DNA of 64,000 nucleotides, from contig CBDBIB010000001.1 in NCBI GenBank assembly GCA_965205945.1, positions 96,001 to 160,000 of the forward strand, given 5' to 3'. Made by a program: the position numbers and the translations under genes. The DNA is from Bdellovibrionales bacterium (GTDB lineage Bacteria > Bdellovibrionota > Bdellovibrionia > Bdellovibrionales > UBA1609). The notes beneath the pieces were generated by a model that had not been told where the DNA came from, made no database searches, and saw only the letters and a program-made list of their open reading frames with translations. Shown piece after piece: positions 1-64,000 of the stretch. The first letter of the stretch is position 1; each line of letters begins with the position of its first letter.

Positions 1-287
1 AGCGGACACATAAATGTAATCACTTCAATTAAAGACACTCTTTTACTAAGCAGGCTCTTTAAACGAGAAACTGAGTACTCTCTTTCATATAAAGCTCTCC
101 AGTCAGACCTATGTAAGTAAGTTGAACTTTTAAGTTCCTTTTTAACTAAGTCTGAAAATTCATATTTATAAAAATAAAATCTTTCTCTTAATAAAGCACT
201 TAAAACTAAAGCTATTACAAATAAAACCCAAAGAACATCTCCTCCAGATTCCATAAGCGTTGTAAAAGGTTCAATAATTTTAAACAT
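1..287 (-). CDS. exbB: MotA/TolQ/ExbB proton channel protein (3' end runs off the window)
   Basis: Manual translation from ATG at 287 (SD AAGGA): MFKIIEPFTTLMESGGDVLWVLFVIALV...ERF...LIEVITFMCP, which leads into the ExbB PLLGLLGTV motif; lies directly after the TtpC-like gene. Confidence 0.8.
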   Translation of the reverse strand, partial: MFKIIEPFTTLMESGGDVLWVLFVIALVLSALLRERFYFYKYEFSDLVKKELKSSTYLHRSDWRALYEREYSVSRLKSLLSKRVSLIEVITFMCP

Positions 288-293
288 TATTCC

Positions 294-1640
294 TTAATCT
301 TTTAAAATATTTTTAGATAATAAACCAATACTCTGCTCTTCTAAAATTACAAGTATTCCTTCTGCTTTATTATTTAAAAAGTTATGAACTAGGAGCAAAG
401 GTATTGCACAAATAAGACCAAGTACTGTGGTGATTAAAGCCTGAGATATGCCGCCAGCCATAATTGCAGGATTACCAGTTCCAAAAAGAGTAATAGACTG
501 AAAAGTTGCAATCATACCAGTAACTGTTCCAAGCAAACCCATTAAAGGAGCAATTGCTGCAAAAAGTTTAATAGTTCCAAGTCTTTTTTCAAAAGGAGCA
601 GAGTTTTTAATAAGCTGCTCTTCAAGCTTTAGCTCAACAGTACCCTTGTCTAAATTACTATATCCATTAAATGATTTTAAAATTCGACCAAGAGCATTTT
701 CATCATTTAGAGTACTACTTTGCATTTGATCTTTAATTTTTGATTCTTCTTTTACCAGAAAAAAAAGTCTCTCAATGCAAAGCCCAAGCCCTATTAATAA
801 AACAATAAAAATACAATACCCAACAGCACCACCTTGTTGAAAACGTTCAAATAAAGTAGGAGCCTCAATCAATATATTAAGCAGAGCTCCTTTTGTTGGG
901 TCTATTGACACACTCTTAACAATTCCAGCTTGAGCAGTTTGAAGATCACCTAAACCACTCCTAAAGCGACTTGATGGTTGTCTTTGCAAATAGGATAATG
1001 ACCCTGTTTCTGGGGTGAATTTTAAAAACCTATTGTCTTTAGCAATATTAAAAGAACCTATTCTAAGAACTTTTTCTTGTTTTGTCTTACCATCATTGCC
1101 AATAACATTAGTTTTATAAGATACGACTTTTCCAGACTCTGTCATTTCTCGAATCAATTCATACCAAAGTTTTTCTAAGGCTGCTGCTGAAGGAAGAGCT
1201 TTCTTATCTGTTAAAGAGTTTAAAAATTCAGCCCTACCCTTAAACTGAGTGGAAACTACCGAGTTTTCTACAATTCCTCTAAAATCTCCTGAAACCTGTC
1301 TAACTACACCAAAAACTTCACCTAAGGTTCCAACAGCAATATTTAACTCTTCTTCTAAAATCGCTAATTGTTTCTCATTATTATCAAATATAACAGCTAA
1401 CCTTTTACCTTCAGCTTCTAAAGTAGCAAGTTTAGATTTGGCTTTACCTAAAAGAGCAGCTTGGCCGTCTCTTTTTGATCTAAACTTAATTTCTCTTTGT
1501 TTCCATATAACCGAATTTTGTTGAGCTTCACCTTGAACAGATTTAAGAAGCTCATCAAGATTTTTAAGGGTTTTAGCAGAATAAGATACTGATGATAATA
1601 CAGTTAAAGATGACAAAACTACTAATGATAATAACTTCAT
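294..1640 (-). CDS. TtpC-like MotA/TolQ/ExbB family protein with long periplasmic N-terminus
   Basis: Signal peptide, coiled coil, C-terminal APLMGLLGTVTGMI...GISQALITT ExbB motifs. Confidence 0.9.
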   Translation of the reverse strand: MKLLSLVVLSSLTVLSSVSYSAKTLKNLDELLKSVQGEAQQNSVIWKQREIKFRSKRDGQAALLGKAKSKLATLEAEGKRLAVIFDNNEKQLAILEEELNIAVGTLGEVFGVVRQVSGDFRGIVENSVVSTQFKGRAEFLNSLTDKKALPSAAALEKLWYELIREMTESGKVVSYKTNVIGNDGKTKQEKVLRIGSFNIAKDNRFLKFTPETGSLSYLQRQPSSRFRSGLGDLQTAQAGIVKSVSIDPTKGALLNILIEAPTLFERFQQGGAVGYCIFIVLLIGLGLCIERLFFLVKEESKIKDQMQSSTLNDENALGRILKSFNGYSNLDKGTVELKLEEQLIKNSAPFEKRLGTIKLFAAIAPLMGLLGTVTGMIATFQSITLFGTGNPAIMAGGISQALITTVLGLICAIPLLLVHNFLNNKAEGILVILEEQSIGLLSKNILKD

Positions 1641-1643
1641 AAG

Positions 1644-2414
1644 TTACCCTTCTATAGCTGACTTAACAACTGGAACTGTTAATAAGGTTGGCGCTTTTTG
1701 TTTCTTAGCAATTTTAAGTCCATCTTTTAATGCGCTCTTATAAGTTCTTTCTAAATTTACAAACTTTTTATTAACTTTATCCCAACGACCAAAAGACTTC
1801 CCATCAAACCCTCTGTACATAAGAGAAAGCCTTCCAACTCTTAAAAACTCAACAGAAAGCTCATCTCCTAAAGGAGACCTCACTTTACCATTGTACGCTT
1901 CAATAGTACGACCATACTCATTCTCAATTTGATAAGCCTCAAGAACTCTTCTAAACTTTTCAGATGTTGAAACATCTGCTCTGATCATAAGCGCATCTAA
2001 ATCAGCTATTCTCTTTGCTCTTTCCTCCTTTAAAAACGGCACATCAAGCTTTATAAAAGTTTTAATAGAATCTAACATCTTAGTAACAAGAGGAAGAACT
2101 TCTTTTTTAAGATTAGATACATTTTTCATTTTTTCTTTAATTAAAGCCATCTCTTTAATTTGAGACTCTATAAGACCTCTCATTTGCTGATTATAAACTT
2201 TCATATTTTCAATCTGCTTTAAAGTCGCTTTATATTCTCTTAAATCAAAGTCTATCTTATCAGCATAAATATTGATTTTCTTCTGAGAAACTCGCTCAGC
2301 CTCATCACTTTGAGTTTGAATATTTATTGCTTTCTTTAAAATTTCTTTAGATTGTTGAGCATTTGCGGCTAAAGCCCCTAAAGAAAATATTATTAAAATT
2401 ATATGTTTTTTCAT
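1644..2414 (-). CDS. DUF3450 family (TtpB-like) periplasmic protein
   Basis: EKFRRVLEAYQIENEYGRTIEAY and FLRVGRL motifs; located between TBDR and TtpC-like gene. Confidence 0.85.
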   Translation of the reverse strand: MKKHIILIIFSLGALAANAQQSKEILKKAINIQTQSDEAERVSQKKINIYADKIDFDLREYKATLKQIENMKVYNQQMRGLIESQIKEMALIKEKMKNVSNLKKEVLPLVTKMLDSIKTFIKLDVPFLKEERAKRIADLDALMIRADVSTSEKFRRVLEAYQIENEYGRTIEAYNGKVRSPLGDELSVEFLRVGRLSLMYRGFDGKSFGRWDKVNKKFVNLERTYKSALKDGLKIAKKQKAPTLLTVPVVKSAIEG

Positions 2415-2431
2415 TTTATATTTCCTAACAA

Positions 2432-5059
2432 TCAGAATGAGTGCCTATAATTTACGAAGGCATATCTTCCCCAATCATTGTAAATACTTGAATTTAACCC
2501 TGTATGTTTATCATAGGGAGGCGTGTTTCCAAAAATATTTTTTATACCAATTTTAAATTCACCTTTTTTTCTAATCTTAAAAAAATATGTCACATTATGC
2601 TCAACATATGTTTTAACTCTGTTATATCTATTTGCCGTTTTTTGACCTGCTATAATGCTATGATCAAGTTTTATCATATGACCTCTAACTGGCATATATG
2701 AGATACTAATATTATTTCTCCATTTAGGAAATCCATAATCATCTAAGTAATCTACTGTTGGCAAGCCTTTAAATAAACCTTGTATATATTTAAAAGCTTG
2801 AGAGTGCTCATCAGAAACTCTAAAATTACCAATTTTAGTTGAAAAAGCATAGGCAACTTCTAAATCAACACCAGCTTGTTTTCTTGTTGATAAATTTTGA
2901 GTTGGCACTGTTAAGCCCTTACCCCCACTCCTAATAAACCCCTTCTCATCTCGTTCAATTATAATACCACGCTCACTTAACAAAGCTTTTTTTCCAGCAA
3001 GCTCTGCTTGAGTAATCAGCTCCAAATCAGCTCCAATTACATTAGAAATGTCAGCATACCAACCATCTACCACAAAAGATAATCCTCTAATAGGCTCATA
3101 AACAGCACCTAAATTATATGTAATCGCTTCCTCAGCCTTAAGATTTTCAGGGGCTTCATAAACAGTAAACCATTGTTGAGGTGAACAGTTTCTGTTACTT
3201 TCACTACGCCCGGTATTCTCACATGCTTTTTGATCAATAAAAAAAGGAAAACCACTACTTCCTTTAGCATAAAGCTCCTGCATTAACGGAGCTTTATAAC
3301 CTTTAGCAACAGAACTCCTTATAATTAAGTTATCCAGAATTGAGTACTTAATAGCTGCTTGTGGACTAAATGCAGTTCCATAATCACTAAACCAGTCAAA
3401 CCTTGCTGCTACTTGGAGTTCTAATTGCTTCATAAGTGGAGCAACAACCTCTAAATAAACAGAGCCAATGTCTCTATTGCCTCCACCATTTATTCCAGCT
3501 CCACCAACAATGTTTTTAGCAGTTGTTTCAGGATCAGCCTCTGTTGCGTAGTAAAAATGGTTATATTGAGTTCCTAAAGCCATACTTATAGGAAGTCTGT
3601 TCCAAGGAAGCTCCATTAATTCACCAGATACATTTAAATCCGTTGAGTATGTAACTGATTTTGTTTTTTGGTAAGGAGCAAATGGCGCATCTCCTAACTC
3701 GGCAATTGAATGATTTGGATTATAAGGATTAAATTTACCTGATGAAAAAACAGCATTTAAAGCATCTTTTTTAAAATACCCAGTTGGTGATGAATCTTTT
3801 GTATAAGTAACGCCATAACCTACGCTTGCATTAAAAACCCAAGTTTCTCTAAACTCTCTTTCTAATTTAGCCATAGCATTGTACGCGTTACTTTTTAAAT
3901 CGTTTACCCTGTTGCCACCTGGAACAATTCTATAGGCAAAACTCACCGGATCTGGCATTGTATTTAATTCTTCTTGAGTAAAAGCTCCCCACCCCTGAAC
4001 AGCTGATTTTGCTACAGAAAGATCCCCCCCTGGGGTTGGTGCATATATCCATTGAGTATTTTGCTGAGAAAACATAGTAACAATATCTAGATTTGTTCTA
4101 GAGTTAAATTTTTTATTGTAATTAAGATATGTGGAATACTGTTGAATTTCAGGTATATTTGATGCCTTATTTGCATAGGCATAACGACAAAATTCATTGC
4201 CATCACCATCATCTTTTACGTAAAAATACTGTGAAGGATCCGCCTTACACGCTGCCACATCAGCAATCCTAAGTCTAGAGTTTCCATCAATATTTGTATA
4301 CGTTGGTATAGGGCCTATTTTGCTAAATCCGATATTTCCATCGCTTGCAGCTTTAGACCATTCCCTGTCTTTAGACATAATAAATTTATTATTTCTATAT
4401 TGAAAAGCCGCTGTTATAGATCCATCTTTAAATTGCTTTCCACCTATAACAGAAAAGTCTATTCTTTCTCCGCCTTCCTCCTCAGGAACAACCAATTGCA
4501 TAGAGGCCTCTGCTCCTGTAAAATCTCTGCGTGTGTGAAGGTTAATAACTCCGCCTAAAGCATCTGATCCATAAATAGCAGAGGCTCCACTTTTTAAAAT
4601 AGAAGAAGATTCAATGGCGATTTGTGGTATCAAATTTAAATCTACCGCTCCACTTATACCATTTGGTTGAAGTCTGACATTATTTAACAAAACAAGCGTA
4701 TTAGTTGATCCAATGCCTCTTATATTAATATTAGATGACCCTGCAGTTGCTACTCCTGAAGTTTCTCGCTTTGCTCCAAAAGCGCTTACTGTTAAATCCC
4801 TAAAGTAATCACCAACAGAATTATACGGGGAATTCTCAATGTCTTGCCTGTTTATGATTTTAACAGGAGTTGGCCCTTCAAAATCTGTTCGTTTAATTCT
4901 TGATCCGGTGACCTGAACTTTTTCAAATTTCTTTTTTACTAAAGTCTCTTCTTGAACTGTTTCTACAGCTTCTTCTTGCGCATAAGTATTAAAAAGAGCC
5001 AATATCGACACTAAAAACAAAATATTAAATTTTGTAAGGCTATTCATTAATCTAGTCAT
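2432..5059 (-). CDS. TonB-dependent outer membrane receptor
   Basis: VQVTGSRIKR start of plug, GASAIYGSDALGGVIN motif, C-terminal YRHSF beta-signal. Confidence 0.95.
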   Translation of the reverse strand: MTRLMNSLTKFNILFLVSILALFNTYAQEEAVETVQEETLVKKKFEKVQVTGSRIKRTDFEGPTPVKIINRQDIENSPYNSVGDYFRDLTVSAFGAKRETSGVATAGSSNINIRGIGSTNTLVLLNNVRLQPNGISGAVDLNLIPQIAIESSSILKSGASAIYGSDALGGVINLHTRRDFTGAEASMQLVVPEEEGGERIDFSVIGGKQFKDGSITAAFQYRNNKFIMSKDREWSKAASDGNIGFSKIGPIPTYTNIDGNSRLRIADVAACKADPSQYFYVKDDGDGNEFCRYAYANKASNIPEIQQYSTYLNYNKKFNSRTNLDIVTMFSQQNTQWIYAPTPGGDLSVAKSAVQGWGAFTQEELNTMPDPVSFAYRIVPGGNRVNDLKSNAYNAMAKLEREFRETWVFNASVGYGVTYTKDSSPTGYFKKDALNAVFSSGKFNPYNPNHSIAELGDAPFAPYQKTKSVTYSTDLNVSGELMELPWNRLPISMALGTQYNHFYYATEADPETTAKNIVGGAGINGGGNRDIGSVYLEVVAPLMKQLELQVAARFDWFSDYGTAFSPQAAIKYSILDNLIIRSSVAKGYKAPLMQELYAKGSSGFPFFIDQKACENTGRSESNRNCSPQQWFTVYEAPENLKAEEAITYNLGAVYEPIRGLSFVVDGWYADISNVIGADLELITQAELAGKKALLSERGIIIERDEKGFIRSGGKGLTVPTQNLSTRKQAGVDLEVAYAFSTKIGNFRVSDEHSQAFKYIQGLFKGLPTVDYLDDYGFPKWRNNISISYMPVRGHMIKLDHSIIAGQKTANRYNRVKTYVEHNVTYFFKIRKKGEFKIGIKNIFGNTPPYDKHTGLNSSIYNDWGRYAFVNYRHSF

Positions 5060-5425
5060 AAATGTCTCCCATTTTCTTTATAAAATAAAGAAGGCCTTAA
5101 TATGTTAGAAAATCGTTAAAAAATAAATTTGTTACGCAGCTCGACTTTAATAAGTTTTTGCAATTATTAAATATTTTTATTTTTTTTCACAAAGTTTTAA
5201 TATCTTCTTCTTATTATATAGGCATTACTTTGTTATCTTTTAACTTAATTTATAAAATATTTTTAAAAGGCTCACTACCTTTTACGCTTTTTTTCACCTA
5301 AATAAACTTAATAAGACTTAGGAGCACTCAACTTTAAATAAAGTTATTTTTCCAATCTCCCTAGGGACGGCTTATTACTAAATAATTTTATCTTTTTAAG
5401 GTAATTTTTTATGAATTGAAACGAG

Positions 5426-5455
5426 AAAAAACCCTCATCAACGATAAGAGTTTTT
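5426..5455 (-). terminator. Intrinsic terminator after S8 peptidase
   Basis: Minus-strand hairpin AAAAACTCTTATC-GTT-GATGAGGG followed by a T-run. Confidence 0.65.
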
Positions 5456-5478
5456 ATTTAGGCTTTAAAAATTAGGTA

Positions 5479-7083
5479 TCAGTCTTGAAGCGCCTCTTTA
5501 ACAGCCTTAAAAGCGTTTACAATACCTTTACCATACTTATTGTCTAAATCACCGTCTACTTGCACCTTAATAACTGAAGACTTAATAATCTTCTTTACCT
5601 GCACTGCTGTAAGCTTTGGGTTTGTAGATCTTATCAAAGCAGCCACGCCTGAAACATGAGGAGCCGCCATAGATGTTCCAGAAAAATAACTATAATCTGA
5701 AGCACTGACTTCAACACTTAAAGTCACAACTGCTTCTTTAGAATTATCCTCGTTGCCCTTTAAAACTTCAACAATCCTTTCGCCTATAGATTTTTTAATC
5801 CCAACAGCAATTATATCCAAATCATTTTCTAAGGTTCCTTTTAATTCACCATCAACATTATTAAATATAACCACAGCTGATGCATTTGCCTCCAACGCGG
5901 CTTGTGCCTTATTTGCAAACGAAATCTCACCTCTAGAAATCAAGGCAATCTTTCCGGTTAAATCAACATCTTTAAAATCCTCAGATTTTCCAAATCCAAC
6001 ATACTCAACAGGCAACCCTTGTACAACACCAACGCTAGATCCTTCCATTGAAGAAGAGTCTGTAACTACCAAATCACTATCAATAGTAACACCTATAGTC
6101 GACTCCCTCCCTGTTCCTTGTGGCAGTGAGGATAAAACATTTGCACCTGGAGCAACTACATCTAAATCAACGCCCCAGTTAGAAAAATCAGCAACATCTC
6201 TTTCTTCATTAATAGCTCCTACTGAGAGTACATGTGGGTACCTTGCTGGATATGAAATTTCATTCCTTCCATTATTTCCAGATGCTGCAACAACAACAAC
6301 ATTTGCTTCTTCAGCTTTTTCATACATCTTTGCCCCTATAGCATTACCAAATGAACCACCTAAAGAAATATTTACGACGTCCATACCTTCGCCAATGGCC
6401 CAATCAATTCCTGCTATTATAGCAGTCCCTTCACAATACTCATTAGTACAAACCTTTCCCGAGTATAGTGAGGCTTGAGGTGCAACACCTACAACGCCTG
6501 TTCCAAAGCCATCAGCTAAAATAGTTCCAGCAACATGAGTTCCATGACCAGAATCATCAAAATATGGGTATGGAAACTCCAAATCTATGAAATTTGAAAT
6601 AAGATTTCTACCCTCAACAAATCTTGAAGCTATATTTGGATGATCTTTATCAATGCCCGAATCTAGAACAAGAACTTTAACACCTTGACCACCTCTAGAA
6701 TGTGGCCATGCAGCGGGAGCATCTAATTCTAAAATCCCCCAAGGGTAATCTACTAATTTTTTATCAAAAGAATCTTTAACAACCTCAGGTAAAAAATAAT
6801 TTCTTTGTGGAGCCCTAAACCTGTTAACACTTTCAACAAATTTAATATTTAAATCAGCTTTAAGCTTAAGTAAATCACTCTTTGAATTTACATCTACAAC
6901 CATAAGTTCTAAATTTTTAAAAACTCTTACAGGAACAGTACTCACTCCCATGAAACTCATTTCTGCTGTGGCCTGTTTAAACGCACCGGGTTTAAAACCT
7001 ACAACATACTCTTTAGCAAAAGCTAAAGGGCTTACTATTGTTAAAATAAATGAAGTTATTACAATCCTCTTGATTAAAATCAC
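5479..7083 (-). CDS. Secreted S8 subtilisin-like serine peptidase with PA domain insert
   Basis: Catalytic LDSG, HGTHVAG, GTSMAAP; PA motif ALISRGEISFANKA; signal peptide. Confidence 0.95.
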   Translation of the reverse strand: MILIKRIVITSFILTIVSPLAFAKEYVVGFKPGAFKQATAEMSFMGVSTVPVRVFKNLELMVVDVNSKSDLLKLKADLNIKFVESVNRFRAPQRNYFLPEVVKDSFDKKLVDYPWGILELDAPAAWPHSRGGQGVKVLVLDSGIDKDHPNIASRFVEGRNLISNFIDLEFPYPYFDDSGHGTHVAGTILADGFGTGVVGVAPQASLYSGKVCTNEYCEGTAIIAGIDWAIGEGMDVVNISLGGSFGNAIGAKMYEKAEEANVVVVAASGNNGRNEISYPARYPHVLSVGAINEERDVADFSNWGVDLDVVAPGANVLSSLPQGTGRESTIGVTIDSDLVVTDSSSMEGSSVGVVQGLPVEYVGFGKSEDFKDVDLTGKIALISRGEISFANKAQAALEANASAVVIFNNVDGELKGTLENDLDIIAVGIKKSIGERIVEVLKGNEDNSKEAVVTLSVEVSASDYSYFSGTSMAAPHVSGVAALIRSTNPKLTAVQVKKIIKSSVIKVQVDGDLDNKYGKGIVNAFKAVKEALQD

Positions 7084-7810
7084 TGTGTCCCTCCCTAGTT
7101 AGAACTATGAGAAATTCTACATAAAGACTATTTTTTTTTTCAAGAAGGCTTTATTAATAAATGTCATTAGTATTTCTTATATCCAGTAGTTAAGCTCTAA
7201 ACCTCTTACCTCTATTAACTTTTAGCCTATAAAAATCTAGGGAAATACAATTGTGCATAGCGTTTAAACCTTATTTAAAGCTGCTATTTAATTCAGTATA
7301 AAAAATATTTTTATACAATCTAATTTTAATTTAACTTGGCGTTGTAGCACATAGAGTCTCCTAAACTGGTGGTCTAATTCCATAAATGTATAGTCTAACA
7401 GAGGTAAATTGTAACTAAAAAGTTCTATTAAACTTTGTAAAAATCCTTAAAATGCCGCAAAAAAACTGTTTGAAAAAACCTGCCCATAAAGACTACTTTG
7501 ATAGTATTATGTTAATAGATTTTTAAAAATTCTAGGCAAAGCTATTATGTAGACCACCTATGTTTTAGACCTTTTAGAAGCCAAAATATTATAGAACCAC
7601 GCCCTATGAGTTTTTTTATTATACTTTTTTAGTTAATCTTTTTTAATTTCCTCCCACTTTAACCTTCCTTAATATGTTTTTTCAAATTTATTTTAAAATG
7701 GGTGATTAGTTTTAATCTTTGATCTAGAGTGAGCAGCCATATACAGCAACACCCAAAAAAAAATAGATTTTATCTAAAAAAAACTTTTAAAAAACTAAAT
7801 AGGAGTATTC

Positions 7811-8137
7811 ATGCCAAATAATAAACTAGTATGGAGTGATGAAGAGGGTGATCTTCGAAAAAAGGAAAAAACTAAATCATCGAGTTTGGTAAATGAAAAA
7901 GACATACATTTGGCTTTAAGAAGATTAACGTACAAAAAAGGAAGAACTGTTATTGAGCTTTCAAATTTACCTAACAATAAGGATTGGTGCCTAGAGTTAG
8001 CCAAAACACTTAAAAAATCCTTAGGAGTAGGTGGAACATATAAAAACAATTCTATTCAAATCCATGGGGAAAAAATAGAGTTAGTAATAAATTTTTTAAA
8101 CAAAAAGAATATTAAATGGAAAAAAACTGGTGGTTAA
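7811..8137 (+). CDS. yciH: SUI1/YciH translation initiation factor family protein
   Basis: LAKTLKKSLGVGGT..IQIHGE..KKTGG signature; SD AGGAG. Confidence 0.9.
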   Translation: MPNNKLVWSDEEGDLRKKEKTKSSSLVNEKDIHLALRRLTYKKGRTVIELSNLPNNKDWCLELAKTLKKSLGVGGTYKNNSIQIHGEKIELVINFLNKKNIKWKKTGG

Positions 8138-8150
8138 ATAGCTTTAAATA

Positions 8151-8414
8151 GAGTCTGTAAATTAGATTATGTAGCTGCGATTTAATTTACAGGCTCATCT
8201 TTAAATATAATTTTAAACACATACACTTAAAAAAACGCTTTGTAAGAATAATACACCTTATAAAACATTAACTAAAAGGCAGGAGGGTTTTAAAAAAAAT
8301 AAACTTTAACTAGCAGACAGCTAAAAGCTAACTTCTAACTTTTTTTAGAAAAGGCTAGTGAACTAAAAGCGGCTAACACCTGAATAACATTTTTACAAAA
8401 TAATTTACAGACTC
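8151..8414. mobile_element. IS256-type terminal inverted repeat remnants (MITE-like)
   Basis: GAGTCTGTAAATTA at 8151, inverted copies TAATTTACAGGCTC ending 8196 and AAAATAATTTACAGACTC ending 8414; same end sequence recurs at 26152-26179. Confidence 0.65.
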
Positions 8415-8436
8415 TTAATGATCACTGTATAAAAAG

Positions 8437-9912
8437 TTAATAAAACTTCTTTCTTTTACTAGAAGGAAGGATTCCTAAAATATCCCTATATTTTGCAACA
8501 GTTCTTCGTGCAATATTAACCCCATCAGCACTTAAAATATCCACAAGCTTTTGATCTGACAAAGGCTTTTTCATATCTTCTCCTGCTACAAGCTTCTTAA
8601 TTTTCATTTTAACAGATTCACTTGCTAAAGAATCTCCGCCTTTAGTTGCAATACTTGAATTAAAAAAGTACTTAAGCTCAAAAATACCTCTTGGAGTATA
8701 CACAAACTTATTTGTCGTCACTCTACTTACTGTTGATTCATGCATTTCAATATCAGATGCTACATCTTTTAAAATCATAGGTTTAATATGCTCAGGACCT
8801 TTTTCAAAAAACTCAACTTGATGCTTAACAATACTTTCAGTCACTTTAAAGATTGTTTTCTGCCTTTGATGAATAGACTTAATCAACCACATAGCTGTCT
8901 TTAGCTTTGCATCTAAATATTCTGCAGCCTCTTTATCCTTAGGTGTTTTTGATTTTTTAAAAGTACTTTCAGCTGTAGATTTTTTATGTGCAAGCCCCCT
9001 ATAAAATTGTGAAATCTGTAATTTCGGAAGACCTTCTTCATTTAAACTTACTACATACTCATCACCAATTTTTTTTATATAAACATCTGGTGTTATATAC
9101 TGTGTATCCGCGCTGGTCATAAAGGCTCTTCCTGGCTTTGGATCAAGGCCTAAAATAATATTTGCAAGTTCTTGTACCTCTTCTATTCCAATGTCATTTT
9201 TTAAAGCCATATTAGTCTTTTCAACAATACGCTTGTAATTTTTATTCTGAAGCTCATCTAAATGATGCTCAATCATATATGTTAAATCATGAGTGTCTTC
9301 ACCTATATTTTTTGCCTGAATCAAAAGGCACTCTTTTAAGTTTCTTGAACCTACACCTGCAGGGTCAAACTCATGTATAAACTGCAAGGACTCTTCTAGC
9401 TCCTCTTTATCTATTTCTGAATCTTTAGCAATATCTTCTAAAGAGTGGGCTAGATAACCATTATCATCAATATAGGAAATTAAAATTAAAATCTGCTCTA
9501 GTTCCTCGTCATTAAAACCTGACATATTCGCCTGCCAAACCAAATGATCTTTAAGATCTGCTTCTCTTGAGATAAAATTATCATAGTTAACTGCTTCTAG
9601 CTGGCTACTTTGTGATTTAGGAGCTGATTGATCTGCATAATTATCCCACTCAAACTCATCTTGCTTAGTAGGGTCCTGATCTTTTACATTGTCAGAATCC
9701 TTGTTTCCAGTGTTCATCTTAAGCTCTTCACCTGGATCACCCTCTGCTGTATCAATCATCTCTTCTAACAAAGGGTTTTCATTAAGCTCTTTTCTTATTG
9801 CTGTTTCTAACTCAAGTTTTGAGAGTTGAAGCATTTTAATTGCTTGCTGGAGTTGAGGAGTCATTCGAAGCTGTTGTGACAGCTTCATGCTTTGCTTTAG
9901 ACTAAATCCCAC
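8437..9912 (-). CDS. rpoN: RNA polymerase sigma-54 factor
   Basis: MTPQLQQAIKMLQ region I, HESTVSRV, RpoN box ARRTVAKYR. Confidence 0.98.
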   Translation of the reverse strand: MGFSLKQSMKLSQQLRMTPQLQQAIKMLQLSKLELETAIRKELNENPLLEEMIDTAEGDPGEELKMNTGNKDSDNVKDQDPTKQDEFEWDNYADQSAPKSQSSQLEAVNYDNFISREADLKDHLVWQANMSGFNDEELEQILILISYIDDNGYLAHSLEDIAKDSEIDKEELEESLQFIHEFDPAGVGSRNLKECLLIQAKNIGEDTHDLTYMIEHHLDELQNKNYKRIVEKTNMALKNDIGIEEVQELANIILGLDPKPGRAFMTSADTQYITPDVYIKKIGDEYVVSLNEEGLPKLQISQFYRGLAHKKSTAESTFKKSKTPKDKEAAEYLDAKLKTAMWLIKSIHQRQKTIFKVTESIVKHQVEFFEKGPEHIKPMILKDVASDIEMHESTVSRVTTNKFVYTPRGIFELKYFFNSSIATKGGDSLASESVKMKIKKLVAGEDMKKPLSDQKLVDILSADGVNIARRTVAKYRDILGILPSSKRKKFY

Positions 9913-9930
9913 ACCCTTCTCCTTGCCTTG

Positions 9931-10677
9931 TTACATTCTAAAATCTTCACCCAAATAGTTTTCTCTTGCTCTTTGAGAGTTTAAAATCTCTTCAGGCGTC
10001 CCATCTAAGATAACCTTTCCAGAATCTAGTAAATAGGCTCTATCACATATCTTTAATGTTTCTCGGACGTTATGATCAGTTATTAAAATACCTAGACCTT
10101 TATTCTTTAAAAATAAAAGAATTTTCTGTATATCCTTTACTGCAATAGGATCAACCCCGGCAAAAGGCTCGTCTAAAAGTAAGAAATCTGGCCCTCCAGC
10201 CAGTGCTCGAGCAATCTCTACACGACGCTTCTCACCACCAGACAACGATTTTCCTAAGCTTTGAGTAATCTTTTCAATTCCAAACTCTTTATAAAGCTTA
10301 CTTGCTCTAGATTTCATTTCAATTTTCTTAATACCTGAAGCTTCTAAAGCAACAAGTATATTTTCTTCAACTGTCATTGTCTTAAAAATACTTACTTCCT
10401 GAGGAAGATAACTGATTCCAAGCCGTGCACGCTTAGACATACTTAAACGAGTGATATCTTCATTTTTATAAAAAACTTTACCACTATCAGCAGTAACCAA
10501 TCCTAACACCATGTAAAAACTTGTGGTCTTTCCTGCACCATTTGGCCCTAAAAGCCCTACAACCTCATTAGTTTTAATATTCATTGAAACAGACTTAACT
10601 ACAACTTTTCCCTTATAAGATTTTGATAGGCTTTGAACTCTAAGCTTTGCTATTTCTATATTTTCATTACTCATCAA
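9931..10677 (-). CDS. lptB: LPS export ABC transporter ATP-binding protein
   Basis: [35 protein letters not shown]; upstream of rpoN. Confidence 0.95.
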
Positions 10678-11629
10678 GTTTCATTCCTTTTTTTGTAGAT
10701 TTAATATTACCCCTAATCACTTGAATATTATTTTGTTTATTAGTAATTAATATCTCCTCACCCATTATTTCATTTTTTCCAATTCTAATACGAGGATTGC
10801 CTTGAAAAATAATAACATCTTCATCTATTCTTATTTTAACCCTTTCAGAAAGGGCAGTTTTAATTCCATCTGATGCAAGGATGTCTCCATCAATTTGTAT
10901 CGATTTTAAATTTTTAGTTTTTTCATCGTATAAAAAATAAGCTTCATTGCCTTTAATATTAAAGTTTTTCTGAGAAATTCTTAAATTTCCACTAAACCGA
11001 ATACTCTTTAAAAAGGATTTAAACCGAGCTCTATCACTTTTAATTAAAATATCTTTATACTGTTTAACTGATTTTTGACAACTTACCTCTGAAAGAAGCT
11101 CCACCTCTCCTGTTTCAACATCCCCTTTAATTCCTTTTGAAAACACCTTAAACTCTTCATCTTTATTATATACTTTTACCATATTATTAGAATAAAAAGT
11201 TTGTCTTTTATCTCTCCCTTCTCTAATATTTAAAGTATCTGTTTTAAATATATATCCATTTAAAAAATGAACTTTAACACCACCTAAGATATTTATAAGC
11301 CTATTGTTTAAATCCACACCTCCACGACCTCCAACAAACCTTACTTCAGACTTTTTCCTCTCCTTAAAACTCCCCTTTATTTTAAATAATTCCCACAAAC
11401 CATCTTTAAAACTTTCAGCTTGATTTGAAAAAATCTTCCACTCCAAGGCCCCATTTCTATAAACACTTAAATCCATTTCATTAACCAGATGTGTTGCAAT
11501 TGAGACTTTAGTATTTTTAACAGTCCGCTCAATATCCACAACTCCTCGTAACAAATATTGAGGCAATAAAACAAAAATAATAAATGTGATAAATAAAACA
11601 AAATTCAATTTAAACACTTCCTTTAGCAA
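10667..11629 (-). CDS. lptC: LptC/LptA-like (beta-jellyroll) LPS transport protein, apparent LptC-LptA fusion
   Basis: N-terminal TM anchor; C-terminal LptA-like [14 protein letters not shown]; overlaps the lptB start. Confidence 0.7.
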
Positions 11630-11686
11630 AAAATGCTAATACAGTTGTTTCATAGTGAGATTATCCCTGCAATTAAAATTTTTTAT

Positions 11687-11714
11687 TCATCTCCAACAAT
11701 AAATTTACCGAAAA
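11687..11714 (+). promoter_or_regulatory. Putative sigma28 (FliA) promoter
   Basis: TCATC-N15-ACCGAAAA, 6 nt before ATG 11721. Confidence 0.45.
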
Positions 11715-11720
11715 CTAAGT

Positions 11721-12200
11721 ATGATGTGGTTTGTTCTATATGACCAAGAAGTCTTAGGCCCTTTTAAGAAAGAGCATATATTAAGTTCCTTTAATGATGA
11801 AGTTTTAATCTGGGGACCTAGTTTAGAAGCATGGAACAATAAAAATACATGGAAAACACTTTTAAACAACTCTAAAAAAATTACATCACAAAGTCCTTTT
11901 ATAATCCCTGAATCAACAAAAAACCTTGCTAGTGGAAAAATAGTTGATAAAACACAACTTAAGCCCAAAATTAGAAAACCTCAGCTTTCTGTAACAAAAA
12001 TTCAAAAAGACCAAACAAAATGGTATTACGCATGTAATAAAGAAAAATTTGGCCCTTTTACAGAGCTTGAACTTGTTAAAGTACTTCAAATACTTAACTT
12101 TTCATCTCAAATCTATATTTGGAATAAATCTCTAAGCAACTGGAAAAAACTTGAAGATATCCCCCAAGTCGTTTCACAAATTACTAAAGTTGCAGCTTAA
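11721..12200 (+). CDS. Tandem GYF_2 (DUF4339) domain protein
   Basis: Two repeats W(F/Y)x6-7GPF...IW...W. Confidence 0.75.
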   Translation: MMWFVLYDQEVLGPFKKEHILSSFNDEVLIWGPSLEAWNNKNTWKTLLNNSKKITSQSPFIIPESTKNLASGKIVDKTQLKPKIRKPQLSVTKIQKDQTKWYYACNKEKFGPFTELELVKVLQILNFSSQIYIWNKSLSNWKKLEDIPQVVSQITKVAA

Positions 12201-12211
12201 AAAAAGTCTGT

Positions 12212-12661
12212 CTATCTTTCTTTTGCGCAAAAAATATAACTTATTATATGAAAAGAAGGGTTCATCATTAATCTCTCTGGTTCTTCACTAAAATTAAGGT
12301 TTCTTTCAAAGTTGCCGTTTACTACCCATTCTTCTATAAGATTTCCATTTTCAGTAACACGTACAGCACTTGTATACTGTTTATAGAAAGGACCTCTATA
12401 CTTTCTATAAAACCCTAAAAGTTCTTTTTCAGTTATCATATAAAATTCTAGGCCAAACGTAGAAAAAATCTTTAGGAGCGTATAAATTATATTCAATACA
12501 AGATATGGGCTCTTCTAACCTGAGATCTTTTAAAGTAGGAGCTTTGCTTTTGGCAAAAAATGATTTTAAACTAGAAGCACTTAGATCTTGTAGGGCTGTA
12601 CTGCAAAAGATACACGCAAATAAGATAAAATTAGTAGTACTACAAAGAATGCCTTTTTCAT
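12212..12661 (-). pseudogene. Frameshifted secreted protein gene
   Basis: ATG at 12661 gives signal peptide MKKAFFVVLLILSYLRVSFA then an early stop; coding-like sequence continues in two other overlapping frames (track ORFs 12429-12680 and 12212-12496). Confidence 0.6.
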
Positions 12662-12931
12662 ATGCTCTTCTTATGAACAAAGTTACTTCATTTTAAAGTT
12701 AAATTTTTTTTTGAATAAAGGGCAATATTAAAGCCCTATTAAGAAAAATTCACAATTTAAGCCTACCTAGTTACTGGGAAAAATAAAAATGACTTTTATT
12801 CAAATATTAAAACTTCATTGAAAGTTATATTTTTCTTCAGTCTTAGTAGGCAGGCTTCTATCCATAGAATAGGAGCTTTAATTTACCCTCTCTAAAAAAT
12901 TAATAAAGTATATTCTAAAAGCAAATTTAAT

Positions 12932-13747
12932 TTAGTACATAACTCCAGGAATACGTAGTTCAGGAGCTTTGCCACCAACAAATTTCTCCCAAAGCTCTTG
13001 ATAACGTCCAGATCGGACCTGGTGGGTTACAAACAAGTTCAGATAATTAAGCCAGCCGAAGTCTTTTCTTGGGCCAATAATTGATGTATAATCCGTTCCC
13101 CATACCATGCGAGGACCAGCAATAACCGTGTCATATTTAGCGACAATCGATTTTACAGCGGTGTTTGTCGTGATCCCCGCATCCGCCCTACCTTGAGCAA
13201 CAGCTAAGTACACTTCATTTTCATTTGGATACGCCGTATAAAGGCTCTCTGTTCCCCATTTCTTCGCATATTTAAGAAACTCCACCTCTTGAATCGTACT
13301 GACGGCGGCCGCAACTCGCTTGCCTTTCATATCTTTAAAAGTCTTGATACCAGAGTTTTTACCAACCACGGCTTGGGCGTAATAGATAGCATAGGGGATT
13401 GAAAAACCCACGCTCTTAGCGCGTTCCAAAGAATCAGAAGTCCCCCCGAAGACAACATCAGCTCGATTTGTGACAATAAAAGGTAATCTCTCAGCCCAAA
13501 CCAGAGGCAAAATTTCAAACTCAACCTCCAGGGCTTTTGCCATGTCCTTACAATATTCCACATCAAAACCTGCTGGTTTGTTATCCTTATCACGATATCC
13601 GATCGGTGGAAAATCAAGAACCACTCCACAGCGAAGCATGCCTTCATTAATCACATCATCTAGTTTATCTGCTTTAGCTGGACTAATACCGGCGGTTATT
13701 ATTATGGCAGCTGTTGCTGCAATTATTGTAGAATGTAGTAGCTGCAT
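12932..13747 (-). CDS. Amino acid ABC transporter substrate-binding protein (family 3), orphan, elevated GC
   Basis: DFPPIGY..PAGFDVE..ERAKSVGFSIPY motifs; sampled lines 43-53% GC. Confidence 0.92.
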   Translation of the reverse strand: MQLLHSTIIAATAAIIITAGISPAKADKLDDVINEGMLRCGVVLDFPPIGYRDKDNKPAGFDVEYCKDMAKALEVEFEILPLVWAERLPFIVTNRADVVFGGTSDSLERAKSVGFSIPYAIYYAQAVVGKNSGIKTFKDMKGKRVAAAVSTIQEVEFLKYAKKWGTESLYTAYPNENEVYLAVAQGRADAGITTNTAVKSIVAKYDTVIAGPRMVWGTDYTSIIGPRKDFGWLNYLNLFVTHQVRSGRYQELWEKFVGGKAPELRIPGVMY

Positions 13748-13878
13748 GGAAAACCTTATCCTTTCATAAGTTAAGTCGGGAAAGAGAAGAAGAGAAGCTG
13801 CCCCGGCAAGTCAAATAATTTGACCTTAGAAATACTTGTATCAAGCATAATATAAAATTTGTCAAGATTACCCTTTTA

Positions 13879-14305
13879 TGTCCGTCCTGACAGATAATTT
13901 ACATTTTAACAAGAAGAGTTTGAGAAATTTATGAAAATCTATAATTATGAAGCCCCCATGAAGGGATAAATAATAAATACCCCTGTAAAGCTTATAGACT
14001 GTCTGTAAGAGAGTACAAAAAGCCTGAGCCTTTTTTATACTACCCCTTCCATGATAAAACCATTAGAGTGACTCAATATGGAAGAGTTTGTACTAAAAAC
14101 TTAAAGGTGAGTTTATCAAGGGCTTTTGCAGGGGTGGAGGCAGGAGTTAAGGAAATGGAGGACGGGTAATTAGTTTTTTAGATTATGATTTAGGATATTT
14201 TGATGATAAAAATAAACGAGTGGAGCAAAGCCGATCCTTTTGGTTTAGGAAAAGTGTAAACCATGTCTCCGATATATTTTGTAAACCATGTCTCGGGTAT
14301 GGACC
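13879..14305 (+). mobile_element. IS481-family remnant (internally deleted, frameshifted transposase C-terminus)
   Basis: Left end TGTCCGTCCTGACA; broken translation QEEFEKFMKIYNYE/PHEGINNKYP...YPFHDKTIRVTQYGRVC..VSLSRAFAG..GVKEMEDG*/DYDLGYFD; right end with two GTAAACCATGTCTC repeats ending TGGACC. Confidence 0.85.
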
Positions 14306-14323
14306 TCTGGACCTACTTGAAAA

Positions 14324-14400
14324 TGGGGCGATCGACGGGGCTTGAACCCGCGACAACCGGAATCACAATCCGGGACTCTACCAACTGAGCTACGACCGCC
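14324..14400 (-). tRNA. tRNA-His (GTG)
   Basis: GGCGGTCGTAGCTCAGTTGGTAGAG...TTGTGAT...GGTTCAAGCCCC...CGCCCCA; G-1:C73 and encoded CCA. Confidence 0.97.
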
Positions 14401-14552
14401 ATAATAAACTTGAAAGAAAAACCTAGTGTAAATCTATAAAATGAGCAAGCAAAGATTCTTAATATGTGATGATTCAAATTTGATCTTAGAGTATCCTGAA
14501 AAATTAGCAATTAGCCTTTAACTGTCTATAAACTTCTACACATTAAATACAG

Positions 14553-15362
14553 TTATAATACTAAAGCCACCCTTTGTCCTTTCTTTAATACCACAGGTGG
14601 AATTTCTTCACCTTGCTTATTTAAAAAAAAGTATAGTGACAAAGCATTTAACAGAGCTTCAAAATTTCCTTTATTTTTAATTAAACTTTCTTTATCTTCT
14701 TCATAAAGAAAAAAGTCTTTTTCAATTTTTTTTAAAAAAAATCTTCGGTTATCCTCTTTCATTTTTGATTTATAAAAATTTTTTAACACAGATTTTCTTA
14801 AACCGTATTTTAAACCAATTCTCCATAAAGACACCTTTGGAAAAGTTTCAATAAATTTAACTCTTTTAAGGCCTTTAACTAAAAACTGTCCTCTACCATA
14901 AAAAGAGGATCTACTTGACCCAAATGCAGGCTCTAAAGGAAACTTTTCCTCAAGTAAATTCGCCACATAATAGTCTAAAGCTCTTTCTAAATAAGGTGAT
15001 GGTATTTTTCTACCCTTAAAAGAGGTTAAACTTAATTTATTAGCTTTTTTGTATTCTCTTACAAGCCACTTAACCTCCATAACCTTACAGGCGTTCACTC
15101 CTGGGCAAAGCTTCTCACACCCAATACATGGAGGGGAAAAAAGAGGAAAGTTTACCCCTACAGCTTTAACTCCCTTATAAGATAAAATTTGTTTTTTTAA
15201 CAGCTCATCTGGATAATAATCTAATTTAGAATTTTTAAAATCATCAGTTATATTAGAAAGAACAACCTTATTATGGCCTTTATACTTTTCTAAGACTAAA
15301 AGACTACTCTTATCTTTTTTAATGCCACTTAAATTTAACCCTAAATACAATTCTTTTTTCAC
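14553..15362 (-). CDS. Hypothetical protein, DUF429-like (RNase H fold) with CxxC cluster
   Basis: N-terminal LGLNLSG strand, PPCIGCEKLCPG...C, IETFPK; translationally coupled to the kinase gene. Confidence 0.55.
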   Translation of the reverse strand: MKKELYLGLNLSGIKKDKSSLLVLEKYKGHNKVVLSNITDDFKNSKLDYYPDELLKKQILSYKGVKAVGVNFPLFSPPCIGCEKLCPGVNACKVMEVKWLVREYKKANKLSLTSFKGRKIPSPYLERALDYYVANLLEEKFPLEPAFGSSRSSFYGRGQFLVKGLKRVKFIETFPKVSLWRIGLKYGLRKSVLKNFYKSKMKEDNRRFFLKKIEKDFFLYEEDKESLIKNKGNFEALLNALSLYFFLNKQGEEIPPVVLKKGQRVALVL

Positions 15363-16364
15363 CTAAGAACCTATAAGCTGAAATGGAAGAACTAAGATTT
15401 TTTTATTAAGTAATGATTCTTGTACTATTTTCTTATCTCTAGGGTCATGAAGCACTAAAACACAACCCCCACCGCCAGCTCCACAAATTTTTAAAGATAA
15501 AACTTTATCAATAGTCATTAAATATTCTAAAAAAACATTTAATTTTGAGCTAACATAGAATTTTGAAACTTCTTTTCTTGCTAAAAGTTCTTGTTTAAAA
15601 CACTTTGAGAGTTCACTTAAGTTTTTAGATTCAACAGCTTTTTTAGTCTCAATTGAAATTCTAGCTATTTTGTTAAGAGAGTTTTCTACTTTTAAGTCCT
15701 TATCAATATACTCTTTTAATATATTCCAATTATTTATCCCTGAATGATGCTTAATCTGAGAATCTACTATCGTTATACAATCTTTCCAATAACTTAAAGA
15801 TTTACTCATATCAGATCTTATAAACCCTGATGTTTTATATTCAATAAAATTAAAACCCTTTTTAATAGGTGAAAAATAATCTTGAATACCTGCAGGAGTT
15901 TGAAGCACTTTAGATTCAATATTTCTAGCTGCTTCCACAATACTTTTTTCAGTATAATCCTCTTTATTAACACTAAATAAAACTTTAAGAATTGAAATAA
16001 GTAAGCTTGAACTTCCACCAAGTCCTGAGCCTGTTGGAGATTCAGATTTTATATGCCATTTTCCAACACCATTTTTTTTATTATCTAAAACAGAGAATGC
16101 CTCCTGCAACAAAGATAGTTTAATGTCTTTGGTTTTTAAAAAACTGTTTAACCCTAAAAATTTAAAGTTTTCTTTAAAATCAGGACTTTGAACAAAGATT
16201 GTCATTTCATGTCCTTGCTCAAAAATAACTGACGTGTAACAGGAAATTGAGCAGTTCACGGTAGATGCATTAGGAACTAAGGCTGATAATGGCCAAAGAT
16301 CTAGAGTTCCTCCTGCTAAATCAACTCTTGTTGCAGACTTTGATTTAAAAGTTCTTTGAATCAT
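15363..16364 (-). CDS. GHMP family sugar kinase
   Basis: TRVDLAGGTLD, PTGSGLGGSSS, GIQDY, KICGAGGGG. Confidence 0.92.
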   Translation of the reverse strand: MIQRTFKSKSATRVDLAGGTLDLWPLSALVPNASTVNCSISCYTSVIFEQGHEMTIFVQSPDFKENFKFLGLNSFLKTKDIKLSLLQEAFSVLDNKKNGVGKWHIKSESPTGSGLGGSSSLLISILKVLFSVNKEDYTEKSIVEAARNIESKVLQTPAGIQDYFSPIKKGFNFIEYKTSGFIRSDMSKSLSYWKDCITIVDSQIKHHSGINNWNILKEYIDKDLKVENSLNKIARISIETKKAVESKNLSELSKCFKQELLARKEVSKFYVSSKLNVFLEYLMTIDKVLSLKICGAGGGGCVLVLHDPRDKKIVQESLLNKKILVLPFQLIGS

Positions 16365-17719
16365 CTACTCACTTCTTCATTAAATTTAAATTTAAAAATA
16401 TCATTTATCTCTTGCTCTAATGCTATGGCATAAGCCTTTTGAAGTTGATTTGTTGAAATTAAAACACATTGTTTTAATTGACTTTCTTCCTTACACTTAA
16501 TACTTTGCCCTATGGAGTATCTTACAAGATTTTTTTTATTCTTTATAAGGTAAATTCTTTTTTTTGCACTTTTAAAAATAATTTTTTTATCTGAAATAAA
16601 TCTTTTATAATTTATCTCCTTAAGTTTATTTAAAAACATAAAAACTCTTGCTCCATTAAAACTATCCTGTTGTTTTTCATTCTTACCTAAAACCCAAATA
16701 TTATCCTTAAATTTAAATGCTTTAGACTTCTCTCCTACTCTTATAGTAAGTTGATCAATATCTCCATTAGGCGTATTTCCATCAATGTCTTTAAAAGACC
16801 TTAAATCTAGTGGGTCAACTATAAGAGCGTTTTTAGCTGTTTTATCTACACTAAGAGTATGCTCAGATCTATAACTTGAAACCGCATAACCTTTTTTATA
16901 AAAATTTAAAGAAAGCTCCTCTCCTGTATCTGTGTTTATAACAAGACTTGAAATTTTATCTTTTAAATCCACCTTTTTCTCACTAAAGCCCTCATGTAAA
17001 TAAGTTTTTAACTCCTGTATATATGAATTTACTTTTGCCTCATCAAAGTTCCAACTTTTAAAATCATTAGATCTCCATATGTCTTCTTTAATTAAAGATA
17101 AATACATTTTCCCTTTTTTATAAAAAGAGATCTTTTTAGGAAGACTTAAAGGATATGGCACCTCCCAGTTAAAAAGCTGTAAACTCCTTAAGCTCTCTAT
17201 CTTTTTAGAAAAAACATCTTTCCACTCATTACTTGAAGAATACAGTTTTTCTGTTTCCTTAAAACCTACCCTTAAATAAGTACTCCCATCAAAAGCCTCT
17301 TTTTCTGAAAGTTGAACAAGAGTTTTTTCTCCTGAATCTGTAATATACACTATTTTATTTAATTCCTTATCTAAAGAAAATTGAGCCCAATTTAAAGGTT
17401 TTTCCCCATCACTAAGGTTTCGCCCTTCTTGAGAAAGCCCTTTTGAAACCCATTCCTCTGTCACTCTATAGTTTAGATAATCTGTATATGGAGAAACTAT
17501 TTTCCATATGAACTTTTTTTTATCTCTTTCTAAAATATAATTCTTAAATTTAACTTGTTTGATTTGATTTGAACCAAATTGTACAACTCTGCTCTGATTT
17601 TTTTTAGTCTCCTCTTCTTTTTGAAACTTTTTAATCTCTAAAACAGTCAGCACAGCAATAAATGAAACAATTATAGCAAAAACAACAGTTTTTATAAAAT
17701 CTTTTTTTAAAATACGCAT
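16361..17719 (-). CDS. DUF4340 domain membrane-anchored protein
   Basis: N-terminal TM, repeated WKIVSP/W...LRS units; follows the GldG-like gene. Confidence 0.7.
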   Translation of the reverse strand: MRILKKDFIKTVVFAIIVSFIAVLTVLEIKKFQKEEETKKNQSRVVQFGSNQIKQVKFKNYILERDKKKFIWKIVSPYTDYLNYRVTEEWVSKGLSQEGRNLSDGEKPLNWAQFSLDKELNKIVYITDSGEKTLVQLSEKEAFDGSTYLRVGFKETEKLYSSSNEWKDVFSKKIESLRSLQLFNWEVPYPLSLPKKISFYKKGKMYLSLIKEDIWRSNDFKSWNFDEAKVNSYIQELKTYLHEGFSEKKVDLKDKISSLVINTDTGEELSLNFYKKGYAVSSYRSEHTLSVDKTAKNALIVDPLDLRSFKDIDGNTPNGDIDQLTIRVGEKSKAFKFKDNIWVLGKNEKQQDSFNGARVFMFLNKLKEINYKRFISDKKIIFKSAKKRIYLIKNKKNLVRYSIGQSIKCKEESQLKQCVLISTNQLQKAYAIALEQEINDIFKFKFNEEVSR

Positions 17720-17723
17720 TTAA

Positions 17724-19283
17724 TCACGCACCTCTTTTTCTAAACCATAAAATAGCGGCAATAATTAGTAAAACTAAAGGAATTAATATTGGGAAAATTA
17801 ATACAAAGGCAGAATTAGCAGTAGTCAGTACAAGTTTTGTATTTGTTGCAGTTCTTGGTCTAATAGAAATTAAATTTGTTTCACCTAAAAGATAGGCAAA
17901 GGTATTTAATGCTAAATCTTTATTAAAACCTATATCAAAATAAGTATCCGTCATAAAATCACTGTCCCCAAAAACAGCTACTAAAAACATAGGCTGCTCA
18001 TCACCTTCTTCATGATCATCTTTAAAGGTTCCTGTTACAGTCATAGCTACAACTGCTGCTTCTGGTTTTTTACCCTTAACTTCTGTTTGGTAATTTTCTA
18101 GATTTTGTACTGGAATAATTATAGGAGGTGTTTTAACCATTTCACTAATTCTAAATTTTGAGTCTTCTTTTTTAAGGCTTGAAGCTTCATAAAAAAGAGT
18201 TATTGCATTTTCATCAATATCTTTAGTAATTAAATTAGAGCGATCAAACTCTTGTCCTAAGACAGACAAAGCATCTGCTCCAGTCACTGTCTGTGTTGCG
18301 AGTAAGAAATTTTTCTTACTTATTATACCCACATCTTTAGAAAGTTCATTAAGGTTACTTTTTTGTGATGGATCTGATGCTAAAAGTAGTTTTCCTCCAT
18401 GAGCTATATATTTTTTTAAACTTAAAATCTCTTTTTGAAGCAGTGCTTTTTTAGGTCCGAGTATTGCAACCATTGCAGCATCTTTTGGAACCTGTGAAAA
18501 TTGAAGCAAGTTTAACTCTTTTATAACAAGTCCTTTAGCCCTTAAAGAGTCCGCTAATAAAAAAACTCCATCTCCTTCTTGTAAAGGTTTTTTTAGATTT
18601 CTTTCACCATGTCCTGTTAAAAAATAAACTTTTTTAGAATCTGTCTGTTTAAGTCTAAATAAAGCTGACGTTATAGTTTCCTCGCCCACAGGCTCCCTCA
18701 CCCGTTCAATTCGCCCTCCTTGCTTTAAAAAAACAACAATCTTTCCTTGATCTTCTCTCTTTAAAACTTGAGATGATGTTGGATCTTTATGGGCGTCAAC
18801 AAAGAAAGTTTTAATTTTTGAGCTTTCTCTTAAGTATTTTTTAAATAAAAGTTTAAGCCCTATATTTTGACCAGCATGTGCTTTTCCCTGATAATAAACT
18901 TTAAATTCAACATTTGTATCTAAAGAGTCTAAAATCTCTAAGCTTTGTAAGGATAAAGAGTTAATTTTATCCTTTGTAATATCCACAGATTTATCATAAC
19001 GAAATGCAAAAAAGTTCGTACATACATATAGGACAAAACCTAACAACATAAGTGTCCCCATATTCATTCCATATTTAGTTGTTCGCATTGAGAAAAACTC
19101 TAGTATTATTTTATAACTAAAAACCATTGCTCCAAAAAATAACACCAATGCGGTAAAGAATAAATATTCAGAATAAATAATCCAATCATTTAAAAAAAGC
19201 CTTGGAACACCAATAATGATAAGAATGAACCCACAAAAAAGAAATAGTCCTTTAGAGTAATTTTCTAATTTCATACAGCCCAC
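17724..19283 (-). CDS. gldG: GldG-family ABC transporter auxiliary protein
   Basis: DITKDKINSLS, VYFLTGHGER, VFGDSDF, C-terminal TM. Confidence 0.85.
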   Translation of the reverse strand: MGCMKLENYSKGLFLFCGFILIIIGVPRLFLNDWIIYSEYLFFTALVLFFGAMVFSYKIILEFFSMRTTKYGMNMGTLMLLGFVLYVCTNFFAFRYDKSVDITKDKINSLSLQSLEILDSLDTNVEFKVYYQGKAHAGQNIGLKLLFKKYLRESSKIKTFFVDAHKDPTSSQVLKREDQGKIVVFLKQGGRIERVREPVGEETITSALFRLKQTDSKKVYFLTGHGERNLKKPLQEGDGVFLLADSLRAKGLVIKELNLLQFSQVPKDAAMVAILGPKKALLQKEILSLKKYIAHGGKLLLASDPSQKSNLNELSKDVGIISKKNFLLATQTVTGADALSVLGQEFDRSNLITKDIDENAITLFYEASSLKKEDSKFRISEMVKTPPIIIPVQNLENYQTEVKGKKPEAAVVAMTVTGTFKDDHEEGDEQPMFLVAVFGDSDFMTDTYFDIGFNKDLALNTFAYLLGETNLISIRPRTATNTKLVLTTANSAFVLIFPILIPLVLLIIAAILWFRKRGA

Positions 19284-20042
19284 CTATCTCCATCTAGACG
19301 ACTCAACTACTCTTTGAGTCAGAAAACAAAAAATACATATAGTTGATATAAAAAATATAATCCCGCTTGTTTCAATAGTTCCATTAAAAAAATCTTGAAT
19401 ATGTAAAACCATTGAAAGCTGTTCAACTAAAGATGACCAAAACGGATGTGTAATCGAACCTGATAATGATCCGGCTAACATAATTCCTAAAATCATCAAC
19501 ACCCCTAAAAACACAGCCATAATACTTGAAGCCGTTAACGAAGAGGCAAATAAACCAATAGCACAATTTACCCCCATCATTAAAAACATTCCTAAATAAC
19601 TACCGACTAAAGGCCCATAGTCAAAATTTGTAATCAAATCTATTGAAAGAGGGTATAAAAGAGCTAGAAAAAGAAGCATTGAAATAACTACCCATGAGGC
19701 TAAAAATTTTCCTATTACTATTTCTACAGATGTGATTGGTGCCGTTAACAAAAGATCTATTGTTTTTTCTTTTTTTTCTTCAGAAAAAAGCCTCATTGTA
19801 ACTAACGGTGTTAAAAATAACATAATTAAATACACTAGATTTAAATGCGCCATAAAAACACCCATATGAATATTCCCACCTCCACCCATAGCTGCTGGCA
19901 TTGATGCTTTTTGGGCAAATGTAAACATACCTGGTAAAAACCGTGCACTCAAAAATACAGTAAATATGAATGCTAATAAGTAAAACATCGAACTAGTAAA
20001 GTAGCTTTTCAATTCTTTTTTAAAAATTAATATAATCTTCAT
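19284..20042 (-). CDS. gldF: GldF-like ABC-2 permease
   Basis: KKELKSYF, TMRLFSEEK..TIDLLLTAP, C-terminal ESSRWR. Confidence 0.85.
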   Translation of the reverse strand: MKIILIFKKELKSYFTSSMFYLLAFIFTVFLSARFLPGMFTFAQKASMPAAMGGGGNIHMGVFMAHLNLVYLIMLFLTPLVTMRLFSEEKKEKTIDLLLTAPITSVEIVIGKFLASWVVISMLLFLALLYPLSIDLITNFDYGPLVGSYLGMFLMMGVNCAIGLFASSLTASSIMAVFLGVLMILGIMLAGSLSGSITHPFWSSLVEQLSMVLHIQDFFNGTIETSGIIFFISTICIFCFLTQRVVESSRWR

Positions 20043-20057
20043 TTTTTTTAATCCTAT

Positions 20058-20978
20058 TTAATTTTTTGATGTCAATTCTAAGAAAATATCTTCAAGCCTT
20101 TCTGTAAAGACTTCCATGCCGATTAAACCCATTCCACTCTCAACTACTCTTAAAGAGAGCTCTTCTAAAGAATCATCCCCACCACTTAAATCCACATGAA
20201 GGTGCTGCCCTGCAAAGCTAGACATTTTTACAAACTCTAACTCTTCTAAAACTTTTGAAAATTGATCCTTTACTCTTTGAACTTTAATTTTAACTCTTCT
20301 AACTCCTCCTGTTGTCCTTTGAGAAAGTGCTTGAAGACTATCTTGAGCCACAATACACCCTTCATTAATAATCACAACTCTTTGGCATAATGCTTGGACT
20401 TCAGAAAGAATGTGAGTTGATATAATAATAGTATGTTTGCCCTTAAGTTCTTTTAATAATTCTCTAAAGTCTGCTGATTGACTTGGGTCTAAACCTACTG
20501 TGGGTTCATCTAAAATCAAAACTTCTGGATTTGAAACCACAGCCTGTGCTATTCCAACTCTTTGCCTAAACCCTTTTGAAAGATTTCCTATCACTCTATG
20601 TCTAACATCTAAAAGGTTTAAGCTGTCTAAAGCTTTATCCACCGAGGAAGAAAGGTTGTCTTTTTTAACACCACGAAGCTTAGCAACGAAAGCTAAATAC
20701 CTTTCAACTTTCATATCCATATATAAAGGGGGCTTTTCAGGAAGGTATCCAATTTGATTTTTTGCTAGTATTGGATTCTCAAAAATATCAACACCACCAA
20801 TTTTAACTAAGCCTGAGGTTGGAGCCATAAAGCCTGTTAAAATTTTCATAGTTGTAGTTTTACCCGCTCCATTTGGTCCTAAAAACCCAACAACTTCACC
20901 AGCATTGACCTGAAAATTTAAATTTGTAATAGCAGAACGCTCGCCATAAAGCTTTGTTAAGCCCTTAACTTTTATCAT
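20058..20978 (-). CDS. gldA: GldA-like ABC transporter ATP-binding protein
   Basis: [29 protein letters not shown]. Confidence 0.88.
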   Translation of the reverse strand: MIKVKGLTKLYGERSAITNLNFQVNAGEVVGFLGPNGAGKTTTMKILTGFMAPTSGLVKIGGVDIFENPILAKNQIGYLPEKPPLYMDMKVERYLAFVAKLRGVKKDNLSSSVDKALDSLNLLDVRHRVIGNLSKGFRQRVGIAQAVVSNPEVLILDEPTVGLDPSQSADFRELLKELKGKHTIIISTHILSEVQALCQRVVIINEGCIVAQDSLQALSQRTTGGVRRVKIKVQRVKDQFSKVLEELEFVKMSSFAGQHLHVDLSGGDDSLEELSLRVVESGMGLIGMEVFTERLEDIFLELTSKN

Positions 20979-21015
20979 TTCTCACCTCACACATTAACAA
21001 CAGTAGCAAAATTAT

Positions 21016-21045
21016 AAAAGCCAAGTAGTTTTTATTGGCTTTTTT
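21016..21045. terminator. Hairpin, probable intrinsic terminator
   Basis: AAAAGCCAA-N10-TTGGCTTTT with T/A runs, downstream of the NFACT gene. Confidence 0.5.
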
Positions 21046-21130
21046 AAAATCAGCTTAATTTTATATTAAGATATTCTTCAGTCAACGAGCTTTATTAATG
21101 CATTTTTAGCAGTTGTGCTTAATATCTAGA

Positions 21131-22345
21131 CTAATTTTTAATCTCCCATTCATAAAGCCTTGTCTTTATTCTACTTGGCTGAACCAAACCATTTTTTGCA
21201 CTCTTAACAGATTTTACAAATTTAACTTCTGTAAAAATAACTTCAAATTTCACCCTATTTACTGAATGGAGTTTTTTAGGTGCTGCAGTCTTAAATAAAA
21301 ACAAGCCACATTGTTTAAGATCCTTTTCAGAAATTTTATAATTTTTAGGGATATCTAAAATCAAATGTCCTGAAGGGTAATCCTTTAAATGCATCCAAAT
21401 ATACCAAGATTTAGCCTTTCTTAAAAGCTCCATATTTTCTTTTGCTGATTTACCACAAAAAGCTCTAATCTCTTTTGAAATTTCTAAGAACCTTAACACC
21501 CTTGCTTTATCAGTCTTACTTTTTAAAATTTTTAAATTTTTTTTAACACTAGTTTTTTGTGCAAGCTCTATTAATCTTTTTTCAAGCCTCTTTATTTTAA
21601 CATCTTTTAGTTTTTGCTGTTTATAGCCCCATTCTATATTTTCTCGTAAGCTTAATTTTTTCTTATAAAGACCTTCTAAATCTCTTACAAGTTTAGTTTC
21701 ATTTACCAAAAACTCTGAAAAACGCTTATAACCATCTGATCTTAAAAATTTTAATCCCTCTTTAATTTTCATCTTAGCAGTTGCAATTTTATCAATTTGC
21801 CTTTCTATCTGTACATCATCGTTTTTGACTCTTAGAAAATCTAAACCCTGCTTGATAATTACATCTGGACTTCTTATTGCCTTAGGAAAGTAATTCTCAC
21901 TTAATTTAGAAAGAAGTAAGGGCTTAGCCCAGTAAACTTGTTTCCCTTTTTTAACTGCTGTTAGATTCAAACCACCTGGATAAGCTCTAAATTCAATATA
22001 AAATTCAGTACTATTATTAAAATAAAATCTTATAAGACGACCATATTCTTTAATACGTTGAATATTTGTAAGTGATGAGCCTTTAAAGTGTGTATGTAAG
22101 AATAAGTTTAAAGGTCTTTTCTTTGCTTTATTTAATAAAATTGTATTTAAAGGGGTCTCTTTTTTAAAGGCTAAAAAAAACGGTGTATTCAAAGAAAGAT
22201 TAAACAACAACCATATAACACCCCTATCCCAAAACTTTAACACTATAATATCTCTTAAACCTAGAACAGTTTGAAACTCTGCTCCTTTTAAAAAAGAAAC
22301 TGAATCTATCAAATAATCTAGTTCTGTTGTATTTAAAACTTTCAC
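21131..22345 (-). CDS. NFACT RNA-binding domain protein (RqcH/DUF814-like)
   Basis: C-terminal GKSAKEN..L..WMHLKDYPSGH NFACT-R motif. Confidence 0.8.
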   Translation of the reverse strand: MKVLNTTELDYLIDSVSFLKGAEFQTVLGLRDIIVLKFWDRGVIWLLFNLSLNTPFFLAFKKETPLNTILLNKAKKRPLNLFLHTHFKGSSLTNIQRIKEYGRLIRFYFNNSTEFYIEFRAYPGGLNLTAVKKGKQVYWAKPLLLSKLSENYFPKAIRSPDVIIKQGLDFLRVKNDDVQIERQIDKIATAKMKIKEGLKFLRSDGYKRFSEFLVNETKLVRDLEGLYKKKLSLRENIEWGYKQQKLKDVKIKRLEKRLIELAQKTSVKKNLKILKSKTDKARVLRFLEISKEIRAFCGKSAKENMELLRKAKSWYIWMHLKDYPSGHLILDIPKNYKISEKDLKQCGLFLFKTAAPKKLHSVNRVKFEVIFTEVKFVKSVKSAKNGLVQPSRIKTRLYEWEIKN

Positions 22346-22633
22346 AGAGTTTATTTTATACGTTCAACGACCTAATGAGCAAGACTCAACATTGAATCCA
22401 AACTAGACTTATACTTACTCCATATTGCTTATAAAGACGCCCAGCCTACATAAAGATTTTTTTTAGAAACTTAAGAAGAAACTAAAGAGCAAAAATCTTA
22501 AATAGTCTAGGTCAAAAATAAATTCATAGATTTTAACCTCTAGCTTTTAGTCAGAAATAACTTTGTCTCAAAACAAAACAACTAAGGGCTGTGCTTTCAT
22601 AGGTGAAAAAGTGTCTCAAATTAAACCGTCTTC

Positions 22634-22661
22634 TCAATTTAAGATCTTAATAAGCCGATAA
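22634..22661 (+). promoter_or_regulatory. Putative sigma28 (FliA) promoter
   Basis: TCAAT-N15-GCCGATAA with a perfect -10 element, 6 nt before GTG 22668. Confidence 0.7.
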
Positions 22662-22667
22662 AAATCA

Positions 22668-23579
22668 GTGAGTTCAAGAAAAAAAGAAAACACAGTATTA
22701 AAAAATAGTGAGGATTTTTCATCAAAGATTCTTAATAAAGAATTGCATCAAACATTAGACAATTCTAAGAACAATAGCGCTGAGGAATTTTTAAAAACTT
22801 TAAAATATGAAATGGAACAAGTTCAAACTCTAGAAAAAAAGAAAAAGAATAAGACTGATAAAATTTCTAAAAAATCTAAGACTCAGGAGTTTGATGATAA
22901 AACGACTGCTTTAAATAAAGAGGTGCAATCTACACAAGATTTTGAAAATGTGACCTCTTTAGAAAATGTAAAAGCCGGAGTTATTCAACACAGCATTCAA
23001 CGAAACCCAGAAATTGACTTAAAAAATGCAGATTACATTAGATTTGCTCAAGAAAAAATCAAAAAACTTGAAAAAGAAATAAGTAATTTTAGAACTGAAA
23101 CTCAAGATCTTGCGCTTGCAGGTGATCACTTTAAAGCTTTAGCTGAAAAACGTGAGTTTTTAATAAAAAATGTGGAAATGAAAACTCAGACATTAGAGAG
23201 TACGTTTAAAGAGGAAAAAAAAATCTTAAACGAGACTTTAAATGCAAAGGAAATTAAAATTAAATCTTTACAAAACAAAATAGAAAACCTTGAGGAGGAA
23301 CTAGAATTTAAGTATAACAGACTTCGAGTTAGAGAAAGAGAGCTTGAAAGCAGACTTGAAATACTCAAACAAGAACAAGGTGCTGTGACAACGAGTAAAG
23401 ATAATATGATTTTGAGGATAAAAAAACAAAACAATGCACTTTCTGCAGATTTAGAAAGAGCAAGATCACAGACTCAAAAAACATCAACAAAGCTTCAAGA
23501 AAAAGAAGATGCTTTAAGAAGAACTATTAAGGCTTTAAAGCTTTCTTTAACTATGTTAGAAAGCCAAAAGCACAAATAG
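22668..23579 (+). CDS. Coiled-coil hypothetical protein
   Basis: Long heptad-rich ORF (RVRERELESRLEI...LRRTIKALKLSL). Confidence 0.7.
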   Translation: MSSRKKENTVLKNSEDFSSKILNKELHQTLDNSKNNSAEEFLKTLKYEMEQVQTLEKKKKNKTDKISKKSKTQEFDDKTTALNKEVQSTQDFENVTSLENVKAGVIQHSIQRNPEIDLKNADYIRFAQEKIKKLEKEISNFRTETQDLALAGDHFKALAEKREFLIKNVEMKTQTLESTFKEEKKILNETLNAKEIKIKSLQNKIENLEEELEFKYNRLRVRERELESRLEILKQEQGAVTTSKDNMILRIKKQNNALSADLERARSQTQKTSTKLQEKEDALRRTIKALKLSLTMLESQKHK

Positions 23580-23613
23580 TAATTTAAAAACGATTAATGG
23601 AGTAAATCTATAA

Positions 23614-24705
23614 ATGGAAAATCTATCAAAGGTTAAGCTTGTTGTAAGTGATCTCCATTTTGGGACAGGCTTGCAAAATGAGGATGGAACCCATAATACT
23701 CTTGAGGAATTTTATTTTGATGAAAAATTTTCGGAATTTTTAGAATATCAAGGAAGTACAAAGTTTAAAGATATTGAGGTAGAGCTTATATTAAATGGGG
23801 ATATTTTTAATTTTTTACAAATAGACTATAAGGGACACTTTGTTCCTGTGATCACAGAGGCCATGAACCTTGATATGTTAGATAGAATTGCTAAAGGACA
23901 TCCAAAAATTTTTAAAGCTTTAAAAAGTTTCGCCTCCCTTAAAGGCAAATCAATTACATATATTACAGGAAATCATGATCAAGGAATTTTGTGGCCTAAA
24001 GTTCAAGATAAACTTAATGAGCTTTTAAAGACGCAAGTTAAATACTGTCAATTAGTTTATTACTTTGATGGAGTTCATATTGAACATGGCCATATGCATG
24101 AAACTGCAAATAGAATGAATCCTAAAAAGTTTTTCCTACGAAAAAACTTACCAGAGCCTATCTTAAACCTTCCTTTTGGATCACATTTTTTCATAGATTT
24201 TATTCTAAAGATTAAACAAACTTATCCGCATATTGATAAGGCAAGACCTTTTAAAAAAATGATTCGATGGATGTTATTTAATGAAGCAATATTTTTATTT
24301 AAAAGTCTATTTCAAATGTTTAAGTACTTTTTTTTAAGTGCCTTTAGTTCAAAGACTTACAGGAATACTTGGTCTATTAAAACTTTAATAAAAATAATTT
24401 TAGAAAATGCAATTTTTCCAGATTTATCTGATAACGCAAGAAGCCTTTTAAAGGATGAGCGTGTTCATACGGTGATATTTGGCCACTCCCATGTATATCA
24501 ATACAGACAGTGGGGTCAAGGTAAGGAGTATTTTAACACAGGAACTTGGACTGATATTGTTTCTCTGGATATAAGTCTTTGGGGCAAGATAACTAAACTT
24601 ACTTATGTTGAAATTGGTTACAGGATGGATAACTCTAGACCAAGGGGAAGACTTAGAGAATGGAGAGGACATCATCGTATTGAAGAAGACGTTATAATTT
24701 GCTAA
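23614..24705 (+). CDS. Calcineurin-like metallophosphoesterase
   Basis: SDLH, NGD, GNHD, EHGH, GHSH, NTGTW motifs. Confidence 0.92.
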   Translation: MENLSKVKLVVSDLHFGTGLQNEDGTHNTLEEFYFDEKFSEFLEYQGSTKFKDIEVELILNGDIFNFLQIDYKGHFVPVITEAMNLDMLDRIAKGHPKIFKALKSFASLKGKSITYITGNHDQGILWPKVQDKLNELLKTQVKYCQLVYYFDGVHIEHGHMHETANRMNPKKFFLRKNLPEPILNLPFGSHFFIDFILKIKQTYPHIDKARPFKKMIRWMLFNEAIFLFKSLFQMFKYFFLSAFSSKTYRNTWSIKTLIKIILENAIFPDLSDNARSLLKDERVHTVIFGHSHVYQYRQWGQGKEYFNTGTWTDIVSLDISLWGKITKLTYVEIGYRMDNSRPRGRLREWRGHHRIEEDVIIC

Positions 24706-24758
24706 AAATCCTGCTTATTTAAGTTGATATCTAGAAAAAAAATAGTAGAATATTTTGC

Positions 24759-25679
24759 ATGTCTAATAGCAATGAAGATTTAGAAAAAACAAGCGTTTTA
24801 ACAAGTGAAACTTTAAAAGTAATTTTAAATGATGCTAATAAAGCTCCTGCGACATTAGTTTTATTAGTAGGACCAGCAAGTAGTATTGGCAAGCAATGGC
24901 AGTTATCAGGAGAAAACTTAATAGTTGGGCGCTCTCCTAGTAATTCAATTTATATTGATGACAGGTCAGTTAGTAAATCACACGCAAAATTTGTTTTAAC
25001 AGGAAACGATACTCTTATTATGGACTTAGAATCTACGAATAAAACAATTATTAACTCCCAAGCAATACCACCTTTAATAACTGTGAAGCTTAAAAATAAT
25101 GACCAAATAAAAGTAGGAAATGTTATTTTTAAATTTTTAGAAAGAGGAAATATTGAGACTATTAGTGCTCAAAAATCCTTTGACAGATCTCAATTAGATG
25201 CTTTAACAGGGGCTTATGATAAAGGGGCTTTATTAGCTTATGCACCAGAAGCTATTAAAAGATCAGATCTTATAAATATGCCATTAAGTTTAATTATTTT
25301 TGATATCGATCATTTTAAAAAAGTGAATGATACTTACGGGCATGTATCAGGCGATTACATTCTTAAAGAAATTGCAAGACTTGTAAAAGATAAACTCATT
25401 AGAAGTGAGGATTTTTTTGCAAGATTTGGTGGCGAGGAATTTGTTTTAGTCTTACTGGCAACTGATATTACTATTTCTGCAAGTATCGCTGAAAGAGTTA
25501 GAGCTACTATTGAGGCTTATACTTTTGATTTTGAAAAAATTAAAATACCCATAACAATTTCTGTTGGGGTGGCAGTTAGAAAGTCTAATGGAATAAGTTG
25601 GGATAAGCTTTTTGATAAAGCTGATGCCGCTTTATATAAATCTAAAAACAGAGGTAGAAACCAAGTTTCAATTGGCTAG
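24759..25679 (+). CDS. dgcB: FHA-GGDEF diguanylate cyclase (DgcB-like)
   Basis: FHA (GRS..SVSKSHA..DLESTN), GGEEF, I-site RSED, N-terminal LEKTS tail. Confidence 0.88.
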   Translation: MSNSNEDLEKTSVLTSETLKVILNDANKAPATLVLLVGPASSIGKQWQLSGENLIVGRSPSNSIYIDDRSVSKSHAKFVLTGNDTLIMDLESTNKTIINSQAIPPLITVKLKNNDQIKVGNVIFKFLERGNIETISAQKSFDRSQLDALTGAYDKGALLAYAPEAIKRSDLINMPLSLIIFDIDHFKKVNDTYGHVSGDYILKEIARLVKDKLIRSEDFFARFGGEEFVLVLLATDITISASIAERVRATIEAYTFDFEKIKIPITISVGVAVRKSNGISWDKLFDKADAALYKSKNRGRNQVSIG

Positions 25680-25768
25680 TATTAAAGTAGACTTATTGCT
25701 TAAGATACAATCTCATAAGTATGAAAATAAAGTTGATTTTAAAACCTAAACAAACTACACCCACCAAA

Positions 25769-26179
25769 GAACTTGTAAATTAAATTGTGTCACTGCTTAA
25801 CAATGTACTAGGATTAAGCATCCTAAGGAGCAAGCAGAATGAACATAGAAGAAATAAGCAAAGAACTTACTAAGAACGTAAAAATACGACTCTTCTTAGC
25901 ATAGGCGCAGCTACTATTACAGCCTCCAAAGGAGGAGACAATCGTTATGAAGCAATCAGTGATGACTATACACTCTTTATTGTTATATGTGCAACAACCG
26001 GATAAACATGAATATTTATATGTTAATAGCTGACTTTGCCCATTTTTCATAAAATTTGAGTTTAAGTCCTCTTAAATTTTTAAAATCCACTTCATCCTGA
26101 TACCTGTGATTTTTAAATTCTCAATTTTGAATTTTAAAAATCTTAAAAACCGCAGTCACACAAAATAAATTACAGACTC
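25769..26179 (+). mobile_element. IS256-family internally deleted element (MITE)
   Basis: 28-bp imperfect terminal IRs (25769-25796 vs 26152-26179, 21/28 match); after the left end, SD AAGGAG and MNIEEISKELTKNVK resembling an IS256 transposase N-terminus. Confidence 0.75.
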
Positions 26180-26191
26180 AATTATAAATAG

Positions 26192-27472
26192 TCATAACCA
26201 GTTAAGTGAATCTAGAGAAAATAGTAATCCTATGATTTCTTCTCGCTGATCATTTTGATTGTTTTTGTAATTTTTAAATCCATAATACAACTTAAATTTA
26301 AGATTTAAATTATAACTTTTAAATACCCTACCTCTTTTTAAATCAATAAACCCAATATAACCAAGGCTTCCTTTTGGCTTTATTCTATTAGATCCAGCTA
26401 AAGGAAGGCTTAATTTTAAACCAAACCTTGAAGACCATTTTTGTGTTTCAAACCATTTATATTTTGCTCTTAAAGACACACCAAGCATAAAAACATCTAT
26501 TAGCTTCACCTGAAAATTATTTTCATATATAAAGGAGGTCTGATGATAATCTAAATCAAAGCCTAAACCCCATCTATTTTTTTCATAATCTGAAACCAAA
26601 GAGAACTGTAAAAGACTTGGAGTTTTGTTATCCCAAGTAAAAGTTGGACTAAGTTCTGGTTCATAATTTTGAATATGATAAGATCCATTTACTCCTAGCC
26701 AAAAATCCTTATGTTTTAATTGATACTGAGCCTCTATATTATAATTTCCTCTAGAAACCCATTTAGCCTTATTACTAGTTCCCCGATCAGTTGAAACAAG
26801 AATATTATTATAAACTCCAAGGCCTACATAATGCCTATTTTGATAAATATTTATTTTACGTTCTTTTTTTCCCAAAGATTCTTCTTGTTCTGAGTATTTA
26901 AACGACTCTGTGTTACTTTCTTCATTTAAAGAAAGCCCCTCCTCTTCTTCATCGTGTATTGTAGTGTTAACTGGTTGAGAGTTAGAATCCTTTTTTAAGG
27001 TTTCCTCATAATTATTGTTATATAAATTATCTTCTTCCTCTACTTTAACTGACTCAGTTATATCGTCACTCTGTATAGGCACCATTTTTTCATTTTTTAA
27101 TAAGCTCTCCATTTCACTCGCTGTTCCACTTATAATTTCTGCTCTTCTTTTTTCAGCATTAGAGCGATTCTGTGACTTATCTTCTCCATAAAAAAAGATT
27201 TTAATCTTAGATTCTTCCACTCCATATTCAGAAATTAGCTCTTGTTTTACAGTTTCGGCTCTTTTATAACTTAAATGCTTATTGTAAGACTCATCACCTA
27301 TTAAATCAGCATATCCTCGGATAAAAAAGATGTCTTCTGGCTCAAAGTTTTTTAATTTAAAAGAATTTAAAAAATCCTCTGATACATCAAAAGCAAAATA
27401 AACGTTTTGATGTGTTTGATAAGCAAAACACGGTTGTAAAATCAAAGAAAACAAAGCTACATATTTTAACAC
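26192..27472 (-). CDS. OmpA-like domain protein with C-terminal putative beta-barrel (paralog 1)
   Basis: GYADLIG..YNKHLS.KRA..VK and RRAEI OmpA motifs; acidic linker; alternating aromatic strands; ends LNWL. Confidence 0.8.
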   Translation of the reverse strand: MLKYVALFSLILQPCFAYQTHQNVYFAFDVSEDFLNSFKLKNFEPEDIFFIRGYADLIGDESYNKHLSYKRAETVKQELISEYGVEESKIKIFFYGEDKSQNRSNAEKRRAEIISGTASEMESLLKNEKMVPIQSDDITESVKVEEEDNLYNNNYEETLKKDSNSQPVNTTIHDEEEEGLSLNEESNTESFKYSEQEESLGKKERKINIYQNRHYVGLGVYNNILVSTDRGTSNKAKWVSRGNYNIEAQYQLKHKDFWLGVNGSYHIQNYEPELSPTFTWDNKTPSLLQFSLVSDYEKNRWGLGFDLDYHQTSFIYENNFQVKLIDVFMLGVSLRAKYKWFETQKWSSRFGLKLSLPLAGSNRIKPKGSLGYIGFIDLKRGRVFKSYNLNLKFKLYYGFKNYKNNQNDQREEIIGLLFSLDSLNWL

Positions 27473-27737
27473 AATAAAGTCCTTTCTAAATTAATACCGG
27501 TATATTACACAAATACCTTTACATTATGAAATGCTTCCGTATGTTTTTTAAAACAAAATTTAAGAAACTCCTAACTTTAAGACTTTAGCCTTAGAAAATA
27601 AATAATAACTGCAATAAATTTCATCAATAGTAGCTTAAAAAATATTTAAAATATCTAAACCCTTTTAACCATTAAAATAAATCATAAATAAGAGCTTTAA
27701 TTAGTTTTAAAAATTTTATGAATTTTAAAACCCTGCC

Positions 27738-29054
27738 TTACAGCAAGTTTGCAGCCAACTCTGCAAGCTCTGATCTTTCACCTTTGGTAAGATTAATGTG
27801 TGTAGCAAGTTTTTGTCCTTTAAACTTTTCAACAGAGTAAGAAAGTCCTGAATTCACAGCATCAAGGTATGGATTATCAATCTGATAACGATCGCCTGTT
27901 AAAACAACTTTTGTTCCAGCACCGGCTCTTGTCACAATTGTTTTAATTTCATGGGGAGTTAAATTTTGAGCCTCATCTACAATCAAATATTGATTAGGAA
28001 TACTCCTACCCCTGATGTAAGTTAAGGGCTCAATGTTTAACATTCCTTGATTAATAAGTTCTTGCGCACGACCGGCAGCTTTTTTATCTGCTCCCATTAA
28101 GAATTCAACGTTATCAAATATAGGCTGCATCCAAGGGTTTAGTTTTTGCTCAACATCTCCTGGAAGATAACCAATGTCCTTACCCATAGGAAAAATTGGA
28201 CGACTTACTAAAAGCCTTTGAAACCTTCCCTCATCAAGAGTTTTTGAAAGCCCGGCAGCAAGGGCAAGTAGAGTCTTACCTGTTCCAGCTTTACCAACTA
28301 AAGATACAAACAAAATATCATCATTTAAAAGCGCATCTAGAGCAAAGCTTTGCTCTACATTTCTAGGGTGAATTCCCCAAACACTATCATTAGGGGTAAT
28401 TAAAGGAATTATAGCGTTAGCCCCTAAATCATACCTACCCACGGCAGAATGATTCACATTAGATTCATCTTTTAATATAACATACTGATTTCCAAAAATT
28501 TTAACTTCTGGGGGTAGAATTAAAGATTTTTCTTTATAAAACAAATCAATTTTTCCACTTGAAACTATCAATTCACAACGACCTGAATAAAACTCTTCAG
28601 TCCCTAAAAGCTCTTCACCATCGTAATCACTTGCTTTAATACCAAAAACATCAGCTTTAATTCTTAAATTTATATCTTTTGTAATGAGTTCTACATCATC
28701 AAATTGTCTTTGAAGAGTTAAAACCGCCCCTAGAATTCTATTATCAGCTTTTTCAAAACTAAGTTCTGAAGGAAGGCCCACTTCATTTTCCATACCAGAT
28801 TTTACAAAAATTCTTGTTTTACTATCTTCTAAATAAACACCCTCTGAAAGCTTTCCCTTACTTCTTAAAACATCAATAAATCTACTAAACTGCCGAGCAT
28901 TACGCCCATTTTCACCTAGATCTTTTTTAAAACGATCCACTTCTTCAATTACAGACATTGGAATATAAAGATCGGACTCATGAAACTTCTGAACAGAGGA
29001 TGAATCAAATAAGATTACATTTGTATCAACTACAACTTTTTTAGAAAATTTCAA
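27738..29054 (-). CDS. phoH: PIN-PhoH (PhoH2-type) ATPase
   Basis: VVDTNV PIN, GKAGTGKT, YIRGRS, DEAQN. Confidence 0.93.
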   Translation of the reverse strand: MKFSKKVVVDTNVILFDSSSVQKFHESDLYIPMSVIEEVDRFKKDLGENGRNARQFSRFIDVLRSKGKLSEGVYLEDSKTRIFVKSGMENEVGLPSELSFEKADNRILGAVLTLQRQFDDVELITKDINLRIKADVFGIKASDYDGEELLGTEEFYSGRCELIVSSGKIDLFYKEKSLILPPEVKIFGNQYVILKDESNVNHSAVGRYDLGANAIIPLITPNDSVWGIHPRNVEQSFALDALLNDDILFVSLVGKAGTGKTLLALAAGLSKTLDEGRFQRLLVSRPIFPMGKDIGYLPGDVEQKLNPWMQPIFDNVEFLMGADKKAAGRAQELINQGMLNIEPLTYIRGRSIPNQYLIVDEAQNLTPHEIKTIVTRAGAGTKVVLTGDRYQIDNPYLDAVNSGLSYSVEKFKGQKLATHINLTKGERSELAELAANLL

Positions 29055-29180
29055 CTAAAAGCTCCCCCTTTGAAAACAAAAAAACTTATCCTAAGCTTAC
29101 TTGATATTATCTCCTTAAAGAGATGCATAAGTTAAGAACCGCTGCATTAATAATATTATATTTTTTTTACTGACTTTAAA

Positions 29181-29696
29181 TTACTTGCTAAGCATAATAT
29201 CGCCTAAATCTGTCTTTAAACTCGTGCTCACTGTCTCCATAAAACTAATAAAGTAATGGATAGCTTCTTGATTAAGAGTGCCTTCTAAAAATTTAGCACC
29301 ATGCCTATAAATTCTACCTTTCTTAATGAAACGAGTATTTGTTATTGTAGCTGATAATGGAAAATACGTTGTATGGTTTAAATAAACCCTAACCACAGTT
29401 TTTTCGCCTTTTTTAAATTTACCATATTTTTCTAAAATATCAAAAGCTATGCCTCCACGAGAAATATCATTTAAAGCCACCTTTACAAGCCCACTACCTG
29501 GAACAACCATTGAAGCACTTATAAACTCAGTTAAAAGTGTTCTCTTAACTCTCCTTCTTTCTTCTGTGATCATCGCTTTTCGAAGCTTTGATATTGATTC
29601 AACATCTGCACCTAAAGAGGTGACCTCTTTATTAGAAGCTTTTATACCCTCTTTTAAAAAATCTTTAATTTGGATCACATTATCACTAGTAGACAT
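29181..29696 (-). CDS. PilZ domain protein
   Basis: RRRVKR (RxxxR) and DISRGG (DxSxxG); ATG 29696 with GGGGG SD. Confidence 0.85.
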   Translation of the reverse strand: MSTSDNVIQIKDFLKEGIKASNKEVTSLGADVESISKLRKAMITEERRRVKRTLLTEFISASMVVPGSGLVKVALNDISRGGIAFDILEKYGKFKKGEKTVVRVYLNHTTYFPLSATITNTRFIKKGRIYRHGAKFLEGTLNQEAIHYFISFMETVSTSLKTDLGDIMLSK

Positions 29697-29716
29697 ACTC
29701 TTCCCCCTTTGATTCA

Positions 29717-29744
29717 ATATCGGGGTATGACTATTTCAACTTTA
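29717..29744 (-). promoter_or_regulatory. Putative sigma28 promoter of the PilZ gene
   Basis: TAAAG-N15-CCCGATAT on minus strand. Confidence 0.65.
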
Positions 29745-30734
29745 ATCAATATCTGGCCTCTTTCTCTAATATTACTTCTCTCAGGCTGCCAACTTCCATA
29801 TTTAGTTTCAGGAGCCTTTGAGCAATCTAGAATTCTAGGTTCTCGGCAAAAAATCACAAAAGCTTTCCAAAATGTTGCAATATCTAACAAAACTAAAGAC
29901 AAGCTTCGCTTTTCTTTAAAAGCTAAAGACTTTGCCTTGGCAAATGGGCTCACCTGTAAGGATAATTTTAAAACCTACGTAGAACTTAATCGCCCCTACG
30001 TAAGCTATCTTGTTATAGCCTCTAAAAAAAATAAAATTGATCCTAAAAAATGGTGGTTTCCCATCGTTGGAAGCTTCCCCTACAAGGGTTATTTTTCAAA
30101 AGAAAAAGCCAAATCTGCAGCTCTTAAATTACAGGCTAAAGATTATGATACTTACATAAGGGGGGTTAATACGTATAGCTCTCTTGGATGGTTTAATGAG
30201 CCTATTTTATCTAGCATGCTTAAACATAGCAAATATAGCCTTGCTGAAACAATATTTCATGAGTGTGTTCATACTACTTTTTTCATCAAAAATAATACTG
30301 AAGTAAATGAGCGTAGTGCTGTTTTTTTCGCACATCATTTTATGATAAAATTCTTAAAAGATTTAAATAATCTAAAACAAAAAAAACACAAGCTCTTATC
30401 ATGGAAAGAGTCTAAAAAATTCACTTCATTTCTAGAAAAAACAATCCTTAACGCCATTAAATACTATGATTCAAATACCGACAGAAAAGCTCTTTTTAAA
30501 AGTATAAAAAAAAATTATTTAAAACATTTAAAACCTGAAATAACCATAAATAACTATGACCATGTGTTCTTAATAAATCTAAATAACGCAAAACTTGCAG
30601 CTTTTAAGACTTATTTTCATAAATTCGATAAGCTTGAAAATAATTTAAAAAATAAATTTTCTGATGATATTTTTGTATATCTTAGAAAAATCAAATCTCT
30701 AAAAACTAAAGAAGCAAAATTATCTCTCCTTTAG
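29727..30734 (+). CDS. Predicted lipoprotein aminopeptidase (DUF2265-like)
   Basis: Lipobox LLSGC, WWFPIVGSFPYKGYF, YSSLGWFNEP, HECVH zinc motif; start refined to ATG 29727. Confidence 0.85.
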   Translation: MTISTLINIWPLSLILLLSGCQLPYLVSGAFEQSRILGSRQKITKAFQNVAISNKTKDKLRFSLKAKDFALANGLTCKDNFKTYVELNRPYVSYLVIASKKNKIDPKKWWFPIVGSFPYKGYFSKEKAKSAALKLQAKDYDTYIRGVNTYSSLGWFNEPILSSMLKHSKYSLAETIFHECVHTTFFIKNNTEVNERSAVFFAHHFMIKFLKDLNNLKQKKHKLLSWKESKKFTSFLEKTILNAIKYYDSNTDRKALFKSIKKNYLKHLKPEITINNYDHVFLINLNNAKLAAFKTYFHKFDKLENNLKNKFSDDIFVYLRKIKSLKTKEAKLSLL

Positions 30735-30748
30735 CTTTCCCAGGCCCT

Positions 30749-31067
30749 TTTCCTTCCTGACATAGTCTACAAATTATACCGAAGATATAATTTACACTCT
30801 CCTAGAAAATAGACATTTTGTCCGTCCTGACACACAGTTTACAATTTATACCGGAAACATGGTTTACACTTTCCTAGAAAGGAGGACTTAAAATGGCCTA
30901 GAAGGAAAGTAGTCCCGTAGTTCTGTAAGTCTCCGTCGATATGGAACGGATTTTGCTAGAGTGAAGGTAGCAATTAAAGAAATAAAGGATGGAATATGAG
31001 TAGTTAGTTTTTAAGATTATGATTTAAGATATTTTGATCATCAGAGTAAACCATGATAGTCTGGACC
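30749..31067 (+). mobile_element. IS481-family remnant with duplicated left end
   Basis: Degenerate left end 30749-30808, intact left end TGTCCGTCCTGACA at 30819, SD AGGAGG + MA*KESSP, C-terminal fragment VAIKEIKDGI*VVSF*DYDLRYFD, right end GTAAACCATG..CTGGACC. Confidence 0.85.
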
Positions 31068-31086
31068 TTATTAAGAAGAAAAAAAA

Positions 31087-31163
31087 TGGTAGCGGAAGAG
31101 GGACTTGAACCCCCGACACCCGGATTATGATTCCGGTGCTCTAACCAGCTGAGCTACCCCGCC
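31087..31163 (-). tRNA. tRNA-Met (CAT), elongator type
   Basis: GGCGGGGTAGCTCAGCTGGTTAGAGC...TCATAA...GGTTCAAGTCC...CCGCTACCA; paired 1:72, no initiator GGG/CCC anticodon stem. Confidence 0.92.
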
Positions 31164-31338
31164 AAAAAACCAGTTTAACTATTAGAATAAACTCACTATG
31201 TCAAAATGAAATCCTTTTAATTTAATATCTCAATAAGCTTTTGCCTATATTTTAAACTTTTTTAAATTTATAAATTGATTCCATAGTTCTGCCTATGGTA
31301 CAAATTTAAAACACTTTCTTCAATAGGGGGGGGGATTC

Positions 31339-32478
31339 ATGAAAAAACTTACACCATTTATAGCAATAGCTTTATTTTCAATTAGCGCGTTTACTCAAGA
31401 TAACCCATCTAAACTTATACTAAACGGCTCAACAGATGGTTACCAAATAGAAAATTTCGATGATAAATTCGATTTTGGCTTAATCATTCCAGCTCTAAAA
31501 AAAGACCAAATCTTAGACTTTAACTTATCCTCTTTAATTAGCACTAAAAAAGATACTCTGCGTACGGCAGGAAGAACTATAAAAATACCCAGCAATATTT
31601 CATTACCAAAACAAAGGGAAAGATACTATATTATTCTTAAAATCAAAAAGCCTAACTTCAGCCTCCCTATTCACCTTAACGAGCCTCCTGAAACTCTTGT
31701 TCTTTTAGAAGGATCTCTACCTGTGACTAAGACTATTGAAACTCTAAGAAACGGAGATCCGTTTTTTTCTATAATCAACTCTTTTAAGATTAAATCCTTT
31801 TCTTTAACTCCTTTAATAGATTTAGAAAGCAACTTAAAACTAACTGTTGGAGAGCACCTTATTGACGATGACTCTATAGCTTTCAACGTCCCTTTTGAAA
31901 TAGACAAAGACTTTATCTCAATTGGATTAAACTTAAACTCTACTCTTAACAAAACTGGTACTCCTATCTATTTTCCTGTGAACATTAAAACCTTAGAAAA
32001 ACCACAAAATCTTGCTACGGGAAGAAATAACACTCCAGTAATTGCTATAATTCCTAAAAGTGCATTTAAGAAGACCTCCACAGAAAAAACTGTTAAAACA
32101 CCTTTCCCTTTCAGCTTAGTTTGGGGTGAATCTAAACCTATAACAATGCTTCCTTTAGCAAAAGATTTTGTAACTTTTAAAAAAACTGACGTAGAACAAG
32201 GTATCTTTGTAGATAATTCAAAACTTTTAGACTTTAAAGTTCTTGCTTACAATGTGAAAACTTTTAATACCAACGGAGAAATTCTTACTGAAGATACCCT
32301 TAAAACTATGCAAGATCTAACTTGGCCTTTAGATGTACCTATTAGTCGCATACGCTTAGATGTTTTTGCTCTTGACCCTGATCCTATTATGGAATCAATT
32401 AAAAATTCATACCTATTTGATGAAGATTTTTTTAAACAAGTAAAATACATCACTCGATATGAAAAAAACATTAACTAG
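31339..32478 (+). CDS. Secreted hypothetical protein
   Basis: Signal peptide MKKLTPFIAIALFSISAFT; 379 aa ORF. Confidence 0.75.
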   Translation: MKKLTPFIAIALFSISAFTQDNPSKLILNGSTDGYQIENFDDKFDFGLIIPALKKDQILDFNLSSLISTKKDTLRTAGRTIKIPSNISLPKQRERYYIILKIKKPNFSLPIHLNEPPETLVLLEGSLPVTKTIETLRNGDPFFSIINSFKIKSFSLTPLIDLESNLKLTVGEHLIDDDSIAFNVPFEIDKDFISIGLNLNSTLNKTGTPIYFPVNIKTLEKPQNLATGRNNTPVIAIIPKSAFKKTSTEKTVKTPFPFSLVWGESKPITMLPLAKDFVTFKKTDVEQGIFVDNSKLLDFKVLAYNVKTFNTNGEILTEDTLKTMQDLTWPLDVPISRIRLDVFALDPDPIMESIKNSYLFDEDFFKQVKYITRYEKNIN

Positions 32479-32910
32479 CTTTTTTTTTTGAGTTTTCTTT
32501 TTACATCCCCTAACTCATTTGCAAAGACCTATTCTCAAACCTTTTTAAGTGATTATAATAGTGTTTGGAAAGGACTTTTAATTTCACTTTCAAAATACCC
32601 TTTAGATAAAAATGATCAAGAGTCTGGAGAAATAGTCACTTCTTTAATTAAGCCAGGAGTAGCCTTTACACCACTTAACAGAATACCTAATTCAAAAGAG
32701 GCTTACCAGCTTTTTATACAGATTCAAAAAAAAGAACTTAACAATAAAAATACTATTCTTGTTAATGTTGAGAAAAAAGCTTTTATTAAAGGCGATTTCA
32801 TAAACAAAACACAAGATCTTAAAAGCGATGGTGTTGAGGAAAGTATTGTGTTATATCGAACGACTCGTGAAATTAAAATTGATAAAGCTATTCAGAAAAA
32901 TTTTAATTAA
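32459..32910 (+). CDS. Secreted hypothetical protein, frameshifted in a T10 tract of its signal peptide
   Basis: ATG 32459 MKKTLTSFFF stops at TGA; adding one T joins it to ORF 32488-32910 and gives the signal peptide MKKTLTSFFFLSFLFTSPNSFA. Confidence 0.65.
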
Positions 32911-33508
32911 CTAACACTACTTTTTTAGCAATCATACGAATCTCTTCATCTGAATCAGTTAAAAGTTCAACCCATTTTTCTGAATGATTAGATCTCTCCA
33001 TCTTTAAAATTGTTTTTACTATTTGTGAACGTATCCATAAACTTTGTCTTTTTTTAAAGTTCTGGCTTTGCTTAAGAGCTTTCCAAAGATTCTGCGTCTC
33101 TTTAGGCCCACCAAGTTCACTAATTACGGCTACAGCCTCTGATCGCACAACTAAAGCATTTGAATTTAAAAGTACTTTTTGAGCAAACTGTAATGCTACA
33201 TCAGGATATTTTTTTTTTAAAACCTTTAAGGCTGCGGACTGTAAAAACCATTCGTTAGAGTTTAAGCATTTTTTTAAAAAAACAATAGCTTGAGGTCTCT
33301 GTTTCAAACCTGCAACCTGATCCACAAGCCTCCATTTTTTTTTAAAAGAAACAGTTTTAGAAAAAACTTTGTTCTCTAAAGATTGTAAATTCTCTCCTTT
33401 TTGAAAAAGTGGATGCTTTCTTCCTGTATTTAAAGACCACAAATCACCAATTGAAGCACCTACAGTCAAACTTAAAAATAATGTTGTTACTATAATATTA
33501 ATTTTCAC
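32903..33508 (-). CDS. Exported HEAT-repeat protein
   Basis: WFLQSAAL, ALVVRSEAV, SLWIR helical repeats; GTG 33508 with GGGGG SD. Confidence 0.7.
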   Translation of the reverse strand: MKINIIVTTLFLSLTVGASIGDLWSLNTGRKHPLFQKGENLQSLENKVFSKTVSFKKKWRLVDQVAGLKQRPQAIVFLKKCLNSNEWFLQSAALKVLKKKYPDVALQFAQKVLLNSNALVVRSEAVAVISELGGPKETQNLWKALKQSQNFKKRQSLWIRSQIVKTILKMERSNHSEKWVELLTDSDEEIRMIAKKVVLVN

Positions 33509-33764
33509 TAAATCCCCCATATTTTTCACTTAATACTAGGATGCTCTCATCATAATCATCACTTTCTTCTTCAATTCCTGTAATAGATGAAAAATCTGGC
33601 TTATCAAAACCATCAAAAAACTCATCAGAACTGTCCATATCTGCATCTTTTTTTAAAAAGCTTATTTGAAATACCGGAAACACATAAGAAAGCATGGACA
33701 AAAATGCAAAGATTGCTCCCAAAGAATATAAAAGCTCGTTTTGATATGTAAAAATAAAATCCAT
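33498..33764 (-). CDS. Small membrane protein with acidic tail
   Basis: One TM helix then D/E-rich region; sigma70-like promoter directly upstream. Confidence 0.55.
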   Translation of the reverse strand: MDFIFTYQNELLYSLGAIFAFLSMLSYVFPVFQISFLKKDADMDSSDEFFDGFDKPDFSSITGIEEESDDYDESILVLSEKYGGFSEN

Positions 33765-33926
33765 CTTATATATTGTAAACCGAATGTCTTTAATATCAAC
33801 TAAACATGGACGAAGGTTTGCAACTTATACCAATTACACTAAATAATTCCTGAACAAAATCTATAAAGGGTTTTATCTAAAAGAAATTTTAATTCCAATT
33901 TAGAGAGTTCTTTTATAAAACTAGTA

Positions 33927-35237
33927 TTAGGAATAAGGTTTTCCCCTAGGCTCTCCTAAAACATCCCCATCCCTACAAGAAATTCCACCATGGACTATGG
34001 TCATAACAGGCCAACCCGTAACCTTAGTTCCTATAAAAGGACTCCATTTTACTTTTCCTGCTAACCAGTCTAGAGTAATCTCTTTTTTTTTACTTAAATC
34101 TACAACTGTTAAATCCGCCGTTCGTCCTACTTTAATTTCACCCAAACCTTCTAATTCAAAAAGCTCTGCTGGTTTTAACGAAAAAAGCTCAACAAGTCTT
34201 TGTAAACTCAATCTTCCTTCATAAACATGATTAAGCATTAAAGGAAGCATTGTTTGAACCCCTGGAATTCCTGCAGGTGTATTCGGATAATCTTTTGCTT
34301 TTTCCTCTAACGTATGAGGGGCATGATCAGAACCAATTACATCAACAAGCCCTGAGTTTAAAGCTTTCCATAAAGCTTTTTGATGCCTTTTTGTTCTAAC
34401 CGGAGGATTCATCTGCGCATGTGTTCCATACATCTGATAACATTCAGGGGCAAAAAGTGTTAAATGCTGAGGTGTCACCTCAACAGACATTCTTTTATAT
34501 TTTTGAATTCTTAAAAAGTCCATCTCCTCTTCTGTTGAAACATGAAGTAGGTGTAATTTTGCATTATATTTTCTAGATAATCTTACGATTTGTTTTGTAG
34601 ATTCTAAAGCCACCTCTTCATTTCTCCACTTAAGATGATGCTCTATAGGATACTTTTTATCTTGATATGGGAAAAACTTTTTTCTTCTTTGAAGAAGAAT
34701 TCTTTCACTCTCTGAATGAACTGCAAACCTTCCCTTAACTGTTGAAGCAATTTTATCTAAATGCTCCTCTTCACTGACTAAAAGAGATCCAGTTGAAGAT
34801 CCCATAAAGATTTTAACTCCACAAACACCTTTAAGGTTTTCTAAAAAGCTAAGTTTTTCAATATTATTATGAGTGGCACCTATATAAAAAAAATAATTCG
34901 TCCATACCGTTCCTTCACATCTTGCAAGCTTATCACTTAGAGCAACAACATTTGTTGTTGGTGGAATTGTATTAGGCATTTCAAAAAATCCAGTAACACC
35001 ACCTAAAAGAGCCTGGCGACTTCCTGTAACTAAATCCTCTTTATGAGTTAAACCTGGCTCTCTAAAGTGAACCTGACTGTCAATCATTCCTGGTAGAACT
35101 GTCAGTCCTGGGATTTTAACTTCTATTGCCTTTGCAAAAGGTTCTGAAATCTTTCCATCTTTAATATAGATCTCTTCAGATAAAAGCTTTCCCTCTTTAT
35201 AAACCCTTCCACCCCTTAAAACCATATTCATAGCCAT
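33927..35237 (-). CDS. pyrC: Dihydroorotase
   Basis: DSQVHFREPG, EMPNT, MNPP, SDHAPH. Confidence 0.92.
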   Translation of the reverse strand: MAMNMVLRGGRVYKEGKLLSEEIYIKDGKISEPFAKAIEVKIPGLTVLPGMIDSQVHFREPGLTHKEDLVTGSRQALLGGVTGFFEMPNTIPPTTNVVALSDKLARCEGTVWTNYFFYIGATHNNIEKLSFLENLKGVCGVKIFMGSSTGSLLVSEEEHLDKIASTVKGRFAVHSESERILLQRRKKFFPYQDKKYPIEHHLKWRNEEVALESTKQIVRLSRKYNAKLHLLHVSTEEEMDFLRIQKYKRMSVEVTPQHLTLFAPECYQMYGTHAQMNPPVRTKRHQKALWKALNSGLVDVIGSDHAPHTLEEKAKDYPNTPAGIPGVQTMLPLMLNHVYEGRLSLQRLVELFSLKPAELFELEGLGEIKVGRTADLTVVDLSKKKEITLDWLAGKVKWSPFIGTKVTGWPVMTIVHGGISCRDGDVLGEPRGKPYS

Positions 35238-36389
35238 CTATCTCCTTCTCATCCGCGCCATATAAAAACCATCAAAGTTATTCTGCCCTACAAAATTAGA
35301 TACTTCCTCTTCTAATTCAAATTCACTGTGTTTCTCTAAAAAATTTTCAACTTGATTAGTGTTTTCTGATGGAAAAACAGAGCATGTTGCATAAATCATT
35401 TTCCCACCTTCTTTAACCAACTTTGAGTGCATATTTAAAAGTTCTTCTTGAATTTTTAAAACCCTTTGATGCTCTTGCTTAGAAAAAAACAGTTTTTTCT
35501 CAGGCTTTCTTCTATATGTGCCTGAGCCTGTACAAGGCACATCAAGTAAAAGTCTATCAAATTTTCCTGCCATTCTTTTAATTGTTTTTGCTCCTACAAT
35601 CTCTTTTATTATAATATTTTGACTTTTTGCACGCTTAGCTCTTTTTTTAAGCTCATCAAGCTTTTTTGAAAAAATATCCATAGCCACAATAGTGCCTGTA
35701 TTTTGCATTAAAGATGATATATGTAATGTCTTTCCTCCGGCTCCAGCGCAAGAATCTGCAACCCTCATACCTTTTTCAAGCTGCATAAAACAAGCCACTC
35801 CCTGTGATGCGCCATCTTGAATTTCAAAAAAACCAACCTTAAATAATGGAGAAGTAAAAATATTTTTTCTCTCACTTAACTTAATACAACCAGCTTTAAC
35901 CAATTCTACATTTAATCCTTCAGCTTTTAAAAGTTTAAGACATCTTTCATCAGAAATTAAATTTAAATTCACTCTTAAAAAAACAGCTGCTTTTTTAGAA
36001 GAATTTTTTAGAAAACTTAACTTCTTCTCCTCTGACATTTCAGTTTTTAATAACTCTTCAAGATCTTTTGAAATAGAGTAGATCATTCTTTCTAAACTTG
36101 GAGTACTCTTAAAACCTTGAACATATAAACCTACAACTCTTAAAATATCTTCTTTTGTCACATCATTAAAATTAAATTTCTTAATAGCTGCAAAATAAAC
36201 TCCTGCATGCCTTATAATCTCATAAAAGGCTTCTGCAAAAGCCTTTCTATCTCTAGATCCCCATTTTTTATTATTTTTAAAACTATAATTAACAACTTTT
36301 GAACCTGCTGACTTATTCTTAAATAGATAAAAAAGACTTGCTATAAGCTGTCTTTGAATAGGTGGAAACAACTTAACTACATCTGCCAT
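35238..36389 (-). CDS. RsmB/NOP family RNA m5C methyltransferase
   Basis: QDGASQ, CAGAGGKT, DVPCTG, YATCS. Confidence 0.92.
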   Translation of the reverse strand: MADVVKLFPPIQRQLIASLFYLFKNKSAGSKVVNYSFKNNKKWGSRDRKAFAEAFYEIIRHAGVYFAAIKKFNFNDVTKEDILRVVGLYVQGFKSTPSLERMIYSISKDLEELLKTEMSEEKKLSFLKNSSKKAAVFLRVNLNLISDERCLKLLKAEGLNVELVKAGCIKLSERKNIFTSPLFKVGFFEIQDGASQGVACFMQLEKGMRVADSCAGAGGKTLHISSLMQNTGTIVAMDIFSKKLDELKKRAKRAKSQNIIIKEIVGAKTIKRMAGKFDRLLLDVPCTGSGTYRRKPEKKLFFSKQEHQRVLKIQEELLNMHSKLVKEGGKMIYATCSVFPSENTNQVENFLEKHSEFELEEEVSNFVGQNNFDGFYMARMRRR

Positions 36390-36413
36390 ATTAAACCTTT
36401 TAGTCTTAATAAG

Positions 36414-37052
36414 TTAGAATTCAAATCTTAACGAAAAACCCACACCATCACCATGATAATCTGTCTTAAAGTACTCGTTGCGTCTATAATAAAGACGAGC
36501 TGAAAATAATCTCCTCTGACTCCATTTGTTTGAATAAACAACACCTGTTTTAAGCGCTAAAAGGCTGCCTTTTTTAGAGCTATTAAATATATGACCCATC
36601 CCTGCTGAAATTTCAGGGCTAAAATAAAAAAACTGACTAGATAACTGAACACTATGAAATAAAAAAAGCCCTTGACCATAGGCTCTTTTAATATTTTTAA
36701 ACTTATCTTCACCTAAAGAGCGTGTATTAAACTGAATATACTCAAAATAAAGACTTTGTTGAAAGCGCCTAGATTGTACAAAAGAAGCCCCTAACTCTAC
36801 TGAATAGTGCCTAGAACCAAAAAATTCTCCAACTCCAAAAGATATTAAGTACTTTGATGAATATAATATTATATTATTTAAACTATCTGTAAAACTTGAT
36901 AATTTTTCTAAATCCTGACTTTCTTTAGCCTGCTTACTTTTTTCTCTAAATATAAAATACTCTTTAGCTTCTTCATAACCTCTTTCTTCAGCACCTGCTG
37001 AATTTAAAAAAAGAGTATTTATAAAAAAAAATCCTGCTAGAAAAATAATCAC
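36414..37052 (-). CDS. Putative outer membrane beta-barrel protein
   Basis: Signal peptide, aromatic alternating strands, C-terminal SLRFEF. Confidence 0.6.
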   Translation of the reverse strand: MIIFLAGFFFINTLFLNSAGAEERGYEEAKEYFIFREKSKQAKESQDLEKLSSFTDSLNNIILYSSKYLISFGVGEFFGSRHYSVELGASFVQSRRFQQSLYFEYIQFNTRSLGEDKFKNIKRAYGQGLFLFHSVQLSSQFFYFSPEISAGMGHIFNSSKKGSLLALKTGVVYSNKWSQRRLFSARLYYRRNEYFKTDYHGDGVGFSLRFEF

Positions 37053-37194
37053 CTTAAATATTATCTCAATGAAATTTATTTAAATCCAGTCAATCCCAAA
37101 CCTAATGTCTAGACACTAGGCTTTTAAAATTAAAATCCTCTTAAGAAAAGCTCTTGAACAAATTTAATCTAACTATTAATTTACTTTTTTAACC

Positions 37195-37656
37195 ATGGAG
37201 CAGACTTTGAAATGTCCAGAATGCAGGAATGACACAACTAGAGTCCAAGACTCTAGGCCCATAAAGGACAATACCTCTGTTAGACGAAGGCGCCTTTGCT
37301 CTCATTGTAAGTTAAAGTTCTTAACTAAGAAAATCATTCTTATTAATCTTCCTATGGTCATTAAAAAAGACAGAAAACGTGAACCTTTTTCAAGAGCTAA
37401 AGTTGAAAAAAGCCTCTACACTTCCTGTCAAAAAAGACCTATTAGTAAACAACGAATTAACAGTCTTGTTACAGACTTACTAAAGAAAATCTCTCAAAGA
37501 GGAAGCCCTGAATTAAATTCTGATATAATTAGACGCTATGTAATGGCCGAGTTAAAAAAACTAGGTGAAGTTGCCTATGTTTGTTTTGCAAGCGCATATA
37601 TGACTTTTAAAGAAGTGAATAATTTTTCTGCATCTATTAGGAGTAATATAGTTTGA
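37195..37656 (+). CDS. nrdR: Transcriptional repressor NrdR (divergent)
   Basis: KCPEC..DSR..RRRRLC..C zinc ribbon, ATP cone VIKKD..REPF. Confidence 0.9.
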   Translation: MEQTLKCPECRNDTTRVQDSRPIKDNTSVRRRRLCSHCKLKFLTKKIILINLPMVIKKDRKREPFSRAKVEKSLYTSCQKRPISKQRINSLVTDLLKKISQRGSPELNSDIIRRYVMAELKKLGEVAYVCFASAYMTFKEVNNFSASIRSNIV

Positions 37657-38069
37657 TTAAACAAAGAGATGGCCGTGAGATGGCTTTAAAATTTTTATTT
37701 TGCCAAGAGTTTGCCTCTCCTGAGAGTATAGACTTATCTCTTTATGAAAAACTTACACTATTTCAAAACTCATTTAAAGCACAAGATTCTGTATGGAAAT
37801 TTACCCGACAAATTCTTCTTGGATTTGAAGTAAACCGGGAAGCAATTAATAAAAAAATTAAAACCAATCTTGTAAACTGGAGCATGAAAAGACTTTCTAT
37901 AACTGATAAAAGTATTTTAAGAATTGCTATTACTGAAATGCTTTTTCTAGATACTCCTGTAAAAGTTGCTATTAATGAAGCTGTAGATTTAAGTAAAAAA
38001 TATTCTACAAAAGAATCCTCTGCTTTTATAAATGGTCTTTTAGATACTGTTTTAACAATGGAGGCATAA
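37653..38069 (+). CDS. nusB: Transcription antitermination factor NusB
   Basis: DKSILRIA..VAINEAV..FINGLLD. Confidence 0.95.
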   Translation: MIKQRDGREMALKFLFCQEFASPESIDLSLYEKLTLFQNSFKAQDSVWKFTRQILLGFEVNREAINKKIKTNLVNWSMKRLSITDKSILRIAITEMLFLDTPVKVAINEAVDLSKKYSTKESSAFINGLLDTVLTMEA

Positions 38070-38521
38070 TGGATGAGTCTTTTAAAAGCCTTCCACCTAA
38101 ACTTTTTCTAAAACTAAACTCCCTAAAACTAGAAAAACCTGGGATTTTATGGATACCTCCTCTTAAGCAAGACCCTATTACAACAAAATTAGATTGGCTT
38201 TCAGGCTTACAAATCTCAAACCTTGAATATACAAGATCACGTACATGGCCTAAAACTTTAAAAACCTTTGTCTCTGAATACAACTTACCTCTTGATGAAC
38301 AGCCCACATCTAACCATTCAAATACTTTAATCTTTAATCTTCCAAAAGGCTTTAAAGCTTCACTAGGCCTTATTATTAAAAACTCTGATTGGAATAGTCG
38401 TGAAGATGTTTATAACCGCTATATAGTGGCTTGTGCATCTTTTAAAACTAGTTTTTTTATTCAAAGCCTTGATTTCTGGTCCTCTCCAGAAATTACCAAC
38501 GTAGAATGGATCAAGGTCTAA
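38069..38521 (+). CDS. Hypothetical protein
   Basis: Coupled ORF (TAATG overlap) with SD GGAGG. Confidence 0.65.
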   Translation: MDESFKSLPPKLFLKLNSLKLEKPGILWIPPLKQDPITTKLDWLSGLQISNLEYTRSRTWPKTLKTFVSEYNLPLDEQPTSNHSNTLIFNLPKGFKASLGLIIKNSDWNSREDVYNRYIVACASFKTSFFIQSLDFWSSPEITNVEWIKV

Positions 38522-39379
38522 ATGCCTAAAGAAAGTCTAAATGCTAAGGCTATTTATGTTTTATCTGATGGAACAGGAGAGACTGCAACATTAATACTAA
38601 AGGCCGCCTTAATTCAATTTAAAGAACCTAATCTAAAATTTTTTAGATACAAAAATGTTAGGAATAAAAGCCAACTTCTTTCCATACTAGACCACCTTCC
38701 AGAACAAAATGGAATTATTATTCACACTCTAGTCTCTCCTACACTTAGAGTTCTTCTTTTAAAAGAAACTCAACAAAGAAATCTTTTATCAGTTGATATT
38801 CTAGGCCCTTTACTAGAAAAGTTAAGCTCTCTTTTTAAAATCGACACTAATCAAAATAACTCTATTCCAGGAGAACTTAGAACTGTTAATGAAGAGTATT
38901 TTAAAAAAATTGCAGCCATTGAATTCGCTGTTCGTTACGATGATGGAAAACTTTTAGAAGGCATTGAAAAAGCTAATATCGTATTAGTAGGAATTAGCCG
39001 AACAAGTAAAACTCCACTTTCTATCTTTTTAAGCTATAAAGGCTTAAAAGTAGCAAATATTCCCTTAGTTTTAGGACAACCTGTACCTGAAGAACTATTT
39101 AAAATTGACCAGAAAAAAATTGTTGGTCTTAAGATTGAAATTGAAGCTCTGCAAAGAATTAGAATAAAGAGGCTTAAAAAATTTAGCCAAAACCCCCATG
39201 GAAACTACGCAAGTCTTTCTCATATTAGTAAAGAAATCCAGTATGCAGAAGATTTGTTTGCAAAAAATAAACGCTGGCCAGTGATCAATGTCACCGATAG
39301 AGCACTTGAAGAAACTGCAGCAGAAATTGCACGCATAGTTTCTTCAAGATTAGACTTAAAAGAAGATTTTTTCTTCTAA
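38522..39379 (+). CDS. ppsR: PEP synthase/PPDK regulatory kinase-pyrophosphorylase (DUF299)
   Basis: SDGTGETA, YDDG, GISRTSKTP, EETA. Confidence 0.93.
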   Translation: MPKESLNAKAIYVLSDGTGETATLILKAALIQFKEPNLKFFRYKNVRNKSQLLSILDHLPEQNGIIIHTLVSPTLRVLLLKETQQRNLLSVDILGPLLEKLSSLFKIDTNQNNSIPGELRTVNEEYFKKIAAIEFAVRYDDGKLLEGIEKANIVLVGISRTSKTPLSIFLSYKGLKVANIPLVLGQPVPEELFKIDQKKIVGLKIEIEALQRIRIKRLKKFSQNPHGNYASLSHISKEIQYAEDLFAKNKRWPVINVTDRALEETAAEIARIVSSRLDLKEDFFF

Positions 39380-40281
39380 CTAAGAACTTGTTGTCTTAAA
39401 GCTCTAAATAAAACCTCAACGATCTCATTTTGTGCTATATCTTTTCTATAATAAAAATTAATTGGTGTTGTAAATTTAATATTCTCAACCATAATTCTTG
39501 ACAAACGATTTGCTCTAACCTGCTTATGAATAGCATGTGAAGGTAAAAAGCCCCAACCAAGACCTGATTCAACCACCCTTTTTAAAGTTCCTACATTATC
39601 ACTTTGAAAAACAGGATGGATTTTCACACCCACTTTATTCAAATGCGCATTTAATTCATATTGAAATCCTAAATATTTATCTGTGTAAAGGACAGTAGGT
39701 CTATTTGCAAATTCAGAAAGCTCAATAGTTTGTGGAAGACTCATATCCTTACCTGAACCGACAAGCCACATTTCATCTAATAATATAAACTTTGACCCAT
39801 AATTTTTAAAAAATGTTTTTTGTTCCTCATCTAAAGGTTCAGGTAAAATGACCAAATCAATTTCATCATCTTTTAAATCCTGTATTAACTCAGATGTAGA
39901 GCCATAATTAAGTTTAAAGTTTAATTTAGAATTGTGCTTTAAAAACAGTCCTATAATTGGGCTCAATAAATAAAGCCCTAAAGAATTTAAAGTTCCTAAC
40001 CTAATATCTCCTACAAGTTCTGTAGATATAGCTTGCAGTGCCACTTCAGCTTGCTGGGTTAATTGAAGAATTCTTTTTGAATAGTCATAAAGAAGCTGCC
40101 CTTGTAGCGTTGGCTTTATTTTTCTAACCCCTCTTACTAAAAGTTCGCAGTTCACCTCTTCTTCTAAGTTTCTAATCTGCTGACTTACTGCAGGCTGGGT
40201 TAAGAAAAGTTTTTCTGCAGCAGCAGTCATACTTCCCTCGCTTACTACTGTAACAAAAGTTGAAAGTTGTTGAAAATTCAA
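39376..40281 (-). CDS. LysR family transcriptional regulator
   Basis: GSMTAAAEKLFLTQPAVSQQIRNLE HTH. Confidence 0.95.
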   Translation of the reverse strand: MNFQQLSTFVTVVSEGSMTAAAEKLFLTQPAVSQQIRNLEEEVNCELLVRGVRKIKPTLQGQLLYDYSKRILQLTQQAEVALQAISTELVGDIRLGTLNSLGLYLLSPIIGLFLKHNSKLNFKLNYGSTSELIQDLKDDEIDLVILPEPLDEEQKTFFKNYGSKFILLDEMWLVGSGKDMSLPQTIELSEFANRPTVLYTDKYLGFQYELNAHLNKVGVKIHPVFQSDNVGTLKRVVESGLGWGFLPSHAIHKQVRANRLSRIMVENIKFTTPINFYYRKDIAQNEIVEVLFRALRQQVLS

Positions 40282-40329
40282 AATTTACCTGCCCTGTTAA
40301 ATTTTTTATAACTGATAGCCATATTTAAA

Positions 40330-40347
40330 TATATAACGCGTTATATA
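40330..40347. promoter_or_regulatory. Perfect 18-bp palindrome, candidate operator between LysR and S8 genes
   Basis: TATATAACGCGTTATATA. Confidence 0.5.
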
Positions 40348-40570
40348 AGTCAAATAACTATTTCTCCGCCTCTCTCTTATATATGTAAATACTTATTTTT
40401 ACTCGGCTTTATAGCTATAAATATTATTTATGACCACATAAAAATTATACTAATAGTTATTAAATTCTTAGTCTAGTAAAAATTACACATCTTAAAGGGA
40501 CTGAGCCTAATAACTCTCTGCCTTAATAGGTTCATAGTTTAATAAAAACTATAAAAAAGAAAGGTGATTT

Positions 40571-42268
40571 ATGAAAAAATTCGTTTTTACAATATCTTTA
40601 TTAGCATTGTTATTTTTAAGTAGTTGTGGAAAAAATTATGAGAGCCAAATAGAAACAAAGGCGCCAAAAACAGACCTTCAAATAAACAAATCTTTAATAG
40701 CCCTAAGAATCTTTGAAAAAAACGTCTCAGACCTCATGGCTAAGAATCCACAGGCTAAAGTAAGGGTTTTAGGCAAAGACACCTTTGAATTTAGAGGCCT
40801 TGAAAAAAAACAAATTCTTAAAGTTGCTCCTTTAGCAATTGTTGAATCAAACAAATTTATAAATATTCAATCTAAAACTATAAATAAAAAGCAGTTTGTA
40901 AACAATATCTTAAGTACAAACCCCTTTGTAAAATTTGCCCCTAAATTCTGTACTAAAAATTATACTTTAAACGTTCCAGAGATTAAAATTTCTAACGCTT
41001 TACTTGATGATAGTTTTCATGCACATCAGGCTTTAAAGCTTAGCTTTAAAGCCCCTTTATCAGAAATTTTAACCTCTTGGTATCTAATCCCACCCATGGG
41101 CTCAAACCTTAATATTTATTTTAACGATAGTAAAACCCTACATTTCACTCCAGACATGCCAGGCTCTTATAGTGTTGCACTTTTTTTAAAAAAAGGTGAT
41201 GGATGTAATGTCCGCTTCAAAGAGTTTACTGTGACTTTAAACTCCTCTTTTATTCCAACTTTATTACCAAGAGATCTTTCTAGTTTAAATGCTCTTTCAA
41301 AACAAGATTTTATACAAATCTCCACTACTAATTCTAATAAAGCACGAAAACTTTTAACTGGTAAAAATAAGGTTATTGTCGCTGTTTTAGATACTGGTGT
41401 GAATTACAACCACCCTACTTTAAAAGACAATATGTGGATAAACACTGACGAAATTGATGGCGACGGAATTGACAATGACTCTAATGGCTACATTGATGAT
41501 ATTGTTGGCTTTGACTTTGAAAATGCCGATGCAATGCCAATGGATGATTCCGGTCACGGGAGCCACGTAGCTGGTCTTATTGCAGGCAAATATATAGGTA
41601 CTGGAAACATGCCCAATGTTAAAATAATGGCTCTTAAATCTGGATCAAGAAGAATAGATGTAGGTTCAGTGATTAAAGGTTTTAATTACGCCATTGATAA
41701 TGGAGCCAATATAATAAATATGTCTTTTGGAGGTAGGAATAGAGGTAAAATTTTTGAAAATACTATAAAAAAAGCTTCCGATGCTGGTATTTTAATTGTT
41801 GCAGCTTCTGGAAATGGAAATCCTAGTAATGGTCTAGGCATGAATAATGATATTACTCCATTTTTTCCAGCATCTTATAACTCAGCCAATATTTTATCTG
41901 TAGCTGCTTGTAAAGCTAATGGTTCTCTAACTCAATACTCCAACTATGGTCAAACTCAAGTTGATATTGCCGCTGTTGGTGGCTACTATGATAGATTTAA
42001 CAAAACTAAAAAATTTCTTAAATCAGCACACTTAGAAAATCCAAAAGGCTTGCTTCTTAAATCTATGTTTGGAACTTCAATGGCCACACCTATTGTCTCT
42101 GGTATTGCCTCCTTAATGTTAAGTGAGAATCCAAATCTTAGCCCATCAGATATAATAGATATTATGATGAGAACAGGAAAAAAATCTCTTTCCTTACGTG
42201 AAGTAATCACCTCTGAGGCTGCAGTAGACGGCCAAGCTGCTATTTTGTTTATACAAAACTTATTTTAA
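40571..42268 (+). CDS. Lipoprotein S8 serine peptidase
   Basis: Lipobox FLSSC; VLDTG, HGSHVAG, GTSMATP; DGIDNDSNGYIDD Ca loop. Confidence 0.93.
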   Translation: MKKFVFTISLLALLFLSSCGKNYESQIETKAPKTDLQINKSLIALRIFEKNVSDLMAKNPQAKVRVLGKDTFEFRGLEKKQILKVAPLAIVESNKFINIQSKTINKKQFVNNILSTNPFVKFAPKFCTKNYTLNVPEIKISNALLDDSFHAHQALKLSFKAPLSEILTSWYLIPPMGSNLNIYFNDSKTLHFTPDMPGSYSVALFLKKGDGCNVRFKEFTVTLNSSFIPTLLPRDLSSLNALSKQDFIQISTTNSNKARKLLTGKNKVIVAVLDTGVNYNHPTLKDNMWINTDEIDGDGIDNDSNGYIDDIVGFDFENADAMPMDDSGHGSHVAGLIAGKYIGTGNMPNVKIMALKSGSRRIDVGSVIKGFNYAIDNGANIINMSFGGRNRGKIFENTIKKASDAGILIVAASGNGNPSNGLGMNNDITPFFPASYNSANILSVAACKANGSLTQYSNYGQTQVDIAAVGGYYDRFNKTKKFLKSAHLENPKGLLLKSMFGTSMATPIVSGIASLMLSENPNLSPSDIIDIMMRTGKKSLSLREVITSEAAVDGQAAILFIQNLF

Positions 42269-42562
42269 TTTTTGTATCTATTATGAGTACTTTTGATTTT
42301 TCAATTTCGTATTTACTTAACCTACTTTTAAATTCATCTTTTTATTCTTGTTTAAAACTCACCTAGCGTTTGATAAGATTGCACCTTAAATTTATCCCTT
42401 AAAAATCATGTAAAAATATTCTTACAAACCACAACTTTAGCCTAACAGATCGACTCTTTCTTATACCTTAGTCAGATACTTTAAATAGATATTGCTTTTT
42501 CCAATAGACTTTAAATCTAAACTCACGCTAACATATTTTCTATATTTAAAAGAAAGGTTTAA

Positions 42563-43279
42563 ATGACATCTTTATTTTTCTCAACAATTTTACTTTTTAC
42601 TCTTAATGTACAAGCAAAAATATTTTCAAACTCTTATGTTAGCTTTGAACTCCCTGCAAACTGGGTATGTAAATCAGAAGGCTTTGAATATACTTGCGTT
42701 AACAAATTTAGTGAAAAACAAAAGAAAGCCATCATTATTTTAACAGCGAAAAAAAAAGGCCCCCACGATTCTTTAAAAAACTATGAAACCCATCTTAAAA
42801 AATCCCGTCAAATGAAAAACTATAAAGCTAAGACCTACTATTCAAAAAAAAAAATTGTTAAAAAAAGAAAAATATCTGGTGTGGATTGGATTGACGCAAT
42901 CCACTTAGGAGGTGAAGTAGAGACCTACTACACTCGCTATACAGCAACAACAGTAAATGCACTTGGAATCTTAGTTACTTTTTCAGCACACAAAGATCAC
43001 TACAGTAAATATAGCAATGATTTTATAAAAGCCATTCAAAGCTTAAAAGTAATCGCCTCACCTGATTTAGCCTCATCAAAATCAATAAGGGGAGTTAAAA
43101 AAAATATATTTGAGACAGGACTTTCAGACATTTTACCTGATGGAATAGCAGAAGATCTTAATGATAGCAGTAATGATGGAGTCTTTAGTTTTAATTTTTT
43201 AGGATCAAAAGGCCTTATTGGAATTTTACTTCTACTTCTCACCGGCTTAGGCGTATTTATTTATATTAGGTCTAGATAA
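42563..43279 (+). CDS. Exported hypothetical protein with C-terminal TM
   Basis: Signal peptide, YVSFELPANWVC, C-terminal hydrophobic anchor. Confidence 0.7.
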   Translation: MTSLFFSTILLFTLNVQAKIFSNSYVSFELPANWVCKSEGFEYTCVNKFSEKQKKAIIILTAKKKGPHDSLKNYETHLKKSRQMKNYKAKTYYSKKKIVKKRKISGVDWIDAIHLGGEVETYYTRYTATTVNALGILVTFSAHKDHYSKYSNDFIKAIQSLKVIASPDLASSKSIRGVKKNIFETGLSDILPDGIAEDLNDSSNDGVFSFNFLGSKGLIGILLLLLTGLGVFIYIRSR

Positions 43280-43329
43280 GATTATTATTTATATTAAAAC
43301 ATAACAAATTATTAATATAATATCTAAAC

Positions 43330-43890
43330 TCAGTGACAAAAACAGTCCTTTGAATGACTATCTACAATTCCTACTGCCTGTAAATACGCATATGTAATAG
43401 TAGAACCTATAAATTTAAAACCTTTTTTCTTAAGATCTTTAGAAATTCGATCACTTAAAGCTGTTTTGGTATAGTAGTCTTTAATAGATTTAGGACTATT
43501 TTTAATAATCTTCCCCTTAGTAAAAGACCATATATACTTATTAAAAGAACCAAAACTTTTTTGAATTTCTAAGAAAGCCTGTGCATTTGTTCTTGTTGAA
43601 TACAACTTAAGCCTATTTCTAATTATTTCTGGGTTTATTAAAATCTTTTCAAGCCTTGTATTTGTAAACTTAGAAACCTTTAAAGGGTCAAAATCAACAA
43701 AGTGTTTTTTATACCCTTTTCTTTTATTTAAAATAATTTCCCAGCTAAGACCAGCTTGAGCACCTTCTAAAATTAAGTATTCAAAATGGACTCTATCCCT
43801 CCTTACAGGCCGCCCCCACTCTTTATCATGATATTTTACATATAAAGGATTATTTAAATTTACCCAAGGACATCGCTTTTTTTCAATCAT
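43330..43890 (-). CDS. tag: DNA-3-methyladenine glycosylase I
   Basis: RCPW, YHDKEWG, LEGAQAGLSW, H..DC. Confidence 0.96.
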   Translation of the reverse strand: MIEKKRCPWVNLNNPLYVKYHDKEWGRPVRRDRVHFEYLILEGAQAGLSWEIILNKRKGYKKHFVDFDPLKVSKFTNTRLEKILINPEIIRNRLKLYSTRTNAQAFLEIQKSFGSFNKYIWSFTKGKIIKNSPKSIKDYYTKTALSDRISKDLKKKGFKFIGSTITYAYLQAVGIVDSHSKDCFCH

Positions 43891-44291
43891 AACCTAAACC
43901 CCTTAGGAAAAAGCATGGAAAGCTTATAAAATTTTTCTTGCTTAAAATCTCTTGAAAAAGACACCACTTTTATATCTCCTCCAACTTGAACAAATTCAAA
44001 AATACTCTGTCTACAAATACCGCATGGCCAAATAGGCTCATCAGTTTCTGAAAGAACATAAACTTTTAAAATACACGCCTTAGGTCCCTCTTTACTAACC
44101 ATCTTAACAATGCATGTACGCTCAGCACAAATCGTTGCCGCCATTGTAGAGTTTTCAACATTACAACCATAATAAAAATATCCAGCTTTTGACTCTATAC
44201 ATGCTGCCACTTTAAATCTTGAAAACGGTGAATATGAATTGCTTAAAACTTTAGCTAAGGCCCTTTTTTCAAATTTTGTTTCTCCTACCAT
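43887..44291 (-). CDS. cdd: Cytidine deaminase
   Basis: YSPFS, GCNVEN, CAER, PCGICRQ. Confidence 0.93.
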   Translation of the reverse strand: MVGETKFEKRALAKVLSNSYSPFSRFKVAACIESKAGYFYYGCNVENSTMAATICAERTCIVKMVSKEGPKACILKVYVLSETDEPIWPCGICRQSIFEFVQVGGDIKVVSFSRDFKQEKFYKLSMLFPKGFRL

Positions 44292-44344
44292 TTTTTAAAC
44301 CTCCAATATAAGATTATATCTATATACTTAAATAAGGATACACT

Positions 44345-45835
44345 GTGAGCTTAAAAATCTATAACACTTTAAGTAGAAAACTTGAACCCTTTAAAGCAAT
44401 AAACCCTCCACAAGTTAAAATGTATTGCTGTGGCCCCACTGTTTATGATTTTTTACATGTAGGAAACTTTAGAGGAGCTGTTTTTTATAACCTTTTAAGA
44501 AACCATCTTGAAAATGAAGGTTTTAAAGTAACTTACGTCTATAATTTCACTGACATTGATGACAAAATCATAAAACGAGCAAATGACGAAGGCTTAAGCC
44601 CTTTTGATATTTCAAATAAATATATTAAAGAATTTAAAAAAGATTTTAAGCTTTTAAAACTTCGACCACACTCAATAAATCCAAGAGTTACAGAATCTTT
44701 AGATTCAATAATTCAAGTGATTAAAGATCTTATTAAAAATGAGACTGCATACGTTATAGATAGTGAAGTTTTTTTTTCCATAGATAAGTTTAAAGATTAT
44801 GGAAAACTCAGCCATCAAAGACCTGATGAACTTTTAAAAGGAACAAGAAAAAAGATTGATCCTAAAAAAAGGAACTCTCTAGATTTCACCCTTTGGAAAC
44901 CCGCTAAAGATACTGAACAGTCTTTTGACTCTCCATGGGGAAAGGGACGTCCAGGTTGGCATATTGAGTGCACTGCAATGATTAAAAAATATTTAGGCGA
45001 TAATATAGATATTCATGGTGGAGGCTTAGATCTTTTATTCCCACATCATGAAAATGAAATAGCTCAATCTAAAAGCTGTTCTCATGGTGGAGAATATGTA
45101 AAGTACTGGGTACACAATAATATGTTTACATTTTCAGGCTCTAAAATGTCTAAATCTCTTGGAAATATTAAAACCATGCGTTTCTTTTTAGAAGAGTACC
45201 ATCCTGAAATTTTTAAATTTATTGTTTTAAGCTCACATTACCGATCAGAAACTGAATTCACCGATCAGGCCATACAAAAAGCCATGCAAAGCCTTGCAAG
45301 AATTTATTCAGCTCTACAAATCGCTGAAAATAACGCTTCAAATATGATTATTAAACCTTTACTAAAAGGCTCTGCATTAAAATTTAATACCTATATTAAA
45401 GAAAAAAAATCTGAGATCAGAAAACACCTTAACAATGATTTTGCAACACCTAAAGTTTTTTCTGTTTTTTTTAAAGTTATAAAAAAATTTAACCAATTCT
45501 CCTCCGAAAATAAAAAACTCAGCCCTGAAGCTAAAAAAATCTCTCTTATTTTACTAGAATTTTTCAAAAAATATGAAAAAACTTTTGCAATGTTTGAAGA
45601 AAAGCCCTTTAATGTTTTCTTAAAAGCTCTAGATAAAATTCTACTTAAGAGGTTAAATATTAATGAGGCTAAAATTAAAAACATAATCAATGAACGAACT
45701 AAAGCTAAGGCCAATAAAGACTATGCTAAAGCTGATTCTTTTAGAGATGAACTTTTAAAAAACATGATCACCATAAAAGATACCCCTGAAGGCACAAGCT
45801 GGGAAGTTAACAAAGTAGAATTCTTTAATCAATAG
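44345..45835 (+). CDS. cysS: Cysteine--tRNA ligase
   Basis: CGPTVY, HVGN, GRPGWHIEC, KMSKS. Confidence 0.98.
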   Translation: MSLKIYNTLSRKLEPFKAINPPQVKMYCCGPTVYDFLHVGNFRGAVFYNLLRNHLENEGFKVTYVYNFTDIDDKIIKRANDEGLSPFDISNKYIKEFKKDFKLLKLRPHSINPRVTESLDSIIQVIKDLIKNETAYVIDSEVFFSIDKFKDYGKLSHQRPDELLKGTRKKIDPKKRNSLDFTLWKPAKDTEQSFDSPWGKGRPGWHIECTAMIKKYLGDNIDIHGGGLDLLFPHHENEIAQSKSCSHGGEYVKYWVHNNMFTFSGSKMSKSLGNIKTMRFFLEEYHPEIFKFIVLSSHYRSETEFTDQAIQKAMQSLARIYSALQIAENNASNMIIKPLLKGSALKFNTYIKEKKSEIRKHLNNDFATPKVFSVFFKVIKKFNQFSSENKKLSPEAKKISLILLEFFKKYEKTFAMFEEKPFNVFLKALDKILLKRLNINEAKIKNIINERTKAKANKDYAKADSFRDELLKNMITIKDTPEGTSWEVNKVEFFNQ

Positions 45836-45844
45836 GAGTACAGT

Positions 45845-46465
45845 ATAAAAAATATTCTAACACTCATAACCTTATTATCATTTTCAACCACTACATACTC
45901 AAAGACTTGTATTCACAGCATTAAAGAAGGCAGTCAAAAGGTTACTTGGACGGCTTTTAAGTACACTGAAAAAATAGCTGTTTCTGGAACTTTTAAGAAA
46001 ATAACCTTTACTCAATCTAAAAAAGCTCATTCTATGTCTAAACTCTTAGAATCTATTGAGTTTAAAATTAATACTAACTCTATTGATTCTAAAAACATAG
46101 CAAGAGATACGACTTTAAAAGGTTCAATCTTTAAATTTCTAAAAGTTCCCAATGTTATTTCAGGAAAAGTAGTTTCAGCAACTCAATTAAATATGATTGT
46201 TGAAATGCAATTAAATGAAAAAACACCTATGCAAATGAGCTTAAATGCTAAGGATGGAAAACTTACCTCTACAGGAACTTTAAATCTTTTAGAAAACGGC
46301 TTAAAAAAATCCTATGATTCTGTACATATAGCATGTAAAGGTCTACATATTGGAAAAGATGGTGTTTCTAAAATATGGCCCACCATAGAAATTAAAGTTC
46401 AAGCCGATTATGAGGTAAAATGTTTAAACGGTATAATAGATTCTATTAAGTCTTGGTTCTCATAA
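45845..46465 (+). CDS. YceI-like exported protein (apparent ATA start)
   Basis: Frame is open from ATA 45845 after SD AGGAG: signal peptide, VTWTAFKYTEKIAVSGTF, SIDS..ARD. Confidence 0.75.
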   Translation: MKNILTLITLLSFSTTTYSKTCIHSIKEGSQKVTWTAFKYTEKIAVSGTFKKITFTQSKKAHSMSKLLESIEFKINTNSIDSKNIARDTTLKGSIFKFLKVPNVISGKVVSATQLNMIVEMQLNEKTPMQMSLNAKDGKLTSTGTLNLLENGLKKSYDSVHIACKGLHIGKDGVSKIWPTIEIKVQADYEVKCLNGIIDSIKSWFS

Positions 46466-47379
46466 GCAATCGCTCCCTTTAAGGATTTAGCCTCTACACG
46501 ACCAAGTAAATAAGGCTTAACTTTAAATTTTATCCTATACTTTTTTAAAAAGTCATAAAGACACTCTGGCTTTAGAGTCCACAAAAATCCATACTCCTCC
46601 CCTCCTTGCATTGCTATTACTTCAGGGTTTAAATCCATTTCTTTACAAGATTCTTTAAAAACCCTCTCCATAAAAAGACTCTCAATCCTAACAGAACAGT
46701 CGCTAAGTCGGCACATATTACTTAGTTCTTTATATAACCCATCTGAAATATCTGTAAGACTTGTGACCTCTTTAAACATTGCCAACCACGCGCCTAATTC
46801 TTGATTAAGTTTTGGAAACAAAAATTTTTCTATAAATTCAGATTTTAAAGTATTTTTCTTAAACTGCTTAAATCCTAATAATGCATGGCCTAAGTGAGCA
46901 TCAGTCATTAAAACATCTCCTCTAATAGCACCATTATTTGTTTTAATAAATTCTTTCCGCTGATAGCCGGAGGCCTGTATAACTACACAAAAAAAAGCAC
47001 CTCTTACAATATCTCCGCCTAAAAGCTTTACGTTGTGTTGAGTAGACGCTTTTTTAAGACCTTTTAAAAATTCATAAAAATCAGTTTTGCAAAAAGTCTT
47101 AGGGATAATTAAACTCAATGAATAAAAACTAGGGTTTGCTCCCATAGCATAAACATCACTAATTGAAGCCACCAAAGACTTCCACCCTACTGATAAATAC
47201 CCCATATCTTTTATAAAATGAGTGCCTTCAACAAATGAATCTGTGGACTGAACTATACATTCACTTAAATGACATGGTGGAATAATATAAGCATCATCAC
47301 CAAAACTGCTAAATCCGTACTTTGGCCTCTTACAGTTTAGCTTTTCAGCAATTAAATCTATTATTGTTGACTCATCCAT
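46408..47379 (-). CDS. thiL: Thiamine-monophosphate kinase
   Basis: GDDA, EGTHF, SDVYAMG, GGD, DISDGL, GGEEY. Confidence 0.93.
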   Translation of the reverse strand: MDESTIIDLIAEKLNCKRPKYGFSSFGDDAYIIPPCHLSECIVQSTDSFVEGTHFIKDMGYLSVGWKSLVASISDVYAMGANPSFYSLSLIIPKTFCKTDFYEFLKGLKKASTQHNVKLLGGDIVRGAFFCVVIQASGYQRKEFIKTNNGAIRGDVLMTDAHLGHALLGFKQFKKNTLKSEFIEKFLFPKLNQELGAWLAMFKEVTSLTDISDGLYKELSNMCRLSDCSVRIESLFMERVFKESCKEMDLNPEVIAMQGGEEYGFLWTLKPECLYDFLKKYRIKFKVKPYLLGRVEAKSLKGAIAYENQDLIESIIPFKHFTS

Positions 47380-47452
47380 ATATCTATAATCTATACCTTT
47401 TTGTATAAAAATTAACTAGAACTATTTATAAAAAATCTATTATGGAGCTGTC

Positions 47453-48505
47453 ATGAAAAAAACTATAGTAATTGCCTTTATATTTATGTTCACTATTTAT
47501 CAAGGCTACATAGAACTTAGACCCACTAAAAAAATATCTAATGTCATTAATCAAAAACGTATTTCTATTATGACTTATAATGTTGAAAATCTTTTTGACA
47601 CATTAAATGATGTTGGAAAAAATGATGAAACTTTTTTACCTAAACTTAAAAAAAATAAGGCAATACAAAAAAAATGCAGACAAAATAGACGTCGACATTG
47701 GGTTAAAGAATGCTTAAACACTAATTGGACTAAATTTAAACTTGAAGTGAAAATGAAACGCTTAGCTTCTGTTATAAAAGGCTATAAAAGCTCAGGACCA
47801 GATATTTTAATTTTAGAAGAAGTAGAAAATATTAATGTTCTTAATATTTTTAACAATAAACACCTTGGTTATAAGAATGTAATTCTTCTTGAGGGACCTG
47901 ATAAACGGGGAATTGATGTTGCCCTTTTAACAAAACTTGATTCTGTAAAAAAACCTAAACTTCACCTACAAAGATTTAAAAGTAATAGTGAACAAAAAAA
48001 TCCAAGCGTAACACCCACAAGAGGTATTTTAGAAGTTTTTTTAAAACTTCCAAACAATGAAATTTTAAATGTGTTTGGCCTTCATTTTCCTTCTCAAAAC
48101 TCGCCTACAGAAACAAGAAAACAAGCCATCCAACTGCTAAATAAATTAAAAAGTAAAAGAAACTATCTCTCCATTGCTGGAGGTGACTTTAATATCACTC
48201 AAAATGAATCTTTCTTATATAAACAAGATTTATCAAAAACCTGGGATGTTTCACACCTAATTGGTTGCAAAAACTGTAAGGGCTCTAACTATTACCATAG
48301 AAAAAGAACATGGTCATTTTTAGATGCTCTTTTATTTTCTAAAAATTTTGGAAAAACTTGGAAAATTGATAAAAACTCTATAAATGTTTTTAATCAAATA
48401 GATGTTCAAAATAATCAATACGGCTCCCCTAAAAAATTCAATATGGGTAAAGATCAAACTGGAGTTTCCGATCATTGGCCTGTTGTTGGAGAAATCTACT
48501 TGTAA
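47453..48505 (+). CDS. Exported endonuclease/exonuclease/phosphatase family protein
   Basis: YNVENLFD, EVEN, GDFN, SDHWP. Confidence 0.92.
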   Translation: MKKTIVIAFIFMFTIYQGYIELRPTKKISNVINQKRISIMTYNVENLFDTLNDVGKNDETFLPKLKKNKAIQKKCRQNRRRHWVKECLNTNWTKFKLEVKMKRLASVIKGYKSSGPDILILEEVENINVLNIFNNKHLGYKNVILLEGPDKRGIDVALLTKLDSVKKPKLHLQRFKSNSEQKNPSVTPTRGILEVFLKLPNNEILNVFGLHFPSQNSPTETRKQAIQLLNKLKSKRNYLSIAGGDFNITQNESFLYKQDLSKTWDVSHLIGCKNCKGSNYYHRKRTWSFLDALLFSKNFGKTWKIDKNSINVFNQIDVQNNQYGSPKKFNMGKDQTGVSDHWPVVGEIYL

Positions 48506-48843
48506 AAAAAATCAAAGACATTTTTTTTAACACCCACTCCCATATATTAATTCTTATTAATACAATGCTTTTATTTTTTTTAAAAAAGTAACCCTTAATT
48601 CATAAAAATTAATAGTGTTATTTCTAATAATAATTATTACTGACAACTATAGATTTCTCTATCATAGTTTTAAATCCTAAAATAGTAAAAGTATTGCTTT
48701 AATTTTAAGCTTTCACTCTCTGTCTAATTGATTTTCAAACAATAGTGCTCTTTTATAAAGAAGGTTATAACTTTCATGACTAGCTTGATAAAAGGTTCTC
48801 CAACATGAAGAGCTAGTATTATTAAGGAGGTTTTAAAAAAAAA

Positions 48844-50592
48844 ATGATTAATGTTTCAGGACTTTCAAAAGCATATTCTGGACGAGAACTCTTCTCTAAT
48901 ATTTCTTTTACTCTAAGCAAAAATGAAGTTTTAGGCTTAGTAGGTCGTAATGGCTGTGGCAAGTCCACACTAATGAAAATTATTCTAAAATTAGAAGATA
49001 TGGATAAGGGCCTTATTACCTTTCCTAAAGGCTATATTGTAGGTCACCTAGATCAACATATTAAGTTTACAAAAAATACCTTAATTAATGAGGCCTGCAC
49101 ATCACTTCCTCCAGGAAGAACTCTAGAAATTTATTTAGCTGAAAAAACACTTTTCGGTTTAGGCTTTACACAAGAAGACCTTAAAAAAAATCCTTATATT
49201 TTCTCCGGTGGTTATCAATTAAGAATTAATCTTGCAAAATGTTTACTTAGTGAACCAAATCTTTTAATTTTAGATGAACCAACAAACTACCTTGATATTT
49301 TAAGCATCAACTGGATGAAATCTGTTATTAAAAAATATAACGGTGAAGTTATCCTAATCACTCATGATAAAGAATTTATGAACTCAGTTATCACCCACAC
49401 TGGTGGAATTCATAGAGGAAACTTTAAAAAAATTAAAGGCAGCACCGATAAATACTATGAACAACTTGCCCTAGAGGAAAAAATTTTTGAAAAAACGCGT
49501 ATAAATCAAATTAAAAAAAAACATGAGCTTGAAAAATTTGTAGAACGTTTTGGAGCAAAAGCCTCAAAAGCTTCCCAAGCTCAGTCTAAAATGAAACAAA
49601 TTAATAAAATAAAAATTTTAGATAAGCTTAGTGACGAGCAAAATTTAGGTTTTAAGTTTAACTATGCTCTAACTCCAGCTAAAACATTAATAACTGCTAA
49701 AAACCTTACTTTTGGATTTGATAAGCCCTTAATTCAAAATTTAAGTTTTAATATTAAAAATGGTGATCGTTTAGGGGTTATAGGAAAAAATGGAGGGGGT
49801 AAAACAACACTTTTAAACCTTTTATATGGACAGTTTCACCTTCCTAAAGGATCTACAATTACAACACACCCTGACTGCAATATTAACTACTACCAGCAAA
49901 CCAACAGAAAAGACCTAAATCCAGAACTCACTATACATGAAGAAATCTGTGCAGAAAACCCCACCCTTTCTTTAACACAATCTCATCAGATTTGTGGAGC
50001 CATGATGTTTCCTGGAGATGATGCAAAAAAAAAGATCAATGTTTTATCTGGGGGCGAGCAAAGCCGTGTTCTTTTAGGAAAAGTTATTGCAACACCTTGT
50101 AATGTTTTATTCTTAGATGAGCCCACCAATCATTTAGATTTAGAATCTATTGAGTCTTTAATCCAAGAAGTGAATAAGTTTCCAGGGCCAGTAGTTTTTG
50201 TTACTCATAGCGAAGAGTTTTTAAAACGTATTGCTACAAAACTTATTTATTTTAAAGATGGAAACACTGTTTTTTTTGACGATAATTATAATGAATTTTT
50301 AAATAAAATTGGCTGGGATAGTGGCTCTATTATAAAAAAGAAAGAAAAAAAATCTAAGTATTTTTCAAATGCTAAAAAACTTAAGCCCTTAGAGCGAGAT
50401 ATTCAAAAACTTGAAGAACGCATTTTAAATCTTGAAAAGAAAATAAAAAAAACCCAAGAGTCTTTATGTGGTGAATGGCAAAAAGATACCAGCGCCTACG
50501 CAAATATAAAAAAACATCAAATTAAAATAGATGAGTATTTTTCTGATCTAGAAAAAAAAATAACTCAATTAGAAATTTTAAAAAACTCTTAA
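48844..50592 (+). CDS. ABC-F family ATPase
   Basis: Two NBDs (GRNGCGKS, GKNGGGKT), DEPTN twice, no TM segments. Confidence 0.93.
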   Translation: MINVSGLSKAYSGRELFSNISFTLSKNEVLGLVGRNGCGKSTLMKIILKLEDMDKGLITFPKGYIVGHLDQHIKFTKNTLINEACTSLPPGRTLEIYLAEKTLFGLGFTQEDLKKNPYIFSGGYQLRINLAKCLLSEPNLLILDEPTNYLDILSINWMKSVIKKYNGEVILITHDKEFMNSVITHTGGIHRGNFKKIKGSTDKYYEQLALEEKIFEKTRINQIKKKHELEKFVERFGAKASKASQAQSKMKQINKIKILDKLSDEQNLGFKFNYALTPAKTLITAKNLTFGFDKPLIQNLSFNIKNGDRLGVIGKNGGGKTTLLNLLYGQFHLPKGSTITTHPDCNINYYQQTNRKDLNPELTIHEEICAENPTLSLTQSHQICGAMMFPGDDAKKKINVLSGGEQSRVLLGKVIATPCNVLFLDEPTNHLDLESIESLIQEVNKFPGPVVFVTHSEEFLKRIATKLIYFKDGNTVFFDDNYNEFLNKIGWDSGSIIKKKEKKSKYFSNAKKLKPLERDIQKLEERILNLEKKIKKTQESLCGEWQKDTSAYANIKKHQIKIDEYFSDLEKKITQLEILKNS

Positions 50593-50703
50593 AAATAGAT
50601 AATAAAAATTAACGTAGCCCTCTTAGTATTACCATATTTTATTTTCCATGAATAAATAAACTATGAAAAAAATATTAAATTTAATACTTTAGATTTTATA
50701 AAT

Positions 50704-51840
50704 TTAAGTAATTTCCTTTTTCTGAATCAAAAGCCAAGAGGTATAAGAGACAATAAGACTAACTAGAATTGGAGTGGACATAAAGTATAAGTTTAAAAAG
50801 AGATTTGTTAAATATTCTCCTATAAACATAGAGATCCAAAATACAGCGAAGAACCCAAAGGCTAAAAAAATACCAGAACCTTTAGATACTTGAGAGTGTA
50901 ATCTAATACTTAAAAGAGCACCTATAAATAGAAAAAATAAGCATGAAAATGGAGAAATATATCTTTTAATAATTTCTTTTTTGATTTTAAATATATTTTT
51001 TGTATCTTTACTAGATTTAACTGATTTTAAAAGATTAGTCGTTGTTTTATTGGAAATAGGAACTGTAGTATTTGCAGATTCCTTAGAAGAAAGAAAAAAT
51101 TTTATTTGGTATTTTTTAAAAAGTAACTTAACATTAGAAACACCATCTCTTAGTAAGGAGTACATAGTACCATTATTTAATTCAATACCAATAAGGCCTA
51201 TATCATCTACGATTACTTTTCCAGTATCGGCAAAAAGACTAAACTTGTTCCTATCATCACCGTCATAATTAATAAATACAGTTTTTAAAAAACCATCTTG
51301 GTTTTTACTTTGAATATACAATAAATAATTAGGTATTCTATTAATGAACGAACCTGGGGTAATTGCAAAAACTGCAGCGTTTCTTTTTAATTCTCTCTTC
51401 ATTGAGTCAGACCAATAATTACTCATAGGCCCTAGTGTATTAAGAGTGTATATACTTACAAAAAGACTAAGAAGTCCCATAAGAATTGCAGGAGAAGATA
51501 TTTGTAGCTTGCTATATCCAAAAGTTCCTAAAATAACAAGCTCAGAGTTCTGACTTAATAATTCGTAGCCGAAGAGAATAGAAAAAAGTAAGCAAAAGGG
51601 AATTAAAATAGGAAGATATGAAAGTATTAGGAGTGAAAATATTTTTAAAAATATATAAAATGCAGTTTGGTTAGAAAAAATTACTGAGGAAAGCTTTAAA
51701 AACTGGATTATAAATACAAAAGAAATAAGGGCAGTAAGGCTTAAAAAAAAAGAATTGCATAAATTACGTAAAACGTATCCAAAGACTTTTGGAGGCATAA
51801 CTAGGTCTTTAAGAAAGCTAGATTTATAACTAAATAGCAT
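50704..51840 (-). CDS. lptF: LptF/LptG family LPS export permease
   Basis: 3+3 TM layout with periplasmic beta domain, LSQNSELV motif. Confidence 0.8.
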   Translation of the reverse strand: MLFSYKSSFLKDLVMPPKVFGYVLRNLCNSFFLSLTALISFVFIIQFLKLSSVIFSNQTAFYIFLKIFSLLILSYLPILIPFCLLFSILFGYELLSQNSELVILGTFGYSKLQISSPAILMGLLSLFVSIYTLNTLGPMSNYWSDSMKRELKRNAAVFAITPGSFINRIPNYLLYIQSKNQDGFLKTVFINYDGDDRNKFSLFADTGKVIVDDIGLIGIELNNGTMYSLLRDGVSNVKLLFKKYQIKFFLSSKESANTTVPISNKTTTNLLKSVKSSKDTKNIFKIKKEIIKRYISPFSCLFFLFIGALLSIRLHSQVSKGSGIFLAFGFFAVFWISMFIGEYLTNLFLNLYFMSTPILVSLIVSYTSWLLIQKKEIT

Positions 51841-51989
51841 AAAAACAGTTACCTTAGGTTATTTAGACTAACAAGCCTATTTTAATAATTTAAAATAAGT
51901 TTATCCTAGTGTATTATAATGTGTAGAGCTGTCTAAATAGGTTAAGATTTGAGCAAAAACATTAAATTTTCATAAATTAAGACAGAGTT

Positions 51990-53870
51990 TTAAGATGATT
52001 TTTTAAAATTAAACCAGGATTTGCGAGTAGTTTTTTTAACGACTCCAACTCTACTTTTAACTATCTGTAGCTCTCTTCTAGCAGGTAAAAACTGAGGATT
52101 ATTTTCTAATGAAAGAGCTATAAACTTTTGAAAACCATTAAAATCACTCTGAGCCAATAATTGTAGTGCTTTTATATAATAGTATAAAGCATTATTAGTT
52201 AAAGTTTTCTGTTCTTTTTGCATAAAAGTATTTATAGAATCGTTAACTTTAAAACTATTTTTGCTCTTTAATGCTGCCCATAAGTAGTATAGCCCAAATT
52301 CATTAGGATAGTTTTTATGCATTTCGTTAGTGTCTAAAAGTTTAAAAGCTTTAGAATATTCTCCCTTATTTAAAAGAATTTTTGAAGATTCAAGAACATT
52401 GTTATATTCTAGTTTCATTTGTGTTTTTTGGTTTTTTTTAAAACTTTCATAAGTTATTCTATTGCCAGAAGTTTTAATTAGATTAAATGCCGTTGTAAGC
52501 TCAACAAAAACACTCTTGGCTTCATAAAGCTCTTGAGTAGAGAGTATAGTAGTTATTCTATCAGGATGTAGTTCTTTAGATAATTTTTGATATGCCTTAG
52601 AGATGTTTTGATCACTGGCATTATTTTGATGAATATTAAAAAGAGAATAAGGATTGTTTTGTTTTAATTTAATTTTAAGGCTTTGAATTAGTTTTAAGAG
52701 TATCTCTTTTTTTGTAGAACCTGAAGGATTGATTTCATTTTGAACTTTTAAGTTGTCTTGGATTAAATTAGAAAATATTAAAATAAGATCAATCTTTGTT
52801 AAATCTTTAGGACTAGAAGAAAGAATTTTATCTAATTCTTTAGAGTTTTGAGTTTTGCTTTGAGTATAAAAAGGTGATTTTATAAACGTAACTTCAGATA
52901 TAATAGAGTTTAAATTTTGAAATAAAGATTCTGGAGCTTTAGACTCAAGCCAAATGCACATTTCCTTTTTGATCTCATACTGATTTAAACTGGTTGAATC
53001 ATCAAAATTTTTTTCTTCAGGTTCTGGCATAAAAGTACAGGTCATATTTTGTATAGATAAAAGACCATTTAACCTATTGATGTGTTGTTGTTTCATGGCC
53101 ATAGGAATAGCATGTGGACTTAGTAAATTTAAATTTACTAGTGTTGTTCCAATACGGGTTTTATTAGTTTTAAATTCTTTAGAGTTTATATAAGAAGAAA
53201 GGCTTTCTCTAGTAAGATAACCTAAACCGACTAAAAGTTCTCCTAAAGAGTTGCTATACTCAGATGAAGATATTTTATATAAAAATCCTGATTTTATAGT
53301 AATAGTGTAGTAAATTTTTGTAAAAGAGTCAGCTAGATTTATTGTATAAGAAAAGCCAAAGTTTGAAATTAAAGGTAGAATATAAGAGAGTTCAAAACCA
53401 TTAATTTTTTTTGTTAAATTTAAAATTTCAGAAACCTTATGTTCATTCATATTTTCATGAAAAAGGGGTTTTAAGACAAAAGCGTTTTCTTGTTGTGAGC
53501 AACGGTTAAAAACTTCTTCTAACTTTTTTTTTGAAATCGGTTTGATTAAATAATCCTCTATGTAATTAAAGGATTCAGCTTCTTTAGTGGATACCTTATC
53601 AATAAGAACACCACTCATAAGAATTATTTTAGTATTAAGATTTTTTTCTTTAATTATTAGGTTTAACTCACTAGCTAAAGTGAAACCATCTTTTACGGGC
53701 ATAAGACAATCAATTAAAATGAGGTCAAAGTTATTTTGATTTAAAATATTTTTTGCCTGCTCGGATTTAAGGCAAATACTTGCAAAGTGACCTATATGAG
53801 TAATAAGGCGCTCTAAACTAGATGCAAACTCTGTGGAGTCATCGATGATTAGAATATTAAGACTATTCAT
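51990..53870 (-). CDS. Response regulator receiver + MshEN-like + J-domain + TPR-like protein
   Basis: IIDD..IDCLMP..KP receiver; LGELLV.LGYL / RIG..LV..LL motifs; KAYQKLSKELHPD. Confidence 0.85.
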   Translation of the reverse strand: MNSLNILIIDDSTEFASSLERLITHIGHFASICLKSEQAKNILNQNNFDLILIDCLMPVKDGFTLASELNLIIKEKNLNTKIILMSGVLIDKVSTKEAESFNYIEDYLIKPISKKKLEEVFNRCSQQENAFVLKPLFHENMNEHKVSEILNLTKKINGFELSYILPLISNFGFSYTINLADSFTKIYYTITIKSGFLYKISSSEYSNSLGELLVGLGYLTRESLSSYINSKEFKTNKTRIGTTLVNLNLLSPHAIPMAMKQQHINRLNGLLSIQNMTCTFMPEPEEKNFDDSTSLNQYEIKKEMCIWLESKAPESLFQNLNSIISEVTFIKSPFYTQSKTQNSKELDKILSSSPKDLTKIDLILIFSNLIQDNLKVQNEINPSGSTKKEILLKLIQSLKIKLKQNNPYSLFNIHQNNASDQNISKAYQKLSKELHPDRITTILSTQELYEAKSVFVELTTAFNLIKTSGNRITYESFKKNQKTQMKLEYNNVLESSKILLNKGEYSKAFKLLDTNEMHKNYPNEFGLYYLWAALKSKNSFKVNDSINTFMQKEQKTLTNNALYYYIKALQLLAQSDFNGFQKFIALSLENNPQFLPARRELQIVKSRVGVVKKTTRKSWFNFKKSS

Positions 53871-53877
53871 ATGTGAT

Positions 53878-53905
53878 ATTTCGGATTTTTAAGTCTCACA
53901 TTTGA
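53878..53905 (-). promoter_or_regulatory. Putative sigma28 promoter
   Basis: TCAAA-N15-TCCGAAAT, 7 nt before ATG 53870. Confidence 0.55.
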
Positions 53906-53991
53906 TAGTGATCTTAAATATTCTTGAGATTTAACTGTCAAGACGATAATCTCAAGGTTGTTAGCCCATATGAAAGGTTTAAGGAGACAAT

Positions 53992-54312
53992 ATGAGTATT
54001 TTAAACATTAATGATTCTCAATTTGAGACGGAAGTTATAAATTCAGGAAAAACTATTTTAGTAGATTTTTGGGCAGAATGGTGTGGGCCATGTAAAGTAT
54101 TAGGGCCAAAACTTGAAGAGATTTCAAGCGAATTAGCAGATTCTGTAAAAATCATTAAAATTAATATTGATAAAAATAAAGAAACTGCACAAAAGTTTGG
54201 AATTAGAAGTATCCCTACCATGATTATTTTTAAAGACGGAAAAGATGTTGAGACAATGACCGGAAACCTTTCTAAAAAAGAGATTTTAGGAAAATTAACA
54301 GCTCAAATTTAA
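53992..54312 (+). CDS. trxA: Thioredoxin
   Basis: WCGPC active site. Confidence 0.97.
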   Translation: MSILNINDSQFETEVINSGKTILVDFWAEWCGPCKVLGPKLEEISSELADSVKIIKINIDKNKETAQKFGIRSIPTMIIFKDGKDVETMTGNLSKKEILGKLTAQI

Positions 54313-54330
54313 TTTTTTAAAAGCGTATTT

Positions 54331-55437
54331 TTAATTAAATAAGCTTTTTTTTCTAATAATATTAGAAATTAAACCCAACGCTGCCATATTTGTTAAAATA
54401 GAGGACCCCCCGTAACTTAAAAGTGGTAGCGGTAAGCCTACAATGGGAAGTATTCCTGTAATCATACTAATATTTATAAAGAAATGCCAAAATATAAACC
54501 CACTAACACCTATACAAACTAAGGCCCCATAGGGATCTGTGGTGAATCCTGCGACATTAATAATATTTAAAAACAAGAATAAGAAAAGTAAGATAATAAA
54601 AGCAGATCCTATAAAACCATGCTCTTCGCTTAAAACAGAAAAAATAAAGTCAGTATGACGCTCTGGTAAAAATTCTAATTGTGATTGAGTTCCTTTGCGG
54701 TACCCACGACCTAGAAAGATTCCACTTCCTACAGCAATCTTTGATTGTCTAGAATTGTATCCTCCTCCACGAAGATCTTTTCCTGGGTTTAAGAAAGTGT
54801 AGATTCTTTGCTTTTGATACTCTTTAAGCCCATAATTCCAAACTACAGGAAGTGATAATGAGCCCATAATAAAAGCTGAAATCAAAATCCTTTTATCTAT
54901 TCCAACAAATAAAATCATAGAGCCTGCAATAGCGGCCATGATTAAAGATGTTCCAAGGTCAGGTTGTATAACAGTTAGAGTGAAGGGGATAAACAAAAGA
55001 GCAATTGGTAAAATAAGATCTTTTAGATTTAAAGAGGGCTTTAAAAGATTTTTAGAAAGAACTGCAGCTAGTGCAAGTACCAACGCAATCTTCATAGTTT
55101 CAGAGGGTTGGAGTCTAAAAAACCCAAAATCAATCCATCGTTGTGCACCATAAAAACTTTTTCCTATAATTTGCACTAAAACAAGAAAGCCAATATTGAT
55201 AAAGTAAATAGGCCAGGTTAAGCGCTTTATAAAATTAAAATTAATAAATGTAAGAGCTAAAAAAAGCAGCCAGCCTAAAACAAACCAAATAATTTGAGAC
55301 ATAAAAACTGTACTAATCCCTATGGAAATAAGAGAGTGTGATGCACTGTACAGGTTTATAAGAGAGGTGATGGTTAGTATGGCTATTAAGAATATAAAGT
55401 TAAAATCAGCTCTTATTCTGGTATTTTTAAGTTCCAT
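54331..55437 (-). CDS. rodA: Rod shape-determining protein RodA
   Basis: GAQRWI, QPSE, QPDLGT, PERHTDFIF, SYGGSS. Confidence 0.96.
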   Translation of the reverse strand: MELKNTRIRADFNFIFLIAILTITSLINLYSASHSLISIGISTVFMSQIIWFVLGWLLFLALTFINFNFIKRLTWPIYFINIGFLVLVQIIGKSFYGAQRWIDFGFFRLQPSETMKIALVLALAAVLSKNLLKPSLNLKDLILPIALLFIPFTLTVIQPDLGTSLIMAAIAGSMILFVGIDKRILISAFIMGSLSLPVVWNYGLKEYQKQRIYTFLNPGKDLRGGGYNSRQSKIAVGSGIFLGRGYRKGTQSQLEFLPERHTDFIFSVLSEEHGFIGSAFIILLFLFLFLNIINVAGFTTDPYGALVCIGVSGFIFWHFFINISMITGILPIVGLPLPLLSYGGSSILTNMAALGLISNIIRKKSLFN

Positions 55438-55439
55438 AG

Positions 55440-57380
55440 TTATTTCTTACCCTTAGTTTTAAAAATTTTAGGATGATGTGTTTTCATATAAAGAGTTAAG
55501 AGATCAATTACCATAGGGGCAGCACCACTTGCACCATGACAGGTATGAAGTGCTAAACCTGCAACTACAATTTCTGGATTTTCAGCAGGTGCAAAACCAA
55601 CAAAAATACCATGGTGGCGGTCTTTTTCAGGACGACTTTCACATTTTGTATAAATATCATTAGAGCTAAACCCTCGAACTTGTACAGTTCCAGTTTTTCC
55701 AGCCATTAAAAATTTTTTAGAAGATCTATATCGTGCTGTCCCACGCTCACCATGAGCGACTTTTATAAGCCCTTCAATAACAGATTCAAAATCTTTTTTT
55801 CTCATTTTAAGGCCCGTTTTATCTGTAAGATTTTCTATGAGTTCAGGTTGAAAAGACTCAACAGTATTTTCGTTTTCATCTAAAATTTCCTTGACTAAAA
55901 TAGGTTTTATAACTTTTCCTTTAGAGGCAAGACTTAAATATCCTCTGGCAAGTTGTAATAAAGTAGTATTAATAGCTCCTTGACCAATAGAGTAGCTTAA
56001 GTCCTCACCTTTTTGCCAACTGTCTTTACGGTTTTTTTTAGCCCAGTCAGTAGTGGGAAGTAACCCTTTAGATTCTTGAACATATTTAACACCCGTGTTT
56101 TTTCCTATTCCAAGCCTTGAAATTATTCGAGACATTTCATCCACGCCAAGAGTTATCCCAAGTTTATAGAAAAAAATATTTCCAGAAACTTCTAAAGCCT
56201 CACTTAAATTAATAGTACCATGACCACTTTTTCTTGAATCGTGATAATCTCTTTTTCCAAAATGAAAAACTCCTGGAGAATTAATCTTTGTATGTTTTTT
56301 TATAGCATTTAAATGAAGAGCAGTAAGTCCAACAAAAGGTTTAAAAACAGAACCTGGAGAATAGGTTCCCTGGGCAACTTTATCCGTTAAAGGTTTAAAG
56401 CGATTTGTATTAAGTTGCTTCCAACTTTCATTAGAAATTCCTGTTTGAAAAACATCTGGATGAAAGGAAGGGTTTGAGGCCCATGCTAAAATTTCACCTT
56501 TGATGCTTAAAGCAACAAGTCCTCCTTTTCTTATGCCAATTTTATCTTCTCTATAAAAAGTTTTAAAGGCTTTAGATTGAAGGTTTTTATCTAAAGTCAG
56601 GATAATGTTGTTTCCAATTTTAGGGTCAACATTGTTTAAGCCGATATAAGAAATTAATGAGCTTGCTGCAGTTTGAACACGTCCTTTTACATCTACTTGT
56701 ACATAAGATATACCATCAACCCCTCTAACCTTAGAGTCTAAAGATTTTTCAAGACCAGTTTGCCCAATTTGATCACCCAGTTTAAAAATAAATCCTTTTC
56801 TACGCATTTTTTTAATTTGAGGCTTTGATGCTAATGAAACATAACCAAAAATTTGCGCCCCAGACTCTTTAAGTGGGTAGTCTCTAAAAATAACTTCTTC
56901 AACTAAAATTTTCGGATATCTTAAGCGAAGCTGCTTAAGTTTAAGGGCTTCATCTTGAGAAATTTCTTTAGAAACTATTCCAGGGTTAAAAGTTCCTGTT
57001 TTATTATAACTGCGAAGTGTTTGTTTTAATAATTTTTCAGGATTTTTTTTAAGTATGCTTGAGATAAGTTCAATAATTAATTTAAGTTCAGATTTATGCT
57101 GTTTTCTAAAAATAATAGGGTCTAAAGAAAGTCTAAAACCCGGTCTATTTGTTACAAGTGTTTGTCCATTACGATCTAAAAAATTCCCTCTAGGAGCCTG
57201 AACCTGTTGTTCTTTAATAGTATTTTTATCAGAAAAAACCCTTAGTCGACTTCCATTTAAAATTTGTAAGAACCATAGGCGAGCTAAAAGTATAACAATT
57301 AATAAAAAAACAACCGCAAAGGTTTTTTTTACTCGACTTTGATTCGCCTGTAAAAGTTCTTTTGATTCATAGATATTCAC
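55440..57380 (-). CDS. mrdA: Penicillin-binding protein 2
   Basis: PGSVFK, KTGT; upstream of rodA. Confidence 0.95.
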   Translation of the reverse strand: MNIYESKELLQANQSRVKKTFAVVFLLIVILLARLWFLQILNGSRLRVFSDKNTIKEQQVQAPRGNFLDRNGQTLVTNRPGFRLSLDPIIFRKQHKSELKLIIELISSILKKNPEKLLKQTLRSYNKTGTFNPGIVSKEISQDEALKLKQLRLRYPKILVEEVIFRDYPLKESGAQIFGYVSLASKPQIKKMRRKGFIFKLGDQIGQTGLEKSLDSKVRGVDGISYVQVDVKGRVQTAASSLISYIGLNNVDPKIGNNIILTLDKNLQSKAFKTFYREDKIGIRKGGLVALSIKGEILAWASNPSFHPDVFQTGISNESWKQLNTNRFKPLTDKVAQGTYSPGSVFKPFVGLTALHLNAIKKHTKINSPGVFHFGKRDYHDSRKSGHGTINLSEALEVSGNIFFYKLGITLGVDEMSRIISRLGIGKNTGVKYVQESKGLLPTTDWAKKNRKDSWQKGEDLSYSIGQGAINTTLLQLARGYLSLASKGKVIKPILVKEILDENENTVESFQPELIENLTDKTGLKMRKKDFESVIEGLIKVAHGERGTARYRSSKKFLMAGKTGTVQVRGFSSNDIYTKCESRPEKDRHHGIFVGFAPAENPEIVVAGLALHTCHGASGAAPMVIDLLTLYMKTHHPKIFKTKGKK

Positions 57381-57916
57381 TTTTCAACCTCAAAACCAAA
57401 AGGATATTTTACATGACAAGATGAGTCGATGAAAATTAGTATTGGGCGAATTAATACAAAGAGGGCAGACGATGTTAAGGCTGAGATGATCCACTTTATA
57501 ATTTTAGGGTGCTGAATAGAAGTATCTCCAAGTATCCAACTGATAGTAAAATAAAATACATAAAAACTTATTATAGCAATAAGTGAACATATTGAAAAAT
57601 ATGAAGGACCTTGAGTAAAAGAGCGGTTTTTAATAGCATGTATTAAGACCAAAACTCCCAAAAAACTCAGTATTGAGGCGTGATAGGGTATTCCAGAAAA
57701 AGCACCTAAGAAAAAAGGAGAAATCAAAGAGAATAAAATACCAGTAAGAAGGTCTCTGTGAAGACTTATAAAAATCAAACTAATTATCCAAAGATCAATT
57801 TCAATAAAAGAACTTCTAGGACTAAAAAAAATTGACTCAATAGCGCAAAAACAAATAAAAAAAAGAATCTGTAGACAGAATGCTAATATTGAAAAAAAAG
57901 TTTTATTTTGCTTCAT
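57377..57916 (-). CDS. mreD: Rod shape-determining protein MreD
   Basis: Polytopic membrane protein between mreC and mrdA. Confidence 0.75.
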   Translation of the reverse strand: MKQNKTFFSILAFCLQILFFICFCAIESIFFSPRSSFIEIDLWIISLIFISLHRDLLTGILFSLISPFFLGAFSGIPYHASILSFLGVLVLIHAIKNRSFTQGPSYFSICSLIAIISFYVFYFTISWILGDTSIQHPKIIKWIISALTSSALFVLIRPILIFIDSSCHVKYPFGFEVEK

Positions 57917-57920
57917 GTGT

Positions 57921-58736
57921 TTACTCTTTAGTAACCCCCGGGCTCTTAATCACAAAAAGTTCTTCGGCATTAAAAAGATCAACTAAGGGACGAATTGCTG
58001 CAGCCTTTGTAATTCCTGCGTTTGAAATTTTAATATTCTGAACCACCCCAATAGGGAGACCTTTAGGGTAAATACCCCCACTACCCGAGGTTACAATGAG
58101 GTCGCCCATTTGGATATCTAAAGATAAACCAAGGTGTCTAGCAGAGATTAAATTGTCACCCGTACCCTGAATAATAAGTTTTTCCCTTGAACGTTGAATA
58201 AGCCCTTCAATAACAAAAAAACGATCGGTAAGTATAAGAACCTGTGACCTTTTAGAAGAAGTTTTTAAAATATTACCAATTACGCCATTTAACCCAAGAA
58301 CGCCCATTTGTGCTTTAACGCCTTCTTTCATACCTTTATTTATAGTTAAAGTTTGGTTTTCTGAAAGTAAATCTTCAGATATAACAGAGCTTGCAATAAG
58401 CTTCATGGGGCTTTTTTCTTTAAGTTTAAGAAGCTTTTTTAGACGACTATTTTCTAACTTAAGCTCTTGGTAGGTGACACTTTCCATTTTTAGTTGTGAT
58501 GCTTCTTTGAGCAGTTTTTTGTTGTTTTTCTTAATTGAAATAAGGTTTAAGTACTTGCTTGTAGTGTCCTCAACTCCTTGACTAATAAAGCTTAAAGCAC
58601 TTTGAACTTTATAAGAGGCTTCTAAAAAAGGTGAAGATATGATGCGTAAAGAGCTTTCTAAATTAAATAACACGATAGGGGAAAAAATAATAGCAGAGAC
58701 AGCAAGTACTTTTTTAAAGTTAAAATGGAAAAACAT
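57921..58736 (-). CDS. mreC: Rod shape-determining protein MreC
   Basis: ENSRLKKLL, INKG...GV, VTSG.GGIYPKGLPIG. Confidence 0.95.
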   Translation of the reverse strand: MFFHFNFKKVLAVSAIIFSPIVLFNLESSLRIISSPFLEASYKVQSALSFISQGVEDTTSKYLNLISIKKNNKKLLKEASQLKMESVTYQELKLENSRLKKLLKLKEKSPMKLIASSVISEDLLSENQTLTINKGMKEGVKAQMGVLGLNGVIGNILKTSSKRSQVLILTDRFFVIEGLIQRSREKLIIQGTGDNLISARHLGLSLDIQMGDLIVTSGSGGIYPKGLPIGVVQNIKISNAGITKAAAIRPLVDLFNAEELFVIKSPGVTKE

Positions 58737-58867
58737 CTAAGAAATAGGTCTCCTTACCAATAGTGTACAATACTTTTAATTTAATATAATCCTAAAAGTT
58801 TACTCAATATAAATTTCGTGTCACCATAAGGTACAGTGTTTTTTTTAAACTTTAAAGGAATAATGAA

Positions 58868-60325
58868 ATGATTGAAAAAATTAGAAAACCAAAGAAATCA
58901 AAAAACATTATGAATTATACTGTTTATACTATTATTTTTGGAATGATCATTGCTACTTTCATATTTATGATCCCAGGTATGGGAGGTGGTGGAGGGACTG
59001 TGAATACAGCTGCTGAAGTAGGTTCAGCATCAATCTCTTTAAAAGACTATAGGGATCAGTTAAAAAGAACTAGAGGTGAGTATTCAAAGCTTTTTAATGG
59101 TGAGATTCCAGCATACTTTGAGAAAAATTTAAAAAATCAAGTTTTACAGGGGCTTATAAAAAAAGAAGTGCTCACCCAGTACGCAAAAAAGAATAATTTA
59201 ATAGTTTCTTCCGTTGAGGTTGCAGATTTTATTAAAAAAGATATTCCCGCTTTTCAAGAAGACGGTGAGTTTTCATATAATAGATATAGTATATATTTAA
59301 AAAACACTAGGTCTACAGCTAAAAAGTTTGAAAATATGGTGTCCAAAGATATTGCCTTTAAAAGGATTTACAATATGTTGTCAAGCTCATTGGTAAAATC
59401 AAATGAAGAAGTAAAGCTTGCAAAAACAGCTTTGAATGTTGAAGTTTCTTATAGCTTTATTGAGCTTAAAAATAAAGATTTAGAAAAAACTATAAAAATA
59501 CCTAAAGAGTCTATAGATGAGTTTGTCCAAGATACTAAAAGTGAGCTTCTTTTACAAGAGCAGTATGGAAAAATGGCGGGGCAATTTGATATTCCAGCTA
59601 AAGTTGACCTGGGTTATATCTTAATTAAAGACCAAGAAAAAGCTTTAACTCTTTCTAAGAGGTTAACAGCTTTAAATTTTAAAGAAGAAGCAAAGAAAAA
59701 CTCTGAAGATCCTTTGTCTAAAGATAAGGGTGGTGACCTTGGTGAAATTACTCAAGGAGGTTTTTCTCCTGAAATAGAAGCTAAAGCATTTAAAATGAAA
59801 AAAGGTGAGATTAGTACCCCCTTTAAAACAAATTTAGGATATGCTATTCTACATCTGAAAAATTCAAAACCTAAATCTGTAAAGCTATTAAAAGATGTTA
59901 AAAATCAGGTTGCAAAAGCTTATTTACAAAAACAAGGTGTTTTGACTTTAAAAAACAGTTTAGTTGCAGCAGTTCAAAAAAAACCTTCTGAGTTTGAGAC
60001 TAGAATTGCTCAAGCGGGCTTAAAGTGGAAGGAAGATCAAAAATATTCTTTAGGAGTATCTAGTTTGCCAGGTATTGGTGAATCTGAAGAAATTACGGAT
60101 AAATTATTATCTTTGGGAAAAAATGAAGTATATAAGAACATTGTTTCTTTTAAAAATAATGAATACTTTATTAAGTTAAAGAGTCTAAAAACTAAAACTC
60201 TTAAAGTTGATGCTAAGGTAGCTCAAAACAAGGTCTCTGGAAGAAGTAATCAGTTGATTAATTTAATGTATGAAAATGAGAGGCAGGGCTTAAATATTAA
60301 ATTAAACCCACAATTATTAGATTAA
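58868..60325 (+). CDS. ppiD: PpiD/SurA-type periplasmic chaperone-PPIase
   Basis: N-terminal TM, SurA-N domain, SED..SKDKGGDLG parvulin motif. Confidence 0.88.
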   Translation: MIEKIRKPKKSKNIMNYTVYTIIFGMIIATFIFMIPGMGGGGGTVNTAAEVGSASISLKDYRDQLKRTRGEYSKLFNGEIPAYFEKNLKNQVLQGLIKKEVLTQYAKKNNLIVSSVEVADFIKKDIPAFQEDGEFSYNRYSIYLKNTRSTAKKFENMVSKDIAFKRIYNMLSSSLVKSNEEVKLAKTALNVEVSYSFIELKNKDLEKTIKIPKESIDEFVQDTKSELLLQEQYGKMAGQFDIPAKVDLGYILIKDQEKALTLSKRLTALNFKEEAKKNSEDPLSKDKGGDLGEITQGGFSPEIEAKAFKMKKGEISTPFKTNLGYAILHLKNSKPKSVKLLKDVKNQVAKAYLQKQGVLTLKNSLVAAVQKKPSEFETRIAQAGLKWKEDQKYSLGVSSLPGIGESEEITDKLLSLGKNEVYKNIVSFKNNEYFIKLKSLKTKTLKVDAKVAQNKVSGRSNQLINLMYENERQGLNIKLNPQLLD

Positions 60326-60688
60326 ATCTATGAATCACAATACAACATATTAATAACGTAAACGGCTGCTTTAAGCTAAAGATTTTTTAAGTTTTACTTA
60401 GCACGTGTATAAGGTGAGTTATCAAGAGTATAAGGGAAATATTAAAGCAAATATTATTGATTTTTACACCCGTCTTTAAAACAAAAAAATATAGAGCTTA
60501 AGATTTAAGAGGATAAAATAGAGCTGAATTAGAATTTTTAGTGCGATCTCTTTTTTATTTAAAATGTCACATATGGGGCTCTAGGCTTTAATCCAAGTAT
60601 TTTACTCATAAAATATCATAAAGCCTTTGTCTCAATTTAGAACATTTTGGTTTCATTTGTATTAATTTTAGATTAATACAAACTATCT

Positions 60689-60716
60689 TAACTAAAGTCT
60701 AACTTTATTCCGATAG
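60689..60716 (+). promoter_or_regulatory. Putative sigma28 promoter
   Basis: TAACT-N15-TCCGATAG, 9 nt before ATG 60726. Confidence 0.5.
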
Positions 60717-60725
60717 GTCTTTAGT

Positions 60726-62273
60726 ATGATTTTTAATAAAACTAAAGCACTTATAATATGTATGGCCTTTAGTGGCTTTTTTTCTCTTGCATATGGTCAA
60801 GATGCGGTCCCAGGAGAGTTTATTGTTTGCTATAAAAATGAGGATTCATCATTTCAAGCTCTAGAGAAGACATCAAGTAAGCACAATTTAAAACTTCATA
60901 AAGCTTGGAAAAAAATAAATACGTATTCTTTAAAAACTGATTTTATAAATCAAAATAATGATGCTAAAATTTTAAAAGACTTAAGAGCAAATCCTAATGT
61001 TCTTTTTGCTGAGCCTAATTACTATGTAAAAGCTCAATATCTGCCACTAACTTCTGTAGATATAAAAGCTCCAGAGAGTTGGCTTATAGAACCTGTTGAT
61101 TCGGCAGCTCCAATTACAGTTGCTGTTTTAGACTCAGGTTTAGATGTAGAGCACCCTATTTTTAAAAATACAGGAAGATTATGGTCGAATATAGCCGAGA
61201 TTAATGGAGAGGATGGAGTTGATGATGATGGCAATGGTAAAATTGATGATTATAATGGATGGAATTTTTTAGATAATAATAATAATTTAATGGACGAATC
61301 AAATCATGGAACCCATGTATCTGGAATTGTAGTTGGATCAACAGAAAATATTTTTAGTTTTAGTAGTTCCACAAATCCAAGAGTTCAGATCATGGTTTTA
61401 AAGTTTTTAAATTCAGCAGGCATAGGTACAACTTCTAAGGCTATAGACGCAATTTATTATGCTATTAATAACGGAGCTAAGATTATAAATAACTCATGGG
61501 GTGGGCCAGGTTACTCAAGAGCTTTACATCGAACTATTCTAGATACATTTTTAAAGAATATCTTATTTGTGGCGGCAGCAGGCAATGGTGATAAACACGG
61601 AGGAACTAATAATGATGAATTACCACTTTATCCTGCAAGCTACGATGTTCCAAATATTATTTCTGTGGGAGCAATAGATGATTTTGGTGATTTAGCTAAG
61701 TTTTCAAATTTTGGCCCTATTGGGGTAGATGTGGTTGCTCCAGGATTTAAGATAATAAGTACTCAACCAGGTGGTGGTTTTGAATTTCTAACTGGAACAA
61801 GCATGGCGGCACCTTTTGTCTCAGGCCTAGCGGCTTTAATGGTACAAAAATCTCCACATTTTACAGGGTATCAATTAAAAAGAGATATTATAAATTCTGT
61901 TGACAAACTTCCTTCATTAAACGGTCTTATAGCTACAGAGGGAAGGGTTAATTTTGAAAAAGCTGTTCAGTTAGCCAAACAAAATACGTCTGAAGCTGCA
62001 TTTTTACCTGAATATAATCTTGTGTATAGTTACTTTTCTAGAGATCTAGCCTCATTAGCTAGTAGAAAAGAAGTTAAAGGGTTTGGCTGTGGGAAAGTTC
62101 AAGCCTTGTATAAAAACTATAATAAAAATATAGGAAAAAATAAATTTAAATTTTCACAAATTTTTACAATAGTATTTTTTCTTTTACCGTTTTTAGTCGT
62201 TAAAATGGCAAGATCTAGTTTCTATAGACGAAAGTACAAGAAATATAGTTTTAAAGTTTTAAGAAATTCTTAA
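60726..62273 (+). CDS. S8 serine peptidase with C-terminal membrane anchor
   Basis: LDSG, HGTHVSG, GTSMAAP; C-terminal GFGCG, TM and basic tail. Confidence 0.93.
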   Translation: MIFNKTKALIICMAFSGFFSLAYGQDAVPGEFIVCYKNEDSSFQALEKTSSKHNLKLHKAWKKINTYSLKTDFINQNNDAKILKDLRANPNVLFAEPNYYVKAQYLPLTSVDIKAPESWLIEPVDSAAPITVAVLDSGLDVEHPIFKNTGRLWSNIAEINGEDGVDDDGNGKIDDYNGWNFLDNNNNLMDESNHGTHVSGIVVGSTENIFSFSSSTNPRVQIMVLKFLNSAGIGTTSKAIDAIYYAINNGAKIINNSWGGPGYSRALHRTILDTFLKNILFVAAAGNGDKHGGTNNDELPLYPASYDVPNIISVGAIDDFGDLAKFSNFGPIGVDVVAPGFKIISTQPGGGFEFLTGTSMAAPFVSGLAALMVQKSPHFTGYQLKRDIINSVDKLPSLNGLIATEGRVNFEKAVQLAKQNTSEAAFLPEYNLVYSYFSRDLASLASRKEVKGFGCGKVQALYKNYNKNIGKNKFKFSQIFTIVFFLLPFLVVKMARSSFYRRKYKKYSFKVLRNS

Positions 62274-62435
62274 AGAGCTTTACCCCTGCAGTATTCATTA
62301 AAAATTAATGAAGCTAGCCTAAAGTAATGAAGTATTAAAAAAAATTATATTTAATGATGAAATCATATATAGTAATTTTTAGAAAAATAAGTTTTTTTTA
62401 AGAATTGATGTGATTTTTTGAAAGGGTGATTAATT

Positions 62436-63581
62436 GTGCTCAAATATATTGTATTGTCTTTATTGATTTTCCAACCTTGTTTAGCAGATCAAATTTATAA
62501 AAGTGTATTTTTTAAATTTGATAAAGATCACCTTAAAGGTGAAATTTTAAACTTAAATCAAGTACCTGATAAAAATTCAGTTTTTTGGATTAAAGGTTAT
62601 ATAGACCCAGAAAGAAAAGAATTTTACAATGTAGATCTTGGTATTAAAAGAGCTATAAATATTAAAAAAGCTCTTATAGATAAATATAATCTTAGTAAAG
62701 ATCAGGTTAAAATTATATATTATGGAGAAGATTTAAAAGAGAGTATTCTTAACCATCAAAAAAGAAGAGTAGAAATTATAGCTCAAAAGGGCTTTAAACC
62801 TTTAAAACTTAAGGATAAATCTAATATAAAAAAAGCCTCCTATGAAGAAATAAATGAAATTAAATCATCTAATTCTCCTAAAGCAAATTATATTGTAGAA
62901 GCAGACTTTTCTCTATCACAGATAAAAAGTCCCTATAAACACAGGTATTACTTTAGCTTAGGTAGTTATTATAGTATTCTACTTGCAAAGGATCGAAATA
63001 GAGGAAGTGAATTCGAAGGGATTTCTAGAGAAAACTATAATTTTAAAACTCAGTATCAATTTAAATACAAAAGCTTTTGGTTAGGGGCTACGGCTTCTTA
63101 TCATGTTCAAAGCTATGAACCAGAATTAAACTTATTATATATATGGAATAAAAACACATCAAATCTTTTTAACTTATCTCTAGTATCAAATTATGAAAAA
63201 AGAAGATGGGGCTTAGGTTTTAATCTTGATTTTAATCAAGTTTCTTTTATTCATGAAGAGGCTTTTTATATTGAGCTAAGAGATGCGCTTGTAGTAGGCA
63301 CCTCACTACAAGTAAAATACAAATGGTTTAAAGCACAAAAGTGGTCTTCTCGGATTGGATTAGACTTAAATTATCCTATTTTAGGCTCTGGAAGCCTAGA
63401 CCCTAAGGGAGATCTAGGGTACATAGGTTTTATAGATTTAAAAAGAGATCAAGCATTTTGGAGACATATCCCAAATATTAAGCTATATTATGGTTTTAAT
63501 AATTATACAAATAATGAAAATGATCAAAAAGAAGAGGTTGTAGGGTTTTTGTTCTCTTTAACATCTTTAAATTGGTTCTAA
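62436..63581 (+). CDS. OmpA-like domain protein with C-terminal putative beta-barrel (paralog 2)
   Basis: GYID...YN.DL..KRA..IK, RRVEI; end-to-end similarity to 26192-27472; ends LNWF. Confidence 0.8.
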   Translation: MLKYIVLSLLIFQPCLADQIYKSVFFKFDKDHLKGEILNLNQVPDKNSVFWIKGYIDPERKEFYNVDLGIKRAINIKKALIDKYNLSKDQVKIIYYGEDLKESILNHQKRRVEIIAQKGFKPLKLKDKSNIKKASYEEINEIKSSNSPKANYIVEADFSLSQIKSPYKHRYYFSLGSYYSILLAKDRNRGSEFEGISRENYNFKTQYQFKYKSFWLGATASYHVQSYEPELNLLYIWNKNTSNLFNLSLVSNYEKRRWGLGFNLDFNQVSFIHEEAFYIELRDALVVGTSLQVKYKWFKAQKWSSRIGLDLNYPILGSGSLDPKGDLGYIGFIDLKRDQAFWRHIPNIKLYYGFNNYTNNENDQKEEVVGFLFSLTSLNWF

Positions 63582-63688
63582 ATAAAAGCCGTGCTTAATA
63601 AATCTAGTGGCTTAAATTTGAATTCTAGAATTTCTAAAAAGTTGGCAACTAGTTTTTATTCTAAACTTCTACATCTAAAGTTATATAA

Positions 63689-64000
63689 TTAATTTTTTTT
63701 AACAGAAACTTTCTTAGTTCTTGTTTTCCTTTTAACAGGGGTTTTTGTCATTACTTTAGAGAGACGTTTTTGTTCACCAATCACAGTTTTTGCAATATTA
63801 TTAAAAGACTTTCTAGCTTCATTTTTAGTCTTTTTAATAAGAGTTAAGACCTTATCAATTTCTTTATCAGCTTGCTTTTGAACTTTAATAGTTTTTATTT
63901 TAAGAGAGGCGTATTTTTTTTCAAGAATTTTAAGTCTTTTCTTAGATTTTTGAGTAATCTCCTTTTTTAGATTAATTTTAGAAATCTCTTTTTTAATTTT
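63689..64000 (-). CDS. Lysine-rich hypothetical protein (5' end outside window)
   Basis: Open frame KIKKEISKINLKKEI...KRKTRTKKVSVKKN* ending at TAA 63689. Confidence 0.65.
   Translation of the reverse strand, partial: KIKKEISKINLKKEITQKSKKRLKILEKKYASLKIKTIKVQKQADKEIDKVLTLIKKTKNEARKSFNNIAKTVIGEQKRLSKVMTKTPVKRKTRTKKVSVKKN

Follow-up and report, generated by a model that had tools for sequence, protein, structure and literature searches.

The two tRNA genes of the window (the whole stretch of DNA that was analysed, 64,000 nucleotides in length) are each adjoined by what are probably (a probability of roughly 80%) dead, internally deleted copies of an IS481-like insertion sequence, an element of about 1.33 kb with a single gene that targets the 3' flank of tRNA genes. 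Comparison with intact relatives strongly supports that this IS481-like subfamily homes to tRNA genes in a conserved orientation, as a preliminary description of this DNA had proposed. However, the fixed offset of 18-19 nt that it also proposed does not hold, since the usual distance in the relatives is 9-10 nt.

Exactly two tRNA genes were predicted by ARAGORN in the window, each with one adjoining copy, so that every tRNA of the window is indeed hit. Both genes are intact, with Rfam scores of 61.4 bits (tRNA-His) and 60.9 bits (tRNA-Met), and the Rfam scan revealed no RNA beyond these two tRNAs and none within the remnants. The features of both regions are the following, the left-end matches being referred to the intact element of a sister genome:

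13879-13908, plus strand: left end of copy 1, with only the outer, putative transposase-binding repeat and the tip TGTCCGTCCTGACA (92% match to element positions 29-64)
13910-14256, plus strand: C-terminal transposase pseudogene of copy 1, about residues 274-391 (tblastn with P0002)
14255-14305, plus strand: right end of copy 1, in which two directly repeated units of 21 nt (14255-14275, 14280-14300; repeat family D2, 90%) precede the tip GGTATGGACC
14306-14323, no strand: spacer of 18 nt between copy 1 and tRNA-His (from the sequence)
14324-14399, minus strand: tRNA-His (GTG), intact (ARAGORN and Rfam)
30748-30808, plus strand: older duplicate left end at copy 2, the relic of a stacked insertion (direct repeats D1 and D3)
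30819-30892, plus strand: left end of copy 2, with both putative binding repeats and an AGGAGG ribosome site (87% match to element positions 32-130)
30893-30945, plus strand: first transposase codons of copy 2 (MA*KESS...), followed by unalignable sequence; intact relatives start with MAWRESSKM
30946-31050, plus strand: C-terminal transposase remnant of copy 2, about residues 341-377, with DYDLRYFD (tblastn and translation)
31043-31067, plus strand: shortened right end of copy 2, with one repeat and the tip TCTGGACC (inverted repeat I5 with 30858-30870, 92%)
31068-31086, no strand: spacer of 19 nt between copy 2 and tRNA-Met (from the sequence)
31087-31163, minus strand: tRNA-Met (CAT), intact (ARAGORN and Rfam)

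The two decayed copies share the left tip, located at 13879-13892 in copy 1 and at 30819-30832 in copy 2, and both carry remnants of the transposase C-terminus, in agreement with the preliminary description. The copy 1 tip recurs in the intact relatives L017, L020, L022 and L093. When P0002 was compared with copy 1 by tblastn, residues 274-292 and 289-391 were matched with 64-74% identity. This pseudogene contains frameshifts and stops throughout and its catalytic core has been deleted; read through these lesions, its translation gives ...FLDYDLGYFDDKNKRVEQ..., and a 72-residue in-frame piece matches 391-residue proteins with HTH, rve and rve_3 domains (identity up to 79%, E 4e-30). The architecture of the copy 1 right end is common to about 70 intact relatives. 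The spacer behind it opens with 8 nt (14306-14313) that repeat the tip of the element, TCTGGACC, and its final 10 nt correspond to the usual spacer length of the relatives (9-10 nt). With respect to copy 2, the translation of the C-terminal remnant is ...VVSF*DYDLRYFDHQSKP, and its older left end forms two direct repeats with the next left end, D1 (49 nt, 82%) and D3 (15 nt, 87%).

Left and right ends of copy 2 are inverted matches over 13 nt (92%), and the right end of copy 1 matches the left end of copy 2 in inverted orientation over 52 nt (82.7%), as had been noticed before. The right-end tips, ...GGACC, end at 14305 and 31067, so that the measured distances from the CCA ends are 18 nt and 19 nt. 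Both copies are placed tail-to-tail with the tRNA gene, that is, the reading direction of the transposase converges on the tRNA 3' end.

The intact members of this group encode one DDE transposase of 391 residues, composed of two N-terminal HTH domains, an RNase-H-like core and a C-terminal beta domain (residues 303-391) that carries DYDLGYFD. Pfam detects HTH_23/28/32, rve and rve_3 in an intact relative. The residues D149, D209, E252 and K259 are conserved without exception in 64 sequences of intact relatives, and both window copies lack the core. The best NCBIfam model for the transposase is that of IS481 (NF033577), with 214.7 bits for P0002 and 208.6 bits for P0042 against a cut-off of 224; for P0002 the next model, IS3, reaches 104.8 bits, so that IS481 is the best family by 110 bits. 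These scores come from the intact relatives, since the window remnants lack the region covered by the model. Relatives at 66-67% identity are labelled "IS481 family transposase" in RefSeq. The structure predicted by AlphaFold (pLDDT 83.5) resembles IstA, the TnsB of type V-K CASTs, MuA and retroviral integrases.

The ends of the intact members, placed by means of gapped alignments (right ends and left tips), are inverted repeats of about 52 nt, each with two putative binding-site repeats 25 nt apart. They enclose about 1.33 kb with one ORF, leaving no room for partner genes. The left tips of the relatives begin with TGTCCG..., TGTAGT... or TGAGCG..., and the right ends match them in inverted orientation. 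Copies within one genome resemble each other up to the tips and no further, and neither a long duplication of about 15 bp nor an insertion inside the tRNA is seen. At the predicted tip, 22 of 67 loci have the same 3 nt on both flanks, compared with 2-10 at shifted positions. These flanks fit a 3-bp target duplication, although it is seen at the exact predicted tip in only about one third of the loci. Because similarity stops at the tips and the flanks match, the junctions appear to result from transposition and not from site-specific recombination. Stacked insertions, in which an old right-end remnant precedes a new left end by 2-4 nt, are present in L046, L049, L051 and L077, as well as in window copy 2.

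The position of intact relatives with respect to tRNA genes was tabulated for loci of a genome collection and for loci of metagenomes, the searches having listed the best 80 of 571 matches in genomes and the best 80 of 595 in metagenomes. In the genome collection, 105 loci were examined and 77 were usable; the remaining 28 were duplicates (6), had no recognisable right end (11) or less than 40 nt of flank (9), or were too short (2). Outside the clade of the window, 39 of 64 loci have a complete tRNA gene at 9-12 nt (19 at 9 nt, 17 at 10, two at 11 and one at 12), representing 19 anticodon types; in 11 more a tRNA 3' fragment stands at the same register, 8 show nothing but a TGG at 9-11 nt, one has its tRNA farther away and 5 have none. 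The metagenome replicate (64 usable loci out of 80) yielded 22 complete tRNA or tmRNA genes at 9-10 nt and 27 fragments with the T-arm at 19-22 nt, besides 3 loci with only a TGG, 4 with the tRNA farther away and 8 with none. On megaplasmids, copies of S. meliloti pSymB and R. leguminosarum pSK03 lie 9-10 nt from the plasmid tRNA-Arg(CCG).

On three complete chromosomes, 10 of 15 copies are found at complete tRNA genes and 2 at fragments. For instance, G434 harbors five copies, 99-100% identical, each beside a different tRNA. In G435 there are seven identical copies, of which four are right-end-proximal to a tRNA gene, one is left-end-proximal at 9 nt, and two are elsewhere; the latter carry duplications, indicating that homing is not absolute. 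G436 has one copy beside tRNA-Asp and two beside tRNA-Asn fragments. As a control, the 30 loci best matching the IS481 model in 301 Bdellovibrionota genomes were examined: a tRNA gene lies within 1.5 kb in 6 of the 13 with a DYDLGYFD-type C-terminus and in none of the 17 without it.

The spacer between element and tRNA is not conserved in the relatives (less than 0.5 bit per position), and the T-arm begins at a distance of 19-22 nt from the tip of the element. The T-arm is still found at 19-20 nt where the tRNA end lacks an encoded CCA (L059, L218, L260 and L269), and a tmRNA gene is hit at 9 nt (L216). Identical transposases occur beside complete tRNA genes and beside promoterless partial ones (L054/L055, L088/L089 and L057/L064/L078).

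The spacing rule is, on the sequences compared, relaxed in the window's own clade, in which there is no fixed offset: distances vary from 15 to 189 nt or no tRNA is present. In the tree, obtained by a quick search and rooted at the midpoint, none of the 12 members of this clade lies at 9-12 nt; half of them (6) lie at 29-189 nt, and for the other 6 a stretch of 400 nt contains no complete tRNA. Two of the latter, L020 and L024, show 3-bp duplications at non-tRNA sites. Since this clade is looser, the match between 18 and 19 nt is not the ruler of the family; given that the remnants of the same genome lie at 18, 19 and 27 nt, this agreement is probably due to coincidence or decay.

A search for remnants in the whole 1.87-Mb genome gave 10 sites. 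Of the 35 tRNA/tmRNA genes of this genome, six (His, Met, Ala, Trp, Met and Asp) have one of these sites adjoining their 3' end, with the transposase direction always facing the tRNA; the other 4 are away from tRNA 3' ends. This association exceeds chance. In the sister genome G078, 10 of 16 such sites are not at a tRNA 3' end. An intact copy of the element was sought across the genome and none was found, the 13 rve matches being two other IS types; therefore, nothing is active here. The 12 copies of these two other rve types are all away from tRNA genes, the nearest lying at 560 nt to 102 kb. Comparison with the sister genomes G078, G082 and G170 gave no empty site from which the insertion point and duplication of the window copies could be read, their tRNA flanks being rearranged or too diverged to align. 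A simple scan of the remnants found no terminator that the right end of the element could supply to the tRNA.

That a conserved tRNA feature is recognised, as previously proposed, is something we infer from the anatomy of the target. The 3-bp duplication, the unconserved spacer and the same register at CCA-less ends, tmRNA and promoterless fragments point to a transposase that would read the DNA of the T-arm and acceptor. Our tentative view, which we hold at somewhat less than even odds, is that a single small DDE transposase, with neither guide RNA nor helpers, reads this DNA in any tRNA or tmRNA gene and inserts the element, in a set orientation, roughly two helical turns from it, being a bacterial counterpart of Ty3 and TRE elements that arose within the IS481 family and spread across at least six phyla. 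In the main explanation put forward here, the transposase, or its assembled complex, would use this universally conserved block as a ruler, and the element would be joined about 20 bp away in one orientation, at a landing site that would be harmless in any genome. Comparison of the intact members shows that new copies stack between older copies and the tRNA and apparently make a 3-bp duplication. In the genome studied here all copies have decayed after insertion, three of them probably having lost the stretch from the first codons to the tRNA by deletion at short AAAATGG-type repeats. A likeness, noticed by eye, of the element tip GGAATGGACC to the T-loop GGATTCGAACC was dropped, because the tip varies between clades.

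Targeting could also be indirect, the transposase being recruited by a factor present on tRNA genes or transcripts (RNA polymerase at the tRNA terminator, a processing enzyme or an R-loop are candidates) or by an RNA encoded by the element. Eukaryotic retroelements that home to tRNA genes, such as Ty3 and TRE5-A, use bound factors, and the looser spacing of the window's clade would suit a diffuse signal such as a terminator. However, recruitment of this kind is unlikely: even a 3' fragment without a promoter serves as a target at the same register, and the transposases involved are identical to those beside complete tRNA genes; the register follows the T-arm where CCA is not encoded, and the element consists of a single ORF, with no RNA detected by Rfam in the remnants. 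A host protein bound to T-arm DNA may nevertheless be the reader. It is very improbable that insertion is random and that copies survive only behind tRNA genes, as neutral DNA, by selection instead of targeting. The visible copies of this genome are decayed, the distances in the window's clade vary and several of its members with target duplications lie elsewhere, but selection cannot yield a register of 9-10 nt in one orientation, nor five of five near-identical young copies at tRNA genes; moreover, neither the other IS types of the same genome (0/12) nor canonical IS481 (0/17) lie near tRNA genes.

The remnants might instead be leftovers of islands inserted in tRNA genes by tyrosine or serine integrases, with the IS as a passenger and the tRNA link belonging to the islands. 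tRNA genes are classic island sites, and the tRNA 3' fragments, which end at the anticodon loop (27/64 metagenome and 11/64 genome loci), resemble att repeats. The partial tRNAs beside the relatives may derive from islands, and they could be later truncations. However, the IS tip is separated from the tRNA by 9-10 nt and stands beyond the fragments, which places it outside any island, and near-identical copies of one chromosome are at five different tRNAs with their own 3-bp duplications. In addition, no integrase is present among the window ORFs from 12932 to 33529, the genes between and beside both tRNAs being ordinary, or in the two fragment-to-complete-tRNA intervals that were checked. The island reading of the remnants is thus very unlikely and largely refuted. 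A SecB-like gene lies in one of these two intervals, and the others gave no Pfam hit.

The elements described here share with the IS481 family, represented by IS481 of Bordetella pertussis, one ORF of HTH and rve DDE core without frameshift, a size of about 1.3 kb, conserved D, D and E with a K seven residues after the E (64 intact relatives), and inverted ends beginning with 5'-TGT, a feature also noted in the review PMC11406308. They differ in their score just under the curated cut-off (214.7 versus 224), a C-terminal beta domain outside the model, two putative binding repeats per end, the apparent 3-bp duplication and tRNA 3' homing, which the 17 canonical IS481-model loci do not show. IS481 targets NCTAGN, of 6 bp, and the target duplications of its family range from 4 to 15 bp; the 3-bp duplication of the relatives falls outside this range.

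Tn7 and Tn7-like elements with TnsD/TniQ and the type V-K CASTs that home to tRNA genes also insert in a single orientation, a short and constant distance beyond the end of a conserved gene, and they share TGT ends, several transposase-binding repeats and, according to the structural prediction, a TnsB-like fold. However, they need TnsB, TnsC and TniQ, with or without Cas12k and a guide, and use one site each, whereas here a single 391-residue protein lies between the ends, TnsC and TniQ/TnsD are missing and any tRNA species is used. The target duplication of Tn7 is of 5 bp. Generic tRNA homing at a set distance, a safe spot in a gene-dense genome, is also found in Ty3 of yeast and in TRE5-A, TRE3 and DGLT-A of Dictyostelium; elements of this type belong to the retroelements; they employ RNA polymerase III factors, and the majority land upstream. 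Integrase islands and prophages at tRNA 3' ends share the genomic address, but their recombination takes place within one particular tRNA, the end of which they restore. Here, in contrast, the tRNA is untouched, many tRNA species are used and the junction is a transposon tip with a probable 3-bp duplication; those in the window are such tips and not direct repeats of the tRNA 3' end.

To our knowledge, of all the steps in the movement of simple insertion sequences, the choice of target is the one least understood, and the cases of precise homing in bacteria known to us depend either on additional proteins or RNAs, as with Tn7, CASTs and the IS110 bridge RNAs, or on a sequence-specific integrase. 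In the literature searched, including PMC11406308, PMC5994717, PMC2864759 and PMC3339403, we could not find a report of tRNA homing by IS481-type elements. A one-protein element able to find every tRNA gene through a common feature would be a new solution to the problem of safe landing, could provide a portable landing site behind tRNA genes that needs no guide RNA, and would supply a compact system to test how a DDE transposase measures distance from a bound site. It would also account for many annotations of a transposase next to a tRNA, at present taken as island scars, and, with its loosened ruler, the clade of the window would represent a natural variant. More modestly, the repeats behind six tRNA genes of this genome are explained as decayed insertions.

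Two tRNA genes are present in the window according to ARAGORN, and a Rfam search over 13000-32000 detected nothing besides them. One decayed mobile element is located directly 3' of each gene (copy 1 behind tRNA-His, copy 2 behind tRNA-Met), and the following features can be recognized:

13879-13908: left end of copy 1
13910-14256: transposase C-terminal pseudogene of copy 1, with frameshifts and stops
14255-14305: right end of copy 1, with two 21-nt direct repeats
14324-14399, minus strand: tRNA-His (ARAGORN, Rfam)
30748-30808: extra, older left end of copy 2
30819-30892: full left end of copy 2, with ribosome site, followed by the first transposase codons (MA*KESS)
30946-31050: transposase C-terminal remnant of copy 2
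ending at 31067: shortened right end of copy 2
31087-31163, minus strand: tRNA-Met (ARAGORN, Rfam)

As stated in the preliminary description, both copies share the tip TGTCCGTCCTGACA and contain C-terminal remnants reading DYDLGYFD and DYDLRYFD, their left and right ends form an inverted match (82.7% over 52 nt), and the spacers from tip to tRNA are 18 nt in copy 1 and 19 nt in copy 2. The catalytic core is gone from both. Since the interval from one tRNA to the other holds ordinary genes (ABC transporter, GHMP kinase, FHA-GGDEF, PIN-PhoH, and aminopeptidase), none of them encoding an integrase, the two copies are separate relics and not the two ends of one island. An 8-nt repeat of copy 1's own right tip occupies 14306-14313 and is followed by 10 nt and tRNA-His; similarly, a metagenome locus (L204) carries an 18-nt duplication of its own right tip between tip and tRNA. 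Such duplications may have been left behind when a stacked copy was deleted.

An in-frame segment of copy 1 (72 aa) matches 391-aa proteins with identities of up to 79%. These relatives contain HTH_23/28/32, rve, and rve_3 domains, and their best NCBIfam model is IS481 (214.7 bits, cut-off 224), IS3 being the second (104.8 bits). By sequence they group with IS481, just under the NCBI cut-off, with a different duplication length. Residues D149, D209, E252, and K259 are invariant in 64 aligned relatives. An AlphaFold model (mean pLDDT 83.5) matches IstA, TnsB of V-K CASTs, MuA, and retroviral integrases, the predicted fold consisting of helix-turn-helix domains, an RNase-H-like core, and a C-terminal beta domain (aa 303-391) that holds DYDLGYFD and lies outside the IS481 model. 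A control set comprised the 30 loci from 301 Bdellovibrionota genomes that fit the IS481 model best; 6/13 loci with a DYDLGYFD-type C-terminus had a tRNA within 1.5 kb, as against 0/17 without it.

Relatives were collected from a scan of one genome per species (best 80 of 571) and a search across the window's order (201 genomes), which added 25 loci to give 105. Six duplicates, 11 loci without a recognisable right end, 9 with less than 40 nt of flank, and 2 that were too short were dropped, leaving 77 usable loci, 64 of them outside the window's own clade. The distance and orientation of these homologs to tRNA genes, whose tabulation the preliminary description had proposed, are as follows.

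Right-end surroundings of 64 genome loci outside the window's own clade
39/64: complete convergent tRNA 9-12 nt from the right-end tip (19 at 9, 17 at 10, 2 at 11, 1 at 12; 19 anticodon types)
11/64: tRNA 3' fragment in the same register (L042, L047, L054, L062, L064, L078, L081, L087, L090-L092)
8/64: TGG alone at 9-11 nt (L089 plainly a partial tRNA)
1/64: farther (L037, behind an array of right-end repeats)
5/64: no tRNA at the right end (among them L033, with a tRNA at the left end)

Metagenome contigs were scanned independently (best 80 of 595 loci, 64 usable), with the following result.

Right-end surroundings of 64 metagenome loci
22/64: complete tRNA or tmRNA at 9-10 nt
27/64: fragment with the T-arm at 19-22 nt (L213, L219, L222, L229, L239, L257, L273, and 20 more)
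3/64: TGG only
4/64: farther
8/64: none

The fragments (27/64 metagenome and 11/64 genome loci) end at the anticodon loop, like those that integrating islands leave behind at this site. They may serve as full targets; alternatively, the loss of copies may be faster at live tRNA genes. In L037 (also L191, genome G434) a 25-nt inner right-end binding-site repeat has been multiplied to at least 6 tandem units, which puts the transposase gene 216 nt from tRNA-Gln; the last unit retains a spacer of about 10 nt.

All copies were searched in three complete chromosomes. G434 carries five copies, 99-100% identical, at five different tRNAs, and a truncated sixth stacked before one of them. Among the seven identical copies of G435, four have the right end at a tRNA, one (L198) has its left end 9 nt from tRNA-Met, and two are located elsewhere. 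In G436 one copy is at tRNA-Asp and two are at tRNA-Asn fragments. The megaplasmids pSymB (S. meliloti 1021) and pSK03 (R. leguminosarum) each carry a copy 9-10 nt from the replicon's tRNA-Arg(CCG). The pSymB copy (L153, 1313827-1317915) has 94% of the full length and lies 10 nt behind the single tRNA-Arg(CCG) gene of this replicon, a gene described in the literature as essential; the PLSDB table lists no feature at the element.

With respect to the mode of insertion, both tips were located by gapped alignment. Among copies of one genome, similarity ends at the tips, spacer and tRNA being different, and the 3 bases outside the left tip equal those outside the right tip in 22/67 loci. Identical 3-nt flanks at shifted positions occur in 2-10 loci (chance expectation about 1), the peaks at -1 and +2 looking like tip misplacement. 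Because similarity stops at the tips and the 3-nt flanks match, insertion is, judged from sequence comparison, cut-and-join transposition with a 3-bp duplication and not integrase-type recombination. Four loci (L046, L049, L051, L077) contain an intact copy whose left tip is preceded, at 2-4 nt, by the remnant of an old right end. New arrivals thus insert on the tRNA side of the copy already there, and the doubled left end in window copy 2 is consistent with the same stacking.

The spacer contains less than 0.5 bit of information per position, and the sole sequence common to 49 targets is the tRNA itself. At ends without an encoded CCA (L059, L218, L260, L269) the T-arm is still 19-20 nt from the tip. 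A tmRNA, which has only the acceptor and T-arm in common with tRNAs, is the target at 9 nt in L216; in L015 and L207, in or near the window's clade, it lies at 113-148 nt. Fragments ending at the anticodon loop lack the promoter and the 5' half, and identical transposases are found at fragments and complete tRNAs of the same genome (L054/L055, L088/L089, L057/L064/L078). The unconserved spacer, the T-arm distance kept at CCA-less ends, the use of tmRNA, and the occupation of promoterless fragments suggest that the mark is DNA, namely the T-arm/acceptor block, and that it is recognised by the transposase or its complex; they speak against a targeting signal that consists of transcription or RNA.

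In clades keeping the 9-10-nt rule the right end faces the tRNA by about 50 to 1. The left end points toward the tRNA 3' end in L173 (G262), L176 (G212), L198 (G435), and L144 (the same-genus genome G078). For L173 and L176, both from Bdellovibrionota, the orientation may characterise a subclade. With the left end so placed, transcripts reading through from the tRNA would enter the transposase gene in sense.

Tn7 at attTn7 and V-K CASTs at tRNA genes also insert at a fixed distance past a conserved gene and in one orientation, and they share with this element TGT ends, several binding repeats, and the TnsB-like fold (predicted for the element). In contrast to them, the element encodes one small protein and has no partner genes. 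Ty3 and the Dictyostelium TRE elements follow a similar homing logic. A full-text literature search, mostly of papers outside subscription journals, found no account of tRNA homing in the IS481-like family. For transposon biology, the data point to a branch of IS481-like elements that homes to tRNAs, is widespread, and has apparently gone undescribed; in the genome studied here it is represented by dead relics.

In a quick maximum-likelihood tree with midpoint root, the 12 closest relatives of the window copies form one clade (SH-aLRT 99) nested among clades obeying the 9-10-nt rule. No member has a tRNA at 9-12 nt. In six of the 12 a convergent tRNA or tmRNA is 29-189 nt away, and the other six lack a complete tRNA (L029, one of these, has a partial tRNA at 15 nt). 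Two members (L020 and L024) show 3-bp duplications at non-tRNA sites. Offsets in the own genome are 18, 19, and 27 nt. The 18/19 nt of the preliminary description should therefore not be taken for the fixed offset of the family, which is 9-10 nt outside the window's clade; its interpretation of tRNA targeting holds in substance for the family, as seen in intact relatives, but not in the detail of the offset. In the window's clade the association with the 3' side of tRNAs persists, the ruler being either loosened or blurred by decay.

The own genome (1.87 Mb, 32.5% G+C, 5 contigs) has 34 tRNA genes and one tmRNA. No intact copy of the tRNA-associated element was found in it, its 13 rve matches all belonging to two other IS types. 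Recent activity is suggested for a different rve-type IS (365 aa), present in eight near-identical copies (L005-L012, outside the window), and for the IS3-type copies. None of these copies is near a tRNA; for 12 copies of other IS types the nearest tRNA is 560 nt to 102 kb distant. Mapping the intact element of G078 onto the own genome revealed 10 remnant sites, six of which adjoin a tRNA 3' end (chance expectation per site about 0.0006, for 35 genes x 30 nt in 1.87 Mb), and at each of these six the transposase reads toward the tRNA. The remnants at tRNA-His, tRNA-Met, and tRNA-Ala(TGC) include the right end; those at tRNA-Trp, a second tRNA-Met, and tRNA-Asp are lone left ends. In these three, the inner side (ribosome site and first codons) is joined straight to the tRNA, and the joint contains AAAATGG(C), which occurs both at the transposase gene start and in the tRNA's A-run plus CCA. 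Lone left ends would thus be deletions at short repeats, halted by the essential tRNA. In G078 the joint at the same tRNA-Met is ATGGTT. In this sister genome a single intact copy is found 43 nt from tRNA-Gly, together with 16 fragment sites, 6 of them no more than about 50 nt away from a tRNA 3' end.
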